A DNA stretch of 64,000 bases, taken from assembly GCA_010909165.1 (NCBI GenBank), contig MU008151.1, forward strand, positions 248,001 to 312,000. Reading direction: 5' to 3'. The translations under genes were made by a program, and so were the position numbers. Shown in pieces: positions 1-64,000 of this stretch (position 1 is the stretch's first letter; the number at the start of each line of letters is the position of its first letter). The stretch is from Anthoceros angustus. Lineage: Eukaryota > Plantae > Anthocerotophyta. Under the pieces are notes generated by a model. The model did not search any database and was not told where the DNA came from. It saw only the letters and a list, made by a program, of their open reading frames with translations.

Positions 1-54
1 TTAGAAAAGGTGTAATTTTAACAATAAATTAGTTTTACAGAGTTTACAAAAAAA

Positions 55-1492
55 TTATTTTACTCCAATTACACACTCTGTAAGTTTGAAATAGTAAGCC
101 AATAGCTTTTGTTCCACGGGAAAAAGTGATGCAATGGAAAAGCTGTTGTTAAGATCCAATCGATAGCCAAATGAAAGCGGTGTGTAACTTGCAAACCCGA
201 GTGCGACCGCGCTTGACTCGGTGTTGGACTCGTACACTCAAGTGCCGAGGATACATCTATACACAACTTTCGACAAAAAAATATATTAGTTTTTAATAAA
301 CTAATAAATATTAAATATTTTAGTAAAATAACTTTAATTTTTGCCCAAAGTATAGCCTTCTATATTGTATTGAAGATAACAAATCTTTGCAATCGTAGGA
401 TGGTTGATCAACTATACACATATATGTTTTGAATATTTTTGTGTTATAGATAAATTATATTTTGGATGCCCATGATATCTGCTATCCAATACGGTTCAAA
501 TGAGGATGAAATTTTCTGATCTTCATCAACTAGTGAAAATAAAAATATGTTCAATGTTTCATTTTGTCTCATTGGGGTTCCCCTTCCACTGTGCAAAGTC
601 AATAAGCCGTTGGTTGTAAGCATGCCTTCGTAAATTTGCATTTTCTCACCTTTTGTTGGCCATCCTGTTTCTCCAACTATGATTTGCATATTACCATAAC
701 ATCCACATCCATTAAAGTGCTACTACACATGTCATATGATGCTTGAAATAAACTAGGATATGGCATTTGTGTTAATTTGTTGCATTCAAAAGCATATGCT
801 AGAGGAATCGATCATTACTATCGAGAGCATAGAAAGGATATACATTTATTGAAAATACCCTCAATTTTATCTAAAAATGCTACAATATCTTTCATAACAT
901 ATGATAGATCCTCACGAAATGTTGATTGTGATGGAATACTCGAACTTGAAACAACATCATAATTGAAAGTTGTAAGCCTTATGGTATCGACCATATATTT
1001 TCTTCAAAGCTTGATATAAATTTTGTAATGGGAGTAACATAGGAGCAAAATTTTGATTCGAGAAAAGTAAAGAGGTTCGTTCCCAAGACCAATATACCCG
1101 CAATAAAAGATTGAATTAGTGTTCCACAAAGAAATTCATACAAAACCTTCACGTTTACAATGAATTTCTCCTTACATGATATTTGTACCACGGTGTTTAT
1201 ATGGCTTTACATTCTTTTGAATCCATTTACGCATTATGGACACTTTGAGAAAAGCATAATTATATCAATTTCAGTTCCTAGCATCACTCCGATTTACGAA
1301 GATGAAGCTAAGCGCATCCAAGGTCAGCATTTGGTGAAAAAATTTCACTTGATCAAAGCCATATCTTTTAATTAACTGAACCGCAAATGATGGGTCTAAG
1401 CGTTGAGATGAAGTCATTCCCCAATTTATTCCAATCCCTTCTGTTGTCAAACTTAAACAACATAATACTATGCAAAATAATATAAACTTCAT
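55..1492 (-). pseudogene. Glucan endo-1,3-beta-glucosidase (GH17), frameshifted, left-arm copy
   Basis: Signal peptide MKFILFCIVLCCLSL, then IGINWGMTSSQRL..QVKFF, GNEP (acid/base Glu), IIVGETGWPT (nucleophile region) and GTPMR..IFLFSLVDED..FEPYW, spread over several frames. The 3' end is approximate and the frameshifts may be sequencing errors. Confidence 0.85.
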
Positions 1493-1672
1493 TATAACGA
1501 TTTGAAAGAAGGCTCCTTCGTAACGCAAACTTTTCTGTGAGACCTAATGGTACATTGGTCTTGCATGCAAAATCATGCCGCATGTGTATCTTTAAAAACC
1601 ATCTAATACTTTTGACAAAATCTCATTTTATAGTTCTCCTAGGAGCACCTCTCACTATGGAGCCAAGATATA

Positions 1673-2086
1673 TGTAGCAAGTGCCGGACAACCAACAGCC
1701 TTGGATCGCGCCAATTCACTCCTGCTCCAAGATGTGCACAAAAATCTCACAACGTTTTATTTCTCACGACACAATTCTAGGCCCCCAGCAGTCCAGCGCG
1801 CACAAATGACTCATAAAAGACCTCCTAAAGGCTGCTCTTTATTCACAAAGTACATATTAGAGTCCAGCCATTACGCCCCTTTGGCTAGGGCACTTAGACT
1901 CAATGAGAACTTAGCTCTTCTAGCTAGATCTCCACAATCCCCAATGTAAAGCATAAGCTTTTAGGCTAACCCTTTTGTATCTCAGAAGCTCGCCCCAATT
2001 GGAAAATTAGAATACTTGGATTGTTTGCAAGCCACATATCTCTAGGAGGTCCTCTTCAGGCAGCTACCACTTCAGTGGTTGTAACA
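1673..2086 (-). mobile_element. Probable 3' LTR remnant, about 410 bp (mirror copy at 7337-7731)
   Basis: TG...CA ends (TGTTACAA...TTGCTACA on the - strand) immediately preceded by the purine tract AGAGAGGGAA. No TSD seen. Confidence 0.5.
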
Positions 2087-3299
2087 TTCCCTCTCTAGGC
2101 AGGTTATAATACAACTAATCTGAACAATGGCCAAGAAAGAAAGCTGTTAATGTAATCATCGTCCATAAAATATTTTTGAATATTTTAAATAAGTTAGAAG
2201 CCATATGGAGAATAGATTTTCAAATTACAATATAGGATGTTAATATGAATGTGTTTCAAACAAAAACTTCTAATATGGTAGTCCTCTTCAATGAATTAAT
2301 TATCAATATATCTATTAATAATTATGGAAGAAGTCATATAAAGAAGGTAAGCGCAGCCCAAAATTATCACGAAATAAAATTGATAAGTTGAGATAGTGGT
2401 TATTAAGGTTTATTTAGAGCTTAAGAAAACCTAGCTTGGGAAAGAAAAGTACCCGTACCTCGAAGGGTGGTTCAACAGGATAATGCCGAAATAATTATTT
2501 TTGAAAAAACAAGGTTCAACATAAATATTTATATTTTCAAAATTTCAACATTTACAAAAATAATTTTATCAAATTTCAAAATTTATTAAAATATATAGGT
2601 ATATATAAAACTAATGGATATGTATAGATCTCCCTAAATAGGCTAATTTTCCACAAAAACCCTAGTTTCCTTTTTCGGCATCATAAACTCATAAATTTTT
2701 ACCTATTCAACATTTTAACTATAATAATTTCTGGATTTTCAACTTTTACTAATTTTAATTAATTAACGCGAATCACCCTTGGGAGGTAGTAGGGAAGAAA
2801 AAACTTAAAACCCACTCTATATTTGGGTGAGAGTAGCGGTCTACAAATAATCTTCCTAAACTCTTGTGGAGAAGGTTTGATGAGGTTGGAAGGAAACTTT
2901 AATGAGAGTTGGAAAGAGTTAAATACTACAAGGGCTAACCTCGTATATGGGTAGATGGTCCAACGTCCCTAATGAGCAGCTGGGAATTGGTATAGGAGGA
3001 TGGCGGGCTACTTGGAGGCCTAGTGTGGGTGCGTCTAGTGTGCGTTATAAAAAAAGCGTGTTTTGCCCTAGAAAAAATATAAATATAAATTATATATTAA
3101 TATATTTTAAAAGTCACGTAATTTGGAATATAGACCAAGTCCAAGGTTTCCATGAGCTTCCAATTGATGGCATCGTGAAACCCCATGGACCCCTGGTTGG
3201 AACAGCTGGAATAATTGTGCCCCGTTCAGCACCAGTTGCCTTAGGATCTTCACTTTTGTGGGTGCTGGATGGGGTTGCTTTCTTTGTCTCCTACAGGCT

Positions 3300-4470
3300 C
3301 TGCCTGTAAGGTTTTGCCTCTGGCTATATCCAAACACGGTCTGGTTCTGCCTGTGCTCTTCTTGTAAGACCACCTTTGTAAAGCTTGTACAGGTTGTCCG
3401 CAAAAGAAAAACCCTGTCCACCAAACAAAACCCCAGAGCTTGTAAGTGATCTCAAGCTGCCATAATGCAGGGGAAACCGAACCTAGAGTACATGGAGTTT
3501 GACCACTACTGTAGACACCCTCAAGGCTGTGCAGATGAGGCTTGGAATTCTCGACATAAAGTAACATCTAAACTTTAACCGGAGACAAGCCTGGCCAGGG
3601 TGAACTGAGGCCAGCCTTTACTAACCCCAGAAAGCCGGGGGGTCCTCGATTTGTTTCAAGATGAATTCGAAAATAGGTTTGGATGATCTTTGCACCGAAA
3701 AATTTGCAGACATGCTTCTTGTCATGGCGTGAACCTCGGCTTTCCAACGAGCTCCCACTTGCCCAGATCCATGCCGGAAAGGCTTTGAAATCGCCATTGA
3801 TCTTTTCGACGAGGCATGCACGGGCAATTGCTCTGTGGCTTGGCACATACTAGACGGTCTTGAACCCCATACGCGTACGCTTGTGAAAGTGAGCTTGAGG
3901 ATGCTTTTCACAGTTCGCACAAAGCCATTTCGAACAAGCTTCAAGCTTCAGGTGACTTCAGGCATGCCTGGTGCGACGCCTACCGAAGGCAGCTGAAGCA
4001 ATGCATAGGCCTGCAACTTCAATGCAATCATACAACACATGCTTGGCTCTTGGGACGCTGCTATATATGCGGCAGGAAGCTGGGTTGTATGTATGTACAT
4101 GAAGGCCTTTTAGGGTTAGACGCTAGGGTTTGTGTCATCAGGCTGTGCTCTCAACTCTCAACAGTGCACCTTGTATGCTATGCTGTGGCTTCGTGCTCTA
4201 AAGCTCCTGTCCTGTATCTTTCATTCAAATTATTCTACAACCAACCAAACGGAACACCGAATTGAATGGGCCACGGAACACCGGTTGTTCCTTCAGTTTG
4301 AACACAGTGATGAGATCTGCTGCAACCCGGAGAAGAGATTGAATCATCGAGTGCTGCCTGTAGAGGGCGAACGCATGTTGGCAAGTCGACATGGCCGAGA
4401 CGGAGACATCCAGCGACGAGATGATCCAGGCTGTAGAGGGCGCTGGGCGAGAAGCTGAAGTGGACTGATC
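3300..4470 (+). repeat. Segmental duplicate of about 22130-23220 (upstream region and 5' end of the orphan gene at 23133), truncated at the fold-back centre
   Basis: Long near-identical runs, e.g. gtagacaccctcaaggctgtgcagatgaggcttggaattctcgacataaag, and atggccgaga..ggagacatccagcga..gctgggcgagaagctgaagtggactgatccgc, occur in both places. Confidence 0.9.
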
Positions 4471-5574
4471 CGCTTTTGTCCTGATTCAGATCCAAAGGAG
4501 GCGGATCCTTCCACTTCAGCTTCGCCCAGCGCCCTCTACAGCCTGGATCATCTCGTCGCTGGATGTCTCCGTCTCGGCCATGTCGACTTGCCAACATGCG
4601 TTCGCCCTCTACAGGCAGCACTCGATGATTCAATCTCTTCTCCGGGTTGCAGCAGATCTCATCACTGTGTTCAAACTGAAGGAACAACCGGTGTTCCGTG
4701 GCCCATTCAATTCGGTGTTCCGTTTGGTTGGTTGTAGAATAATTTGAATGAAAGATACAGGACAGGAGCTTTAGAGCACGAAGCCACAGCATAGCATACA
4801 AGGTGCACTGTTGAGAGTTGAGAGCACAGCATGACGAGACAAACCCTAGAAGAAGAAGAATGATAGACAAACCCTAGAGCCTAGCCCTAAAGGCCTTCCA
4901 TGTACATACATACAACCCAGCTTCCTGCCGCATATATAGCAGCGTCCCAAGAGCCAAGCATGTGTTGTATGATTGCATTGAAGTTGCAGGCCTATGCATT
5001 GCTTCAGCTGCCTTCGAGCTGTCTGCACAAATCTTGAATGTCCAAGTTCTACGAAACAAAAGGCATATGCTACTTCAGGGAAAGTTCTAGGCAAACATGT
5101 TGATGCTGATCAATGTCCAGGACAAGGACAAGACGGGGCTATCTTCAGCTCAAGGAGAGGATCCACGTTCCTGTACACACGTCACCGCATCAGCCTGTAC
5201 GCGTCGCATGCCTGAAGTCACCTGAAGCTTGAAGCTTGTTTCGAAATGGCATTGTGTGATCTGTGAATTAACGTGCGCGTATGAAGTTCAAGACCGTCTA
5301 GTATGTGCCAAGCCACAGAGCAATTGCCCGTGCATGCCTCGTCGAAAAGATCAATGGCGATTTCAAAGCCTTTCCGGCATGGATCTGGGCAAGTGGGAGC
5401 TCGTTGGAAAGCCGAGGTTCACGCCATGACAAGAAGCGTTTCTGCAAAATTTTCGGTCCAGAGATGTGAAACCAGATCGTCCAAACCTATTTTCGAATTC
5501 ATCTTGAAACAAATCGAGGACCCCCCGGCTTTCTGGGGTTAGTAAAGGCTGGCCTCAGTTCACCCTGGCCAGGC

Positions 5575-5865
5575 TGTAACAGTTGACACCGACTTTCGAC
5601 ACTAGTGCGGGGATGTAGTGGAAGTAGAGCCCCACCATGGAGCTTGGAGTTCTGCGAATAGGTGGAATTGCCTTGAGAAGTGTGGAAGATGTGGATTACA
5701 CCCTTAATCGAAGGCCTATAGGGTGTTGTGTCCTAAGTGAAGGGTTCTCATCGATGAGATCCTAGGCTGCACGTGTACTGTCGCTGCCACAAGAGAAGTT
5801 GTGCCTCTTCAGCCTTCAAGCGGTGACTATATCTCAATCTAGGGTCCACTTTCTGGTCTGTGACA
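5575..5865. mobile_element. Possible solo LTR (291 bp), present only in the right arm of the fold-back
   Basis: Begins TGTAACAG and ends CTGTGACA (7/8 inverted match). Absent from the left arm. No TSD. Confidence 0.5.
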
Positions 5866-7913
5866 CGGTGGTGTGGAAGCAATCCATTCCAAGCCTTCAT
5901 CTGCCTTGAGGGTGTCTACAGTAGTGGTCAAACTCCATGTACTCTAGGTTCGGTTTCCCCTGCATTATGGCAGCTTGAGATCACTTACAAGCTCTGGGGT
6001 TTGTTTGGTGGACAGGGTTTTTTCTTTTGCGGACAACCTGTACAAGCTTTACAAAGGTGGTCTTACAAGAAGAGCACAGGCAGAACCAGACCGTGTTTGG
6101 ATATAGCCAGAGGCAAAACCTTACAGGCAGAGCCTGTAGGAGACAAAGAAAGCAACCCCATCCAGCACCCACAAAAGTGAAGATCCTAAGGCAACTGGTG
6201 CTGAACGGGGCACAATTATTCCAGCTGTTCCAACCAGGGGTCCATGGGGTTTCACGATGCCATCAATTGGAAGCTCATGGAAACCTTGGACTTGGTCTAT
6301 ATTCCAAATTACGTGACTTTTAAAATATATTAATATATAATTTATATTTATATTTTTCTAGGGCAAAACACGCTTTTTTATAACGCACACTAGACGCACC
6401 CACACTAGGCCTCCAAGTAGCCCGCCATCCTCCTATACCAATTCCCAGCTGCTCATTAGGGACGTTGGACCATCTACCCATATACGAGGTTAGCCCTTGT
6501 AGTATTTAACTCTTTCCAACTCTCATTAAAGTTTCCTTCCAACCTCATCAAACCTTCTCCACAAGAGTTTAGGAAGATTATTTGTAGACCGCTACTCTCA
6601 CCCAAATATAGAGTGGGTTTTTAAGTTTTTTCTTCCCTACTACCTCCCAAGGGTGATTCGCGTTAATTAATTAAAATTAGTAAAAGTTGAAAATCCAGAA
6701 ATTATTATAGTTAAAATGTTGAATAGGTAAAAATTTATGAGTTTATGATGCCGAAAAAGGAAACTAGGGTTTTTGTGGAAAATTAGCCTATTTAGGGAGA
6801 TCTATACATATCCATTAGTTTTATATATACCTATATATTTTAATAAATTTTGAAATTTGATAAAATTATTTTTGTAAATGTTGAAATTTTGAAAATATAA
6901 ATATTTATGTTGAACCTTGTTTTTTCAAAAATAATTATTTCGGCATTATCCTGTTGAACCACCCTTCGAGGTACGGGTACTTTTCTTCCCAAGCTAGGTT
7001 TTCTTAAGCTCTAAATAAACCTTAATAACCACTATCTCAACTTATCAATTTTATTTCGTGATAATTTTGGGCTGCGCTTACCTTCTTTATATGACTTCTT
7101 CCATAATTATTAATAGATATATTGATAATTAATTCATTGAAGAGGACTACCATATTAGAAGTTTTTGTTTGAAACACATTCATATTAACATCCTATATTG
7201 TAATTTGAAAATCTATTCTCCATATGGTTTAACTTATTTAAAATATTCAAAAATATTTTATGGACGATGATTACATTAATGCTTTCTTTCTTGGCCATTG
7301 TTCGATTAGTTGTATTATAACCGCCTAGAGAGGGAATGTTACAACCACCAAGTGGTAGTCATCAAGAGGACCTCCTAGAGATATGTGGCTTGCAAACAAT
7401 CCAAGTATTCTAATTTTCCAATTGGGGCGAGCTTAGATACAAAAGGGTTAGCCTAAAAGCTTATGCTTACATTGGGGATTGTGGAGATCTAGCTAGAAGA
7501 GCTAAGTTCTCATTGAGTCTAAGTGCCCTAGCCAAGGGGCGAATGGCTGGACTCTAATATGTACTTTGTGAATAAAGAGCAGCCTTTAGGAGGTCTTTTA
7601 TGAGTCATTTATGCGCTACTGGATCAGCCTAGAATTGTGTCGTGAGAAATAAACGTTGTGAGATTTTTGCACATCTTGGAGCAGGAGTGAATTACGCGAT
7701 CCAAGGTCGTTGGTTGTCCGCACTTGCTACATATATCTTGGCTCCATAGTGAGAGGTGCTCCTAGGAGAACTATAAAATGAGATTTTGTCAAAAGTATTA
7801 GATGGTTTTTAAAGATACACATGCGGCATGATTTTGCATGCAAGACCAATGTACCATTAGGTCTCACACAGAAAAGTTTGCGTTACGAAGGAGCCTTCTT
7901 TCAAATCGTTATA

Positions 7914-9370
7914 ATGAAGTTTATATTATTTTGCATAGTATTATGTTGTTTAAGTTTGACAATGTATGGGATTGAATAAATTGGGGAATGACTTCATCTC
8001 AACGCTTAGACCCATCATTTGCGGTTCAGTTAATTAAAAGATATGGCTTTGATCAAGTGAAATTTTTTCACCAAATGCTGACCTTGGATGCGCTTAGCTT
8101 CATCTTCGTAAATCGGAGTGATGCTAGGAACTGAAAATTCTGATATAATTGCGTTTTCTCAAAGTGTCCATAATGCGTCGAAATGGATTCAAAAGAATGT
8201 AAAGCCATATAAACACCGTGGTACAAATATCATGTAAGGAGAAATTCATTGTAAACGTGAAGGTTTTGTATGAATTTCTTTTGTGGAACACTAATTCAAT
8301 CTTTTATTGCGGGTATATTGGTCTTGGGAACGAACCTCTTTACTTTTCTCGAATCAAAATTTTGCTCCTATGTTACTCCCAGCCTTACAAAATTTATATC
8401 AAGCTTTGAAGAAAGAAAATATATGGTCGATACCATAAGGCTTACAATCCTTTCAATTATGATGTTGTTTCAAGTTCGAGTATTCCATCACAATCAACAT
8501 TTCGTGAGGATCTATCATATGTTATGAAAGATATTGTAGCATTTTTAGATAAAATTGAGGGTATTTTCAATAAATGTATATCCTTTCTATGCTCTCGATA
8601 GTAATGATCGATTCCTCTAGCATATGCTTTTGAATGCAACAAATTAACACAAATGCCATATCCTAGTTTATTTCAAGCATCATATGACATGTGTAGTAGC
8701 ACTTTAATGGATGTGGATGTTATGGTAATATGCAAATCATAGTTGGAGAAACAGGATGGCCAACAAAAGGTGAGAAAATGCAAATTTACGAAGGCATGCT
8801 TACAACCAACGGCTTATTGACTTTGCACAGTGGAAGGGGAACCCCAATGAGACAAAATGAAACATTGAACATATTTTTATTTTCACTAGTTGATGAAGAT
8901 CAGAAAATTTCATCCTCATTTGAACCGTATTGGATAGCAGATATCATGGGCATCCAAAATATAATTTATCTATAACACAAAAATATTCAAAACATATATG
9001 TGTATAGTTGATAATCAACCATCCTACGATTGCAAAGATTTGTTATCTTCAATACAATATAGAAGGCTATACTTTGGGCAAAATAAAGTTATTTTACTAA
9101 AATATTTAATATTTATTAGTTTATTAAAAAAACTAATATATTTTTTTGTCGAAAGTTTGTGTATAGATGTATCCCTCGGCACTTGAGTGTACGAGTCCAA
9201 CACCGGAGTCAAGCGCGGTCGCACTCGGGTTTGCAAGTTACACACCGTTTGCTGGCTATCGATTGGATCTTAACAACAGGCTTTTCCATTGCATCACTTT
9301 TTTCCCGGTGGAACAAAAGCTATTGGCTTACTATTTCAAACTTACAGAGTGTGTAATTGGAGTAAAATAA
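7914..9370 (+). pseudogene. GH17 beta-1,3-glucanase, frameshifted, right-arm copy
   Basis: ATG at 7914. YIGLGNEP (ORF 8218), IIVGETGWPTKG (ORF 8730), then a Cys-containing tail CIVDNQPSYDCKDL. Confidence 0.85.
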
Positions 9371-9629
9371 TTTTTTTTTTGTAAACTCTGTAAAAACTAA
9401 TTTATTGTTAAAATTACACCTTTTCTAAAAATAAAATACTAAGTGAAGGGGCACTCAACCCAGCACCCTATCTATGGTAGTCAATTAGATAGAGACACTT
9501 AAGTATAGTGGTAAACAAGTTCAACTTATTGTAGATGTAATTTATATATTTTCAAGATTTTTCAATTAGATTGATGTTGAATTCTTAATTTCTAGAAAGT
9601 TTAAAATTTGAATTCTCAATTCGCTGGAA

Positions 9630-10320
9630 GACAAACAAACAAATTTATTTGAAGTGCACTAACGATGAACATGCCGCCATGGCACTTGGTTCTCGTGGCA
9701 ACTTGCTCAATGAAGTCAACTAGGCTAATAGCACTAGAGGCATTGCTCTCTAAGTACCCCATCCAGGTCTAAGTCATTGGTCTCTAGGTATGGTAGGTAA
9801 CTACCCCATCCATGTCTGAGTCATGGGTCTCTAGGTACTCTAGGTACCCCTTCGCCATGGCACTTGGTTCTCCGCACAATTTGCTCCATGGAGTCAACTA
9901 GGCTACTAGCACTGGAGGCATTGCTCTCGAGGTACCTCATCCAGGTCCAAGGCATTGGTCTCTAGGTACCCAATTTGGGTCCGAGGCATTACTCTCTAAG
10001 TACCCCATTCCGGTCTGAGGCATTGGTCTCTAGGTACCCCATCTGGGTTGAGGCATTGCTTTCTAGGTACCCCATCCAAGTCTGAGTCATTTCTCTCTAA
10101 GTGCTCTAGGTACCCCATCTAGGTCCGAGGCATTGGTCTTTAGGTACCTCATCTGGGTCCGAGGTATTGCTCTGTAGCCCATCCACGCCCGAGGCATTGG
10201 TCTCTGGGTACTCTATCCGAGTCCGAGTCCGAGGCATTCGCTCGTACTCCCATCCAGGTCCCCTTTGTTGTGTAGAGACGTTCTTAAGATGTGTGTGTCC
10301 ATTTGGCTTAAGCCATTTGG
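9630..10320 (-). mobile_element. Non-LTR retroposon 3' fragment (second family) with a (TTTG)n tail
   Basis: The - strand starts tggcttaagccaaatggacacaca, shared with the 16112 and 57204 copies, and ends ttagtgcacttcaaataaatttgtttgtttg. Confidence 0.6.
9735..10262. repeat. Minisatellite with a 34-bp unit
   Basis: Unit approximately taccccatccaggtccgaggcattggtctctagg, more than 10 degenerate copies. Confidence 0.92.
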
Positions 10321-10537
10321 AGGTCAAAGAGATCTACTCAACGATATATCTATTTTACTTATACATAAAGATGGGTTCACCTATCTAATTTTAATTTTAT
10401 CATGTTACATGCGTAATTAGCGTTGTTGTGGGTTTCTCATTCTCCACTGCTCGTTGTATAATCACAATTGGGTAAAACGATAACGATATTCTAGCATCGA
10501 AATGGTGTTCTAATATCGAAGTGGGTGTAAAACAACC

Positions 10538-10639
10538 ACATGCCTGACAGATTCGAACTCTCGCAGACCAACCCATGTAGTTAAGTAAGCACAACAACAA
10601 CTTTATTTATGTCCACTAAACCTTTAACACCCCTTAACC
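10538..10639 (-). pseudogene. tRNA-Ser(GCT)-derived pseudogene, 3' portion, split again by a LINE tail
   Basis: - strand reads GGTTAAGGGGTG..[insert]..GTGCTTACTTAACTACATGGGTTGGTCTGCGAGAGTTCGAATCTGTCAGGC. This matches the plant tRNA-Ser(GCT) pattern GGTTAAGGCGTGTGCCTGCTAAGTACATGGG..GCGAGAGTTCGAATCTCTCAGGC. The anticodon is degenerate. Confidence 0.75.
10593..10619 (-). mobile_element. Extremely 5'-truncated LINE copy (3' tail only)
   Basis: ttagtggacataaataaagttgttgtt, identical to the LINE 3' end at 50047-50073. Confidence 0.85.
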
Positions 10640-13147
10640 AACAACAACAAAAACTTTATTTATGTCCACTAAGGATGGAAGAACCATCATGGGATGATAG
10701 TAACAGAAAAGAGGTTTAAAACCGAGTACACTTACGCACGTCGAACTAGAGAAGCGGTGCATGAGGGAAGCGTAAAAGAAGGCAAAGACTACAAGGAGTC
10801 CAACAAGGACTGCCAAGATCAAGAAGCTCGAGAGACATAGTCCAGAGCCTAGGAATGTGGAAAGAAAAAATCTGAGCGAGAAGCCGCACATTCAAAAGAA
10901 GAGAGTAACGAGACCGAATATCGGCATAGGGACAATAAAAGAGGAAGTGTGATTGATTCGGGATCCAAGGAGCAAAGCTTGCATCCTATCGTCTTGGGAG
11001 GGGTAGGCTTGAGCCAGCGGTCGGTCTCAATCCGGAGGTGGTGGGAGCTAACGAAATTGACCTATGAGTGTGCGGAGTTTGAAGGAAAGGTGGCAGGCGG
11101 GGTAGGAAATTTACGAGGGAGGATTAACTCGGAGCTCTCGTCTTTGTAAAAGCGGAGTCTAGAAGTGAGAGGGGAAAAGGAAAGAGGGGACCAGTGAGGC
11201 GAAGGTATCTTAATTTAAGGGCCTGCGAATGGAGTGGTTGGGGGATGTGAGAAAGGGGAGTTGGGAGGAGGGAGAGGGCCAAGGGGAGTCGAAAAGGTTC
11301 AAACTCGAATCTTCTAAGCGGTTGGCAGCTTGAGAAAGCCAAAGAAAAGAAGCTTGTGGGTCAAGATTGAGCCGAGCGGGAGGACCTAAAGGCAAGGAGG
11401 AGGTAAGGGGATCCAAAATGGGATTAGCAATATCAAGGAGGTGGAGGCGGTAAAGAAAGGATGAGAGACGAAAAAGGCCATCAAGTTCGAGGGAAAGGCT
11501 GCAAATTCGTAAAGGAGGATGGGTAATGGAGTCACGCTTACAAGCAATGTGAGCGGAGAAAGGAAGATTGAACCCTTTCCACCTTCGCCCAAGAAGAAGG
11601 GAAAGATCCGGCCCCAAATTTCAGCGCCATACAAGGCGGAGGGAATTACCATAGTGTTGAACCGCTCAAGATTGATATCACGAATTCATCACAGCAAAAC
11701 GGCGAAGAGCCCATCCCCTTGGTAGCGCGGGAGGAGGCGGAGGAGGTCCAGTTAAATTTAGGACCGAAAATAGTGATACCCAGATAAGTATAGGATCGAA
11801 CCATCTCCACCTTCTGACCATCATAATAAAATTTGCAATCACCCTTGTTATCCCGAGTGTTGAACCGCATAATCTTGGTCTTGCGCAGATTGACAAAGAG
11901 ACCCTTGGTTTTGCAAAAAAGGGATAAAACATCCAGTTGCAGGCCCTCTGGGGAATGAGGTAAAAGAACAATATTATCCGCATATAGGAGGATAGGAATA
12001 TTTTCCAGAAATAGCCGAGCACTAGGGTCGCCACATCGAAGAAGCCATTCCTCAAGCTCATCAATATACAATCCAAAGAGATTTGGGGACAAAGGGTCGC
12101 GAACGCCAAGTTGGATAGGGATCCGTGGGAAGACAAACCACGGGAGTCTTGATTCGAGCAAAGACCCTTTGTAGAGAAGGGTAGCAAGATGCCACAAATG
12201 AGGAGGCATCTTAAGAGATTGAAGTCTCAAACAACTTATCCCAAGGCATGAGTTGAAAGCACGCTTAAAGTCAACAAAACAACGATGACGTGCTTCTTCG
12301 GATGTCGAGCCCCTTCAACAATAGCCCGGAGGGTAAAAGATGATCCAAAGTATTCAGGCCGGGCAGAAACAGCCGAGCACCTTAGCCTCCTCAGAAGTAG
12401 TCAAGATCTCCAAACTAGAGCTAAAGATCTTAGCATAGATAGACTCCACGGTGATAAATCGGTAATTAGAAGGGAGATAAGGGTGACCTTGAGAATGGAG
12501 TGGATATCATTCTCACACCAAGGATCGAAACCGAAAGACAAAGCATCATTAAACAGAGAGGCAAGATGCGAGGAGAAGGAGGTAGAGTCAAGAACCGGAA
12601 TAAATCCCGGGGATACCATTAGGGTCGATGGTGTACCACGAGCTTGACAGCACGGGCAACTAGATTGGCGTGAAAACCCGAGACCGTGATCGAGGAATCA
12701 GGCAAGGAGGCAGAGGGATGTGGTAAAGACTATGAACATAGGAGAGGAGTTCAGAGTGGCTTTGAGAAGAATGGGTGAGCGGGTGTGGAATTCCTTCCAA
12801 AAGGCGTAGCCACCGGGGCGTTGACAGAGATAAGACGGTGTGTTCAGCTTGGATGAATTGGGACTTTTTCATGGAGATGAAGGCTTTGTAAGGCTTGTCA
12901 GTGGCTTTGTAAAGAGCAGAATGATGGGATCCGGGGAGGAGATTAAGTTGGCGCAAAGTGAGATGCAATTGAGAGCGCATGCGCTTACAATCCGCATTAA
13001 ACCAGGGATGGCGGGGGGTTGGTTTGCACGGGGAGGATGGCAAAATTTGAAAGGAAAAGTGGAGGGGGCAGAGGTGAGAACAGCAGAGGCGGAAGTGGCA
13101 GCGCGACAAGAAAAGGGGAGGGTGGGGGAATGGAAGCAAGGGAATGG
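10640..13147 (-). mobile_element. 5'-truncated LINE (RT region, C-terminus and (GTT)n tail), same family as 32942-50082
   Basis: RT motifs GVR..DPLSPNLFGLYID, ILLYADNIVL, GLFVNLRKTKIM and YTYLG. Reverse-complement match to about 45060-47195 plus 49671-50080. AATAAA followed by GTT repeats. Confidence 0.95.
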
Positions 13148-13167
13148 AACCACTCGGCCAAAGCTTC
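13148..13167 (-). pseudogene. tRNA-Ser 5' portion (acceptor 5' strand and A box), separated from its 3' half by the LINE
   Basis: - strand GAAGCTTTGGCCGAGTGGTT directly abuts the LINE 5' junction. Confidence 0.8.
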
Positions 13168-13650
13168 TACTTGCAAAAAAAGAGGTGAATCGTAAAGATG
13201 TAACGCCGATAACCATTGAGGAGCTCCACGGTGGGCTACCAAGTCCGTCCTCGAGGAGCTCCCACTGTGGCTACCAAGTCAGCCTCGGGAAAGCAAACAT
13301 GTTGGTTTCCACGAGCCCGCGGGATTCGCACCAGAGCGCAGCGATGGTGGGATTCGCAGCAATCGCGACAGACACGGGCACTAAACTCACGTGCACCTCC
13401 GGATGCTTGATTTCCGGAAAATGCCCAAGAATCAGCGAGGTCAGCCTGGCTTGCCATCGGTTCCCGCGCTGTAGCAGCAGAAACTCTGGCCGGCCGTGGA
13501 CCAGCCTTGCACCAACCTTGCGGCCTACTGTATATGATGCCAGTGTCCACCTCCACACCTCCATTCCACTGCACTGCTCCTCTCTTCCCACAGCCTTCCT
13601 TCCAGCACCAACCTCGCAGCTCCCTGAGGTCGACGCGGAGCCCATCCGAC

Positions 13651-14972
13651 ATGGAGCGGCCCGCATCGTCCCGCTCCCATTCCCGCCGCCCGCCATCCCC
13701 ATCTCCATCGCCTCTGCTCCTCCTGCTCCTCCTTCTGGCGCTCGCCGGCCTGGCCAAGTCGGCGGCTCAACCGGTGGAGGGGTCTCGCTCAACGCCTGGG
13801 CCGACGCCGACCAGGTCCATGTGTCGCAGGTGGACCCGGATCTGGGCACCGTCTGGCCGCACGGGAGGGTGGAGCAAACGCAGCCGACCCTGACGTCGTG
13901 GGGTCGCTGGGGTGACGGTGAAGGTGATCACGAAGGCGGTGGGCGTGGCAGCAAGTGGTTTGCCCGGCTCCCGTTCTGCCGGGGCCGGGTGTGGGTCGCG
14001 CTGAAGCCGAGCAGCAAGACGGATCCCGCATCCTGCCCCGCCGGCGCTGTGGAAACGACCTCGTCGTGCGGGTTCACGGCATGCACCAAGCTCGCCCCCG
14101 GGTGGCACGGCAAGCGGCTCGCGGAGCAGAGACGGGCGTACGACGAGGTCCTGGTCGACTCGGTGGGCGTTTTCAGCCATGGCAGCTTTCCTGCGCGACA
14201 TCATCACGGGCATCATCACCCCCACCGGAAGCACGCCCCCGCGCCCACGCCTGCTCACTCTCCAGCTCCATCGCCCATGCATCATCACCACAAGGCGCCT
14301 GCTCCATCGCCAGTCCATCACCACAAGACGCCGGCTCCGTCGCCTGTGCATCACCACAAGGCGCCGCCTCCATCGCCGGCTCACCACCACAAGGCGCCCA
14401 CGCCGGCTCCGTCGCCAGCAGCCCATCAGCACAAGGCGCCGGCTCCGTCGCCAGCCCATCACCGCAAGGCGCCGGCTGCATCGCCAGCCCATCACCACAA
14501 GGCGCCGGCTCCATCGCCAGTCCATCACCACCAAGTTCCGGCTCCAGCTCCTGCGCATGGTCACGGTCATGGGCACCATGCTCCGTCGCCTCGTAGTCAC
14601 CATTACTCCAGATCGTTGCAATTGTCGGAGGTGTCGCGGCCCAGCAACTGGCATCATCCTTATTCCGAAGCTCCTGAGCATGGCGAGCATCCTCATGAGC
14701 ATCTCGAGCACCCGCATCAGCCGGGGCATCCTCATCCCCACGGCGGGCCAGCCAAGGCTCCAGTGCCCCCGCACCACGGCGACAACAGCTGCAACACCAA
14801 GTGGACGGTGGAGGGCAACGTCATCGAGGTGATGGACTACTCCAAGGAGGAACCCATGAAAGACTCCGCTTGGGAGGACAAGCCGGGCTGCAAGTTGGTT
14901 TCCAAGAACGAGGGAAATTGGCTTCTGGTATGTGTGAAATGTGCAGACGTGCCCTCCGGTAGCTACCCGTAG
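13651..14972 (+). CDS. Secreted His/Pro-rich AGP-like chimeric protein with Cys-containing flanking domains (one frameshift near 13780)
   Basis: ATG at 13651 gives MERP...LLLLLLLLALAGLAKSAAQ (signal peptide). The reading continues in the 12840 frame with about 9 HHHKAPAPSP repeats, an HPE/HPH tract and a C-terminal Cys domain. The upstream part of the 710-aa ORF is antisense LINE and not part of the gene. Confidence 0.75.
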
Positions 14973-15489
14973 GTGGCGAAGGCTATCGACAGCGGGGACG
15001 AGTCTGTCGAGTATGCTCTTCTTCCGTGAACTTGATGTCGATCCTAGTACCTACTGTTGATCGATAGGATCGGTTGTGGCCGTGCTGGATTATGAGCTTG
15101 TGCATCTTGCAAGCGACTGGCTTGATTGGAAGTTGAATTAAGAGAAGTGGATCCTGTGTCTCAAGATTGTCTGCTACCAGTCCCAACACGCGTTTAATGC
15201 CTACGCAACATTACATCTGGAGATAGGGTTTAGGGTTTGTTTGTTGGAAAGTGGACAGACAGGGCGACTTGCACCCTCTTGAGATAGGGCTTAGGGTTTA
15301 ATGTAGATGGCATGCAAGCCGCTGCCGTGAAATTGCTGTATGAGGAAGAAATGTTACTAACCGATGAATAGCAATCCATTCCAAGCCTTCATCCACTTGG
15401 TCGATTCCATCTTCTTTAAGGTTAGGTTGCGGCTGCAAAGTGGCAGCTGGAGATCCCTTACAGGCTCCGGGTTTGTCTCCTGCTGGACA

Positions 15490-16100
15490 GAGGTTCAGGT
15501 TCAGAGCCCAGCAGCAAGTCGGTCACCTGCCCTGCCGGATCCGTGCAGACCAATTCGTGGTGCGGATTCACGACCTGCACCCAGCTCGCCCCTGGGTGGC
15601 GCGGCAAGCGGCTTGCGGAGAAGAAACAGCCATATTCGCCAGGCAAGGGCAGGGGCCCGCACAAGGCTCCGGCTCCATCGCCTCGCCCGCCGTGGCCAGC
15701 GCCCAATTAAGGCTCCGACTCCAGCCCCAGGTATCGCTGCCCAGCAGTTGGCGTCATCCTTATTCGGAAGCGGTAGCTCGTGAGCATGCCGAACATCCTC
15801 AATACGAGCATCCTGAGCATCCCGAAAATCTGCACCCTTGGTATCCTCATCCCCAGGGCGGCTCAGGTAAGGACCCAGTGACCCAGCACCATGGCGATGA
15901 GATCTGCAAGTCCAAGTGGGCCGTGCAGGGGAACGTCGAAATCCAAGTCATGGACTACTCCTTTGTTGAAGGAGAAACCCGTGGAGGACAAGTCAGACTG
16001 TAAGTGGGTTCCCAACAAAGAGGATAATTCGCTTCTGGTTTGTGTGAAATGCAGACGAGCCTCCAGTGGCTACCCGTCCGAGGTGAAGACTGCCGAGAGC
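15490..16100 (+). pseudogene. Degenerate tandem paralogue of the His/Pro-rich gene
   Basis: Homologous segments across frames: tcgtggtgcggattcacgacctgcacccagctcgcc, WRHPYSEA, HHGDEICKSKWAVQGNVEIQVMDYS and CKWVPNKEDNSLLVCVKC. The repeat tract is largely deleted. Confidence 0.8.
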
Positions 16101-16111
16101 GGCGACCAGCC

Positions 16112-16318
16112 TGGCTTAGGCCAAATGGACACACATTTATAAGAACGCCGTGATTAAGCATCCTGAGCTCAGATGGGTACTTAGATGGGGTGCCTAAAGG
16201 AGTGGATGCCCTTGGTGCAAGTAGCTTAGGCACACCATGGTACAAGTGGCTTAAGTACCAAGTCCCATGACGGAAATCCTTCCTTAGTGGACTGAAATAA
16301 AATTCTTCTTCTTCTTCT
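16112..16318 (+). mobile_element. Short non-LTR retroposon (SINE or LINE 3' end, second family) with a (TTC)n tail
   Basis: About 200 bp similar to 57204-57408. Ends ccttagtggactgaaataaaattcttcttcttcttc. Confidence 0.7.
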
Positions 16319-17697
16319 GTTGAGAATCCTCTGCCGTCTTCATGATGTGGACTCGCAGTAGTTTACATCGACTGAGCTAAGAAGAGAAAAGAATAAGCTA
16401 AGGATATGATCCGTTTTGGCTTGTGCAACTTGCAAGCGCTTTGCTTCATTGCGATTAGAATGAAGAGCGTTGGCTCAGTCCTTATACATTTGTTAGAACT
16501 AAATAAGTAATGGTTTTGGAATTCAAGGCCTTAATCCCACGATTTCAATAAACTTTGGCTGTTGGCTGTTAACCTACTTGATCTTTGACCTTCAGTTTAT
16601 ATTTAAATATATAAGCTTTGGCTTTCTGCTTTCTATCTCTTGGATTTCTGAACGTGGGCTTTAGTCTTGTACCTCTTGACTTTCTTAATAATACATTCTC
16701 AGGATATTCTCGGTTTCATGAGAAGCTCTTCATAGAGCTTTCGATCATCAGCAGAACAACCTGAATTGCGGCAAGAGTTTTAATCTTGTAAGCTGCACGA
16801 GCTCTTAGCTTTGATGTAAGTCCGATAAAGCCTCTTGTATCCGAATGTCGAATGCGAGGATGCGCATACCTTGAATTTCAATAGGTTCAATCAAGAGGTG
16901 GATTCAGCTAAACCAGGAGCGGAGCAAGAGCAAGATATAGGATGGGTCTTTTCAGGGTAACAATATTTTGTGAGCTGCTGAATAGTCCGTGGATGGGCAA
17001 ACAGGCGTGGCGATCCAGTGGCTACTAAACATACAGCTGACTTGTGTATTTATGGCACGACAAGTTCAAGCTGTCACTGAATGTGAGTTCTTCCTAAACA
17101 CTCACCATGCGCGTTTTTTCCATCGCGATGTTGGTTCCAATCACGTTGGAGGTTATGAAGGAATGGGTGTTGAGCAATTTCTTGAGGTTTGCATCACAAA
17201 AGTTACTGAACCCTGTAACTGTTTGGGTAACATTCAGATTACTTCTGCTACTGGTGCCAAGTGTATATGAAGGCGTCACATACCAACTGAAAGACAAGGG
17301 TTCAGACGTGCATAGTTTCTCCCTGAAGTCAGGTATGCGCATATCAAAGGACCAATGGAAAGGAGAAAAAGTTCCTCTCGTTCCTCGTCCCGGTTGCAAA
17401 GCAAAGCTGAGCTGTAGGCGGTTGTAGTGTTTCATCCAATCCGTTCAAATTCCTGCCGCTGAGTGAACTTCAAACCCCGACAGTCGATCTGGGTAACTTG
17501 CCGGATATTTGTGGAATTTGGAGCTCGAAAACCAGCGACAGTACAAGAATATGGGAAGCCGAACGGGATGCACCGAATTGAATGGGCCACGGAATACCTT
17601 TGTTACTCCAAGGTTCAAGATTGCAGTGAAGAAATCTGCTGTAACCCGGAGACTTCATCGAGAGCTGCCTGTACAGGCCGAATGGAGGCACGTCGAC

Positions 17698-19200
17698 ATG
17701 GCCGAGACAAGCAGCGATGAGATGATCCTGGCAGTAGAGAGAGCGCTGGGGGAGGAGCTGGAGTGGACAGATCCACCTCGAAACAAACCCGATTGGAAAC
17801 ATAGCGATAGCGACTCAGATGGAGCGGGAAGCGTGTACACAAGCGGATCCGACTCCGATTCGCGCTCGAGCGAGAACGTGCTTGTGGAGCAGCCGTGGTG
17901 CTTCATGCTGGTGCAGCCCGGCATGGCCGACCGGTGGAAGGTGATGGCTCCCGGGAGGCCACGCGGCTGTGGCTTCACGACCCGAGAATCCCAATCCGCT
18001 GTGGTACTGGGTGCCCGTGGACAGGGTGGAGTCTGCCATCCGCCGGATCCAGCCGCTCACCCCGGCCTCCTACATGGTGGGGCTCTACCCGCCGCGCGGC
18101 CCGGCTCATGTCCAGTTACCTGGTGGGCGATCCCAGCCACCCGACGACCTGGAAGGAGATCCAGTGCCAACCTGAGCTGCAGTCGCCCAACTCCCAGGAG
18201 CACGTGTTCGCGCACTTGCTCACCCTGCCCAGTTTCCTGGACTTCCGCATTCTGGAGTTCGGGGCTGTGGAGAATCCGCGCACCGGGGCTGTGACCATCA
18301 GGGTTGCAACGCACATCACCAGCGTGGAGAAGTGGTGCCGGATCGGAGATGACCACAGCCGGCAGGAGAATCGAAGGCCCCGGCCCATCCAGTGCGCCGG
18401 CGGTCAGAAACGTGGGCCAATTCATCTCCAGCTGCGTGAAGGGGAGGATGGTGTACATCGCCATCGTCACCCGCCGTCAGGGCAGCAGCAGGGGTTGGTG
18501 CAGGTGTGGATGTACAGCTGGGAGGAGAAGGCGTTCGCGGAGTACATCGAGGCGATGGGATGGCAGAACGACCCGAAGCTGGGGAAGGCGGTGTGGGAGA
18601 CGTTCCAGCTACTGTTCGACTACAACACCGAGATGCTGATGATCTGGGCCGGATGGACGGAGGACGAGTTGTATACCGGGGCGGTGGACAGGAATGCGAA
18701 GTGGATGGTGAGAAGATTCGGGAGGCTGAAGTTGGACAATATCGCCGGGAAGTGGGTGCTGGAACGGGAGGAGGAGGGTTCCAAGATCAAGGACGCGGGC
18801 TTCTACTTCAGCCAGCCGTGCTATGCGTCGGATCAGGGCGGGACGTACAGATATTCCCGACCTGGAATAGGGATTATGTGAGTAGCAGGAAGAGTAACCA
18901 CGGGAACTGGGGTTCGACGATTCGGATGGATCCTGGCACTGCCCTATCCTCCCGACGTGTACTTGTCCACTCTGAGGAGGAGGAAGCTGGAGAGTGCGTG
19001 TGCATTGGGAGTTTCTGGCCCAAGTCGGAGACATTGGTAAAATTCACAGGCTGCAGGAGGTTATCCTGCTTTGGTATAAACGTCGGAGACGATAGATCTG
19101 GAAGACGAGGACACGGAACGGCAAAGGGAACGAGGGAAGATGAAAGAACTAGCGAATGGGTAGTGGGCGGTGTGTAGCGAGAAGGACGAGTAATTGTGGG
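17698..19200 (+). pseudogene. Frameshifted paralogue of the 23133-24719 orphan protein
   Basis: MAETSSDEMILAVERALGEELEWTDPP and EIQCQPELQSPNSQEHVFAH..LDFRILEFGAVENPRTG are shared. Several frameshifts; the end is approximate. Confidence 0.85.
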
Positions 19201-19587
19201 CAGTATTATCACCTCCGTTGGTCGTAATCTTTGAGCGATTTGATTTCACAGAGCCAAACCGCCCTGGAAGTTTGCAGGATGAGGAGGAGGAGGATAGCAT
19301 CACCTATGTTACAATTTGGGTGGTCTCTTTCACAGGCCTGGGCAGCACGGTAGGCGTGCAGTACTCGAAGAATGATTGCACTGATGATGACGCAACCTTG
19401 GCCAATGTTAGCGGCGTGTCTGGGCATCACAATCATCCTAACTGTCCTTGGATCGCATTAGGTGAATAAGAAGAAGCACAAACCCGCGTTTTCCTAGTGC
19501 TTCCAGTTCCACCAGCTTCCTTCCCAAGTCCCAACATTGCTGCAATTCCAGCTTCCAGATTCCAGAGCTGACAGCTCACCTGAAAGC

Positions 19588-20004
19588 ATGGCCACTTTAA
19601 AGCATGTGTGGGCAGGAGCTTCCGTCCTCGCCACGCTAGCGACATGCGTGCTGGCTGGTAGCGGCGATGCCGCCTTCCTTAGTCGGTCCCATCAACGGCG
19701 ACACCTTCACGGCGAAGCCTTTCAGCCTCGTTCTAGAATTCTAGTATCACCTCACCCCCTTCCGAGGAGGAGGTGGTGCCGCCGGTCGATCCGAACACAT
19801 TGTTCGGCGAAATCGACATGTACGACGTGCACCTCACCACCACGTCGGATCCCAACTCCCCGAGATCGCATGCGGCTATGCTACCTCTTCTTCGATGAAC
19901 CTTTGGAGTGCTCGGGCTACGAGAATAAGGTGACAAGGGTTTTCAACGACAACAGCGGCTTCCCAGCCAACAGCAGCATCAACGTGGAGGGATTTGGGCC
20001 TTGA
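19588..20004 (+). pseudogene. Possible secreted protein remnant of unknown family
   Basis: Signal-like MATLKHVWAGASVLATLATCVLAGSGDA and GC-rich coding-like composition, but the frames are broken. Confidence 0.35.
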
Positions 20005-20559
20005 CATCCCGCCGGCAGGTTACAGCTACACCGTGGTGGGAGGAACCGGCGCTTTCGCCGGTGCTTAGAGGAGTCTTTACCGACATAGTGTTCTCCTTCA
20101 ACGCCACTGCAGAAATGCTCCAGAATGCAAGCATTGTACAAGCTCGAATTTTTGTGCCGGCCTTCCTGCTGCAGCCAAGGTGAACATTGGCAAATAATGT
20201 CAGTGATATAGTGGCAGCCTTCAACGAAAATGGTGCCTGCAGAGGCCAAGCCTCAGGAACTGCTACAGGGTTATAAAGCACAAAAAGCATGCCCGGGTTT
20301 CAAATGTTCCGGTGTGGAGCATTAACAACAGTCTACAAACGAGTAATGGGAGAGCTCGCCTGAGAGTTCCTGTGCTACCACTAGGAGTTTCATAACGAAT
20401 CGTCCACAGACAACGCCTGCTAATCCATCCTCAAAACCCTGTCCAGCAGGAACGAAAACCCCGGAGCCTATAAGGATCTCCAACTCCACAGTGCAGGAAA
20501 CCAACCTAACCTAAAGTGGCTACAATTGACCAAGCAAACACACTCAAGGCTGCAGATGA

Positions 20560-21260
20560 AAGCTTGAAATGGATCCTTCCACACCCCAGTGGCACAGGCC
20601 ACTGAGCTGCATCGCTAGCCCAAGCCTACTCATGATTCGGAAACGTGCTCAAATTCCTTCTCCAACGCCCCTGGCGTCCGCTGGCAGGGGTCTGTGCCCC
20701 GAGCGTGGAACTCAACACCACCTCATGTGCCCACATCAGCAATGCTAACCAACTAGTGCTGCGGGTGGAACCTACTTCGCAAAGAAATAATGTCGGGACA
20801 ACAAAATCCAAGATTGCAATAACATAAATTTAACTCCCACGAGAGAAGTTGGGCCCTCAGCTTTCAAGTAGTCACTCTTCTTACCCAGGCCTTACCCACA
20901 AGGCATCTCCATTTGCTGATTATATCCGCCTTGCACAATTAAGCCCATTGCAGGCCATGGGCTGTCTGAACCATTTTCAAAACGATGACCAATGAACCTT
21001 GCACAAGTATCAGAGCCCACCTGCTGGGCAGAACCAGGTTGAGCTGTCAACCTTGCACAATTATCTGAGCCCCCTGCTGGCCATGGGCCGAACCATGTTG
21101 AGCATGATCAACCTTGCACAATTATCTGAGCTTCCCTGCTGGCCATGGGCAGAACCAGGATGAACAATCAACCACCCCAGTCTGCAACAACAGAAGGAGA
21201 CATCTCTGCCAGGCATGTTATTGAATACATTATTTAGGAGTTTCGAAACAGGAAAATAAT
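20560..21260. repeat. Dispersed repeat block with 60-69-bp internal tandem units (also about 25490-26260, 26420-27010 and 60055-60300)
   Basis: Recurring caatcaaccttgcacaa..atctgagcccccctgctggccatgggcagaacca. Shared flank cagcaatgctaaccaactagt. Confidence 0.88.
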
Positions 21261-21689
21261 GCAATTGCACACACCTTGAGAAGGCAAGCGAAAGTAACTT
21301 GGTTTCCCACAATAAAGCCTTCCTCCTCCATTTGTCCATATATTTTTGTTCCAGTGGTTCAATGCGAACCGAGTAATCCTGTGAGAGACGCTGTTAGAGA
21401 GGTCCTCAACTCTCAACAGCTTTTTCGTTCTTGGGTAATTAGGCGCCCCATGGCCAACCAAGCGACGATCCCTAACCAGTGCCAACGACAAGCTTGCTTC
21501 TTCCTTTGCCCCAACTCTTCGTTGCTTGCATTTGAAGAACTGGTCCATCATCCATTAGCTGACTTCACAGAGTACAGGTTCGGGAGTGTGGACATCACAG
21601 GACTTCAAGGTCAAGGCTTTTGAGAAGAACCAATTGCTTTCAGACTTACCTCCAAACTTGTAAGGAGTTACTACTGTAGTAGGTGACAG

Positions 21690-22220
21690 CTCTTCTCATC
21701 AGTCAGCAGGACTTGTGAGTTTAGCTATCTCGTGTGCAGTACCTGAGCCCAGATTTGCCAGACTTTGATGCTACAAATCGAGATTTGTACTACTAATAAA
21801 TGATTGACACTCGAACAACCTTACCATGTGCGTATGTACATGACAATGGTACCAGCCTGCCATGCTGGGCAGCTAATTCAATTCAATTTGATTTGATTGC
21901 GGTGATGTAGAAGATGTCCATTCCCAGCCATCATTCAACGAAGTGGTGCCTGCACAGACCAAGCCTTTAAGAATTGCTACAAAATAAAAAACCATAGAGT
22001 CCTTGCAATGTGTTTCTAATGTTCGGGTCTGGAGCATAAACAGTAATTTTCAGTTCACCTGAGAGTTCCTAATGTTCCACGATGAATTTCATAACAAATC
22101 CTCCTTTGATGAGCAGCAAATCCATGGCAACTTCAAAACCCTATCCAGCAGGAAACAAAACCCCGGAGCCTGTAAGGGATCTCCAGCTGCCACAGTGCAG
22201 GGTAACCAACCTCACCTAAA
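21690..22220 (+). repeat. Segmental duplicate of about 24920-25470
   Basis: Shared ctcttctcatcagtca..ggacttgtgagtttagctatctcgt..gcagtacctgagcccaga and following sequence. Confidence 0.88.
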
Positions 22221-23132
22221 CGTAGATGGAAGAATCTAAGTAGACACCCTCAAGGCTGTGCAGATGAGGCTTGGAATTCTCGACATAAAGTAACATCTAA
22301 ACTTTAACCGGAGACAAGCCTGGCCAGGGCGAAATGAGAGTAGCCTTTAGTAGCGGCCGAAAGCCGGCGGGGTCCTCGATTTGTTTCAAGATAAATTCGG
22401 AAAATAGGTTTGGATGATCTTTGCACCGAAAAATTTGCAGACATGCTTCTTGTCATCACGTGAACCTGGGCTTTCCAACGAGCTCCCACTTGCCCAGAAC
22501 CATGCCGAAAAGACTTGGAAATCGCCATCGATTTTTCGACGAGGCAGGCAAGGGCAAGGGCTCTGCGGCTTGGTATGGCACACACTGGACGGTCTTGAAC
22601 CCCATACGCGTACGCTTGTGAAAGTGAGCTTGAGGATGCTTTTCACAGTTCGCACAAAGCCATTTCGAACAAGCTTCACCCCCTGAGGCGACTTCAGGCA
22701 TGCCTGGTGCGACGCCTACCGAAGGCAGCTGAAGCAATGCACAGGCCTGCAACTTCAATGCAATCATGAAGCACATGTGCTTGACGCTTGTTGAGTTGGT
22801 GGAACGCTGCCATGTACAGTAAGCGGCAGAACGCTCGGTTGTATGTATGTACATGAAGGCCTTTTAGGGTTAGACGCTAGGGTTTGTGTCATCAGGCTGT
22901 GCTCTCAACGGTGCACCTTGTAGGCTATGCCCTGTCCTAGGGCTATTAAGCTCGTGTCCTGTACCTTACATTCAAATATTTTACAACAAGCCAAACGGCA
23001 CACCGAATTGGAAGGGCCACGGAATACCGTTGTTCCTTCAAGATTCAAGACAGTGATGGAATCTGCTTCAACCCGGAGAGGAGATTGCATCGCGTGCTGC
23101 CTGTAGAGGGCGAACGCATAAGGCAGGTCGAC

Positions 23133-24719
23133 ATGGCCGAGATGGAGACATCCAGCGATGAGATGATCCTGGTTGTTGAGAGAGCGCTGGGCGAGAAGCT
23201 GAAGTGGACTGATCCGCCTCGAACCAAACCCAATTGGCATCATTGCGATGACGACCCAGATGGAGCGGGAAGCGTGTACACAAGCGGATCCGACTCCGAT
23301 TCGTGCTCGAGCGAGAACGTGCTTGTGGAGCAGCCGTGGTGCTTCATGCTGGTGCAGCCCGGCATGGCAGAGCGGTGGAATGTGATGTGTCCCAAGGAAG
23401 CCACGCGGTTGTGGGTTCTGGACCCCGCGAATCCCAATCCGCTGTGGTACCGGGTGCCCGTGGATAGAGTGCAGTCTGCCATCCGCCGGATCCAGCCGCT
23501 CACCCCGGCCTCCTACATGGTGGGGCTCTACTTCCGCCGCGCGGCCCGGCTCATGTCCTGTTACCTGGTGGGCGATCCCAGCTTCCCGGATACCTGGCAG
23601 GAGATCCAGTGCCAACCCGAGCTGCAGTCGCCCAACTCCCAGGAGCACGTGTTCGCGCACATGCTCGCCGTGCCCGGTTCCCTGGACTTCCGCATTCTGG
23701 AGTTCGGGGCTGTGGAGAATCCGCGCACCGGGGCGGTGACCATCAGGGTTGCCATGTACATCTCCAGCATGATTAAGTGGGGAAAGCAGGGACCGGAGAT
23801 GACCACGGCCTGCAGGAGAATCGAACTCCCAGGCCCTTCCTGTGCACCGGCTGCCAGAAACGTGGGCCAATTCATCTCCAGCTGCTTGAAGGGGAGGATG
23901 GTGTACATCGCCATTGTCACCCCACCGTCGGGGCAGCAGCAGGGGCTCTTGCAGGTGTGGGTGTACAGCTGGGAGGAGAAGGTGTTTGCGGAGCACATCG
24001 GGGCGATGGGATGGCGGAACGACCCGATGCTGGGGAAGGCGGTGTGGGAGACGTTCCAGGTGCTGTTCGACTACGACAGTCAGAGGCTGATGATCTGGGC
24101 CGGGTGGACGGAAGACGAATTGTACACCGGTGGGGTGCACAGGAATGGGAAATGGAAGGTGACCAGATTCGGGAGGCTGAAGTTGGACAATATCGCCAGG
24201 AAGTGGGTGCTGGATCCGACTGAGGTGGGTTCTAAGGTCAGGGACGCGACGTTGTACTTCAGCCAGCCGAGCTATGCGTCGGGATCGGGGCGAGATGTTC
24301 AGATCAGCTCGACCTGTGATGGGGATTTCGTGAGTTGCACGAAGAGTAACTACGGGGAGATAGGGTTCGAGGATTCGAGGAGATCCTGGCGACTGCCCTA
24401 TCCTCCCGACGAGTACTTGGCCGCTCAGGCTGAGGAGAAGGCTGCAGAGTCCGTGTGCATTGGGAGTTTCAGGCCCAGGGTGGGAGACACGAAGGACATT
24501 CGGCAGGTGGCTGCCCAGACGAAATTTGCCCCTCTTTTGGAACAAACGTGGGTGGGAGACACTAAGGACATTCGGCTGGTGGATGCCCAGACGCAATCTG
24601 TCCCTCCTTTGGTGGCTGCCCAGACGAAATCTGTCCCCCCTTTGCCGCGGATGACAGATCAGCTAGACGAGGAGATCGAACAGCGAAGGCAAAAGGGGAA
24701 GATGCAGGAACGCGGCTGA
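23133..24719 (+). CDS. Intronless orphan protein of about 528 aa, possibly a beta-propeller (F-box-associated/kelch-like) fold
   Basis: Uninterrupted GC3-rich ORF conserved with the 17698 paralogue. Acidic Ser-rich N-terminus, Trp-rich beta-strand-like segments (RLWVLDP, LLQVWVYSWEE) and short C-terminal repeats (VGDTKDIR, AAQTK). The fold call is inference. Confidence 0.8.
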   Translation: MAEMETSSDEMILVVERALGEKLKWTDPPRTKPNWHHCDDDPDGAGSVYTSGSDSDSCSSENVLVEQPWCFMLVQPGMAERWNVMCPKEATRLWVLDPANPNPLWYRVPVDRVQSAIRRIQPLTPASYMVGLYFRRAARLMSCYLVGDPSFPDTWQEIQCQPELQSPNSQEHVFAHMLAVPGSLDFRILEFGAVENPRTGAVTIRVAMYISSMIKWGKQGPEMTTACRRIELPGPSCAPAARNVGQFISSCLKGRMVYIAIVTPPSGQQQGLLQVWVYSWEEKVFAEHIGAMGWRNDPMLGKAVWETFQVLFDYDSQRLMIWAGWTEDELYTGGVHRNGKWKVTRFGRLKLDNIARKWVLDPTEVGSKVRDATLYFSQPSYASGSGRDVQISSTCDGDFVSCTKSNYGEIGFEDSRRSWRLPYPPDEYLAAQAEEKAAESVCIGSFRPRVGDTKDIRQVAAQTKFAPLLEQTWVGDTKDIRLVDAQTQSVPPLVAAQTKSVPPLPRMTDQLDEEIEQRRQKGKMQERG

Positions 24720-26669
24720 TGATAGATCTGGTAGACGAGGAGATGGAACGCCGGTGTGTAGCAAAGAGGAGAAGTGATTGTAAGCCGAAGAGAGTAGTAC
24801 TTCGGGAATGTGGACATCGTTTTGAACAACTGACTTCATGAGGGTTTTGAGAAGAATCAAGATTGATTGCAGGCTTAAGTCCAAAATTGTGAGGAGTTAT
24901 TATTGTACCTAGTAGGGGACGCTCTCTTCTCATCAGTCAAGAGGACTTGTGAGTTTAGCTATCTCGTATGCAGTACCTGAGCCCAGACTTGCCAGACTTC
25001 GATGCCAGAAATAGAGATTTGCACTACTAGTGAATGATTGACACTCGAACAACCATACCTATGTGCGTATGTACATGACACTGGTACCAGCCTGCCATGC
25101 TGAGCAGCTAATTCAATTCAATCTGATTTGATTGTGGTGATGCAGAAGATTTCCATTCCCAGCCATCATTCGACGAAATGGTGCCTGCACAGACCCAGCC
25201 TCAGGAACTGCTACAGGATAATTAACCATAGAATTCATGCCATGGCTTCTAATGTTCATGAACAGTCATTTGCAAAAATGGAAGGGGAAGACCTGACGTG
25301 AGAGTTCCTATGGTACCACGATGAATTTCACAACGAATCGGCCACAGACAAATCCTTTAAATCCATGGCATCCTCAAAACCCAATCTACCAGCAGGAAAC
25401 AAACAGCCGAGTCTGTAAGGGATTTCCAGCTACCACGGTGCAGGGGGACCAACCTAACCTAAAATAGATGGGATTGACCATGTACACACCCTCAAGGCTG
25501 CAGATCAAGGCTTGGAATGGATTTCGTTCCACAGCCCAGTGGCACAGGCCATCAAGCTGTGCATGGCCAGCCCAAGCCCATTCATGATTCGGAAACGTGT
25601 TCGGTGCCAACATCAGCAATGCTAACCAACTAGTGCTCCGAGTAGAACCCACTTCCCAAAACAATGTCGGAACCACAAAACGTAAGATTGCAATTAACAT
25701 GAAACTCCCACAAGAGAAGTTGTGCCCCTTAGCTCTCAAGTGGTCACTCTTCTTACCCAGGCCATACTTAGAAGGCAATTGCACCTACTAGCAGAATTTC
25801 AAGCTCTACATAAACACGTGAAGTTCTGAAAAATCTCATGTCTCGTGATCCCCACCGGTAAGGCACATTGCCATAGATCACATCTATCTCACTTTGCACC
25901 CACCCCGCGCCCGTCGAATACAGCTAACCATTTGCTGCTTTTATCAGCCTTGCACAATTAACCCCATTGCCGGCCATGGGCAGAACCATTTCCGAAATGA
26001 TCAACAATCAACCTTGCAACACAAGTATCTGAGCCCCCCTGCTGGAAATGTGCACAACCAGGTGAACAATCAACCTTGCACAGTTATCTGAGCCAAGGGC
26101 GTCTGGAACAATCAACCCTGCACAACTACCTGAGCCCCCCTGCTGGCCAGGGGCAGAACCAGGTTGAAAAACAACCATCCCAGTCTGCAACAACCAGAAG
26201 GAGACCTCTCTGCCTGGGATGTTAAAGAAAATATTATATAGGAGTTTCGAAACAGGAAAATAATGATCACAGCCTGCCGGCCGGTGCAGAAAATGCCTCA
26301 TCTGTAATGATCGGGCCTGACAGTTGCTGCAGAGTTACATTATGGGAGCTCCAGATGCACTTTCTGTGGATGCCTGAACCAGCAGCAAGTCGTGCAGTGG
26401 ACACGGAGATGGTCCAGAATGGAAGCATCGCTTGCCCAAGCCCATTCATGATTCGGAAACGTGTTCGGTGCCCACATCAGCAATGCTAACCAACTAGTAC
26501 CTACTCCGGGTGGAACCTACTTCGCAAAGTAATCTCGGGACCATAAAATCTAAGATTGCAATAACATAAAACTCCCACGAGAGAAGTTGTACTACTTAGC
26601 CTTCAAGTAGTCACTCTTCTTACCCAGGCCTTACCCACAAGGCACATTCATTTGCTGGTTATATCAGCC

Positions 26670-26930
26670 TTGCACAATTAAGCCCATTGCAGTCCATGGG
26701 CAGAACCATTTCCAAAACGAACAATCAACCTCGCACAAGCATCTGACCCCCCCTGGTGGCCATGGGCAGAACCATTTCCGAAACGATCAACAATCAACCT
26801 TGCACACGCATCTGAGCCCCCCTGGAGGCCATGGGCAGAACTATTTCCAAATTGATCCACAATCAACCTTGCACAAGCATCTGAGGCCCCCTGCTGGCCA
26901 TGGGCCGAACCCGGTTGAACAATCAACCAT
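26670..26930. repeat. Tandem repeat with a 69-bp (23-codon) unit
   Basis: acaatcaacc recurs at 26721 and 26790. The - strand translates as SAHGxQGGSDACARLIVDRFGNG repeated. Confidence 0.9.
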
Positions 26931-27502
26931 CCCAGTCTGCAACAACAGAAGAAGCCCTCCCTGCCTGGCATTTTTTTAAATATACTATACAGGAGTTTCG
27001 AAAAACATGAATAATGATTACAGCCCCTGCCAGCCGGTGCAGAAGATCCTTCGTCTGTCATGGTTGGGCCTGACAGCTGCTGCATACATTATGGTTGCTC
27101 CAGATGCACAGTGCGTGGGTTCCTGAACCACCAGCAAGTCGTGGAAAAGAGACGGAGATATTACTCTAGAATTGAAGCACGTACATGCTCAAATTTTGTG
27201 TGCCTGCGGCCTGCCTTCCCTGCTGCAGCCAAGGTGACGATGTCCAAATAATGTCAGTGATGTCGTGCCATCGTCACCAACTGTTGTGACAAAGAGTGTA
27301 GGACCTGGTTACGAAATCTTAATGTCTGGAGTCCTGGTGAGGTGTCTCCAGTTCTGGAACTTCAAACCAACGTGGCACGGCAGGGAATCAAATCCGATGC
27401 AAAAAGAAAACAGCGTCTCCAGTTCTGGACCTTCAGACCAACGCGGAACGGCAGGGAATCAACTCCGATGCAAAAAAGGACAGGTCGACTCGGGATTATT
27501 AG

Positions 27503-27628
27503 TGGAGATGCGGGGTCCCGATCCCCGTACCTTTCGCAGGCTAAGCGAGCGCTCTACAACAACAACAACAACTTTATTTATGTCCCGCTAAGGATGGAAG
27601 AACCATCGACCATCTGAGCTACATCCCA
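27503..27628 (-). pseudogene. tRNA-Ala(AGC) gene interrupted in the D-loop by a LINE tail
   Basis: - strand reads GGGATGTAGCTCAGATGGT [insert] GTAGAGCGCTCGCTTAGCCTGCGAAAGGTACGGGGATCGGGACCCCGCATCTCCA, close to canonical plant tRNA-Ala(AGC). Confidence 0.92.
27558..27607 (-). mobile_element. 50-bp 5'-truncated LINE copy
   Basis: gatggttcttccatccttagcgggacataaataaa(gtt)n matches the LINE 3' end at 50031-50082. Confidence 0.92.
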
Positions 27629-28524
27629 CTGGCTGGCGACCGTCATATTTTACTAATTTTCTTCTTGGCTAGACCGTGGACTCGCACGATTTTTTCCGGA
27701 TAATTCTGTACATACTTCATAGATAGAGGATCTTACAACTCCAGACCAACACAGCTCAAAGTAAACAGCAGCAAGCAAAAAAGGAAGCCCGTCACGCACC
27801 CAAAGGAATCGAGAGCAGGGGTGGCCGAGCAAACCAGGAATTGGAGCAGCCTCAACCCCACGACGCCGGGTTCGATTTGTTTCAAGATCAATGCGGAAAA
27901 TAGGTTTGGACGATCTGATGATCACATCTGTGAACAGAAAATTTTGCTGAAATATATGCTTCTTTTCATGGCCTGAACCTGTGCTTTCCAACGAGCTCTC
28001 ACGTGTCCAGAACCATGAAGAGGCAGGGACGGGCAAGGGCTCTGCGACTCACTGCCTAGCTACTGCGACTACTGCGAGACAAGGAACCGTGTAAAATCAC
28101 AAGTACGCAGTCCACCGTACAAGGGAGACGACCTCGACAGCTCCTTCATGTGCCACTTGAGGCACCAAGTGCAATGAGAGATGGGTTCCATTTCATGAAA
28201 TGCGCATCCTCGACTTGTAAGCCTAAGGCCAAGTGGTCAAGGGGTGTGTCTGCAAGTACGTGGTTTCGACCGCGAGAGTTCGAAACCACGTACATAAATG
28301 CTTGGAATCTCTGTATGCATCCCTGGAGATTCCAGAGATGTTCAGAGATTCCAGGCTGAAATCGAGGATGCTTTTCTTGCAGCTGTGACAGTTTTTAGCT
28401 CAGCTTGACTAGGTGCAGACATCCATCGGCCTCCGAAGAAGGCCTTGCAAGAGCTCATTGGAGACAAACTGCACCGCCAATTCTTGTGAGGCACTTGAAC
28501 AACCTACCTGTACTCCTGAAATGA

Positions 28525-28970
28525 CTTGAGTCTCGGCTTGCCTCTTTGCATATAGGTTTTAGATGTAACGAACCTGTCTGACGGACATCACGATCTCTGC
28601 TTGCCTCTCTGCGCATGCATAGGGTTTCGAAGTAATGAACGTGAAAGTCTCAGGCATCAGTCTCTGTTTGCCTGCAACTCCGGATAGGGTGAAGAAGTGA
28701 TGAAAGTGAAAGTCTCTAACATACGTCAGTTTTTGCTTGCCCCCGTGTCTGAAAGGCTATGAGCCCTTGCGTGCCTCTCTGCATATGCTCGTAATACTGA
28801 CGTCATGTTTGAAAGACTGATCAATATCGTTCTTTGCCTGCCACTATGCCCGGGGTTGTAGTACTGATGGTTTTGAAAGACTTGATCAACATCGCTCACA
28901 GGCCTGCCTCTGTGCCTAGGGCTTTTGTTCTAACGTAATGTGTTTGAAAGACGCTCAGCTCACTCTTTGC
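28525..28970. repeat. Degenerate tandem repeats of about 60 bp upstream of the chitosanase
   Basis: Recurring tctctgcttgcctctctgc..atagggttt..gtaatgaa and tttgaaagac motifs. Confidence 0.55.
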
Positions 28971-29019
28971 TTTCAGGGTGTATCAAAGAGGAATTAGACA
29001 TCAACACGCATACAACTCC

Positions 29020-29540
29020 ATGGAGTTGAGGGGCGCATTGCTGTTGCTGCTGCTCTTCGTCGTCCTGCGCACAATGGCTACCACGAGCGTGGCCGACGAC
29101 CTGCCGCTGAACGACCCGAAATTGAAAGAGATCGCACAGGGACTGGTGTCGAGCGCGGAGAATTCGACGCTGGACTGGAGGGCTTTGTTTTCGTACATTG
29201 AGGGCATCGGGGACGGGCGATGGTACACGGCAGGCCCCGAGGGATTCTGCTCTATTTCAACCCGTCGGTCGCGCAAGGCCAGTTCGCGTACTACGACGCG
29301 GTTGTAATGCACGGCACGGAGGGGATGCTGGACATCCGGGCTCGCGCGCTCATCAGAGCACAGCCACCGGCCGCTGGCGGCAACGAGACCGTCTGGTTGA
29401 GCGTGTTTCTGGACGGGCGGAAGAAGGAGATGCGCAAGGAATCGGCGCACCAAGATACCAGCCCAGTCAACACCGAGCAGCTCGTCTTCCTCCAGATTGA
29501 TTCAATTAGGTTCCGTTTCAGCTGCACCAGTAAACGCTAG
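29020..29540 (+). pseudogene. GH46 chitosanase (actinobacterial type) with a signal peptide, internally deleted and frameshifted
   Basis: LNDPKLKEIAQGLVSSAENSTLDWRALFSYIEGIGDGRWYTAGPEGFCS, then YFNPSVAQGQFAYYDAVVMHG..PPAAGGNETVWLSVFLDGRKKEM..AHQDTSPVNTEQLVFL. These match the Streptomyces GH46 signature (LVSSAENSSLDW..YIEDIGDGRGYT..GFCS; GQFAYYDAIVMHG; AHDDTSRVDTEQRVFL). Confidence 0.93.
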
Positions 29541-30011
29541 GGTGACAGCTGGTGGCGTTGCATTATGGTTCGACGCTTTGAGAGTGAGTGTATTCGACAT
29601 CAAAGCATTACCCGGTAACGTGTTGCTGGCATCTTCTGGTAGGCTTATAATTTGGTGTGTTGTTTGCCAAGGCATTATCTTTGTCAATAGTTTGTTTATG
29701 TTTCCCAAGTTGCTTACCCTAGCCTTTCTATCGAGGTTCTAAGGGCTCTATTGTGCAGGTGCAAATGCAGATGTGTATTAGGGAATCAAACTGCCTGAGG
29801 ATACCAGGGCTTATCCACCAATTGGTAAACCTCTTGTCTCGCAGCAGAACTCTGCTTTCTCTTCCCCTGCGTCCCGGTTACGTTTTGCAGGGTATCGGTA
29901 TCATCCGTTAATCAAGTCTGGGTGCACTTGCAGGCAAAGGCAAGACTTGATTGCGTTTATGTGCTTGCCAGTGATTACTCACTCTACAGGTCAAGAGAGT
30001 GAGTGGTGTAC

Positions 30012-30082
30012 GTGAGCAAGCAGGGAGCGCTTTTGAGCAAGCAGGGAGCGCTTTCGAGCAAGCAGGGCTTTTGAGCAAGCAC
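30012..30082. repeat. 21-bp tandem repeat
   Basis: gagcaagcagggagcgctttt, about 3.5 copies. Confidence 0.8.
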
Positions 30083-30585
30083 GACTTTGTCAGCCAGCAG
30101 GGCTTGCTCTGATTATGTTCTAAGTGGAGCCTGTTTTGAGCAAGCAGGACTTGTTGTAATCTTGTGTTAATTGGAGCCTCGTTTAATCTAGGACTATAGA
30201 AATTATCTTGATGCATATTAGTGTTAATAAAACCTGGTGATGGCGAATACCCTCCGGCGGGACACCATGCAATTTGAGCTTCAAATTTTCAAAATTGAAT
30301 CTGACCGATCAGATAGCATGTCAAAAGCGGGGCCCGCACCTGTGCGATTGTCAGGTCAGGAGCGGGCCGTACCCGTCCGGGCAATCGGGGTGAAGGGCGC
30401 CCGTCCAACCAGGGTGTCATTTTGACCGAGTACTATGTCAGTCCCCGGGACCGCCTAGCCTGGCTACGCTCGGTCCCGGACCGAGCAGGGACCGTGTCTT
30501 TCTGCGACCCTTGGTCACTAAATATAATAAATATTAAATAAATAATTTATAAATAATAATATAAAATATAAATGTCTAGTATATT

Positions 30586-31822
30586 CTATCGCCGGGGCTG
30601 GTCTTTCCAAGCTTTAAAAATATCATTCCAATCTATCTCCTTAATAGGCGGACCATTGATGGATATACTCATCAATGTATCAAGGGTCAAAATATTAAGA
30701 TTAGTTCTCATGTTATTCATCACAAAGTTTTGTTTAGAAAATCCCCGCTCATATGTAGCAGTACTACAAGGTATGACCAAACATAATTCCCAAAGACGTA
30801 ACATAAAGGGTGTCATTACGACCCACTCTCGTCACCCAAGATTCAAGTCAGCACTCTTTCGTCGAGTTGTTGAGTATATTTTGTAAGCTGCTAACATACT
30901 CAATCCAGCACAAGAAGACATCAAGATGGACACAAATGTTAGCAACTCAGCTTGACACACCTCATCAACTACAAAAGGGTAGACAACATTAGTATTTGCA
31001 TCCAAAGAGTTAGTTCTAAACTTTTTCAACAATATATGTAACAAACTATTAACTAACTGTATACGCTCATCTGCATCTTCAGGATAAAATTTAGGACTGA
31101 ATAGACGACAAGCATGCAACACACAAAGATTAGGATACTTATTATTCTTTGCATCAACTACAGCTAAAGCATATTTGTTAGCACTAGCAATGCAAGAACT
31201 TAGTTCACTTTCAGAGTAGTCAAATATTACAAAACCCTCATACACTCTATGACTTTTTTCAAGTTTTCAATGAAAGAGCAAAGCTTTCTACTTCTCATAC
31301 TCACCCTATCAACTTTATACATACTTTTGCAATTGCTCAACCAAGGCGTTGAACATCCCTTCCGCACGTGCACTTGTTTTGTTGGCTAGCTTCAAAAACT
31401 CAGTTCATACCGTCTCATTATGCAAATAATACACATAAATAATTATGTGTTATACCATCGTCTTGTCTATCCCCTCATCTATGAGTATCCCATACCATGG
31501 ACTTGCACGCAACCTCTCCTTCTGTTGTTCGCGTAAAAAATTGGCTATGAGAACCATATGCTCCTTGCAAGCACTATCTGTAAGATATGAACCATATGTC
31601 TTCACCTCTAGAATGCCTTCCACTCCAATATCCTCCATGAACTCACAAAGGTCCTCGTATATATGGAAACTCAAATCCTTCTTAGCAATGAAATAAGCGA
31701 ACTTCAACAAGTTGAGAATCTCCTTATCCTTTTTGGAAAAATGCATTTCCAAAGTTCGTTGCATGGTTGGTTGTTGAGCCTTAGCTTGGGCTTGCTCCAT
31801 CTTCAGTGACGCTAAATGATAT
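30586..31822 (-). pseudogene. hAT transposase, C-terminal part
   Basis: AYFIAKKDLSF, SPWYGILIDEGID (first catalytic Asp), and the dimerisation domain LVIPCSTATYERGFSKQNFVMNNMRTNL..LDTLMSI. Confidence 0.9.
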
Positions 31823-32923
31823 AACATGATAATTTTTGAAGGGGTGAATAATCTCGAAGGGGGTTTTCCGCCAATAATCTCTGAAGGGGGTTTTTGATGG
31901 GCCCTAAAAGCAATTTTTGAAGGCATTAACAGCTCGAAAAAGGTGTCACCCAAGAAAGTTACTACTTTCCATCCAAAGAATGTTTGTGTCGAATGGTGGT
32001 CGTAAACTCGAACCTACGGAATAATGCAAAGTAGGAACGGTGAGGAAGGCCGTTCCTGCCGGGAAGGGACGGCTGTAAACTCAGTTTTGGGAGGAAAATA
32101 TGGTTTTGTTATAACACCACAAAAGCCACGGACATGGTATTTCCCTAACACAGTAACATCAGCAACCAAACTTACAACATTAACTCTGGGACCCCGGGAA
32201 AAAACGAGGTTTCAGTTTCACTCATCCCCAGAGTTCAATCCTTCGTCATCACTTGGTCCAGCTTCTCCTCCATTGTCATCATTATCTTCAGCGGCACTTT
32301 GACTCGCAGGTTGTATTAAGCCACGCAACTCGCAGAGCTTATCCCTTATCGCTTTTTGTCCATCGACATGATGTTTAGAGGAGTACCCTCTCGACCGACC
32401 AAATCTTGGCTCGATTTGAGATTTGCTTCTAAGGTTAGCCTTCATTCCAAGGTTGCTTCTAAGGTTAGCCTCAATTTTCGATGGAAGTGCCACGCATGTG
32501 GGTGCGTGGAAGGAGGGCCACAATGGGCACGCGAGGGCGGCGGCCGGCGCCTCGTTCGCTCCACCCGTCGGGCATAAGGCTGGTGGTGCGGGGAGGGAGG
32601 GTGCCGGCCGCCGCCGCCTCCCTACGCGCACCACTAGCCGTGATGCCCCACGGGTGGCGAGGAGGGAGGGAGGGTGCCGGCCGCCGCCGCCGCCTCCTTA
32701 TAGGCCGCCTTTAAGAAATGAATATGTAGTGGCTCAATTGGTTTGTAACTTGGGATTGTTGGTCTAGTGAACGAGCATCGGGCGGTGCGGGCGGGCGGTG
32801 CGGAGCGGGCGGTGCGGGCGGTGCGGAGCGGAGCGTGGAGGGAGGCGGCGGCGCCCGGCCGCCGCCGCCTCCTTATAGGTCTTTAAGAAATGAATATGTA
32901 GTGGCTCAATTGGTTTGTAACTT

Positions 32924-32941
32924 GGGATTGTTGGTCTAGTG
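32924..32941 (+). promoter_or_regulatory. 5' half (A box) of a tRNA-like Pol III unit split by the LINE; duplicated at 32752-32769
   Basis: GGGATTGTTGGTCTAGTG joined to the 3' flank gives TGGTCTAGTGG, the A box seen in tRNA-Pro/Gly/Glu. Confidence 0.6.
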
Positions 32942-33111
32942 AACGAGCAGGCGGGCGGTGCGGGCGGGCGGTGCGGGCGGTGCGTCCGCTACGCGGGAGC
33001 GGAGCGTGTGGAGGTTCGGTCGGGGCCTTCTGGTTTTCAGGCGGCGCCCGTGCTGCACGGGATTCGACGTACGGTGCGGTGGTGTGGCCGGGGCTTCTTT
33101 TAGGTCCTACG

Positions 33112-36100
33112 TGATAAAATAGCTTACTATTAGGGCACTCTTCACTAGGGCACCTAGGACTTAATAATTAATTTAGTCCTTAGGGCTCTAGGTAGTTTCT
33201 TTTAGTAGTTATTTAATTGGTTAGTTGTTACAACCACTTATTGGTTACAACTACCTTGCCTACATAAAGGCATGTACTTTCTATTATGAATGTAATGCAA
33301 CACATATTGCTAGAGCTTGTGTATGATTCTCATCATGGTATCGAGCACACTTGCTCTTTGTTTGCTTGTGCATCCTCATGCATCTAAGTAGCTTATCTAG
33401 GAGACACTTTCTAATCTAGCATTTGCCTAGATGGATTGTGTTTATCCTAGAATTGCTATCTTTGCATGCATTTTCTTTTATGCTAACATTTCTCTTCTAA
33501 CAATGCTTTTATGCACTAATTCTTTGTTCTTCCTCCATGGATTTGTGTTCCCTTAGAAGGAGAAGGCATAGAGTTAAGAAGAGAAGTAGTCCCGCAAGAC
33601 AACAAGAACAAATTAGGAGCCCAACACATAGAAGCAATAGAAGACAACAAGCTATAGAGGAGAGATAGTAGAAACCTCCTCTTGTATAGCAAACTTCATT
33701 GCATCTATTTTAATTTCTAAACCGGATCAAGGGAAGTTTATCAAGCTAGCTAGGCGTGATTTGCTAGAAGTTTTAGTCCAATTCACGTCAAGGCATTAGA
33801 ATTAGCTCTCCAACATATCCCAAATTTGAATCTGGTATTAGTACTCCTTTATCTTCTAGTCTGCAAGACAAAATAGCATAGAAACTCTTAGATTCAAGAA
33901 ATTGATAGTCAATTAGCAACTCTTAGAATCCAATCCTTTGATCTTAAGGAGAATTATCTGAATTAAGGACAAAATTGTCTATTCTCTCTAAGGTTGATAA
34001 TGCGCAGAGATTTGAGAGCATGCTATCATCATCCGAATCGACTATGATGCAAGAGAAGAGTTTCGCGTGCAATAAAGAAGATGAGATCAGTGAGGCCTAG
34101 TCCTCTAAATCACCTACAATGGCTGGAGTGATCAATAATGAAGAACAAACTGTTCCTAATTCCCATTGGGTAATGATAATGCTAACACTTCATTGCATTA
34201 TCATTATGGTGACGATTTCAAAGAGAAAGATAGATTCAATGGAAGGGATTATGACATCGGTCATTGAGAATGCGAGGAGCTTTGCGGCAAAGAGACCTTT
34301 GGGGCATCGTCGATGGATCAATTCCAAGACCACACGCCCGATTTGAACGTGAACTTCAACCTTCCTGGGACGCCAGGGACGAGAAGGCACAAGATTTATT
34401 GGTCAGTGGACTTTCTCAACATATGGTGAGACATGTCGCACACGCAAAGACCTCCAAGGATATGTGGACTCACCTTGCTCAATTATATTCATCTCAAGAT
34501 ATAATGAGTATTGTTGCAACCTCACGTAATTTCCGCAATCTCTCAATGAAGGAGTCCGACACCATCGAACATCATGTTAATGCATTTCGATTGGCACGAT
34601 CCCATTTGGAATCTTCAATGGCGTACCTATCTCGGAGATGGAGGCTTACGTCATTCTCTTATCTTCATTGCCACCTTCTTATAGGGCTTTCATTACAACT
34701 CAAAATGCGAATTCGCAATGTCGGAAAAGCTGCAGATGAAGATCCAAATGAAGAGCCGGACATCGTGTTTCCGAACTTATTGGAGCATTGCTACGGAGGA
34801 GGCAAGCGACGTCATCATCACTCCAGCCAACAAGCGGTGATGTATTCACAAAGGGTAGAGGAAGAGGACGAGGCGAGGCCGAGGTTCTACTTTCCGACCC
34901 CATATCCCGCACATACTTTCCATGATGGAGAGGCATCTTCTTCAACACCGCAAGAGGTAACAAGAAGGCGGGATTATATGTAATTGGTGCGAATCCCAAA
35001 TCACATGGAAAAGGATTGTCGTAAGAAGAAGAATGGGGAACCTCGCAAGGAGGCCCCACCTGGAGCTAACATTGCAGCGAAGAAACAATCTTCCTCAACT
35101 CCAGGTGCTCACTGTGCTTGGCTTCTTCCAAGCCCTCCAATACCTCATGGTACTTAGACGGAGCTACTTCACATATTTGTTACAACAGAAACTCTTTTGA
35201 GTCTTACTCACCCCAGGACATCGTCCTCCGGAGATGATCACAACCTACCCATTGCGGGTGTTGGTTCGATTGTATTCAAGTGTGATTCGTGGTTCTTCAT
35301 CTTCATCACGTCCTCCATGTTCCTTCAATGTGCAAGAATCTAGTATCACCGCAAGTCTTTGTCAAGAACACACTGCGGTGATCCTTTATGCGATAGTTGT
35401 CTTCTCTCTTTCATAAGTGATAGAAACTATACAATCTGCAGGCACTTTAGATGATGGTCTCTATAGATTGTCGACAAGTGGGAGCCACCCATTACGCTAA
35501 TGTTGCCATTCCAAACCATGACACCTACCCAAACCATGCTTTGGCATTGTCGCCTTGGTCATCCTAATAGTCAAAAATTAATCCAAATGTCTAAGGGAGC
35601 TTTATATAGAACCCTTGCCTTGCAAAGGTTGAACACCTACCTTGGTGCGAATCTTGTGTCCTCACTAAACGACATCAAGAGCCTTTCAAAATAAATCTCC
35701 ACAAAGGGCCAAGTCACCTTTAGAGATAGTGCACAGACATTTGTGGACCCTTGTCTACACCCTCCTTTAGTGGTAGTAGATATTTTTGACCTTCACGGAT
35801 GATTTCTCTCGTTTTGTCTTTTCCTACATCTTGAAAAACAAGAGTGATGCCTTTCACTTCTTCAAGGACTACATGAAATGGGTGAGAGACTTACGGATCA
35901 CAAACTCAAGACCTTACGTTCCGACAATGGTGGAGAGTTTACATCTGAATTTGAGGATTTTGTCGAGTGAAGGTATAGCTCAACAACTTACGATTGTCTA
36001 CACTCCTCAACAAAATGGCGTGGAGAACAAGAATCTACGCCTCCAAGAGATCACGGGTTGCTTATTGGTACAAGCTAAGTTATCTAAGGCTTATTGGGCG

Positions 36101-39100
36101 AGGCCCTCCTAAGAACCTATCTCATGAATCGATTGCCTACATCAGTTCAAGGTATGACTCCATATGAAGCATTCATTGGCAAGAAGCCTTCTATTGACCA
36201 CCTTGAATTTTTGGATCCCGCATATGTTTTTATTCCCAAAGCATTGCGTAAGAAGTTGGATCCCAAAGCTAAGTACACTTTTCATTGGCTACACAAGGTA
36301 TCAAAGGGTACAAATTGTTCAACCCTTCTACAAGGCAACTTTTATACGGAGTGTTACTTTTCATGAGTCTTACCTCTTTTCCCCAGTGGGAGCGATAGGC
36401 TTGGTCCTCCTCTTGATGAGACCATTGACCCTTCTTATTTTTGATGATCTGATTATTTCACTCCATTTCCCATTCTCGCTTCGTGTTCCTTTAGTTGAAC
36501 CTATTATGCGGAGGAGGAGGAGTTAGCATCTATTCCACAACTGGTACAACTCAACCGACGATGTTGACATCCCAGAGGCGCCATTGACACTCATGATGAT
36601 GAGTTTGATGACCCTCCGGAGGATGACATTGTGGAGCCAGCAGATCCTGTCGTTGATCCCGCTCCTGGATGATGCACTGCACAAAGGTACAACCTTAGAT
36701 CCCGACCTACTATCTCAGGTCCTGCAGGTTGGAAGGAACCTCCTTTAGGATACCTAGCTGTTTTTGATGATCCTATACCCCCTATATCACTTTATTCTCA
36801 AGCTGTCTACAAGGCAACTATAGACCCAGAAGAACCTCTTACCTTAAAACAAGCTTTCTCTTCTCCTGAAAAAGACTTATGGAAGGTAGCTGTAGATTCT
36901 GAATATAATTCCCTAGTTAATAACTCTACATGGGAATTGGTCAAACCACCTAGGGGTAGGAAGATAGTAACCAGCAAATGGGTATTCAAAATTAAAAGAA
37001 AAGGAGATGGTTCTATAGAAAGGTATAAGGCACGTCTAGTAGCCAGAGGTTTTACACAAATTCCTGGTCTAGATTACATACCTTGGGCCACTTATGCCCC
37101 AAGAGCCAAATTTGCCACACTTGAATGATATTTGCCTTATGTGCCCAACATGATCTTGAACTCCACATGATGGATGTTAAGACAAAGATATTTGTATGGC
37201 GCTGCAAGAGGAAATATACATGAGACAACCCGAGGGTTACTGAAGTCAAAGGCAAAGAAGATTGGGTATGCCGACTCATCAAAGGTTTGTATGGCCTTAA
37301 GCAAGCAAGAATTGGAACTTAACCATACATGTACAACTTATTGGGAGAGGATTTAAGCAAAGCCGGTGATGCTTGTATGTACATCCTAATATCCGCAATG
37401 ATATATTTTATCTTCTACTTTATGTTGATGATGTTTTTATGGCAACAAACTCCCTCACTCTCCTAGCGAAACTAAAGCATGGCTTAGGACTCTATTTGAG
37501 ATGTCCGATCTAGGAGAAATGACATATGCACTTGGTGTTAATATTATACGAAATAGAGGTAATAAGACTCTAAGTATAGTTCAAACCAAGTATATTAAGG
37601 AGAGTTTAGCTAAATTTGGACTTGAGGATGCAAAGCACCCACACCTTTTGCAAGTGGTGTTAGGCTTACCTCGGATATGAGTCCCAAAACAAATGAAGAA
37701 AAGCTAGAAATGTCAGTTCCATACCGACATCTTTGTTGGCACTCTAATATATTTATGCAATTTTACGAGACCGGATATATCTTTTGAAGTCGGCCTCGCT
37801 CACAATTCTTGGAGAACCACGGCGTGAGCCTTTGGATGTCAGCGTATATTCGATACCTTAAAGGCACTATGTACACAGGACTGATGTTCAAGCATACACC
37901 AGCTATCAACACATTAACTCTAACGGCATATGCTGATGCCGACTATGCTGGTGACCCCGACACACGAAAATCTGTATCAGGGTATGTATTACTCTTAGGA
38001 GGAGCACCAATATCCTGGTCAAGTAAGAAACAACCTACTATAGCTTTGTCAAGTACTGAATCTGAGTACAGGGTACTAACCTCAGTTTCTAAAGACATAG
38101 TGTGGTCCAGGTTAGTTTTGAGTGAACTTCACCATCCTCAACTTAAGCCTACATCTTTGTTTAGTGATAGCCAGGGTGCCATTGCACTTGCACGAAATCT
38201 GTTTTCATTCTAGAACTAAACATATAGCTGTTGAGTATCACTACATAAGGGAAAAGTTAGAAGATCAAACCATAAATATTAGTTATGTTCAAACTTTAGA
38301 CAATGCTGATTTATTAACAAAGTCATTGGGAATTGAGTTACATAGGAAACACATGAAATGTTTGGGTATAATGGACACACTGTCCAAACCTTTAACCTAA
38401 TACTCACCCTAGCAGCCTTAGGGCCGATTTAAGATAACCTTAAAATCTTAGCCCAAAAATTATTGTCTTACTATTTTTCTGAACATTTTTCTTCTTCTAT
38501 CTCAAAATAGCTTAGGTCATCCCTGCCTTCCTCTTCATAGACGGCCAACATAGAACCTGGAATATTTATATTAAAAATAAAAATAATATTTAAGCAGTAT
38601 TTATGTGATTAAAACAATAAATTCCCTTAGCACCAAAGGCACCTACGGAAAATATGTTTGATATGTCCTGGAAATTCCTCACATGGGAGACTTGCTATTT
38701 TTATCATGTGGATGGTAGTTTCCTCACATATATAGGAGTCCGGGACATCTCCCTTTTCACTTAAACCTAAGGTGAGTATGTATACTTTATTTTCCTGGTC
38801 ACCTTTTGGTAGAATTCCCGGCTTATAATAGCCCATGTTTTTGTCTTTAATACACTTAGGGAAACAAAATGTGTTTACAGCCGCATCAACTGCAGAAAAT
38901 TTATGCTAGGTTATTACTGATCCTAAAACTCATATAGAAATTAGGATGCTTAAATACTGGATAACCCTTATTTAATATATTGCACCTTTCTTTTCCAGCC
39001 CTTCCTTGTCATATCCTCCCCATGCCGTCTCCACCCATCTGCCTGCAAACGTCAGCCACACAAGTGTCAGCCTCTTATCCATCAAGCTGTTAGCATCCTT

Positions 39101-40339
39101 GTAATCCACTTGTGTCATAGCTTCTTCTTAGAAGCATAAGATGGGCAGCAATCTTTCCTACAAACACTTTTGGCAGAGGTGGGCATTTTGCGGCAGGAGC
39201 ATCATTCATTGAAGGGGGGAGGGGCACGTCCTCATCACCTAGGCTGCGCTTCCTCCCCCTTTGGTGAGCACATCCGGCAATTGCTTCACAAATGAAGACA
39301 TGGCGGAAATGAAGACATGGCGAAAATGAAGACGCAATCTTACACTTGGACTTGAGCTTTCCTCTCTGAGCGCGTCCCTGTGGGATCCTTAGGCATCTCG
39401 GTTCGCTTCATCCTCCGAGGATGAGGTCGATCAATGACAAATGCGAGATTTCTTTGAAAGGTGCGGAAGGACGAGGTCCGTGGAGGCGAGACTCTTCATC
39501 ACCAGCAGGACACGATGGATGCATCAGCAGTAGGGGCGCCTCCTTTTGTTTGGGCGCCAGTGCGCCCGTGGCGCCTCCTCCGTGGGCGCCTCCTCCGTGG
39601 GCGGAAGGCGCGCCGCCTACGGCGGCGCGGCGCGAGAGAGGGCGCGGGGCTCGGGACAGGCGCGATGGCGCCTCCTCCCGTGGGCGCCTCCTCCGTGGGC
39701 GGAAGGCGCGCCTTGCTGCGGGTAGCCACCCTCCCGCCATCGCCATCACCGCACATGTACCAACCACCAAGTTGTCGGGATCGCGTTCGTGAAGTTTGAG
39801 GAAGAAGGGTATTATCCATTATCCTTTTGATTTTCCTTTTCGGAAATTAGGTATTTTCTGGATTTTCCTCTATATATAAATCCGCTTAAATACTTTTAAT
39901 TAGTTTTAATTCCACCTATTTAAGTTGGGTTATTAGTTTCTCATCTCGTTCTCCTTAAGTGGGAGTTATTTTAATAGTGATTATTACTTTCAGTTTTACC
40001 TTAAGTTTTACTTTATGCCTTTAAGTAAAGTTTAGTTAGGGACTAGTTTTTACTAGACTAGTTTTCCTAGACCTCTTTTGGTCGAAAATCACCCCTAGTT
40101 CATAGTGAGTGGGAGTGATAAAATAGCTTACTATTAGGGCACTCTTCACTAGGGCACCTAGGACTTAATAATTAATTAGTCCTTAGGGCTCTAGGTAGTT
40201 TCTTTTAGTAGTTATTTTAATTGGTTAGTTGTTACAACCACTTATTGGTTACAACTACCTTGCCTACATAAAGGCATGTACTTTCTATTATGAATGTAAT
40301 GCAACACATATTGCTAGAGCTTGTGTATGATTCTCATCA
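33112..40339 (+). mobile_element. Complete Ty1/copia LTR retrotransposon
   Basis: 224-bp LTRs at 33112-33335 and 40116-40339 (TG..CA). PBS TGGTATCGAGC (tRNA-iMet type) at 33336. PPT AGTGAGTGGGAG. 5-bp TSD CTACG at 33107-11 and 40340-44. Confidence 0.97.
34119..38400 (+). pseudogene. copia gag-pol, frameshifted
   Basis: Gag LWGIVDGS..WDARDEKAQ..TSKDMW, zinc knuckle near 34980, protease WYLD, LWHCRLGHP, integrase FTDDFSR and TPQQNGV, RT KWVFKIK..YKARLVARGFTQ and YVDD, RNase H YADADYAGD..RKSVSGY. Confidence 0.95.
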
Positions 40340-43300
40340 CTACGTCGTGGGGGTTTTCGGCCTTGTGGGCTCCCCAGTCGTCTTTGTGCTGCCAGGCAAA
40401 GGTCGTAATTGGGCAACCTTATGGCGCTAATCTCTCTTCGGTGTTCTACTACGGTATTTGTGGCAAGTAATGGCTCCAGTGGATGGCCTTAAAGCATCCC
40501 TCTTGAATCTAAGGTGCAATATGACATGGCGGATCTGTTCTCGGGGTTCATAGTCTTGAGGCGGTGACTCTCGTTTTGGAGGACAAATACTTTCTTTCAT
40601 GGAGTCTCACATTATCTTGGAGGCTAGACTCAAAGATTTCTTTTGCCAAGCACTCGGATCTATCGATAGGTTTGAGGCCCTCCAGACGACCAATGATTCC
40701 CTCCTCAATGAATTACGGCAAACACGGCTGATGTTTTGAGCCTTGAATGGGAACACCTTATTGCGACTTCTCTAGACACTTTCGCATGGATATGGCCCCT
40801 TGACATCTTGATCTTGAGACATCTCTTAAGGAGCTCACAGGGAAGATTTACGGCGGGCTAATATGATCTCTAAGCACGTTGAGTGACCACAATTCCACAC
40901 TCTACTCCGGCTACCACGTTTGACCTACGGCCTTTTGGAAGGTTGAAATTATTGAAGACAAATTAACTTCTATCCGTCTTGGCATGTCCAAGAATGATGA
41001 GGTTATTCAAGAATTGCGGATAGGCCCCTTGCCCCTACGACCCGATCTTTTGCCGTCACGGCGCGAACTACGCTTTGCTACCATTTGAGTCCCGCGATCG
41101 CGATAAGCGATCTCGAAACCTCCGTATTACAGGATATCGGAACTACTCGAGAAAGTCTTGTAAGGGGTTTTGGTGATGTTATCAAGGTCGATGTTCGGTT
41201 CCAACACGCTTGGAGAGTGGGTAAGGACCATTCTCGATCCCCACTTATATTGTGCGTTTTTACTCTTGAGGCAGTTGCGTGTGTTACGTGCACGCACAAA
41301 CTTGAAAGGCCAAGATATATTTGTCAACCGACCTTACTCCTCTCCAATGGGAACGCAAGAAGCAATTGTTGCTTGGTAAGAAGGCAAAATCGGAGGGTAT
41401 GGTGGCTTATTTCATTGATGACGACCTAGTTATACGGAACCCAAGATCGCGCATGTCCGTAGGGATGCGGGGCCCGTGGCGCCTCCTCCGTGGGCGCCTC
41501 CTCCGTGGGCGGAAGGCGCGCCGCCTACGGCGGCGCGGCGCGAGAGAGGGCGCGGGGCTCGGGACAGGCGCGATGGCGCCTCCTCCCGTGGGCGCCTCCT
41601 CCGTGGGCGGATCGCGCCTTGCTGCGGGTAGCCACCCTCCCGCCATCGCCATCACCGCACATGTACCAACCACCAAGTTGTCGGGATCGCGTTCGTGAAG
41701 TTTGAGGAAGAAGGGTATTATCCATTATCCTTTTGATTTTCCTTTTCGGAAATTAGGTATTTTCTGGATTTTCCTCTATATATAAATCCGCTTAAATACT
41801 TTTAATTAGTTTTAATTCCACCTATTTAAGTTGAGTTATTAGTTTCTCATCTCGTTCTCCTTAAGTGGGAGTTATTTTAATAGTGATTATTACTTTCAGT
41901 TTTACCTTAAGTTTTACTTTATGCCTTTAAGTAAAGTTTAGTTAGGGACTAGTTTTTACTAGACTAGTTTTCCTAGACCTCTTTTGGTCGAAAATCACCC
42001 CTAGTTCATAGTGAGTGGGAGTGATAAAATAGCTTACTATTAGGGCACTCTTCACTAGGGCACCTAGGACTTAATAATTAATTAGTCCTTAGGGCTCTAG
42101 GTAGTTTCTTTTAGTAGTTATTTTAATTGGTTAGTTGTTACAACCACTTATTGGTTACAACTACCTTGCCTACATAAAGGCATGTACTTTCTATTATGAA
42201 TGTAATGCAACACATATTGCTAGAGCTTGTGTATGATTCTCATCACTACGTGGGGGTTTTCGGCCTTGTGGGCTCACTTTGGTCGTCTTTGTGAGCCACA
42301 GGCCAAAGTGCAGTAGTTGGGCAACTTTGCTTGGCGCTAATCTCTCTTCGGTGTTCTACTACGGTATTTGTGGCAGTAATGGCTCCAGTGGATGGCCTTA
42401 AAGCATCCCTCTTGAATCTAAGGTGCAATATGACATGGCAGATCTGTTCTCGAGGGTTCATAGTCTTGAGGCAGGTGACTCTCGTTTTGGAGGACAAATA
42501 CTTTCTTTCATGGAGTCTGTTACTATCTTGGAGGCTAGACTCAAAGATTTCTTTGCCAAGCACTCGGATCTATCTCGATAGGTTTGAGGCCCTCCGCATG
42601 ACCAATGATTCCTCCTCAATGAATTACGGCAAACACAGCTGATGTTTTGAGCCTTGAATGGGAACACCTTATTGCGACTTCTCTAGACACTTTCCGCATG
42701 GATATGACGCCCAAAGATGTCGATCTTGAGACATCTCTTAAGGAGCTCACGGGAAGATTTACGGCGGCTAATATGATCTCTAAGCACGTTGAGCTGACCA
42801 CAATTCCACACTCTACTCCGGCTACCACGTTTGACCTACCTGGCCTTTTGGAGAAGGTTGAAATTATTGTTGAAGACAAATTAACTTCTATCCGTACTGG
42901 CATGTCCAAGAATGATGAGGTTATTCAAGAATTGCAGGATAGGCCCCTTGCCCCTACGACCCGATCTTTTGCCGCCATCACGGCCGCGACGAACTCTGCC
43001 ACTGTTACTGCTACCATTTCAGAGTCCCGCGATCGCGATAAGCGATCTCGAAACCTCCGTATTACAGGGATATCGGGAACTACTCGAGAAAGTCTTGTAA
43101 GGGGTTTTGGTGATGTTATCAAGGTCGATGTTCGGTTCCAACACGCTTGGAGAGTGGGTAAGGACCATTCTCGATCCCCCACTTATATTGTGCGTTTTTT
43201 TACTCTTGAGGACGTTGCGTGTGTTACGTGCACGCACAAACTTGAAAGGCCAAGATATATTTGTCAACCGACCTTACTCCTCTCCAATGGGAACGCAAGA

Positions 43301-43418
43301 AGCAATTGTTGCTTGGTAAGAAGGCAAAATCGGAGGGTATGGTGGCTTATTTCATTGATGACGACCTAGTTATACGGAACCCAAGATCGCGCATGTCCGT
43401 AGGGATGCGGGGCCCGTG
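39564..43418 (+). repeat. Tandem duplication of about 1.9 kb (copia 3' end, LTR and LINE ORF1), creating a third LTR at 42022-42245
   Basis: GCCCGTG at 39564, 41472 and 43412 marks the unit boundaries. The third LTR is again followed by CTACG. Confidence 0.92.
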
Positions 43419-43419
43419 A
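42330..43419 (+). pseudogene. LINE ORF1 (coiled coil plus RRM/CTD-like), frameshifted; start uncertain
   Basis: ESRDRDKRSRNLRITGI..HAWRVGK..YIVRF..LKGQDIFV.TDLTPLQWERKKQL..AYFIDDDLVI lies directly upstream of the APE domain. Confidence 0.75.
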
Positions 43420-44054
43420 TGGCATCCTCACGGCTTCTTGGAATTGCAACGGATCTATCAATCTACACCTGGCGGAATGCTTGATCTCCTCACGGCCGGG
43501 ATTGCGGATATTGTGTTTCTATCGAGACTCATGAGCATCATACCCGCCCCTTAGGCCGTTCTCCGGATATTCATGTTTTCTACCTTTAGACACCATGTCT
43601 CCGAACTCTCCCAAGGCTTTGGGTATTGCTTGCTATTTTCGGAGTCCTTGACTCCTTTTATCTCCTTATTCGTCATGACGAGCTTAGCTCATCCTCCGGG
43701 TTCAATTGCCGCTCTTTTCTCTTCTCACCGTGACTTATATGTTGGCGTCACATTCCTCCAAGGTCCTCCAAATATGCTCGGGCGGTAATCCATATGCGGA
43801 TCTCTCGAGTCCATCTCCGAGTTTTCCCTATTGCCGATATTCTTCTCGTTGGGGACTTCAACGCTTGGACCTACACAACAAGCTATCTATGATTCCTTGA
43901 TTTCGACAAAATTTCTCACCGGATCCTGTCGACCTCGGGCTCGATCGGTCTTCCTCGATACCCATCCACTAAATTCCTATGGTGTTGCCCTTTACGCCTT
44001 GAATCCCACAACATGGTCATTTTCAACGGACTCCCGTTGGACAACAGTAATTCT

Positions 44055-45637
44055 TTCTTGACGATGGTTCCTCTTCTAGCGTTGGATTATGTTATTGGTG
44101 ACGTCGGCCTTCTCTCGCGTATTTCTAGGCTCTGGACTCTGGACTCTGGACTCCACATGTTTGGAGTCGACCATCTTCTTGATTGTTTTGATCTTTGTTC
44201 CTCCGCCCCCTCGGGATCCCCCGCCTCCCACTGCCTCTCCACCGATTCACCTTTCCACAAGACCTTGTACCCCAATTTTCCAGCTTGCTCCGCTCCTCCC
44301 TTGCTTCCATTCCCCCACCTCCCTTTTCTTGCTGCTACCGCCACTTCCGCTGCTCTAACCTCGCTCCACTTTTCCTTTCAAATTTTGCCATCCTCCCGTG
44401 CAAACCAACCCCCGCCATCCCCGGTTTGATGCGGATTAGCGCATGCGCTCTCAATTGCATCTCACTTTGCGCCAACTTAATCTCCTCCCGGATCCCATCA
44501 TTCCGCTCTTTACAAAGCCACCGTCAAGCCTTACAAAGCCTTCATCTCCATGAAAAGTCCCAATTCATCCAAGTGAACACACCGTCTTATCTCTGCTCAA
44601 CGTCCCGGTGGCTCGCCTTTTGGAAGGAATTCCACACCGCTCACCCATTCTTCTCAAAGCCACTCGAACTCCTCTCCTATGTTCATAGTCTTTACCACAT
44701 CCCTCCGCCTCCCCGCCTCGATTCCTCGATCCCGGTCTCGGGTTTTCACCGCCAATCTGTTGCCCGTGCTATCCGGAAGCTCAAGTGGTACGACTCGACC
44801 CTAATGGTATCCACGGGATTTATTCCGTTCTTGACTGATGGTTCCTCTTCTAGCGTTGGATTATGTTATTGGTGACGTCGGCCTTCTCTCGCGTATTTCT
44901 AGGCTCGGACTGGACTCCACATGTTTGGAGTCGACCATCTTCTTGATTGTTTTGATCTTTGTTCCTCCGCCCCCTCGGGATCCCCCGCCTCCCACTGCCT
45001 CTCCACCAGATTCACCTTTCCACAAGACCTTGTACCCCAATTTTCCAGCTTGCTCCGCTCCTCCCTTGCTTCCATTCCCCCACCTCCCTTTTCTTGCTGC
45101 TACCGCCACTTCCGCCTCTTCTAACCTCTGCCCGCTCCACTTTTCCTTTCAAATTTTGCCATCCTCCCCGTGCAAACCAACCCCCCCGCCATCCCTGGTT
45201 TGATGCGGATTGTAAGCGCATGCGCTCTCAATTGCATCTCACTTTGCGCCAACTTAATCTCCTCCCGGATCCCATCATTCCGCTCTTTACAAAGCCACTG
45301 TCAAGCCTTACAAAGCCTTCATCTCCATGAAAAGTCCCAATTCATCCAAGCTGAACACACCCGTCTTATCTCTCTGCTTCGAACGTCCCCCGGTGGCTCT
45401 GCCTTTTGGAAGGAATTCCACACCCGCTCACCCATTCTTCTCAAAGCCACTCCTGAACTCCTCTCCTATGTTCATAGTCTTTACCACATCCCCTCTGCCT
45501 CCCCGCCCCTGATTCCTCTGATCCTGGTCTCAGGTTTTTCACTGCCAATCTCGTTGCCCGTGCTATCCGGAAGCTCAGAAGTGGTACAGCTACTGACCCT
45601 AATGGTATCCCTGGGGATTTATTCCGGTTTGCTGACT
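44055..45637 (+). repeat. Tandem duplication of about 775 bp inside LINE ORF2
   Basis: ttcttgac..gatggttcctcttctagcgttggattatg occurs at about 44055 and again at about 44828. Confidence 0.9.
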
Positions 45638-47195
45638 CTACCTCCTTCTCCTCGCATCTTGCCTCTCTGTTTAATGATGCTTTGTCTTTCGGTTTCCCTG
45701 ATCCTTGGTGTGAGAATGATATCCACTCCATTCTCAAGGCTGGCGACCCTTATCTCCCTTCTAATTACCGATTTATCACCGTGGAGTCTATCTATGCTAA
45801 GATCTTTAGCTCTAGTTTGGAGATCTTGACTACTTCTGGCCGAGGAGGCTAAGGTGCGGGGCTGCTTTGCCGCCCCAGAATACTTTGGATCATCTTTTAC
45901 CCTCCGGCTATTGTTGAAGGGGCTCGACATCCGAAGAAGCACGTCTCGTTGTTTTGTTGACTTTAAGCGTGCTTTCAACTCGTGCCTTGGGATAAGTTGT
46001 TTGTGGACTTCAATCTCTTAAGATGCCTCCTCATTTGTGGCATCTGCTACCCTTCTCTACAAAGGGTCTTTGCTCGAATCAAGACTCCCGTGGTTTGTCT
46101 TCCCACGGATCCCTATCCAACTTGGCGCGAGGCGACCCTTTGTCCCCAAATCTCTTTGGGTTGTATATTGATGAGCTTGAGGAATGGCTTCTTCGATCCG
46201 CGACCGGTGCTCGGCTATTTCGAAAGTATTCCTATCCTCCTATATGGATGATATTGTTCTTTATCTCATTCATTCCGAGGGCTCGTGCAATCGGATGTTT
46301 TATCCCTTTTTGTAAAACCAAGGGTCTCTTTGTCAATCTGCAAGACCAAGATTATGCGGTTCAACACTCGGGATTACAAGGGTGATTGCAAATTTTATTA
46401 TGATGGTCGAGGTGGAGATGGTTCGATCCTATACTTATCTGGTATCACTATTTTCGGTCCTAAATTTAACTGGACCTCCTCTCGCCTCCCGCTACCAAGG
46501 GATGGGCTGCATGCTACCGTTCTTTTATCTGAGGATGAATCTTGGGATATCAATCTTGAGCGGTATTCAACACTATGGTAATTCCCTCCGCCTTGTATGG
46601 CGCTGAAATTTGGGGCCGGATCTTTCCCTTCTTCTTGGGCGAAGGTGGAAAGGGTTCAATCTTCCTTTCTCCGCTCACATTGCTTGTAAGCGTTCAACTC
46701 CATTACCCATCCTCCTTTCTCGAATTTGCAGCCTTTCCTCGAACTTGATGGCCTTTTTCGCCTCTCATCCTTTCTTTACCGCCTCCACCTCCTTGATATT
46801 GCTAATCCCATTTTGGATCCCCTTACCTCCTCCTTGCCTTTAGGTCCTCCCGCTCGCTCGGCTCAATCTTGACCCACAAGCTTCTTTTGCTGGCTTTCTC
46901 AAGCCGCCAACCGGCTTAGAAGATTCGAGTTTGAACCTTTTTCGACTCCTGCTTGGCCTCTCCTCCTCCCAACTCCCCTTTCTCACATCCCCCAACCACT
47001 CCATTCGCAGGCCCTTAAATTAAGATACCTTCGCCTCACGTGGTCCCTCTTTCCTTTTCCCCTCTCACTTCTAGACTCCGCTTTTACAAAGACGAGCTCC
47101 GAGTTAATCCTCCTCCGTAAATTTCCTACCCCGCCTGCCACCCCCTTTCCTTCAAACTCCGCACACTCATAGGTCAATTTCGTGTTAGCTCCCAC

Positions 47196-49667
47196 CCCTA
47201 CTAGAAATGGCAGCCCATGTTATAGTCATTGTTGCAATTTTATGTTACACTTTCAAATTGCAACAAGCTATGTAGGCTTGGTATTAAGTTTGACACTATT
47301 CCCTTCTCATTTTGTCACCATCTTAACACGAACCTGACTCTCTTCCTCATCACCTCACCCTCCTAAGTACACCTTCTCTCTCACAAGCATTGTTTATGAT
47401 TTCAAACATATACTATGCAAACCTGCTTATGTTACAGTCCTTTGTTACAATTTCATGTAACACTTTCCATTTGGAACACTCATGAAGTTAGTTGGCTTGG
47501 TGTTAAGTTTGTGATACTCTTCTCCACCTTCTCTCACCATCTTAACAACATGCAAGTGGTCTGTTGACCTTACACCTCACCATTAAGAGCTTAGCATTAA
47601 GTTTGTTGGCTTGGTGTTAAGTTTGTGATTTTCTTCTTCACCTTCTCTCACCATCTTAACAACCTGCCTTTGGTCTCTCCTTTCACCTCACACTCCTAGT
47701 TAATGCTCCAGTATGACACCCATTTTATAATTTTTCCCTCTTTGTGTTGCAACATGTGTTCCCCTCTCACGCTACTATTTTATTCTTCCCCTCTTGCTTT
47801 TCCTACATGACAGCAACCAAGAACTCTATCTCTCTCCCTGTGGTTGTCATTCTCTTTCCATTTTGCCTTTCCATTCTTGTTTTAACCTGATTATGTATAG
47901 TAGGATTCTAGATTATTTATATGTCTATCTATATATACGGTTTGTAGGCCCACTTGTTGTGTAAATTCCTATATATATATATATGACTGAAATACGTATT
48001 TATGTATGTATATATATGTATTTATACTTGTATATACTTGTAACCTAAACATAATATTATTTACCTATGTCTAAGTTCGTGGGTGCGAGGCTCACTCTAC
48101 GTTCGGAGGCAAGGAGGAGGAGGGGGAGAGGAGGAGGAGGAAGAGGAGGAGAGGAGGAAGGGGAGAGGAAGAGGAGGGAGAGGAGAGGAGGAGGAGGAGG
48201 AGGAGGAGGAGGAGGAGGAGGAGGAGAGGGAGGCGAGAGGAAGGAGGAGGAGGGAAGCGAAAGGACGGAGGGGAGATTATAAGGAGGAGGAGGGAAGATG
48301 GAAAGAAGAGGAGGAGGCAAGGAGGAGGAGAGGAGGAAGGGGAGAGGGGAGATGGGAAGGAGGAGGAGGGGAGAGGAAAGGAAGAGGAGGAGGCCCGTTC
48401 CATGCTGTGATTTCCTCAAATTTTCAGATGCGTAACTAGTGTGACACGCGTTGGTGAAGGGATGGTGGCGGGATCACGTGCGCAAAGCGGATCTTGTACT
48501 TGCAGAGCATTGCAAGGTCGCCAAGACTTGTTCCAATCGTGATTTCCTCTCAAATTTTCATGCGTAACTAGCTAGTGTGATTTGATGTTAGACAAGGCGA
48601 TAGGCAAGGAGGAAAAGGGGAGAGGATCCGAGGTAGAGGAGGAGGAGGAGGAGGAGGAGGAGGAGGAGGAGGAGAGGAGGGGAGATGGGAAGGAGGAGGA
48701 GGGGAGAGGAAGGAGGAGGGGAGATTATAAGGAGGAGGAGGAAGATGGAAAGAAGAGGAGCAAGAGGAGGGGAGAGGGGAGGAAGAGGAGGGGGAGATAG
48801 GAAGGAGGAGGAGGGGGAGAGGGAAAGGAAGAGGAGGAGGCCCGTTCCATGCTGTGATTTCCAGTCTCAAATTTTCAGCTAATGCGTAACCAGTGTGACA
48901 CGACGTTGGTGAAGGGATGGTGGCAGGATGCGCTGCAGTTGTCTAGGGGGAGAGAGAAGGAGGGAGGACTTGGAGCCAAACAACCCCATGCCGGCGCATA
49001 GCAAACATGGGTCCGCGTAGCACAAACTCGTAGGCACAAAAGGCACTGAGTGCTCAAGGACAAACTGGTAAACGTATCGTGGACGTGTACAAAGTATGTA
49101 CGTTATCCGTGTGACGTATATGCTTATTTTATACAAAATAGAATATGACCGTATATCACAGGAAATTACCGTATAGTATATGTCACCATGAACAATACAT
49201 GTATTTTACGAAGAATGTATTCGTACATGTATTTATGTATCTCAGATATTGCATATCGCATGAATACATGTATTTATGTATCTGTGTATTCATACGAGTA
49301 TCAGTGGGAACTACTAAGTAAAACTAGGTATTCCATAGGGTAATAGTAGTAAAAGGAGGAAGGTAGATGGGGAGGAGGTTTGGTACCAAGCCTCCAAAAG
49401 TGTTACAAGACTTGTCTTGTAACACTTTATATGTTGCAATCTTGTTGCAATCTTGAGAGAGGACAAAAGCACCTTTCACTTCATCTCAACATAATTGCAA
49501 CACCATTGCAACATGGTTGCAACAAACGCCTCAGTTTGGTTTCCAAGCCAAAGTGTAACAAGAGGCCCAAAAAGTGTTACATGACCCCAAAATTGCAACA
49601 TAAGTGTTACATCCAGGGGTCCAAATCTTAACATAAAGTGTAACATGGGCTGCCATTTCTAGTAGGG
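47196..49667. mobile_element. Non-autonomous CACTA/EnSpm-like element with CCCTA termini
   Basis: Perfect 27-bp TIR CCCTACTAGAAATGGCAGCCCATGTTA. 3-bp TSD CAC (47193-95 and 49668-70), confirmed by the empty site in the other LINE copy near 11040. Confidence 0.92.
48110..48870. repeat. Two related polypurine (GGA)n-rich tracts inside the CACTA-like element
   Basis: 48110-48395 and 48605-48842, each followed by cccgttccatgctgtgatttcc. The overlapping Pro/Glu/Gly ORFs are low-complexity artefacts. Confidence 0.92.
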
Positions 49668-50082
49668 CACCACCTCCGGATTGAGACCGACCGTTGGCTC
49701 AAGCCTACCCCTCCCCAAGACGATAGGATCTGCAAACTTTGCTCCTTGGATCACGAATCGAATCACACTTCCTCTTTATTGTCCCGCCTATGCGATATTC
49801 GGTCTCGTTACTCTCTTCTTTTGAATGTGCTTCTCACGCAGATTTTTCTCTTTCCACATTCCTAGGCTCTCTGGACTATGTCTCTCGAGCTTCTTGATCT
49901 TGGCGGTCCTTGTTGGACTCCTAGTAGTCTTTGCCTTCTTTTACGCTTCCCTCACAGTGTAACTGCTTCTAGTTCGACGACGTAAGTGTACTCGGTTTTA
50001 AACCTCTTTTCTGTACTATCTCTGTCCCATGATGGTTCTTCCATCCTTAGTGGACATAAATAAAGTTGTTGTTGTTGTTGTT

Positions 50083-50137
50083 TGGGAAAAAGGTTTAGTA
50101 ATGAATAGGTTCGGGGTTCAAAACCCATATCTTTTTT
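50083..50137 (+). promoter_or_regulatory. 3' half (B box and T-run) of the tRNA-like unit split by the LINE
   Basis: TGGGAAAAAGGTTTAGTAATGAATAGGTTCGGGGTTCAAAACCCATATCTTTTTT contains B-box-like GGTTCAAAACC followed by a T6 terminator. Confidence 0.6.
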
Positions 50138-50874
50138 AAAACTCAACTTTGTTGATTTTAAGGATGCTTGCATGGGCGCATGGGCAACTAACTTTGTTCA
50201 TTTTAAGGACGCTGGCATTGCCTTAAAGCCCAAGTGGTTGCATTGAGTGCGGAAGGTTGAAGACTCATTGGCGACCTTTTGGATGAGGGTCAAGAAACCC
50301 TAGATGTTGTGTGGCGGTCCACACCGTCGGATGGTGGGCCGGGAATGATACTATTGAAGACGAGCAAGCAATGGAGGAGAACGATAACTTTGAGGCGGAC
50401 GATATGGACCGCATCCGAGTATGGCGTGGTTCTTGACTCGATTCAGTAGGCATGGATGAGTCGCCAGCCGCACTCTTCAATGACTATTGTCGATGCCGAT
50501 GACCACTCCCTCCTTTAGCGGATGTTTGTTGCAATGTTCTTACAACGATTAAAATGAGACTCCCTCCTGCAGATTGTTTTTCATTGTGTTCCACCACTTC
50601 AAAGTAAAAGTTTTCGGTTGTAATAAACATATAAAATGGCAGCCCTCTAAACATTCTACAAAAGCTAGACGGGCCCGCACCCTCATGCTCCAGTTCTAGG
50701 GTGTTCACTTGAAAGTGCGTCTTTTATCACCGGTATGACCTCGAAAGGGTGTGTGCATTATCAAAGTAGGGCACATATGCTGTTCTAGGTAAGGTGTTCT
50801 TCGTGACAAGGGGGTGCTGTGGCGACCGAAGGGGGTTACTATATTCCCCCCCTTAAAAAATTATCGTGTTATAT

Positions 50875-51205
50875 GTACTCCTTGCGTGGTCCTCTAATGC
50901 ACTCTTCTGAAAGTTCTGACTGCCAACTTTTACCCAAGCTTGAGTCGCAGCCTTAGCTTGTCCCACTACACCATGACCATGTTTTTCACAAACAACACAA
51001 ACATTCGATTCTCTCCATTGATTGAGCGCAACTCCACCCAATGAAATGCAACCTTCCATTCTTCCTTGAAGACTCTTGCCTTTTGCACCTTTTGTCTTTT
51101 TTGACTCGGTTGGCTTGTTTGGCTATTGTCGCAGCTCCTTGTTTGGTCATCACGTGAAGCCCCTCCGAAAAACCCGAATGCTGAACTTTGAGAAAAATGA
51201 GCCAT
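50875..51205 (-). pseudogene. hAT transposase N-terminus (TTF-type zinc-finger-like)
   Basis: KRQKVQKARVFKEEWKVAFHWVE..RMF, then CVVC..WVKVGSQNFQKSALEDHARST. Confidence 0.8.
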
Positions 51206-53768
51206 CTTTACCTGCAAATTTTTTTAAAAAATTAATATAGTAAATGAAGAGCCAAAAAACAAAGCTTTAAAAGAGAAGAGCTTAAAAAGAGATGAGCTCA
51301 AACAAAAATGAACTCTAAACCTAAAGAACTCAAAAAGAGATGAGCTCTAAAAAAGAAGAGCCCTTACCAAGAAAGAACAACAAGGAGCAAGGAAGAAGGA
51401 TAAGAAGCAAGAAAGAAGAATAAGAAGTACACCACAATGAGGAGAGCAACAATGAGTGATGCTCCAAATGCTAGTGTTGTGGCCTTATGTACTCTTGAAG
51501 GGTGTCTATTCAGAGCATGATAGAATAAGAGTCCTATGTACGCCTATGGTTGAGATACCATATCTTAGTCATCTTCATGGATGAGCGTGCATATCAACAA
51601 ATTATTGTATACATTAATAACTACATTCAAAGCAAAATATTACATATCTACTTTTTATAGATGTATCAAAATAAGCTAATAAAATCTCATAGAATAAAGG
51701 TCAGACATAGGCCATGGATGGTATTAGATAAATAAAGACATAGCCCATAGATCCATGGTAAGTGTCTTTATGACCATACCAATTATAAGATGGATCCATG
51801 TGTCCATAATAAAAATAAATCCTGGATGTAAAATTAAATAATTTACTAATTTTAAACTGGACCTTTTATGAACCCTCGGTCCCCTATTTTTTCGGGGAAA
51901 AATAGGGGACCGAGGGTGGGGACTTCGAAGAACCTCCGTCCCATGTTTTTACACATGGACCGGTACGAGATTGGGACGGGGTCAAATGACACCTCGTCAA
52001 CCCGTTCCGTCCTTGTCGTTCTCGCCTGCTGCCGCCAGCCCATTCCGCCCGTCCGCTCGCTCACCGCCCATCCCTTCCGTCCCGCCGTTCTCGCCTGCTG
52101 CCGCCAGCCCATTCCGTCCCGCCGTTCTTGCTCCGTTCGAACGGACACCGGTCCCGAGCCGTCATAAATAAAATGAGCACAACTTTTAAATGATGCGTTT
52201 ATTGCAATTTCCTCACTGGGCAGCCTTGTCATAAGTAGGTTAGAATTGTCTTTCCCTTGTATTATATTTCCTCATATATTCCTTTCTTCCGTAATAGTCC
52301 TTGAAGCATCTTGAATTACATGCAATTCAAGAATCTTGGAAGCAGGGCCTTGGAATTCTCATATTTCCTTTATGTTTCATGAATTTGCGCACGGTGCTAA
52401 GGATGGCCACTTCCACTCTTGGGATTTTGCAGGCTCTTGAGGAGCACTTGCCCAGGCATCTAACACTATCTGGATGTTGTGATCGCTTGACTAATTTTGC
52501 ATCTGCTCTGCCATACTTATGGTCTCTCGTGACGCGGGAGTACAGTCGGGGCAACCCGGTCCCGCCCTTCGCTTCCCTTACCCAGCCCGCTCTTCATAAA
52601 GAAAAACCAAACCTTTTCCTTCTCCAGACTGCTCTACAATGAAGGGCAATGAAGCCTCTATGTACTTCTTTCTCTTTGTGTTGAGTACTTGATATTTTCT
52701 TCATATTATACTTATTATTATCTAGTATTATTTTACTATTTTTGATATATGGATCCTGTCACTTACTTAGTGCTTCACACTACGTTGTATGCCAAAGCTT
52801 CTCATCCTTTACATCTTGGAGATATAGAGGATATGAGCTCCTTGATAGTGTCATGTATGCACTCTTCGCAATGTTATTCACACCTTTTGGTGGTGCTCTT
52901 GTGGAGACAATGGGAACGTGTATCTCCCGTATTTGGTGGAAGGCACCATCTACAACATGATTTTGGGAAGAGCTTCACATACAAGCCCAATTGGCACTTG
53001 GAGGGCCCCGAAAGACGTGATGAGCACTAGCATAGAGAATATCAAATATCCTACCCAACTTTTACGGTCCTTGTTCACCAATTGCAACCCTTCCTAGTAC
53101 ACACTTCACCAAGAATGCCAATATAATGTAAAAAGGGTGTTGCTATGGTGTTGCATAGGTTGGGTAGAGGTCTACCTTCACTCATTATTGCTTCCAAGTA
53201 TGGTGTTGGTGCTTCTCTAGCTGGAATTTTGTGACCTCATGTCTTGGAGCCACCGAGAAGACACAGGAGGTCAAGGCTACCCGACGGGGCATGGTTGAGC
53301 TCTAAGTCGAAGTGGAAGCTTTTCCGTGAAATCCAAAACCACCTGGTGTCGATGTTTGCTACCCGGTGGGGTTTGTGCTTGATTTTTTTTGTCTGTGCTC
53401 GATTGGCCGCCTAGTGTGGGCTATGCCTGTTGGTGCTCTAGTGTTGGCAGTCTTTGTCTACCCTTGTCGTACTCTGTTGGTCTGTAACAACATATTCATT
53501 TATAAAGCTTTGTATAGTTCCTCTAAAAATAAAAATATTATGTTAAATAAAACAATTGCTATGAGCCACACCTTACACATACTTATGAAGACGCAACCAG
53601 CCTCGAATCGCTCCTCAAGATGGGGACGGTATTCTCCTCTAATGACCGCAACTGCACTGGTTATGCAACCGGAACCCACGATCCTTAATGTGAGCAGGTT
53701 TGGGCCTTTCGTTACTACCACGTCACGCAAGGCTGGTGATGACTTCACGACGCAGTAGTGTCCTGCAT

Positions 53769-54186
53769 CAGGGTATCATTTTGACCCCGTCCCAAGTTCG
53801 GTCCCGGTCCCGGCATGTGTTAAAAAAAACGTGGGACCAGAGGTTCTTCAGGAGTCCGGTCCCCACCCTCGGTCCCCTATTACCCTTCGGGACCGAGGGT
53901 TCATAAAAGGTCCGGTTCAAAATTAGTAAATTACTTAATTTTATGTCCAAAGATTTATATTTATTATGGACACATGGACCCATCTAATGGAGTCAATGCA
54001 GCCAATCATGGACTCCGCAGTCTGCAGTCTTTTATATTATTATTTATAAATTATTTATTTAATATTTATTATATTTAGTGACCAAGGCTCACAAAAAGGC
54101 GCGGTCCCTCCTCGGTCCGGGACCGAGCGTAGCCAGGCTAGGCGGTCTCGGGGACTGAGATAGTACTCGGTCAAAATGACACCCTA
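53769..54186 (+). mobile_element. hAT-derived MITE (418 bp), same family as 30410-51994
   Basis: TIRs CAGGGTATCATTTTGACC and GGTCAAAATGACACCCTA. TSD TCCTGCAT/CCCTGCAT. Its two halves match the two ends of the large hAT. Confidence 0.92.
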
Positions 54187-55847
54187 CCCTGCATCCCAAT
54201 GTGTGACTCCCAGAGTGCGCCGGCCAACGACGCCCGGATTGGAGTAGATAACAAGCCGCGTTCTCAACTTCTCAACCCGGCGTGGACTACCTTTCAAGCT
54301 GGCACCTTCAACTTGCCGGCGAGCTCGCGATCGGGCGTCTTGCATCCACCTACGTCACCGTGGCACTCACCTCCTCTCGGCCTCTGCAGCAAGGTGAGAA
54401 CCACAATTTGTCACATCTGTCGGCGGGAATTGCTGGAACGCGAGGACAGGTGCGGAAGGGAGGACGGGGTGGAGCGGTGGCGAGCTGCAGATTGCAATTG
54501 CAATCTGTAGCTTCCTTCACCCCCCTTCCACCCGCACCTCCTCCTCGCCACCGCTTGCCGGGCTGGGAAGCTTGTGCAGACTCTGAGGAGAAGCAGAATT
54601 GCCAGAAGCTGGATTTGATTATTACAATTGTTCCAGCTGCATTCGGTTCCAAGAAGTTTCAGATTGCTTTGCTGTCAGAGCTCTGACTTGTTTGCGGATA
54701 CGTCCATCACCTCCAGTCAGCTTTAGCGGCGCAGATGAGGTGAGAACCACCGAGTCGGGATCGTTTGATTGCGTGACTGAGAGTAAGCCCTGGTGAGGTT
54801 GCGAATTTGTCCGCTTGGTTTAGGTTACAATTTTAAGCAGGATGATGCAATAAACTTGAAATTGCAGCCACAATTACACGATTATGAGCCGAGCCTCTTG
54901 ACCTGCAGTGTCTGGCATGCTTAGGTTTACCACTGGCTGAAATTTGAGCCTGCCGTGCGTGACGACAGTGTTTTAGTTTTGGTTCAAAGTCTGGTTGTAA
55001 TCCTGAGATCCAGCTGCTCATCGTCACCGCAGTGTCCGTCGAGTTGCTTTAGCTCACTCAGTGTGGCTGAAATTTCAACTGATGAGAATCGGGACTGAGC
55101 TCCGACTCCGTTTTCAAGGATTCAACGCACTGTCAGTTTAGAGCTTTCTTTCCTCCATTGCACTTGGAGTTGCAGGCACCAGGACTGCTTCCAGCACAGA
55201 GCGTGTGACATGGCTTCCGGAATATCAAGAACGCCTTCAACGGACTCAGACGCGGCAGTACCGCATGAGATTATACAGGGCGAGTATGCGGATAGCAGTG
55301 CAGCAATGATCCGCTCAAGTTTCACCTGCGCACGGCCTTATTCCGCATGGACGGGGTTCACGGGAACACAGTCCGCGTGCAGTCAAGGCAGAACAGCTTC
55401 ACAGATGTCCGCAATATGCAGCTGGAGGCAGAGAAGGAGGTTACCTACCTGATCGGTGGTGGTGAGGAAGGGGAGACCCACACCGCGCTGATTGATTATG
55501 CCACGGAGCCGGCACCCCCACGGCGAGGACTCCCGGAGCGCGGCAGAGGCGTTTGCGGCGATCTGGTAGCAGTGAGAGACGGAAGTCGTCGACAGAGCAG
55601 GAAGGAGTCCGCTTCGAACAACCAGACCTGCTGAAATTGCTGGAAGGACGTACCGAGAGTGTGGAGAGCTCCCATGCCGAGATCTCAGGCAGTCTGGAAG
55701 CTCAAGGAAAGAAGTTGCGAGAATTCGAAAGTAGCATCGGTACAGTTGAGTGGAAGCCAGCATCAAAACGATACAGCGCTCAGCCTCAAGAGTGTGCAGG
55801 CATCAGCAAAAGGACAAAAGCAAGCAAACCTGCACAGCTCCTTCTAA

Positions 55848-55990
55848 AACGTAGAACGCGTTGGTAGCAGCTCCGTCACAGCTGGCTGGGTTGAACGTCT
55901 CGATCTTTGCCTAGTCAGTCATCACTGCTGAGAGCAGCATCAAGACACAGAGAACGTTGCGGACGAGGACGATCGCTTCGCCATGGCCAT
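55848..55990 (-). pseudogene. Truncated copy of the MiAMP1-like peptide gene
   Basis: MAMAK start, in-frame ATG ACT GAC TAG, then KIETFNPASCDGAATNAFY fused by deletion to the 3' flank. Confidence 0.85.
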
Positions 55991-56533
55991 GGTCGCTGAA
56001 GCCTGAGTGGAGTAATTGTGCTGCCTGAGGAATTGTAAGTGGAGTTGTCGATTTCGAAGATAAACTGAGAGGAGAAACAGAAGACTCACAAGTCTGGAGT
56101 GTGGATTGCAGTTGTGGAAAAGCTTAAGGCTTGCTGGTGCCGGGCTCATCAGCAGGCATGTGTGGAAGGCATCCGGAAGGAAGGAGGGAAGGGCGTAGAC
56201 TGATCACGACTTTCAACGGATTCGTGGAATAATCCTGGTAGAAGTTGAGCCTTGGGCTGGCCATGGTTCGTCACGAGCCTTGACCGTGACCATGAAGACC
56301 AGGAAGACTTGAGTTTCATGTGTGCCAGAGTGCAACCTTATCTGGGTTAGGTACCACGGTACTACCAACCACCCAAGTACAGTCTGTATCAAGTACGTAT
56401 GTACATAGCACGTTTGATCTCCGATTTGCAGAACAATTGGCTTCCGCAGGGGCTTGATCCATCTGAAGAGATCGGAGATTTTCTGCTTGCTCTGCCGGCT
56501 GTCATGGCTTTTGTTGCCACTTCTTGACCATAA

Positions 56534-56870
56534 ATAAGTCTCGTGTTTTAGATTTCTCTGCTTGCCCTTTCACATCTTGTGTTTCAGCTTTGTCTGCTTG
56601 CTAAGTCACATCTTGTGTTTCAAGTTTCTCTGCTTGCTAGGTCACATCTTGTGTTTCAAATTTCTCTGCTTGCTAAGTCAGATCTTGTGTTTCAGGTTTC
56701 TCTGCTTGCTTGCAAAGTCGCATCTTGTGTTTCAGATTTCTCTGCTTGCTAAGTCTCATCTTTTGTTTCAGATTTCCCTGCTTGCTTTCTAAGTCTCATC
56801 TTTTGTTTCAGATTTCCCTGCTTGCTTGCTAAGTCACATATTTTGTTTCAGGTTTTTGTTTGCTTGCTAA
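56534..56870. repeat. Minisatellite with a unit of about 36 bp
   Basis: ctaagtcacatcttgtgtttcagatttctctgcttg, about 9 copies. Confidence 0.93.
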
Positions 56871-56907
56871 AATGCCTCCTGTCACCAACGCGGCAGGGAA
56901 TCAATCC

Positions 56908-56978
56908 TGGGATGCGGGGAGTGATCACCGAACCTCTCGCATGGTAAGAGAGCGCTCTACCATCTCAACCACATCCCC
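56908..56978 (-). pseudogene. Degenerate tRNA-Ala pseudogene, uninterrupted paralogue of 27503-27628
   Basis: - strand GGGGATGTGGTTGAGATGGTAGAGCGCTCTCTTACCATGCGAGAGGTTCGGTGATCACTCCCCGCATCCCA. It shares the flank ccaacgcgg..cagggaatcaa with the 27.4-kb locus. Confidence 0.8.
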
Positions 56979-57203
56979 TATTTGCTCAAAGGAATAACTC
57001 AGGCTTTGTCAATCTTGAGCCGTGGCCAAAACTGGCCAGGGTGAACTCGGAGCACCCTAATTAATTTTGAAGGAAAGTTCTCAATGAGTGATCAGGCTTA
57101 AAGCAACTTGGCAAGTCAATTGGCCCTGGGAAGGGTCACTCCATCAGCGCGCCCTGCCAAAGTGAGCTTGAGGATCGAATTCACACCCCTTCAAATGCGT
57201 GTC

Positions 57204-57408
57204 CAAATGGCTTAGGCCAAATGCACACACATTTATAAGAACTTAGTTATTAAGCATCCTGCGCTGGGATCGGTACTGGGGTCCCTAAAGAGAATGGATG
57301 CCCTTGGTGCAAGTACAGTACATAGTTTAGGCATACCATGGTACAAGTTGTGAAGTACCAAGTCCCTTGACGGAAATCCGTCCTTAGTGGACTTAAGTAA
57401 AATTCTTC
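57204..57408 (+). mobile_element. Second-family retroposon copy, paralogue of 16112-16318
   Basis: tggcttaggccaaatg..cacacatttataagaac..ggatgcccttggtgcaagta..gtccttagtggac..aaaattcttc. Confidence 0.7.
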
Positions 57409-57550
57409 ACACAAAGCGGGTTTGCGGCCCTAGGCCCTGCGTCACGCGAGCGTCACGCGATGGCATAAATACGGCCCTAGGCCCTGCGTGACGCGATGGC
57501 ATAAATACAAAAGATTGAGTTGGTGCGCAGAAGTGCATTCGAAGGTGAAA

Positions 57551-57617
57551 CGAGATCGGGATTTGAACCCGAGTTGCATTTGGCTTAAGCCCCAGCACCA
57601 ACCCGCCCATCCGGACA
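57551..57617 (-). pseudogene. tRNA-like remnant (Leu-like) or SINE head
   Basis: GTCCGGATGGGCGGGTTGGT..CTTAAG..TCGGGTTCAAATCCCGA has a good T-arm and B box but a weak remainder. Confidence 0.4.
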
Positions 57618-58502
57618 TGTTGAAACAGTAGCGTCCCTACAACGTATTTATTCCTTCCCTGCCAGCTTGGCCTGCAGTAAACTTTCAAGCAGCCGATGCA
57701 CCCCGTGCCCGCTACGGTTGCTGGCGATGGCCGATCCGCCCGATTCGGCCGGCAGGATGGTTTTCTGCCCCAGGCCAGCCTGATTCCAGTCGTGGCAATC
57801 AAGCCACCCTTGGCACCCATCACCCTGATTACGATCGAGCCGAGGCAATCACTCCATCGTCACCGGGGAAAGCCTGATTGCCATCCCAGGATGGGCGGGC
57901 CATTATCAAGCAAGCATTGCGGACTGACCATCCAGGCCGCATCGATCAGGCCAGCCTAATCCCAGCAGGGCAGCGGCCGAGACAACAACTCTGCGAGGCA
58001 CGACTTCTAAGCTTGCGGCTTTTCTGCCAAAAGACACTGTTTCACACTGTTTTTGCTTGTTGAGTGTTTCTCACACTGAACGAGTTGCCTCCGAAACTGG
58101 GAAGGGAAGCACATGTAGAGATGGCATTAAACAGAAAGTATTTATCTATTAGAAGCACATTTTTGCGGAGGTACACTTAATTTATTCTCATATATGTACT
58201 TATTATACATCTACGCCAAATGCTTGATGCTTGATCTCGTTGGTATCCCCATTGCTGCCGATCTGACGTGATGGCCAGTGTGTCACCTCATCCGATTCGT
58301 GCCTGCACAAAACGGTACAGCGCTCAGCCTTAAAGAATGTCAGACATCACCAAAAGAACCAAAGCCAGCAAACCAACGCTCCTTAGAAAACGCAGGAGCT
58401 TGAAGAAGTACACGCAATTCTGATGGATAAACAAGCTTCACTGAAGACTCAGGAGCCACACCTCATGCATACTTATGAAGAATTGCAACATGTGACTGTT
58501 TT

Positions 58503-58835
58503 TCAACCCTGAATCCAGACGGCCCGCAGCTTGGTCGCCCCTTGCACCACACACCCTGGTCCGTAAATCTGTGCAACGCTACTGTAGCCTTCGCAGTTCT
58601 GCTGGTTGTGGATGGACACGCGGGTGCCGCCGTCGATTTCACTGATCCGCACAGCGCCCTGGTCGATAAACGTCTGGCAGGTGTTCCCGCCCACGTAGAA
58701 CGTGTTGGTGGGAGATCCGTCACAGCTGGCCGGGTTGAACGTCTCGATCTTTGCCGCGTCAGTCATTACTACTGAAAGCAACAGCAAGACGCAGACAACG
58801 TTGTTGCTGACGAGGACGAGCTTCGCCATGGCCAT
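58503..58835 (-). CDS. Small secreted Cys-rich protein (110 aa), MiAMP1/beta-gamma-crystallin-like antimicrobial peptide candidate
   Basis: Signal peptide MAMAKLVLVSNNVVCVLLLLSVVMTDA. The mature domain of about 82 aa has 4 Cys, two similar halves (TFNPASCDG and IHNQQNCEG) and a C-terminal RAVWIQG resembling MiAMP1 KSIFIQC. TATA-like TTTATAA near 59030 on the - strand. Confidence 0.85.
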   Translation of the reverse strand: MAMAKLVLVSNNVVCVLLLLSVVMTDAAKIETFNPASCDGSPTNTFYVGGNTCQTFIDQGAVRISEIDGGTRVSIHNQQNCEGYSSVAQIYGPGCVVQGATKLRAVWIQG

Positions 58836-59719
58836 GGTCGCTGAAGCGGGAGCCCTGAATGACTGGCAAATCCGAATTGTAAGTGGCGCTGTCGAGCTCG
58901 CAAGTAAGCTGAGAGCGGAAACACTGCGGAATTGTAAGTGGAGCTGTTGAGCTCGCAAACTCGTAAGCTGAGAGCAGGAACAGAAGTCTGAATTGCAGTT
59001 GTGGGAAAAGCTTGCTGGTTCCCGGGCCTTATAAAGGGGCGTTAGCGGAAGGTACCGCGAAGGAAGGAAGGAGGCGTGTAGACTCACGCTTTCAACGGAT
59101 TCGCGGTAGCAGTAAGGTCCTTCGGCAGGCTCCGCATGGCACGTCACGAGCCTTGACCCCATTCAAGTTTGTGCTCTGCAGATGACTGACGTGCCGTGCA
59201 CCTTGTGGCCCAGTTACAAACTGACAGGCCAAATGGTGAAGTCCACTTGAATTACGCCTACACACTTGGGCGCTTGGGGCCTATTCGCTTTGGCCTTCAT
59301 GTGGAAGATTTTCACAACCTTCGTCACCACGTAGCATATTATCCGGCTGCCGTCGCACTCTCTTGGGAGTCGGACTCCAATCGTCGTCGTCACACCGTGT
59401 GACCGTAAACGACGCAAGTCTTTAGCCCTCCGACAAGGAGATATCGTAACACCACTTGGAACACCTGAAGTTTTCCCTTACCAATTTACATTATTTTTAT
59501 TTTTTTTACTCATATTTGACAATTGATATATGTACCTCATCGTGGGGTGCACATACACCAGAGGACATTAAGAACTTCACAGTTAAGCAATGTAGGGGCA
59601 GATCAATGCTGGGATGGGGAATTATCCTTTCACAATCTTTTAGCCCGGTTGAGCAAATTTATTCTGGTAATAGTCGTCTCGGTCTACCTTGGCGCGCCGA
59701 TCTCCCTCGTGTGTGGTCA

Positions 59720-59885
59720 TCGCGTGAGACTCTCTGAAACATATATACATACCTCCCTAAATGTTACCCCGCGAGACTCTCTGAAAAATACATACATACC
59801 TCGCAAAATGTTACCCCGTGAGACTCTCTGACCTCGCTAAATGTTACCCCGTGAGACTCTCTGACCTCGCTAAATGTTACCCCAT
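59720..59885. repeat. Short tandem repeat, 33-47-bp units
   Basis: gtgagactctctga..cctcgctaaatgttacccc, 4 copies. Confidence 0.85.

Positions 59886-64000: not shown

Follow-up and report, generated by a model that had tools for sequence, protein, structure and literature searches.

A (GTT)n-tailed LINE family with insertions inside tRNA genes of a hornwort

In the window, the whole stretch of 64,000 nt of hornwort DNA that was analysed, exactly four 3' ends of a LINE family terminating in CCTTAGTGGACATAAATAAA(GTT)n were present. Three were found as exact or near-exact matches to a 20-mer followed by a (GTT)n tail (10655-10674 and 10602-10621 on the minus strand, 50045-50064 on the plus strand), where 0.01 matches would be expected by chance, and the fourth (27558-27608, minus strand) differs by a 1-base indel. 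Clear tRNA-derived genes hold three of these ends, all in the sense orientation relative to the tRNA, and the orientation is sense in all four inserts when the flanks of the remaining copy are included. A preliminary description had placed all four inside tRNA or tRNA-like units; we could follow this for three, but around the fourth no tRNA could be recognised, and where exactly it joins its flank is uncertain. In the intact window neither ARAGORN nor Rfam reported a tRNA, even at E<=10. All copies of the GTT-tailed family in the window are dead, and the family is probably extinct.

Two of the inserts lie in one class II tRNA-Ser on the minus strand. Its 5' part (13148..13168) includes the acceptor, the D-stem and the D-loop to GAGTGGTT, and it is interrupted there by LINE copy A (10640..13147, minus strand), which is 2.5 kb long and ends with the 3' hairpin and the tail GTTTTT(GTT)3 at 10654-10640. 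The tRNA resumes at 10627..10639 (minus strand) with GGTT, the second copy of a target-site duplication whose other copy is at 13151-13148, followed by AAGGGGTGT. The flanks GAGTGGTT and GGTTAAGG were thus present on the two sides of the LINE as had been claimed, together with the GGTT duplication. A second insert (10591..10626, minus strand) consists of 36 bp only, namely TAAAG, GTTTAGTGGACATAAATAAA and (GTT)3GT. It is followed by the 3' part of the gene (10539..10590, minus strand) with the anticodon loop, the long variable arm, the T-arm GAGAGTTCGAATCTGTC and the acceptor. This second tail in the same tRNA-Ser was borne out as well; it is situated 9 tRNA bases downstream of the first insert (13 bp with the duplicated GGTT), outside the A box, and interrupts the 5' strand of the anticodon stem between GGTGT and GC rather than the D-loop. 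When rejoined, the gene forms an 84-nt class II cloverleaf with an 8-nt anticodon loop, which ARAGORN called only at thresholds of 85-90%, and for these reasons the interrupted gene is a decayed tRNA-Ser pseudogene. Its anticodon GCT is now ACT, in a loop with one additional base.

The third insert is a 51-bp tail (27558..27608, minus strand), composed of the last 36 bases of the 3' UTR and (GTT)5, which interrupts a near-canonical tRNA-Ala(AGC) after G18-G19-T20. The 5' part of this gene (27609..27628, minus strand) stops at the D-loop end CAGATGGT and the 3' part occupies 27503..27557 (minus strand), beginning with a GT at 27557-27556 that can be read as a 2-bp duplication or as the last two bases of the tail. 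The expected flanks, GATGGT before the insert and GTAGAG after it, were both found, and the rejoined site was called tRNA-Ala(AGC) by ARAGORN at default thresholds, with the G3:U70 pair retained and a T6 run about 30 bp downstream of the 3' part. A decayed tRNA-Ala-like paralogue (56908..56977, minus strand), uninterrupted and unhit, is 80% identical to the rejoined gene and has the same AGATGGT. On a SINE-head reading, the targets may belong to a repeated tRNA-derived unit, since the paralogue has a downstream motif in common with the Ala unit, and this leaves the argument for targeting unchanged.

The fourth 3' end belongs to copy B (32942..50082, plus strand), a near full-length and much disrupted copy with its 5' region at 32942-33112 and from 40340 onward, ORF1 at 42647-43369, APE motifs at about 43403-44300, the RT at 45166-46745, the Cys-His region at 49644-49862, the 3' hairpin at 50025-50057 and a (GTT)6 tail at 50065-50082, all on the plus strand. 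Two other elements are nested in it on the same strand: a Ty1/copia element (33113..40339), not part of the LINE, with 225-bp LTRs, a CTACG duplication and gag, INT and RNase H ORFs, and a non-autonomous TIR transposon of 2.47 kb (47199..49668) with 27-bp perfect TIRs and a CAC duplication, for which copy A represents the empty site. The claimed 5' half of a Pol III-like unit (32924..32941, plus strand) reads GGGATTGTTGGTCTAGTG and is A-box-like. However, the same sequence recurs at 32752-32769 inside a 176-bp tandem duplication, in which the claimed junction and about 90 bp on each side are repeated (32657-32837 and 32833-33008), and this makes the 5' boundary of copy B uncertain. The motifs themselves do exist, with TGGTCTAGTG at 32932-32941 and, in the 3' flank (50083..50137, plus strand), a B-box-like GGTTCAAAACC at 50115-50125 and a T6 run at 50132-50137, but no stable tRNA call was obtained for the fourth unit. 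ARAGORN called it only at thresholds of <=85%, with a result that shifted with the junction chosen, and the 85% threshold yields 15 calls in the window, mostly spurious. The flanks of copy B show only A- and B-box-like motifs and a T-run, and they are not a credible tRNA.

Judged from its sequence, the element is a two-ORF, APE-type LINE whose 3' end consists of a hairpin and short repeats, which agrees with the class proposed for it before. Copy A is 91-92% identical to copy B; it is truncated at the 5' end just past the APE domain, and its RT (Pfam RVT_1, E 1e-07, ORF 11646-12230) and C-terminal Cys-His region are decayed. The pieces of ORF2 are collinear with an HMM of 30 APE-RT-CCHC homologues, and the C-terminal CxxC...H...C region matches these homologues. 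The APE domain, N-terminal of the RT, gave collinear but weak matches (iE 0.011) together with WNCNG, GDFNA and DH motifs; Pfam did not detect APE on the decayed ORF2 fragments, and the closest full-length homologues of ORF2 have Exo_endo_phos. A PDB sequence search with the APE domain of a homologue returned only spurious nanobody matches and was discarded. The upstream ORF1 encodes 240 aa, for which no homologues, no Pfam family and only sub-threshold Atlas neighbours were found and a single-sequence structure model was unusable (pLDDT 33). An NLRITGI-type motif spotted by eye suggests that ORF1 may be an L1-like RRM protein.

A two-tier hairpin, GUCC..GAUGG-loop-CCAUC..GGAC, lies a short way before the (GTT)n tail. 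Further 20-mer matches at 16282 and 57382 (plus strand), uncounted before, belong to two (TTC)n-tailed relatives of about 200 bp each. The first (16112..16316, plus strand) shares only the last ~35 bases, that is the hairpin and TTAGTGGAC, and the second (57208..57408, plus strand) carries a compensatory change in the hairpin, GACGG/CCGTC compared to GATGG/CCATC in the GTT-tailed family. Both lie outside tRNAs, and therefore the choice of target appears to go with the subfamily and its tail. Algal relatives also end in a hairpin and short tandem repeats. A Chlorella relative was found inserted into its own tails in a stacked arrangement, which is consistent with tail-guided targeting in this lineage. 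In RTE LINEs, 3' microsatellites correlate with the first base of the TSD (PMC6007223).

Within the window the LINE insertions show a strong enrichment in tRNA-derived genes, and the claim that more than one isoacceptor was hit (Ala and Ser) was upheld; the insertions have one orientation, and two of them share a D-loop position. Copy A entered the tRNA-Ser at the same GGTT as the tail in tRNA-Ala. Two, perhaps three, of the four inserts directly follow a D-loop GGT(T), and one lies in the anticodon stem. The preliminary count of three at the D-loop GG is accordingly firm for two (the first Ser insert and Ala) and plausible for a third, but the second Ser insert does not belong to it. GT or GGTT is common to tail and target at every junction. 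tRNA-like DNA, which includes another stretch at 57547-57616, makes up 0.6% of the window, in line with the earlier statement that it was well under 1% and that chance was implausible. The probability that at least three of four insertions fall into such DNA is of the order of 1e-6 (8e-7) if insertion is uniform and 1.5e-5 to 2.5e-5 when conditioned on TGGT/GGTT sites, 1.5-1.9% of which are inside tRNA-like DNA; these values are post hoc, because the window was picked for its pattern. The sample comprises four events, two of them in one gene and possibly not independent, and a conservative count by loci (two of three with p = 0.019) gives about 1e-3; some 1,700 windows of the genome were read.

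We consider that an APE-type, two-ORF LINE family preferred the interior of tRNA genes and of Pol III units derived from tRNAs, where it integrated in the sense orientation by a tail-primed mechanism, and we assign this reading a probability of about 0.6. Against it stand the small number of events, the doubtful fourth case, the position of the second Ser insert away from the A box, the unhit tRNA-Ala-like paralogue and the weak matches for the APE domain. A target-specific LINE in tRNA genes is probably real and new. We infer the nicked strand and position, the pairing of tail and target and the source of the tRNA specificity as follows. The endonuclease would nick the antisense strand where it faces the A-box residues G18-G19-T20(-T) of the D-loop, and the freed ...AAC(C)-3' end would pair with the (GUU)n repeats that terminate the LINE RNA. 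The reverse transcriptase may hold this RNA by its conserved two-tier hairpin, shortly before the tail. Target-primed reverse transcription would then start and often abort early, which would account for the tails of 36 and 51 bp, and the GT or GGTT duplication would come from a second nick at a distance of 2-4 bp. Because different isoacceptors were hit (Ala and Ser), the recognised feature would be one common to tRNA genes, perhaps the A-box sequence, possibly together with the B box or TFIIIC. The A box had been suggested as the recognised feature, but the motif AG(N)TGGT alone would not suffice: it occurs at 73 sites in the window, of which 3 are in tRNA-like DNA and two of those three were hit. 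This motif is far too common, and therefore a longer or a non-sequence determinant is needed.

A LINE complex tethered to B-box-bound TFIIIC (or to TFIIIB or Pol III) might nick at a fixed distance upstream with the A box unread, the nearest GT serving for tail pairing. Counted from the insertion point, the first T-loop base lies 33 nt away in Ala, 33 nt away in the second Ser insert and 34 nt away in the fourth unit, and a ruler of this kind would cover both the different isoacceptors and a Pol III-like unit other than a tRNA. In yeast, protein tethering of Ty3 to Pol III factors is established. Tethering is also established for TRE5-A of Dictyostelium (PMC3706591). However, the known tethered elements insert outside genes, copy A sits at 42 nt in the tRNA-Ser and yet at the D-loop sequence that was also hit in Ala, and since the Ser gene offers 6 GT sites, the coincidence at 33 nt has a chance of about 1 in 6; the sample is small (n=4). 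We regard this explanation as unlikely.

If insertion occurred at any short (T)GGT or GTT that allows pairing with the tail, the association with tRNAs would be a coincidence magnified by the selection of a striking window. The GT or GGTT shared at all junctions fits this idea, as do the post hoc choice of the window and the doubtful fourth case. It is made quite improbable by the conditioned probability given above for three of four, by two inserts at the same tRNA position and by the sense orientation of all four. It is highly improbable that LINE cDNA patched pre-existing nicks at fragile or R-loop-prone, heavily transcribed tRNA genes independently of an endonuclease. Abortive inserts as short as 36 and 51 bp and duplications that are small or ambiguous resemble repair events, but a directed nick is favoured by the clean GGTT duplication that flanks copy A, by one and the same D-loop position in two different tRNAs and by an orientation that does not vary, and the family has APE motifs. 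A chimeric or template-switch origin, as for U6-L1, was rejected: downstream of the insert the interrupted tRNA resumes with its very next base, and the joined flanks restore whole genes.

Beyond preferential integration in tRNA genes, it is possible, with the odds somewhat against it, that this APE-type LINE of a land plant reads the internal Pol III promoter (the A box and/or a distance of about 33 nt from the B box or TFIIIC) and so can enter tRNA genes of any kind and tRNA-like Pol III units, with the tail guiding priming. If so, it would be the first pan-isoacceptor, intragenic tRNA-targeting LINE. A plant LINE of the APE type that enters several tRNA families at one D-loop site would extend LINE targeting by a target class and a host lineage that are both new. 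It would also offer a natural case in which to study the reading of a Pol III promoter by an APE nuclease or by its partners, and it might explain why hornwort genomes have tRNA pseudogenes. Safe-harbour insertion is a further reason for interest in target-specific LINEs as tools (PMC11371274).

The nearest proteins are ORF2s of green-algal LINEs, at about 41% identity, and protein searches with the RT ORF gave no match above about 59% identity. The best named RT matches were Chlorella proteins auto-named 'LINE-1 ORF2', and the comparison with solved structures (L1, E 5e-24; R2, 1e-20) told only these two apart. A single metagenome match to the 3' 22-mer was AT-rich and bacterial, and was put down to chance. 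Land plants are reported to have only L1 LINEs with poly(A) and RTE LINEs, regarded as non-specific (PMC3472496). Instead of the poly(A) tail and relaxed 3' recognition of land-plant L1, the hornwort LINE ends in a hairpin and (GTT)n. The (TTG)n tail, equivalent to (GTT)n, occurs in all listed plant RTE families (Ohshima 2012, PMC3472496) and fits the element; plant RTE LINEs have a single ORF, no ORF1 with an RNA-binding domain and no C-terminal Cys-His motif (PMC3472496), so the upstream ORF1 with its NLRITGI-type motif and the Cys-His region argue against RTE membership. Green-algal L1 families end in short repeats that resemble the hornwort 3' end (PMC3472496). Plant RTE and algal L1 LINEs have stringent 3' hairpins shared with SINEs and microhomology between tail and TSD (PMC3472496; Nishiyama & Ohshima 2018, PMC6007223), and none is reported in these papers to target tRNA genes. 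In our literature search, insertion inside tRNA genes was not found reported for a land-plant LINE.

Several other systems make use of tRNA genes. Dictyostelium TRE5-A/TRE3 and yeast Ty3/Ty1 are retrotransposons that, like the hornwort LINE, use them as safe havens, but they insert at a distance up- or downstream through Pol III factors (PMC3706591), outside the tRNA coding region, whereas the hornwort inserts are intragenic; moreover, the Ty elements are LTR elements and not LINEs. The DNA transposon Dada is comparable in that its insertions occupy specific positions within genes for tRNAs and snRNAs (Kojima & Jurka 2013, PMC3706591; PMC8869645). It is, however, not a retroelement and has a DDE transposase, TIRs and 6-7-bp duplications, in contrast to the RT-encoding, tailed hornwort element without TIRs and with 2-4-bp duplications. 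Among APE LINEs, site specificity has been attributed to the Tx1 and R1 clades alone (PMC6007223). The Tx1-clade LINEs of the L1 group (Tx1L, Keno, Mutsu, Dewa) are APE-type with two ORFs like the hornwort LINE, and their targets are small-RNA loci or microsatellites (Kojima & Fujiwara 2004, as cited in PMC3706591 and PMC6007223). For Dewa the target is spacer DNA in tRNA-Leu arrays (PMC3706591), whereas the hornwort LINE is found inside the gene and has its nearest proteins in green algae. The background of the preliminary description was mostly right, but tRNA-gene-specific LINEs do exist, namely NeSL-1_TV in tRNA-Pro of Trichomonas and LIN15_SM in tRNA-Arg and LIN25_SM in tRNA-Glu of Schmidtea (Kojima & Jurka 2015, PMC4640811). 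These NeSL-related LINEs share with the hornwort LINE that non-LTR retrotransposons reside inside tRNA genes. They have a C-terminal restriction-like endonuclease, no APE, and use one tRNA species each, whereas the hornwort LINE has APE-type motifs N-terminal of the RT, has entered at least two isoacceptor families and belongs to a land plant.

The 20-mer CCTTAGTGGACATAAATAAA, with which the LINE ends before its (GTT)n tail, was matched five times in the window (up to 3 mismatches), against 0.01 matches expected. Three of these are (GTT)n-tailed 3' ends (10655-10674 and 10602-10621 on the minus strand, 50045-50064 on the plus strand). A fourth (GTT)n-tailed copy with a one-base indel was located via its tail (27558-27608, -), and no additional 3' end of the family was found in the window. 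The other two matches, at 16282 (+) and 57382 (+), are (TTC)n ends of a different element of about 200 bp. A profile from 30 full-length homologues confined the LINE coding remnants in the window to two long copies, A (13147..10640, -) and B (ending at 50082, +), which are 91-92% identical across 2.1 kb.

All four insertions are in sense orientation. The preliminary description had placed every one of them in a tRNA or tRNA-like unit, and this held for three, one in tRNA-Ala and two in tRNA-Ser. In tRNA-Ala, a 51-bp tail lies between ...GTGGGATGTAGCTCAGATGGT and GTAGAGCGCTCGCTTAGCCTGCGAAAGGTACGGGGATCGGGACCCCGCATCTCCA, directly after G18-G19-T20, with GT common to tail and target. The rejoined gene was called as tRNA-Ala(AGC) by ARAGORN at default thresholds; it keeps the G3:U70 pair and has an AT-rich stretch at -20 to -35 and a downstream T6 run, both expected for a land-plant tRNA gene (for the AT-rich stretch, PMC13578239). 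In tRNA-Ser, copy A is a 2.5-kb insert between ...GAAGCTTTGGCCGAGTGGTT and GGTTAAGGGGTGT... with GGTT duplicated (Ser-1). The second Ser insert, a 36-bp tail (10591..10626, -), lies between GGTGT and GCTTAC, 9 tRNA bases past Ser-1 (13 bp including the duplicated GGTT). This second insert is in the anticodon stem. It was also said that three insertions sit at the D-loop GG; this is firm for Ser-1 and Ala, which share that D-loop position, and plausible for the third. With both inserts taken out, the Ser gene is called by ARAGORN only at thresholds of 85-90%, as a class II cloverleaf of 84 nt with an 8-nt loop and ACT in place of the expected GCT. Judged from its GGCCGAGTGGTTAAGG and GCGAGAGTTCGAATC blocks, the split gene is clearly of tRNA-Ser origin, and it is a decayed pseudogene.

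The claim did not extend safely to the Pol III-like flanks of copy B (32924..32941 and 50083..50137, +). In the 3' flank, GGTTCAAAACC lies 32 bases past the tail and is followed by a T6 run, and the claimed 5' flank terminates in TTGGTCTAGTG, but ARAGORN gave no stable tRNA call for the rejoined flanks. The 5' junction is part of a tandem duplication that includes about 90 bp to either side, and upstream there is a further, partial copy of the GC-rich module, so that the true 5' end of copy B is uncertain.

Chance is a poor explanation for the tRNA hits. In the intact window no tRNA was detected by ARAGORN, nor by Rfam even at E<=10. The split genes, an Ala-like paralogue (56908-56977) and a tRNA-like stretch (57547-57616) together make up 373 bases of tRNA-like DNA, or 0.58% of the window. 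The probability that at least three of four inserts fall there is 8e-7 under uniform insertion and 1.5e-5 to 2.5e-5 if insertion is limited to TGGT or GGTT sites, for a window that was flagged for the very pattern under test. The two Ser insertions may not be independent events, and a conservative count of loci (2/3) gives P of about 1e-3. For three of the four insertions the pattern holds, far above chance inside the window, and we put the probability that the family targets tRNA genes at roughly four in five.

In target-primed reverse transcription, a nicked antisense strand ending in ...AC or ...AACC would pair with the (GUU)n tail, and the junctions fit such a process. In RTE LINEs, 3' microsatellites correlate with the first base of the TSD (PMC6007223). 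AG(N)TGGT occurs at 73 sites in the window; three are in tRNA-like DNA and two of these three carry inserts. Because a short motif alone fails to explain the tRNA bias, an extra determinant is needed. The A-box sequence is a plausible candidate, as Ser-1 and Ala lie at the identical D-loop position. There is also a hint of Pol III promoter geometry, namely the distance to the B box: the insertion point is 33 nt from the first T-loop base in Ala and the second Ser insert, 34 nt in the copy B unit and 42 nt in Ser-1. The class II tRNA-Ser was thus hit twice, once in the D-loop and once 33 nt from the B box. With six GT sites in the gene, the 33-nt coincidence has a chance of about 1 in 6. The conserved 3' motif TTAGTGGAC (50045-50057 and equivalents in the other copies) resembles the A-box core TAGTGG of the targets, which may be due to mimicry, to priming guided by homology or to coincidence.

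Copy A is truncated at its 5' side just past the APE domain, and an ORF in it matched Pfam RVT_1. In copy B, the pieces of ORF2 align collinearly with the homologue profile over positions ~95 to ~1066, with APE-type motifs (WNCNG, GDFNA, DH) at about 43403-44300, and a C-terminal CxxC...H...C region is common to the LINE and its homologues. An upstream 240-aa ORF (42647-43369) has an NLRITGI-type motif, which, read by eye, suggests an RRM-type ORF1; database searches with this ORF gave no support for the reading. The LINE 3' end forms a two-tier hairpin, GUCC...GAUGG-loop-CCAUC...GGAC, whose inner stem is GACGG/CCGUC in the (TTC)n relatives. This is a compensatory change, and the LINE accordingly has a 3' end of the stringent type with a short tandem repeat behind it. 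Both (TTC)n elements (16112-16316 and 57208-57408, +) lie outside tRNA, begin at the same base (TGGCTTAGGCC...) and have only their last ~35 bases in common with the LINE. They resemble a sister family or a SINE-like partner.

Copy B was modified by later events. Nested in it is a Ty1/copia element (33113-40339, +) with 225-bp TG...CA LTRs and a duplicated CTACG. This element carries a tRNA-Met-like primer site (TGGTATCGAGC), and its RNase H is separated from the 3' LTR by an unusually long stretch of 1.7 kb. A 2.47-kb non-autonomous TIR transposon (47199-49668, +), rich in purine-rich tandem repeats (48105-48929), is bounded by perfect TIRs of 27 bp (CCCTACTAGAAATGGCAGCCCATGTTA) and shows a duplication of the 3 bp CAC; its empty site is kept in copy A at about 11040. 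Of two internal tandem duplications, one of 1.9 kb (39564-41478 / 41472-43418) produced a third copy of the 3' LTR (42021-42245), and one of 0.8 kb in ORF2 (44055-44838 / 44828-45635, 92%) covers the copy A truncation point and may be real or an assembly artefact.

The Ala-like paralogue (56908-56977, -) is uninterrupted and decayed. TTGATTCCCTGCCG...CGTTGGT follows both this paralogue and the split tRNA-Ala, where it is tandemly repeated (27344-27500, -), so the Ala unit may be one member of a tRNA-derived repeat family, or of an array that has decayed. The tRNA-like 3' region at 57547-57616 (-; GGGTTCAAATCCCGATC...), found by ARAGORN at relaxed thresholds only, sits 140 bp downstream of a (TTC)-tailed element. 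At the window start, a 3.5-kb inverted duplication (1-3548 vs 9428-5886, 97% identity) contains a hairpin (4382-4591) with a sub-threshold Rfam MIR1858 match (109 bits vs a gathering score of 137).

The family was not found in the protein collections searched, and a metagenome scan gave a chance match only. Among proteins, the closest are LINE ORF2s from Chlorella (41% identity, auto-named LINE-1) and from algal or metagenomic contigs. Readable relatives likewise end in a hairpin and short repeats, (ACCTTTG)n in Chlorella and (TAATCG)n and (GTATCTT)n in two further sequences (L004 and L006). In Chlorella vulgaris (GCA_037855405.1), 5'-truncated copies of the nearest named relative of the LINE, at 98-99% identity, form head-to-tail and nested stacks, which suggests insertion targeted to the element itself or to its tail repeats. 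Gene models there join several LINE copies by splicing.

Land-plant LINEs are said to be L1 and RTE only (PMC3472496). Plant RTE elements have a (TTG)n tail in common with the hornwort LINE (PMC3472496), whereas its putative ORF1 and Cys-His motif speak against RTE membership. Site-specific APE-type LINEs are said to be limited to the Tx1 and R1 clades (PMC6007223). A full-text literature search, with most subscription journals and Repbase Reports outside its scope, turned up no plant LINE described as targeting tRNA genes, and an earlier description is possible. Among known systems, Dewa, a member of the Tx1 clade (APE-type), goes into a tRNA-Leu spacer and TRE5-A inserts close to tRNA genes but outside them (PMC3706591), and Dada DNA transposons insert within tRNA genes (PMC3706591, PMC8869645). 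LINEs within tRNA genes are known in NeSL-1_TV, LIN15_SM and LIN25_SM (PMC4640811). These are RLE-type and use one tRNA each, whereas the hornwort LINE, which is probably target-specific, carries APE-type motifs and occupies both tRNA-Ala and tRNA-Ser.

Follow-up and report, generated by a model that had tools for sequence, protein, structure and literature searches.

The 64,000-nucleotide stretch of Anthoceros angustus DNA analysed here, which we call the window, contains what we take, at a probability of roughly 85%, to be a dead copy of a GH46 chitosanase gene that passed from an actinomycete into an ancestor of a seed-free plant lineage. The copy is recognisably homologous to GH46 and visibly damaged, it has both non-coding and signal-peptide sequence in common with an intact gene on a contig from another public sequencing run, and the two genes form a clade placed among the GH46 enzymes of actinomycetes. 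From these observations we infer the direction and the age of the transfer, the order of the events that we propose below, and the likely work of intact relatives as secreted chitosanases acting on the chitosan of fungal walls. The window copy is itself a pseudogene and almost certainly does nothing, and the idea of an antifungal role can only be applied to intact copies.

Identity of the remnant

At window:29020-29495(+) there lies a GH46 chitosanase in two pieces and two reading frames, with a leucine-rich signal peptide in front (Table 1). Both pieces score above the curated cut-off of 27 bits for the Pfam profile PF01374, the N-terminal one (searched as window:29020-29259) with 49.2 bits over positions 2-38 of 210 and the C-terminal one (window:29247-29537) with 78.4 bits over positions 123-201 of 210, and membership of the family by profile extends over just these two intervals. 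The match is confirmed as genuine and is far above chance. Among solved structures, both pieces match best to two chitosanases of Streptomyces, 4ILY and 1CHK (E 1e-15 to 1e-19), and are 55-65% identical to them.

When the remnant is aligned with 1CHK, the three residues that mark the family by its catalytic motif (N174 numbering) are all in place: catalytic Glu22 in SSAEN (codon 29158-29160; E47 of the window reading), catalytic Asp40 in IGDGR (codon 29212-29214; D65) and Thr45 in YTAG (codon 29227-29229; T70), with Arg42 retained too. We take the roles of Glu22, Asp40 and Thr45 from what is established for CsnA. An initial annotation of this DNA, made from the letters of the sequence, had already proposed a GH46 gene that keeps its catalytic Glu, Asp and Thr behind a eukaryote-style signal peptide, and the Pfam matches to both pieces together with the 1CHK alignment bear out the first part of this proposal. 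For the second part, the leader M-E-L-R-G-A-L6-F-V-V-L-R-T is a predicted signal peptide, judged by its sequence and by its conservation in the intact relative, and it agrees with what had been proposed. A search of the whole 64-kb window for further GH46 pieces returned none beyond the remnant, and an exact-match look-up of its two open frames returned no record.

Table 1. Features in and around the chitosanase remnant, in window coordinates
Feature	Position	Strand	Basis or remark
~50-bp element, two copies elsewhere in the window	27556-27607		repeat search
Dispersed repeat, three other copies in the window	27872-28017
Degenerate ~62-67-bp tandem-repeat array just 5' of the start codon	28530..28960	+	repeat families; homologous to the L001 62-bp x 7.3 array
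Start codon and signal-peptide part (MELRGALLLLLLFVVLRTMATTSVADDL)	29020..29103	+	P0296 has a counterpart (MDFRGALLLLLVVLRTCTAGGP); length differs in frame by 6 nt and by 12 nt
GH46 N-terminal piece, 50 codons, with catalytic Glu, Asp and Thr	29104..29253	+	Pfam E 6.5e-13, 1CHK alignment, conserved-column check
Conserved-residue replacement G43W	29221-29223	+	column 100% conserved in 275 other GH46 domains
Conserved-residue replacement I48P	29236-29238	+	column 98.5% conserved in 275 other GH46 domains
Junction where 214 nt are missing relative to L001 (813-1026; P0296 residues 73-143)	29253	+	DNA and protein alignments
GH46 C-terminal piece, 81 codons, shifted frame	29253..29495	+	Pfam E 7.7e-22, 1CHK alignment, 80.6% DNA identity to L001 1078-1294
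Premature stop TAA of the frame starting at the ATG	29305..29307	+	open-frame reading
Conserved-residue replacement R205P	29463-29465	+	column 100% conserved in 275 other GH46 domains
Tail without demonstrable homology to the intact gene's last 29 codons; shifted frame stops at 29538-29540	29494..29540	+	blastn, tblastn, shuffles
Dispersed repeat, one other copy in the window	30411-30566
Copia gag domain	34264-34983		domain match

An intact relative

The intact relative, P0296, is a 262-residue protein encoded without introns at 598-1386 of L001, a 2475-bp Logan contig of the public run SRR33208241, and it spans the complete PF01374 profile (1-210 of 210, E 1e-90). On L001, too, the flanks of the GH46 gene are AT-richer. 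The leader is common to both loci (MDFRGALLLLLVVLRT in one, MELRGALLLLLLFVVLRT in the other), as are several lineage-specific motifs (LKEIAQ, PPAAGG-ETVWL, RKKEMRKE, AHQDTS and TEQLVFL), and the window copy and P0296 are 68-79% identical at the amino acid level.

How this protein was found deserves a few words. The two pieces of the remnant were searched apart, never as a joined protein, and the word search is confined to proteins with a length 0.55-1.75 times that of the query; on their own, the pieces reached only bacterial fragments. Searched as a fragment against candidates of 62-196 residues, the C-terminal piece returned six bacterial fragments and nothing else, and in bacterial genomes the same piece alone gave 594 pattern matches with none confirmed. 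A word search headed by a close actinomycete protein gave a top 120 made up entirely of Micromonosporaceae-type matches, P0296 being absent among these. It surfaced instead when a distant GH46 was put at the head of the alignment, each piece having its own row, and all the proteins collected were then compared with the pieces by local BLASTP. Two further AT-rich GH46 proteins from Logan, P0034 and P0225 (L082:196-984), were considered as eukaryotic candidates and rejected, since a sigma-54 activator gene adjoins and marks them as bacterial.

Lesions of the window copy

Compared with the gene on L001, the window copy has suffered a deletion whose 214 nt amount to 71 codons and one base, and the frame therefore shifts at the junction. 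A gap of about 60 residues between GFCS and YFNP had been noted before; the gap is there, and only its size has to be corrected upwards. A short-read Logan contig of the public DNA run X1, 776 letters long and covering 28631-29412 with the start codon and the internal junction, carries no 214-nt insert. A further 27 nt, or nine codons, are absent in frame between 29276 and 29277, before GQFAYY, where a few residues had rightly been suspected to be missing; in the intact gene a direct repeat, GGACAA/GGACAG, flanks the stretch concerned, and the deletion fits slippage on that account. The sole possible product from the ATG at 29020 is 95 residues long. The absence of the C-terminus, likewise suspected earlier, is borne out: the final 29 codons of the gene on L001 are lost or have decayed past recognition, and neither blastn nor tblastn of the tail past 29493 finds a match in the intact 3' end. 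One apparent match of the tail to that end, K-x-stop-G-D-S, was dropped when its score was reached by 169 of 1000 shuffles.

In addition to these losses, residues that the family keeps almost without exception have been replaced. P0296 retains G43, I48 and R205, all three of which have changed in the window copy, and I49E adjoins I48P (Streptomyces N174 numbering). Across 275 other GH46 domains, 55 columns have a conservation of 95% or more; the window copy departs at four of these and P0296 at two; G43W, I48P and R205P are unique to the former, and the fourth departure (K to L) is common to both. Unique changes number nine in the window copy against two in P0296, a marginal relative-rate excess (binomial p 0.065). 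What a functional enzyme of this family would need, an uninterrupted frame over the whole two-lobed fold and the family-wide conserved residues, is lacking on both counts, the one through the 214-nt and 27-nt deletions, the tail loss and the early stop, the other through G43W, I48P and R205P.

Might the locus be in use all the same? The true sequence could be in frame and encode an internally deleted secreted protein, or the 95-residue secreted N-terminal fragment could have taken on a new role. The start codon, the signal peptide and the catalytic Glu and Asp are intact, the upstream array described below is still recognisable, and the pairwise dN/dS is low, at 0.15. There are also apparent small insertion errors in the assembly: between 27002 and 30426 the X1 contigs are 1-6 letters shorter than the window without a single substitution, on which grounds the assembly probably carries such errors at about 0.5-0.8%, and the single-base detail of the frame at 29253 is to that extent provisional. 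We nevertheless regard continued use as improbable. The 71 residues of the fold are absent in any frame, and the short-read contig agrees; each of G43, I48 and R205 has changed at a column with a conservation of 98% or more, and I49 is replaced too; the last 29 residues have no counterpart; the branch leading to the window copy is three times that of P0296; and the window array is much more degenerate than that of L001. As for the low dN/dS, it is what one would expect of recent lesions that sit on a long shared history. The window GH46 copy is, in short, a pseudogene.

A shared tandem array upstream

The likeness of the two loci continues upstream of the start codon. On L001, TRF reports an array with a 62-bp unit in 7.3 copies at 82-540, which ends about 57 bp before the ATG, and blastn aligns L001 113-543 with window 28767-28949 at 70-76% identity. 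A profile of the L001 unit, run over the whole window, finds only 28806-28866 (E 2e-12), 28872-28925 (E 5e-6) and, weakly, 28729-28752, and repeat finding within the window adds copies spaced at about 65 bp in 28552-28740. TRF finds no array at this place in the window, where the repeats are far more degenerate than on L001. The GC content of the array is about 42%, and its character is not actinobacterial. Its identity between the loci exceeds the conservation of silent coding sites, and this better preservation could reflect either promoter-like constraint or concerted evolution; we think that the ~62-bp repeats may form a regulatory array gained after the transfer.

Taken together, the shared array and leader mean that both loci descend from one integrated, host-adapted gene, and they argue against separate transfers and against retroposition. 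A processed pseudogene was considered and rejected, since the homology extends for 215 bp or more 5' of the ATG and enters the array, and since no poly(A) follows the remnant.

Origin among actinomycetes

The bacterial relatives point in one direction. Against a collection with one genome per bacterial species, the best 80 loci for P0296 are all from Actinomycetota, at 60-69% identity, and they are drawn from the Micromonosporaceae, Streptomycetaceae, Streptosporangiaceae, Thermomonosporaceae and Pseudonocardiaceae. The C-terminal piece has 98 matches among 1.84 billion representative proteins, the best being multidomain actinomycete chitosanases at 62%; JGI metagenomes yielded bacterial relatives only, at no more than 65%; and the ESM Atlas clusters closest to P0296 are actinomycete GH46.

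For the careful maximum-likelihood tree (IQ-TREE, 39 rows, LG+C20+F+G4, few eukaryotic GH46 being sampled), the separately aligned pieces of the window copy were merged as one row with gaps at the break. In this tree the window copy and P0296 are sisters at 100/99 on a common stem of 0.42, and the pair falls within a group supported at 96/88, every named member of which belongs to the Actinomycetota, nested within the donor clade as a transferred gene would be. The end branches are 0.37 for the window copy and 0.13 for P0296, a difference of about threefold. The same clade, with a support of 99, comes out of a quick tree in which each piece has its own row. The phylogeny that the initial annotation had called for places the pair within the actinomycete radiation, as far as a tree with few eukaryotic GH46 can tell; P0296 being the one eukaryotic relative retrieved, a wider vertical inheritance in plants keeps some probability. 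That annotation had also described the gene as Streptomyces-like, and here a distinction is needed: the actinobacterial type is upheld by the best 80 matches and by the tree, and Streptomyces as the donor is not, several families being equally near. The branching inside the 96/88 group leaves the donor family unnamed, with Micromonosporaceae, Streptomycetaceae, Streptosporangiaceae and others at the same distance.

The considerable divergence of the window copy from P0296 (68-79% amino acid identity, dS ~0.86) might be taken to mean that a second GH46 gene had been transferred independently of the intact plant gene. We consider this very unlikely, because the two are sisters at 100/99 on a long common stem and because the non-bacterial signal peptide and array that they share must postdate integration. 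A host-adapted pair, in a single clade and at most 69% identical to any bacterium, instead speaks for one old transfer that was followed by adaptation and then by divergence.

Integration in host DNA

The window has a GC content of 47%, and a search of it for Rfam families and tRNA found none. Logan contigs of run X1 tile 27002-30426 with 0 mismatches at ~14x, a depth equal to that of the flanks, although X1 may be the assembly's own sample, in which case this support is not independent. From 30340 on, the depth climbs to hundreds, as high-copy repeats would give. In this region a candidate RNA run matches a repeat only. GC3 is 0.81-0.83 in both the window copy and P0296, whereas 80 actinobacterial genes have a mean of 0.97 and a minimum of 0.89, and the lowered value suggests, as far as base composition can, a long residence in the host.

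These data bear on a rival explanation, namely that actinomycete DNA was misjoined to plant DNA through contamination or a chimeric assembly. The nearest named relatives are, after all, actinomycetes without exception, and the coding pieces are richer in GC (0.60-0.63) than the flanks (0.42-0.49). We give this explanation almost no credence. The X1 contigs run from the gene into its non-coding flanks at the even depth just given, the GC3 of 0.81 falls below the minimum of the actinobacterial genes, the leader and the AT-rich 62-bp repeats recur on an independent contig of another run, no bacterial sequence comes closer than 62-69%, and no bacterial genes adjoin, the neighbours being a Copia gag domain and dispersed repeats on both sides. 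Physical integration, in other words, is what the even-depth contigs and the eukaryotic repeats nearby indicate, with the proviso that the run is possibly the assembly's own sample. The claim that the gene is embedded in host DNA, for which the initial annotation had asked for reads across the flanks, is thus well supported by the short-read contigs (subject to the same proviso), the surrounding repeats, the GC3 and the shared, non-bacterial upstream repeats. The remnant even serves as an internal control against contamination, since a stray read from a bacterium would be neither decayed nor adapted to the host.

Several other features of the window are recorded here in their own right. Upstream of the remnant there are tandem repeats of 69 and 71 bp at 26006-26926 and 27344-27476, and a segmental duplication of ~750 bp (26195-26410 versus 26946-27159). 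Two tandem genes, ~90% identical, at window:58506-58835(-) and 60977-61303(-) encode proteins of ~110 residues that begin like a signal peptide (MAMAKLVLV...) and contain several cysteines, with no Pfam match and no exact match on record. At window:12840-14972(+) an open frame of 710 residues, in a stretch of 55-60% GC, with many His/Pro-rich units at its end (HHHKAPAPSP...) and no Pfam match, looks like a structural protein of the wall or else like an artefact of low complexity. Two copies of a repeated element, at window:17509-18881(+) and 23085-24719(+), have frames that share the N-terminal MAETSSDEMIL-VERALGE... and have no Pfam match. Finally, the probable small insertion errors of the assembly could make other genes in this genome look frame-shifted when they are not.

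Divergence and a proposed history

Over 131 mature codons, the Nei-Gojobori comparison of the window copy with the L001 gene gives a dS of 0.86, a dN of 0.13 and a dN/dS of 0.15. The dS implies an old split between the two genes and the dN/dS purifying selection through most of their joint history, and the greater length of the window branch, like the loss of conserved residues, is in keeping with selection having relaxed comparatively recently. Very roughly, with dN assigned to the two branches at 3:1 and dS in equal shares, omega would be ~0.23 for the window branch versus ~0.08 for the other, and the window copy would have spent about one sixth of its branch as a pseudogene. The initial annotation had spoken of a pseudogene of an intact paralogue, and much of this stands: the copy is a pseudogene, and P0296, with the same signal peptide, is an intact relative of the same lineage. 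What has to be given up is any notion of a fresh duplicate, the split being as old as the dS indicates.

The sequence of events that we favour would begin with the transfer of a GH46 gene from an actinomycete to an ancestor of the plant lineage, after which the gene would have gained a eukaryotic secretion signal and the upstream ~62-bp array, and its GC3 would have been lowered. Later the gene would have been present at more than one locus or in more than one lineage, with the window lineage probably remaining under purifying selection for most of its history. The disabling of the window copy would have come later still, through the frame-shifting 214-nt deletion that removed 71 residues of the fold, the 27-nt slippage deletion, the disappearance of the final 29 codons by loss or decay, and the changes at conserved residues.

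A bolder version of this history can be entertained, tentatively and at well below even odds, in which hornwort-like plants carry a small and so far unpublished birth-and-death family of chitosanases of actinomycete origin. Each copy would be driven by the ~62-bp array gained after the transfer, possibly a functional promoter or enhancer, and the window would record the loss of one member.

Comparison with known systems

Gene transfers from bacteria to bryophytes are well documented. For A. angustus itself, the text of the genome paper by Zhang et al. 2020 reports 19 transferred genes (PMC7027989) and names one transferred glycoside hydrolase, the intronless AANG004297, which belongs to GH26; in that paper's text and supplementary text, the terms chitosanase, GH46 and PF01374 are absent (PMC7027989). 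The Anthoceros genomes paper has no treatment of gene transfers, and our literature search found no paper in which a chitosanase of family GH46 is named from hornworts or any other land plant. Against this background, the locus is valuable chiefly for the support it lends to a history of the intact gene, and on its own its value is moderate to low. The intact gene could encode a plant-secreted enzyme that acts on fungal chitosan. To this the remnant adds history, in that an acquired gene became adapted to its host and was present as two or more diverged copies, each under selection, of which one was later lost.

Of the known systems, the closest in family and catalytic motif are the actinomycete-type GH46 enzymes, with CsnA of Streptomyces sp. 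N174 (1CHK) and 4ILY as structural representatives, which share SSAEN with Glu22, IGDGR with Asp40, and Thr45 with the window copy. In contrast to CsnA and 4ILY, the window copy is without 71 + 9 + 29 residues, is frame-shifted and carries G43W, I48P, I49E and R205P; and unlike actinomycete GH46 generally, it has a eukaryotic-looking signal peptide in place of a bacterial leader and a GC3 of 0.81 rather than ~0.97. P0296 on L001 resembles it in signal peptide, 62-bp array, sister position (100/99) and GC3, and differs in being complete, at 262 residues, where the window copy is broken, the two lying a dS of ~0.86 apart. Within the same species, AANG004297 is likewise an intronless bacterial glycoside hydrolase amid plant DNA, with a GC content above the host average, as described in the parts of the paper cited above, and it is of family GH26, whereas the window gene is GH46 (PMC7027989). 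Outside plants, the mycoparasitic oomycetes Pythium oligandrum and P. periplocum have GH46 genes attributed to horizontal transfer, which have been tied to the attack on chitin- and chitosan-bearing walls and which group with those of Chlorella viruses in clade C, a viral donor having been proposed (PMC7720654). These Pythium genes are, like the window lineage, GH46 genes explained by transfer into a eukaryote, but of a different clade, theirs being the chlorovirus one and that of the window lineage the actinomycete one.
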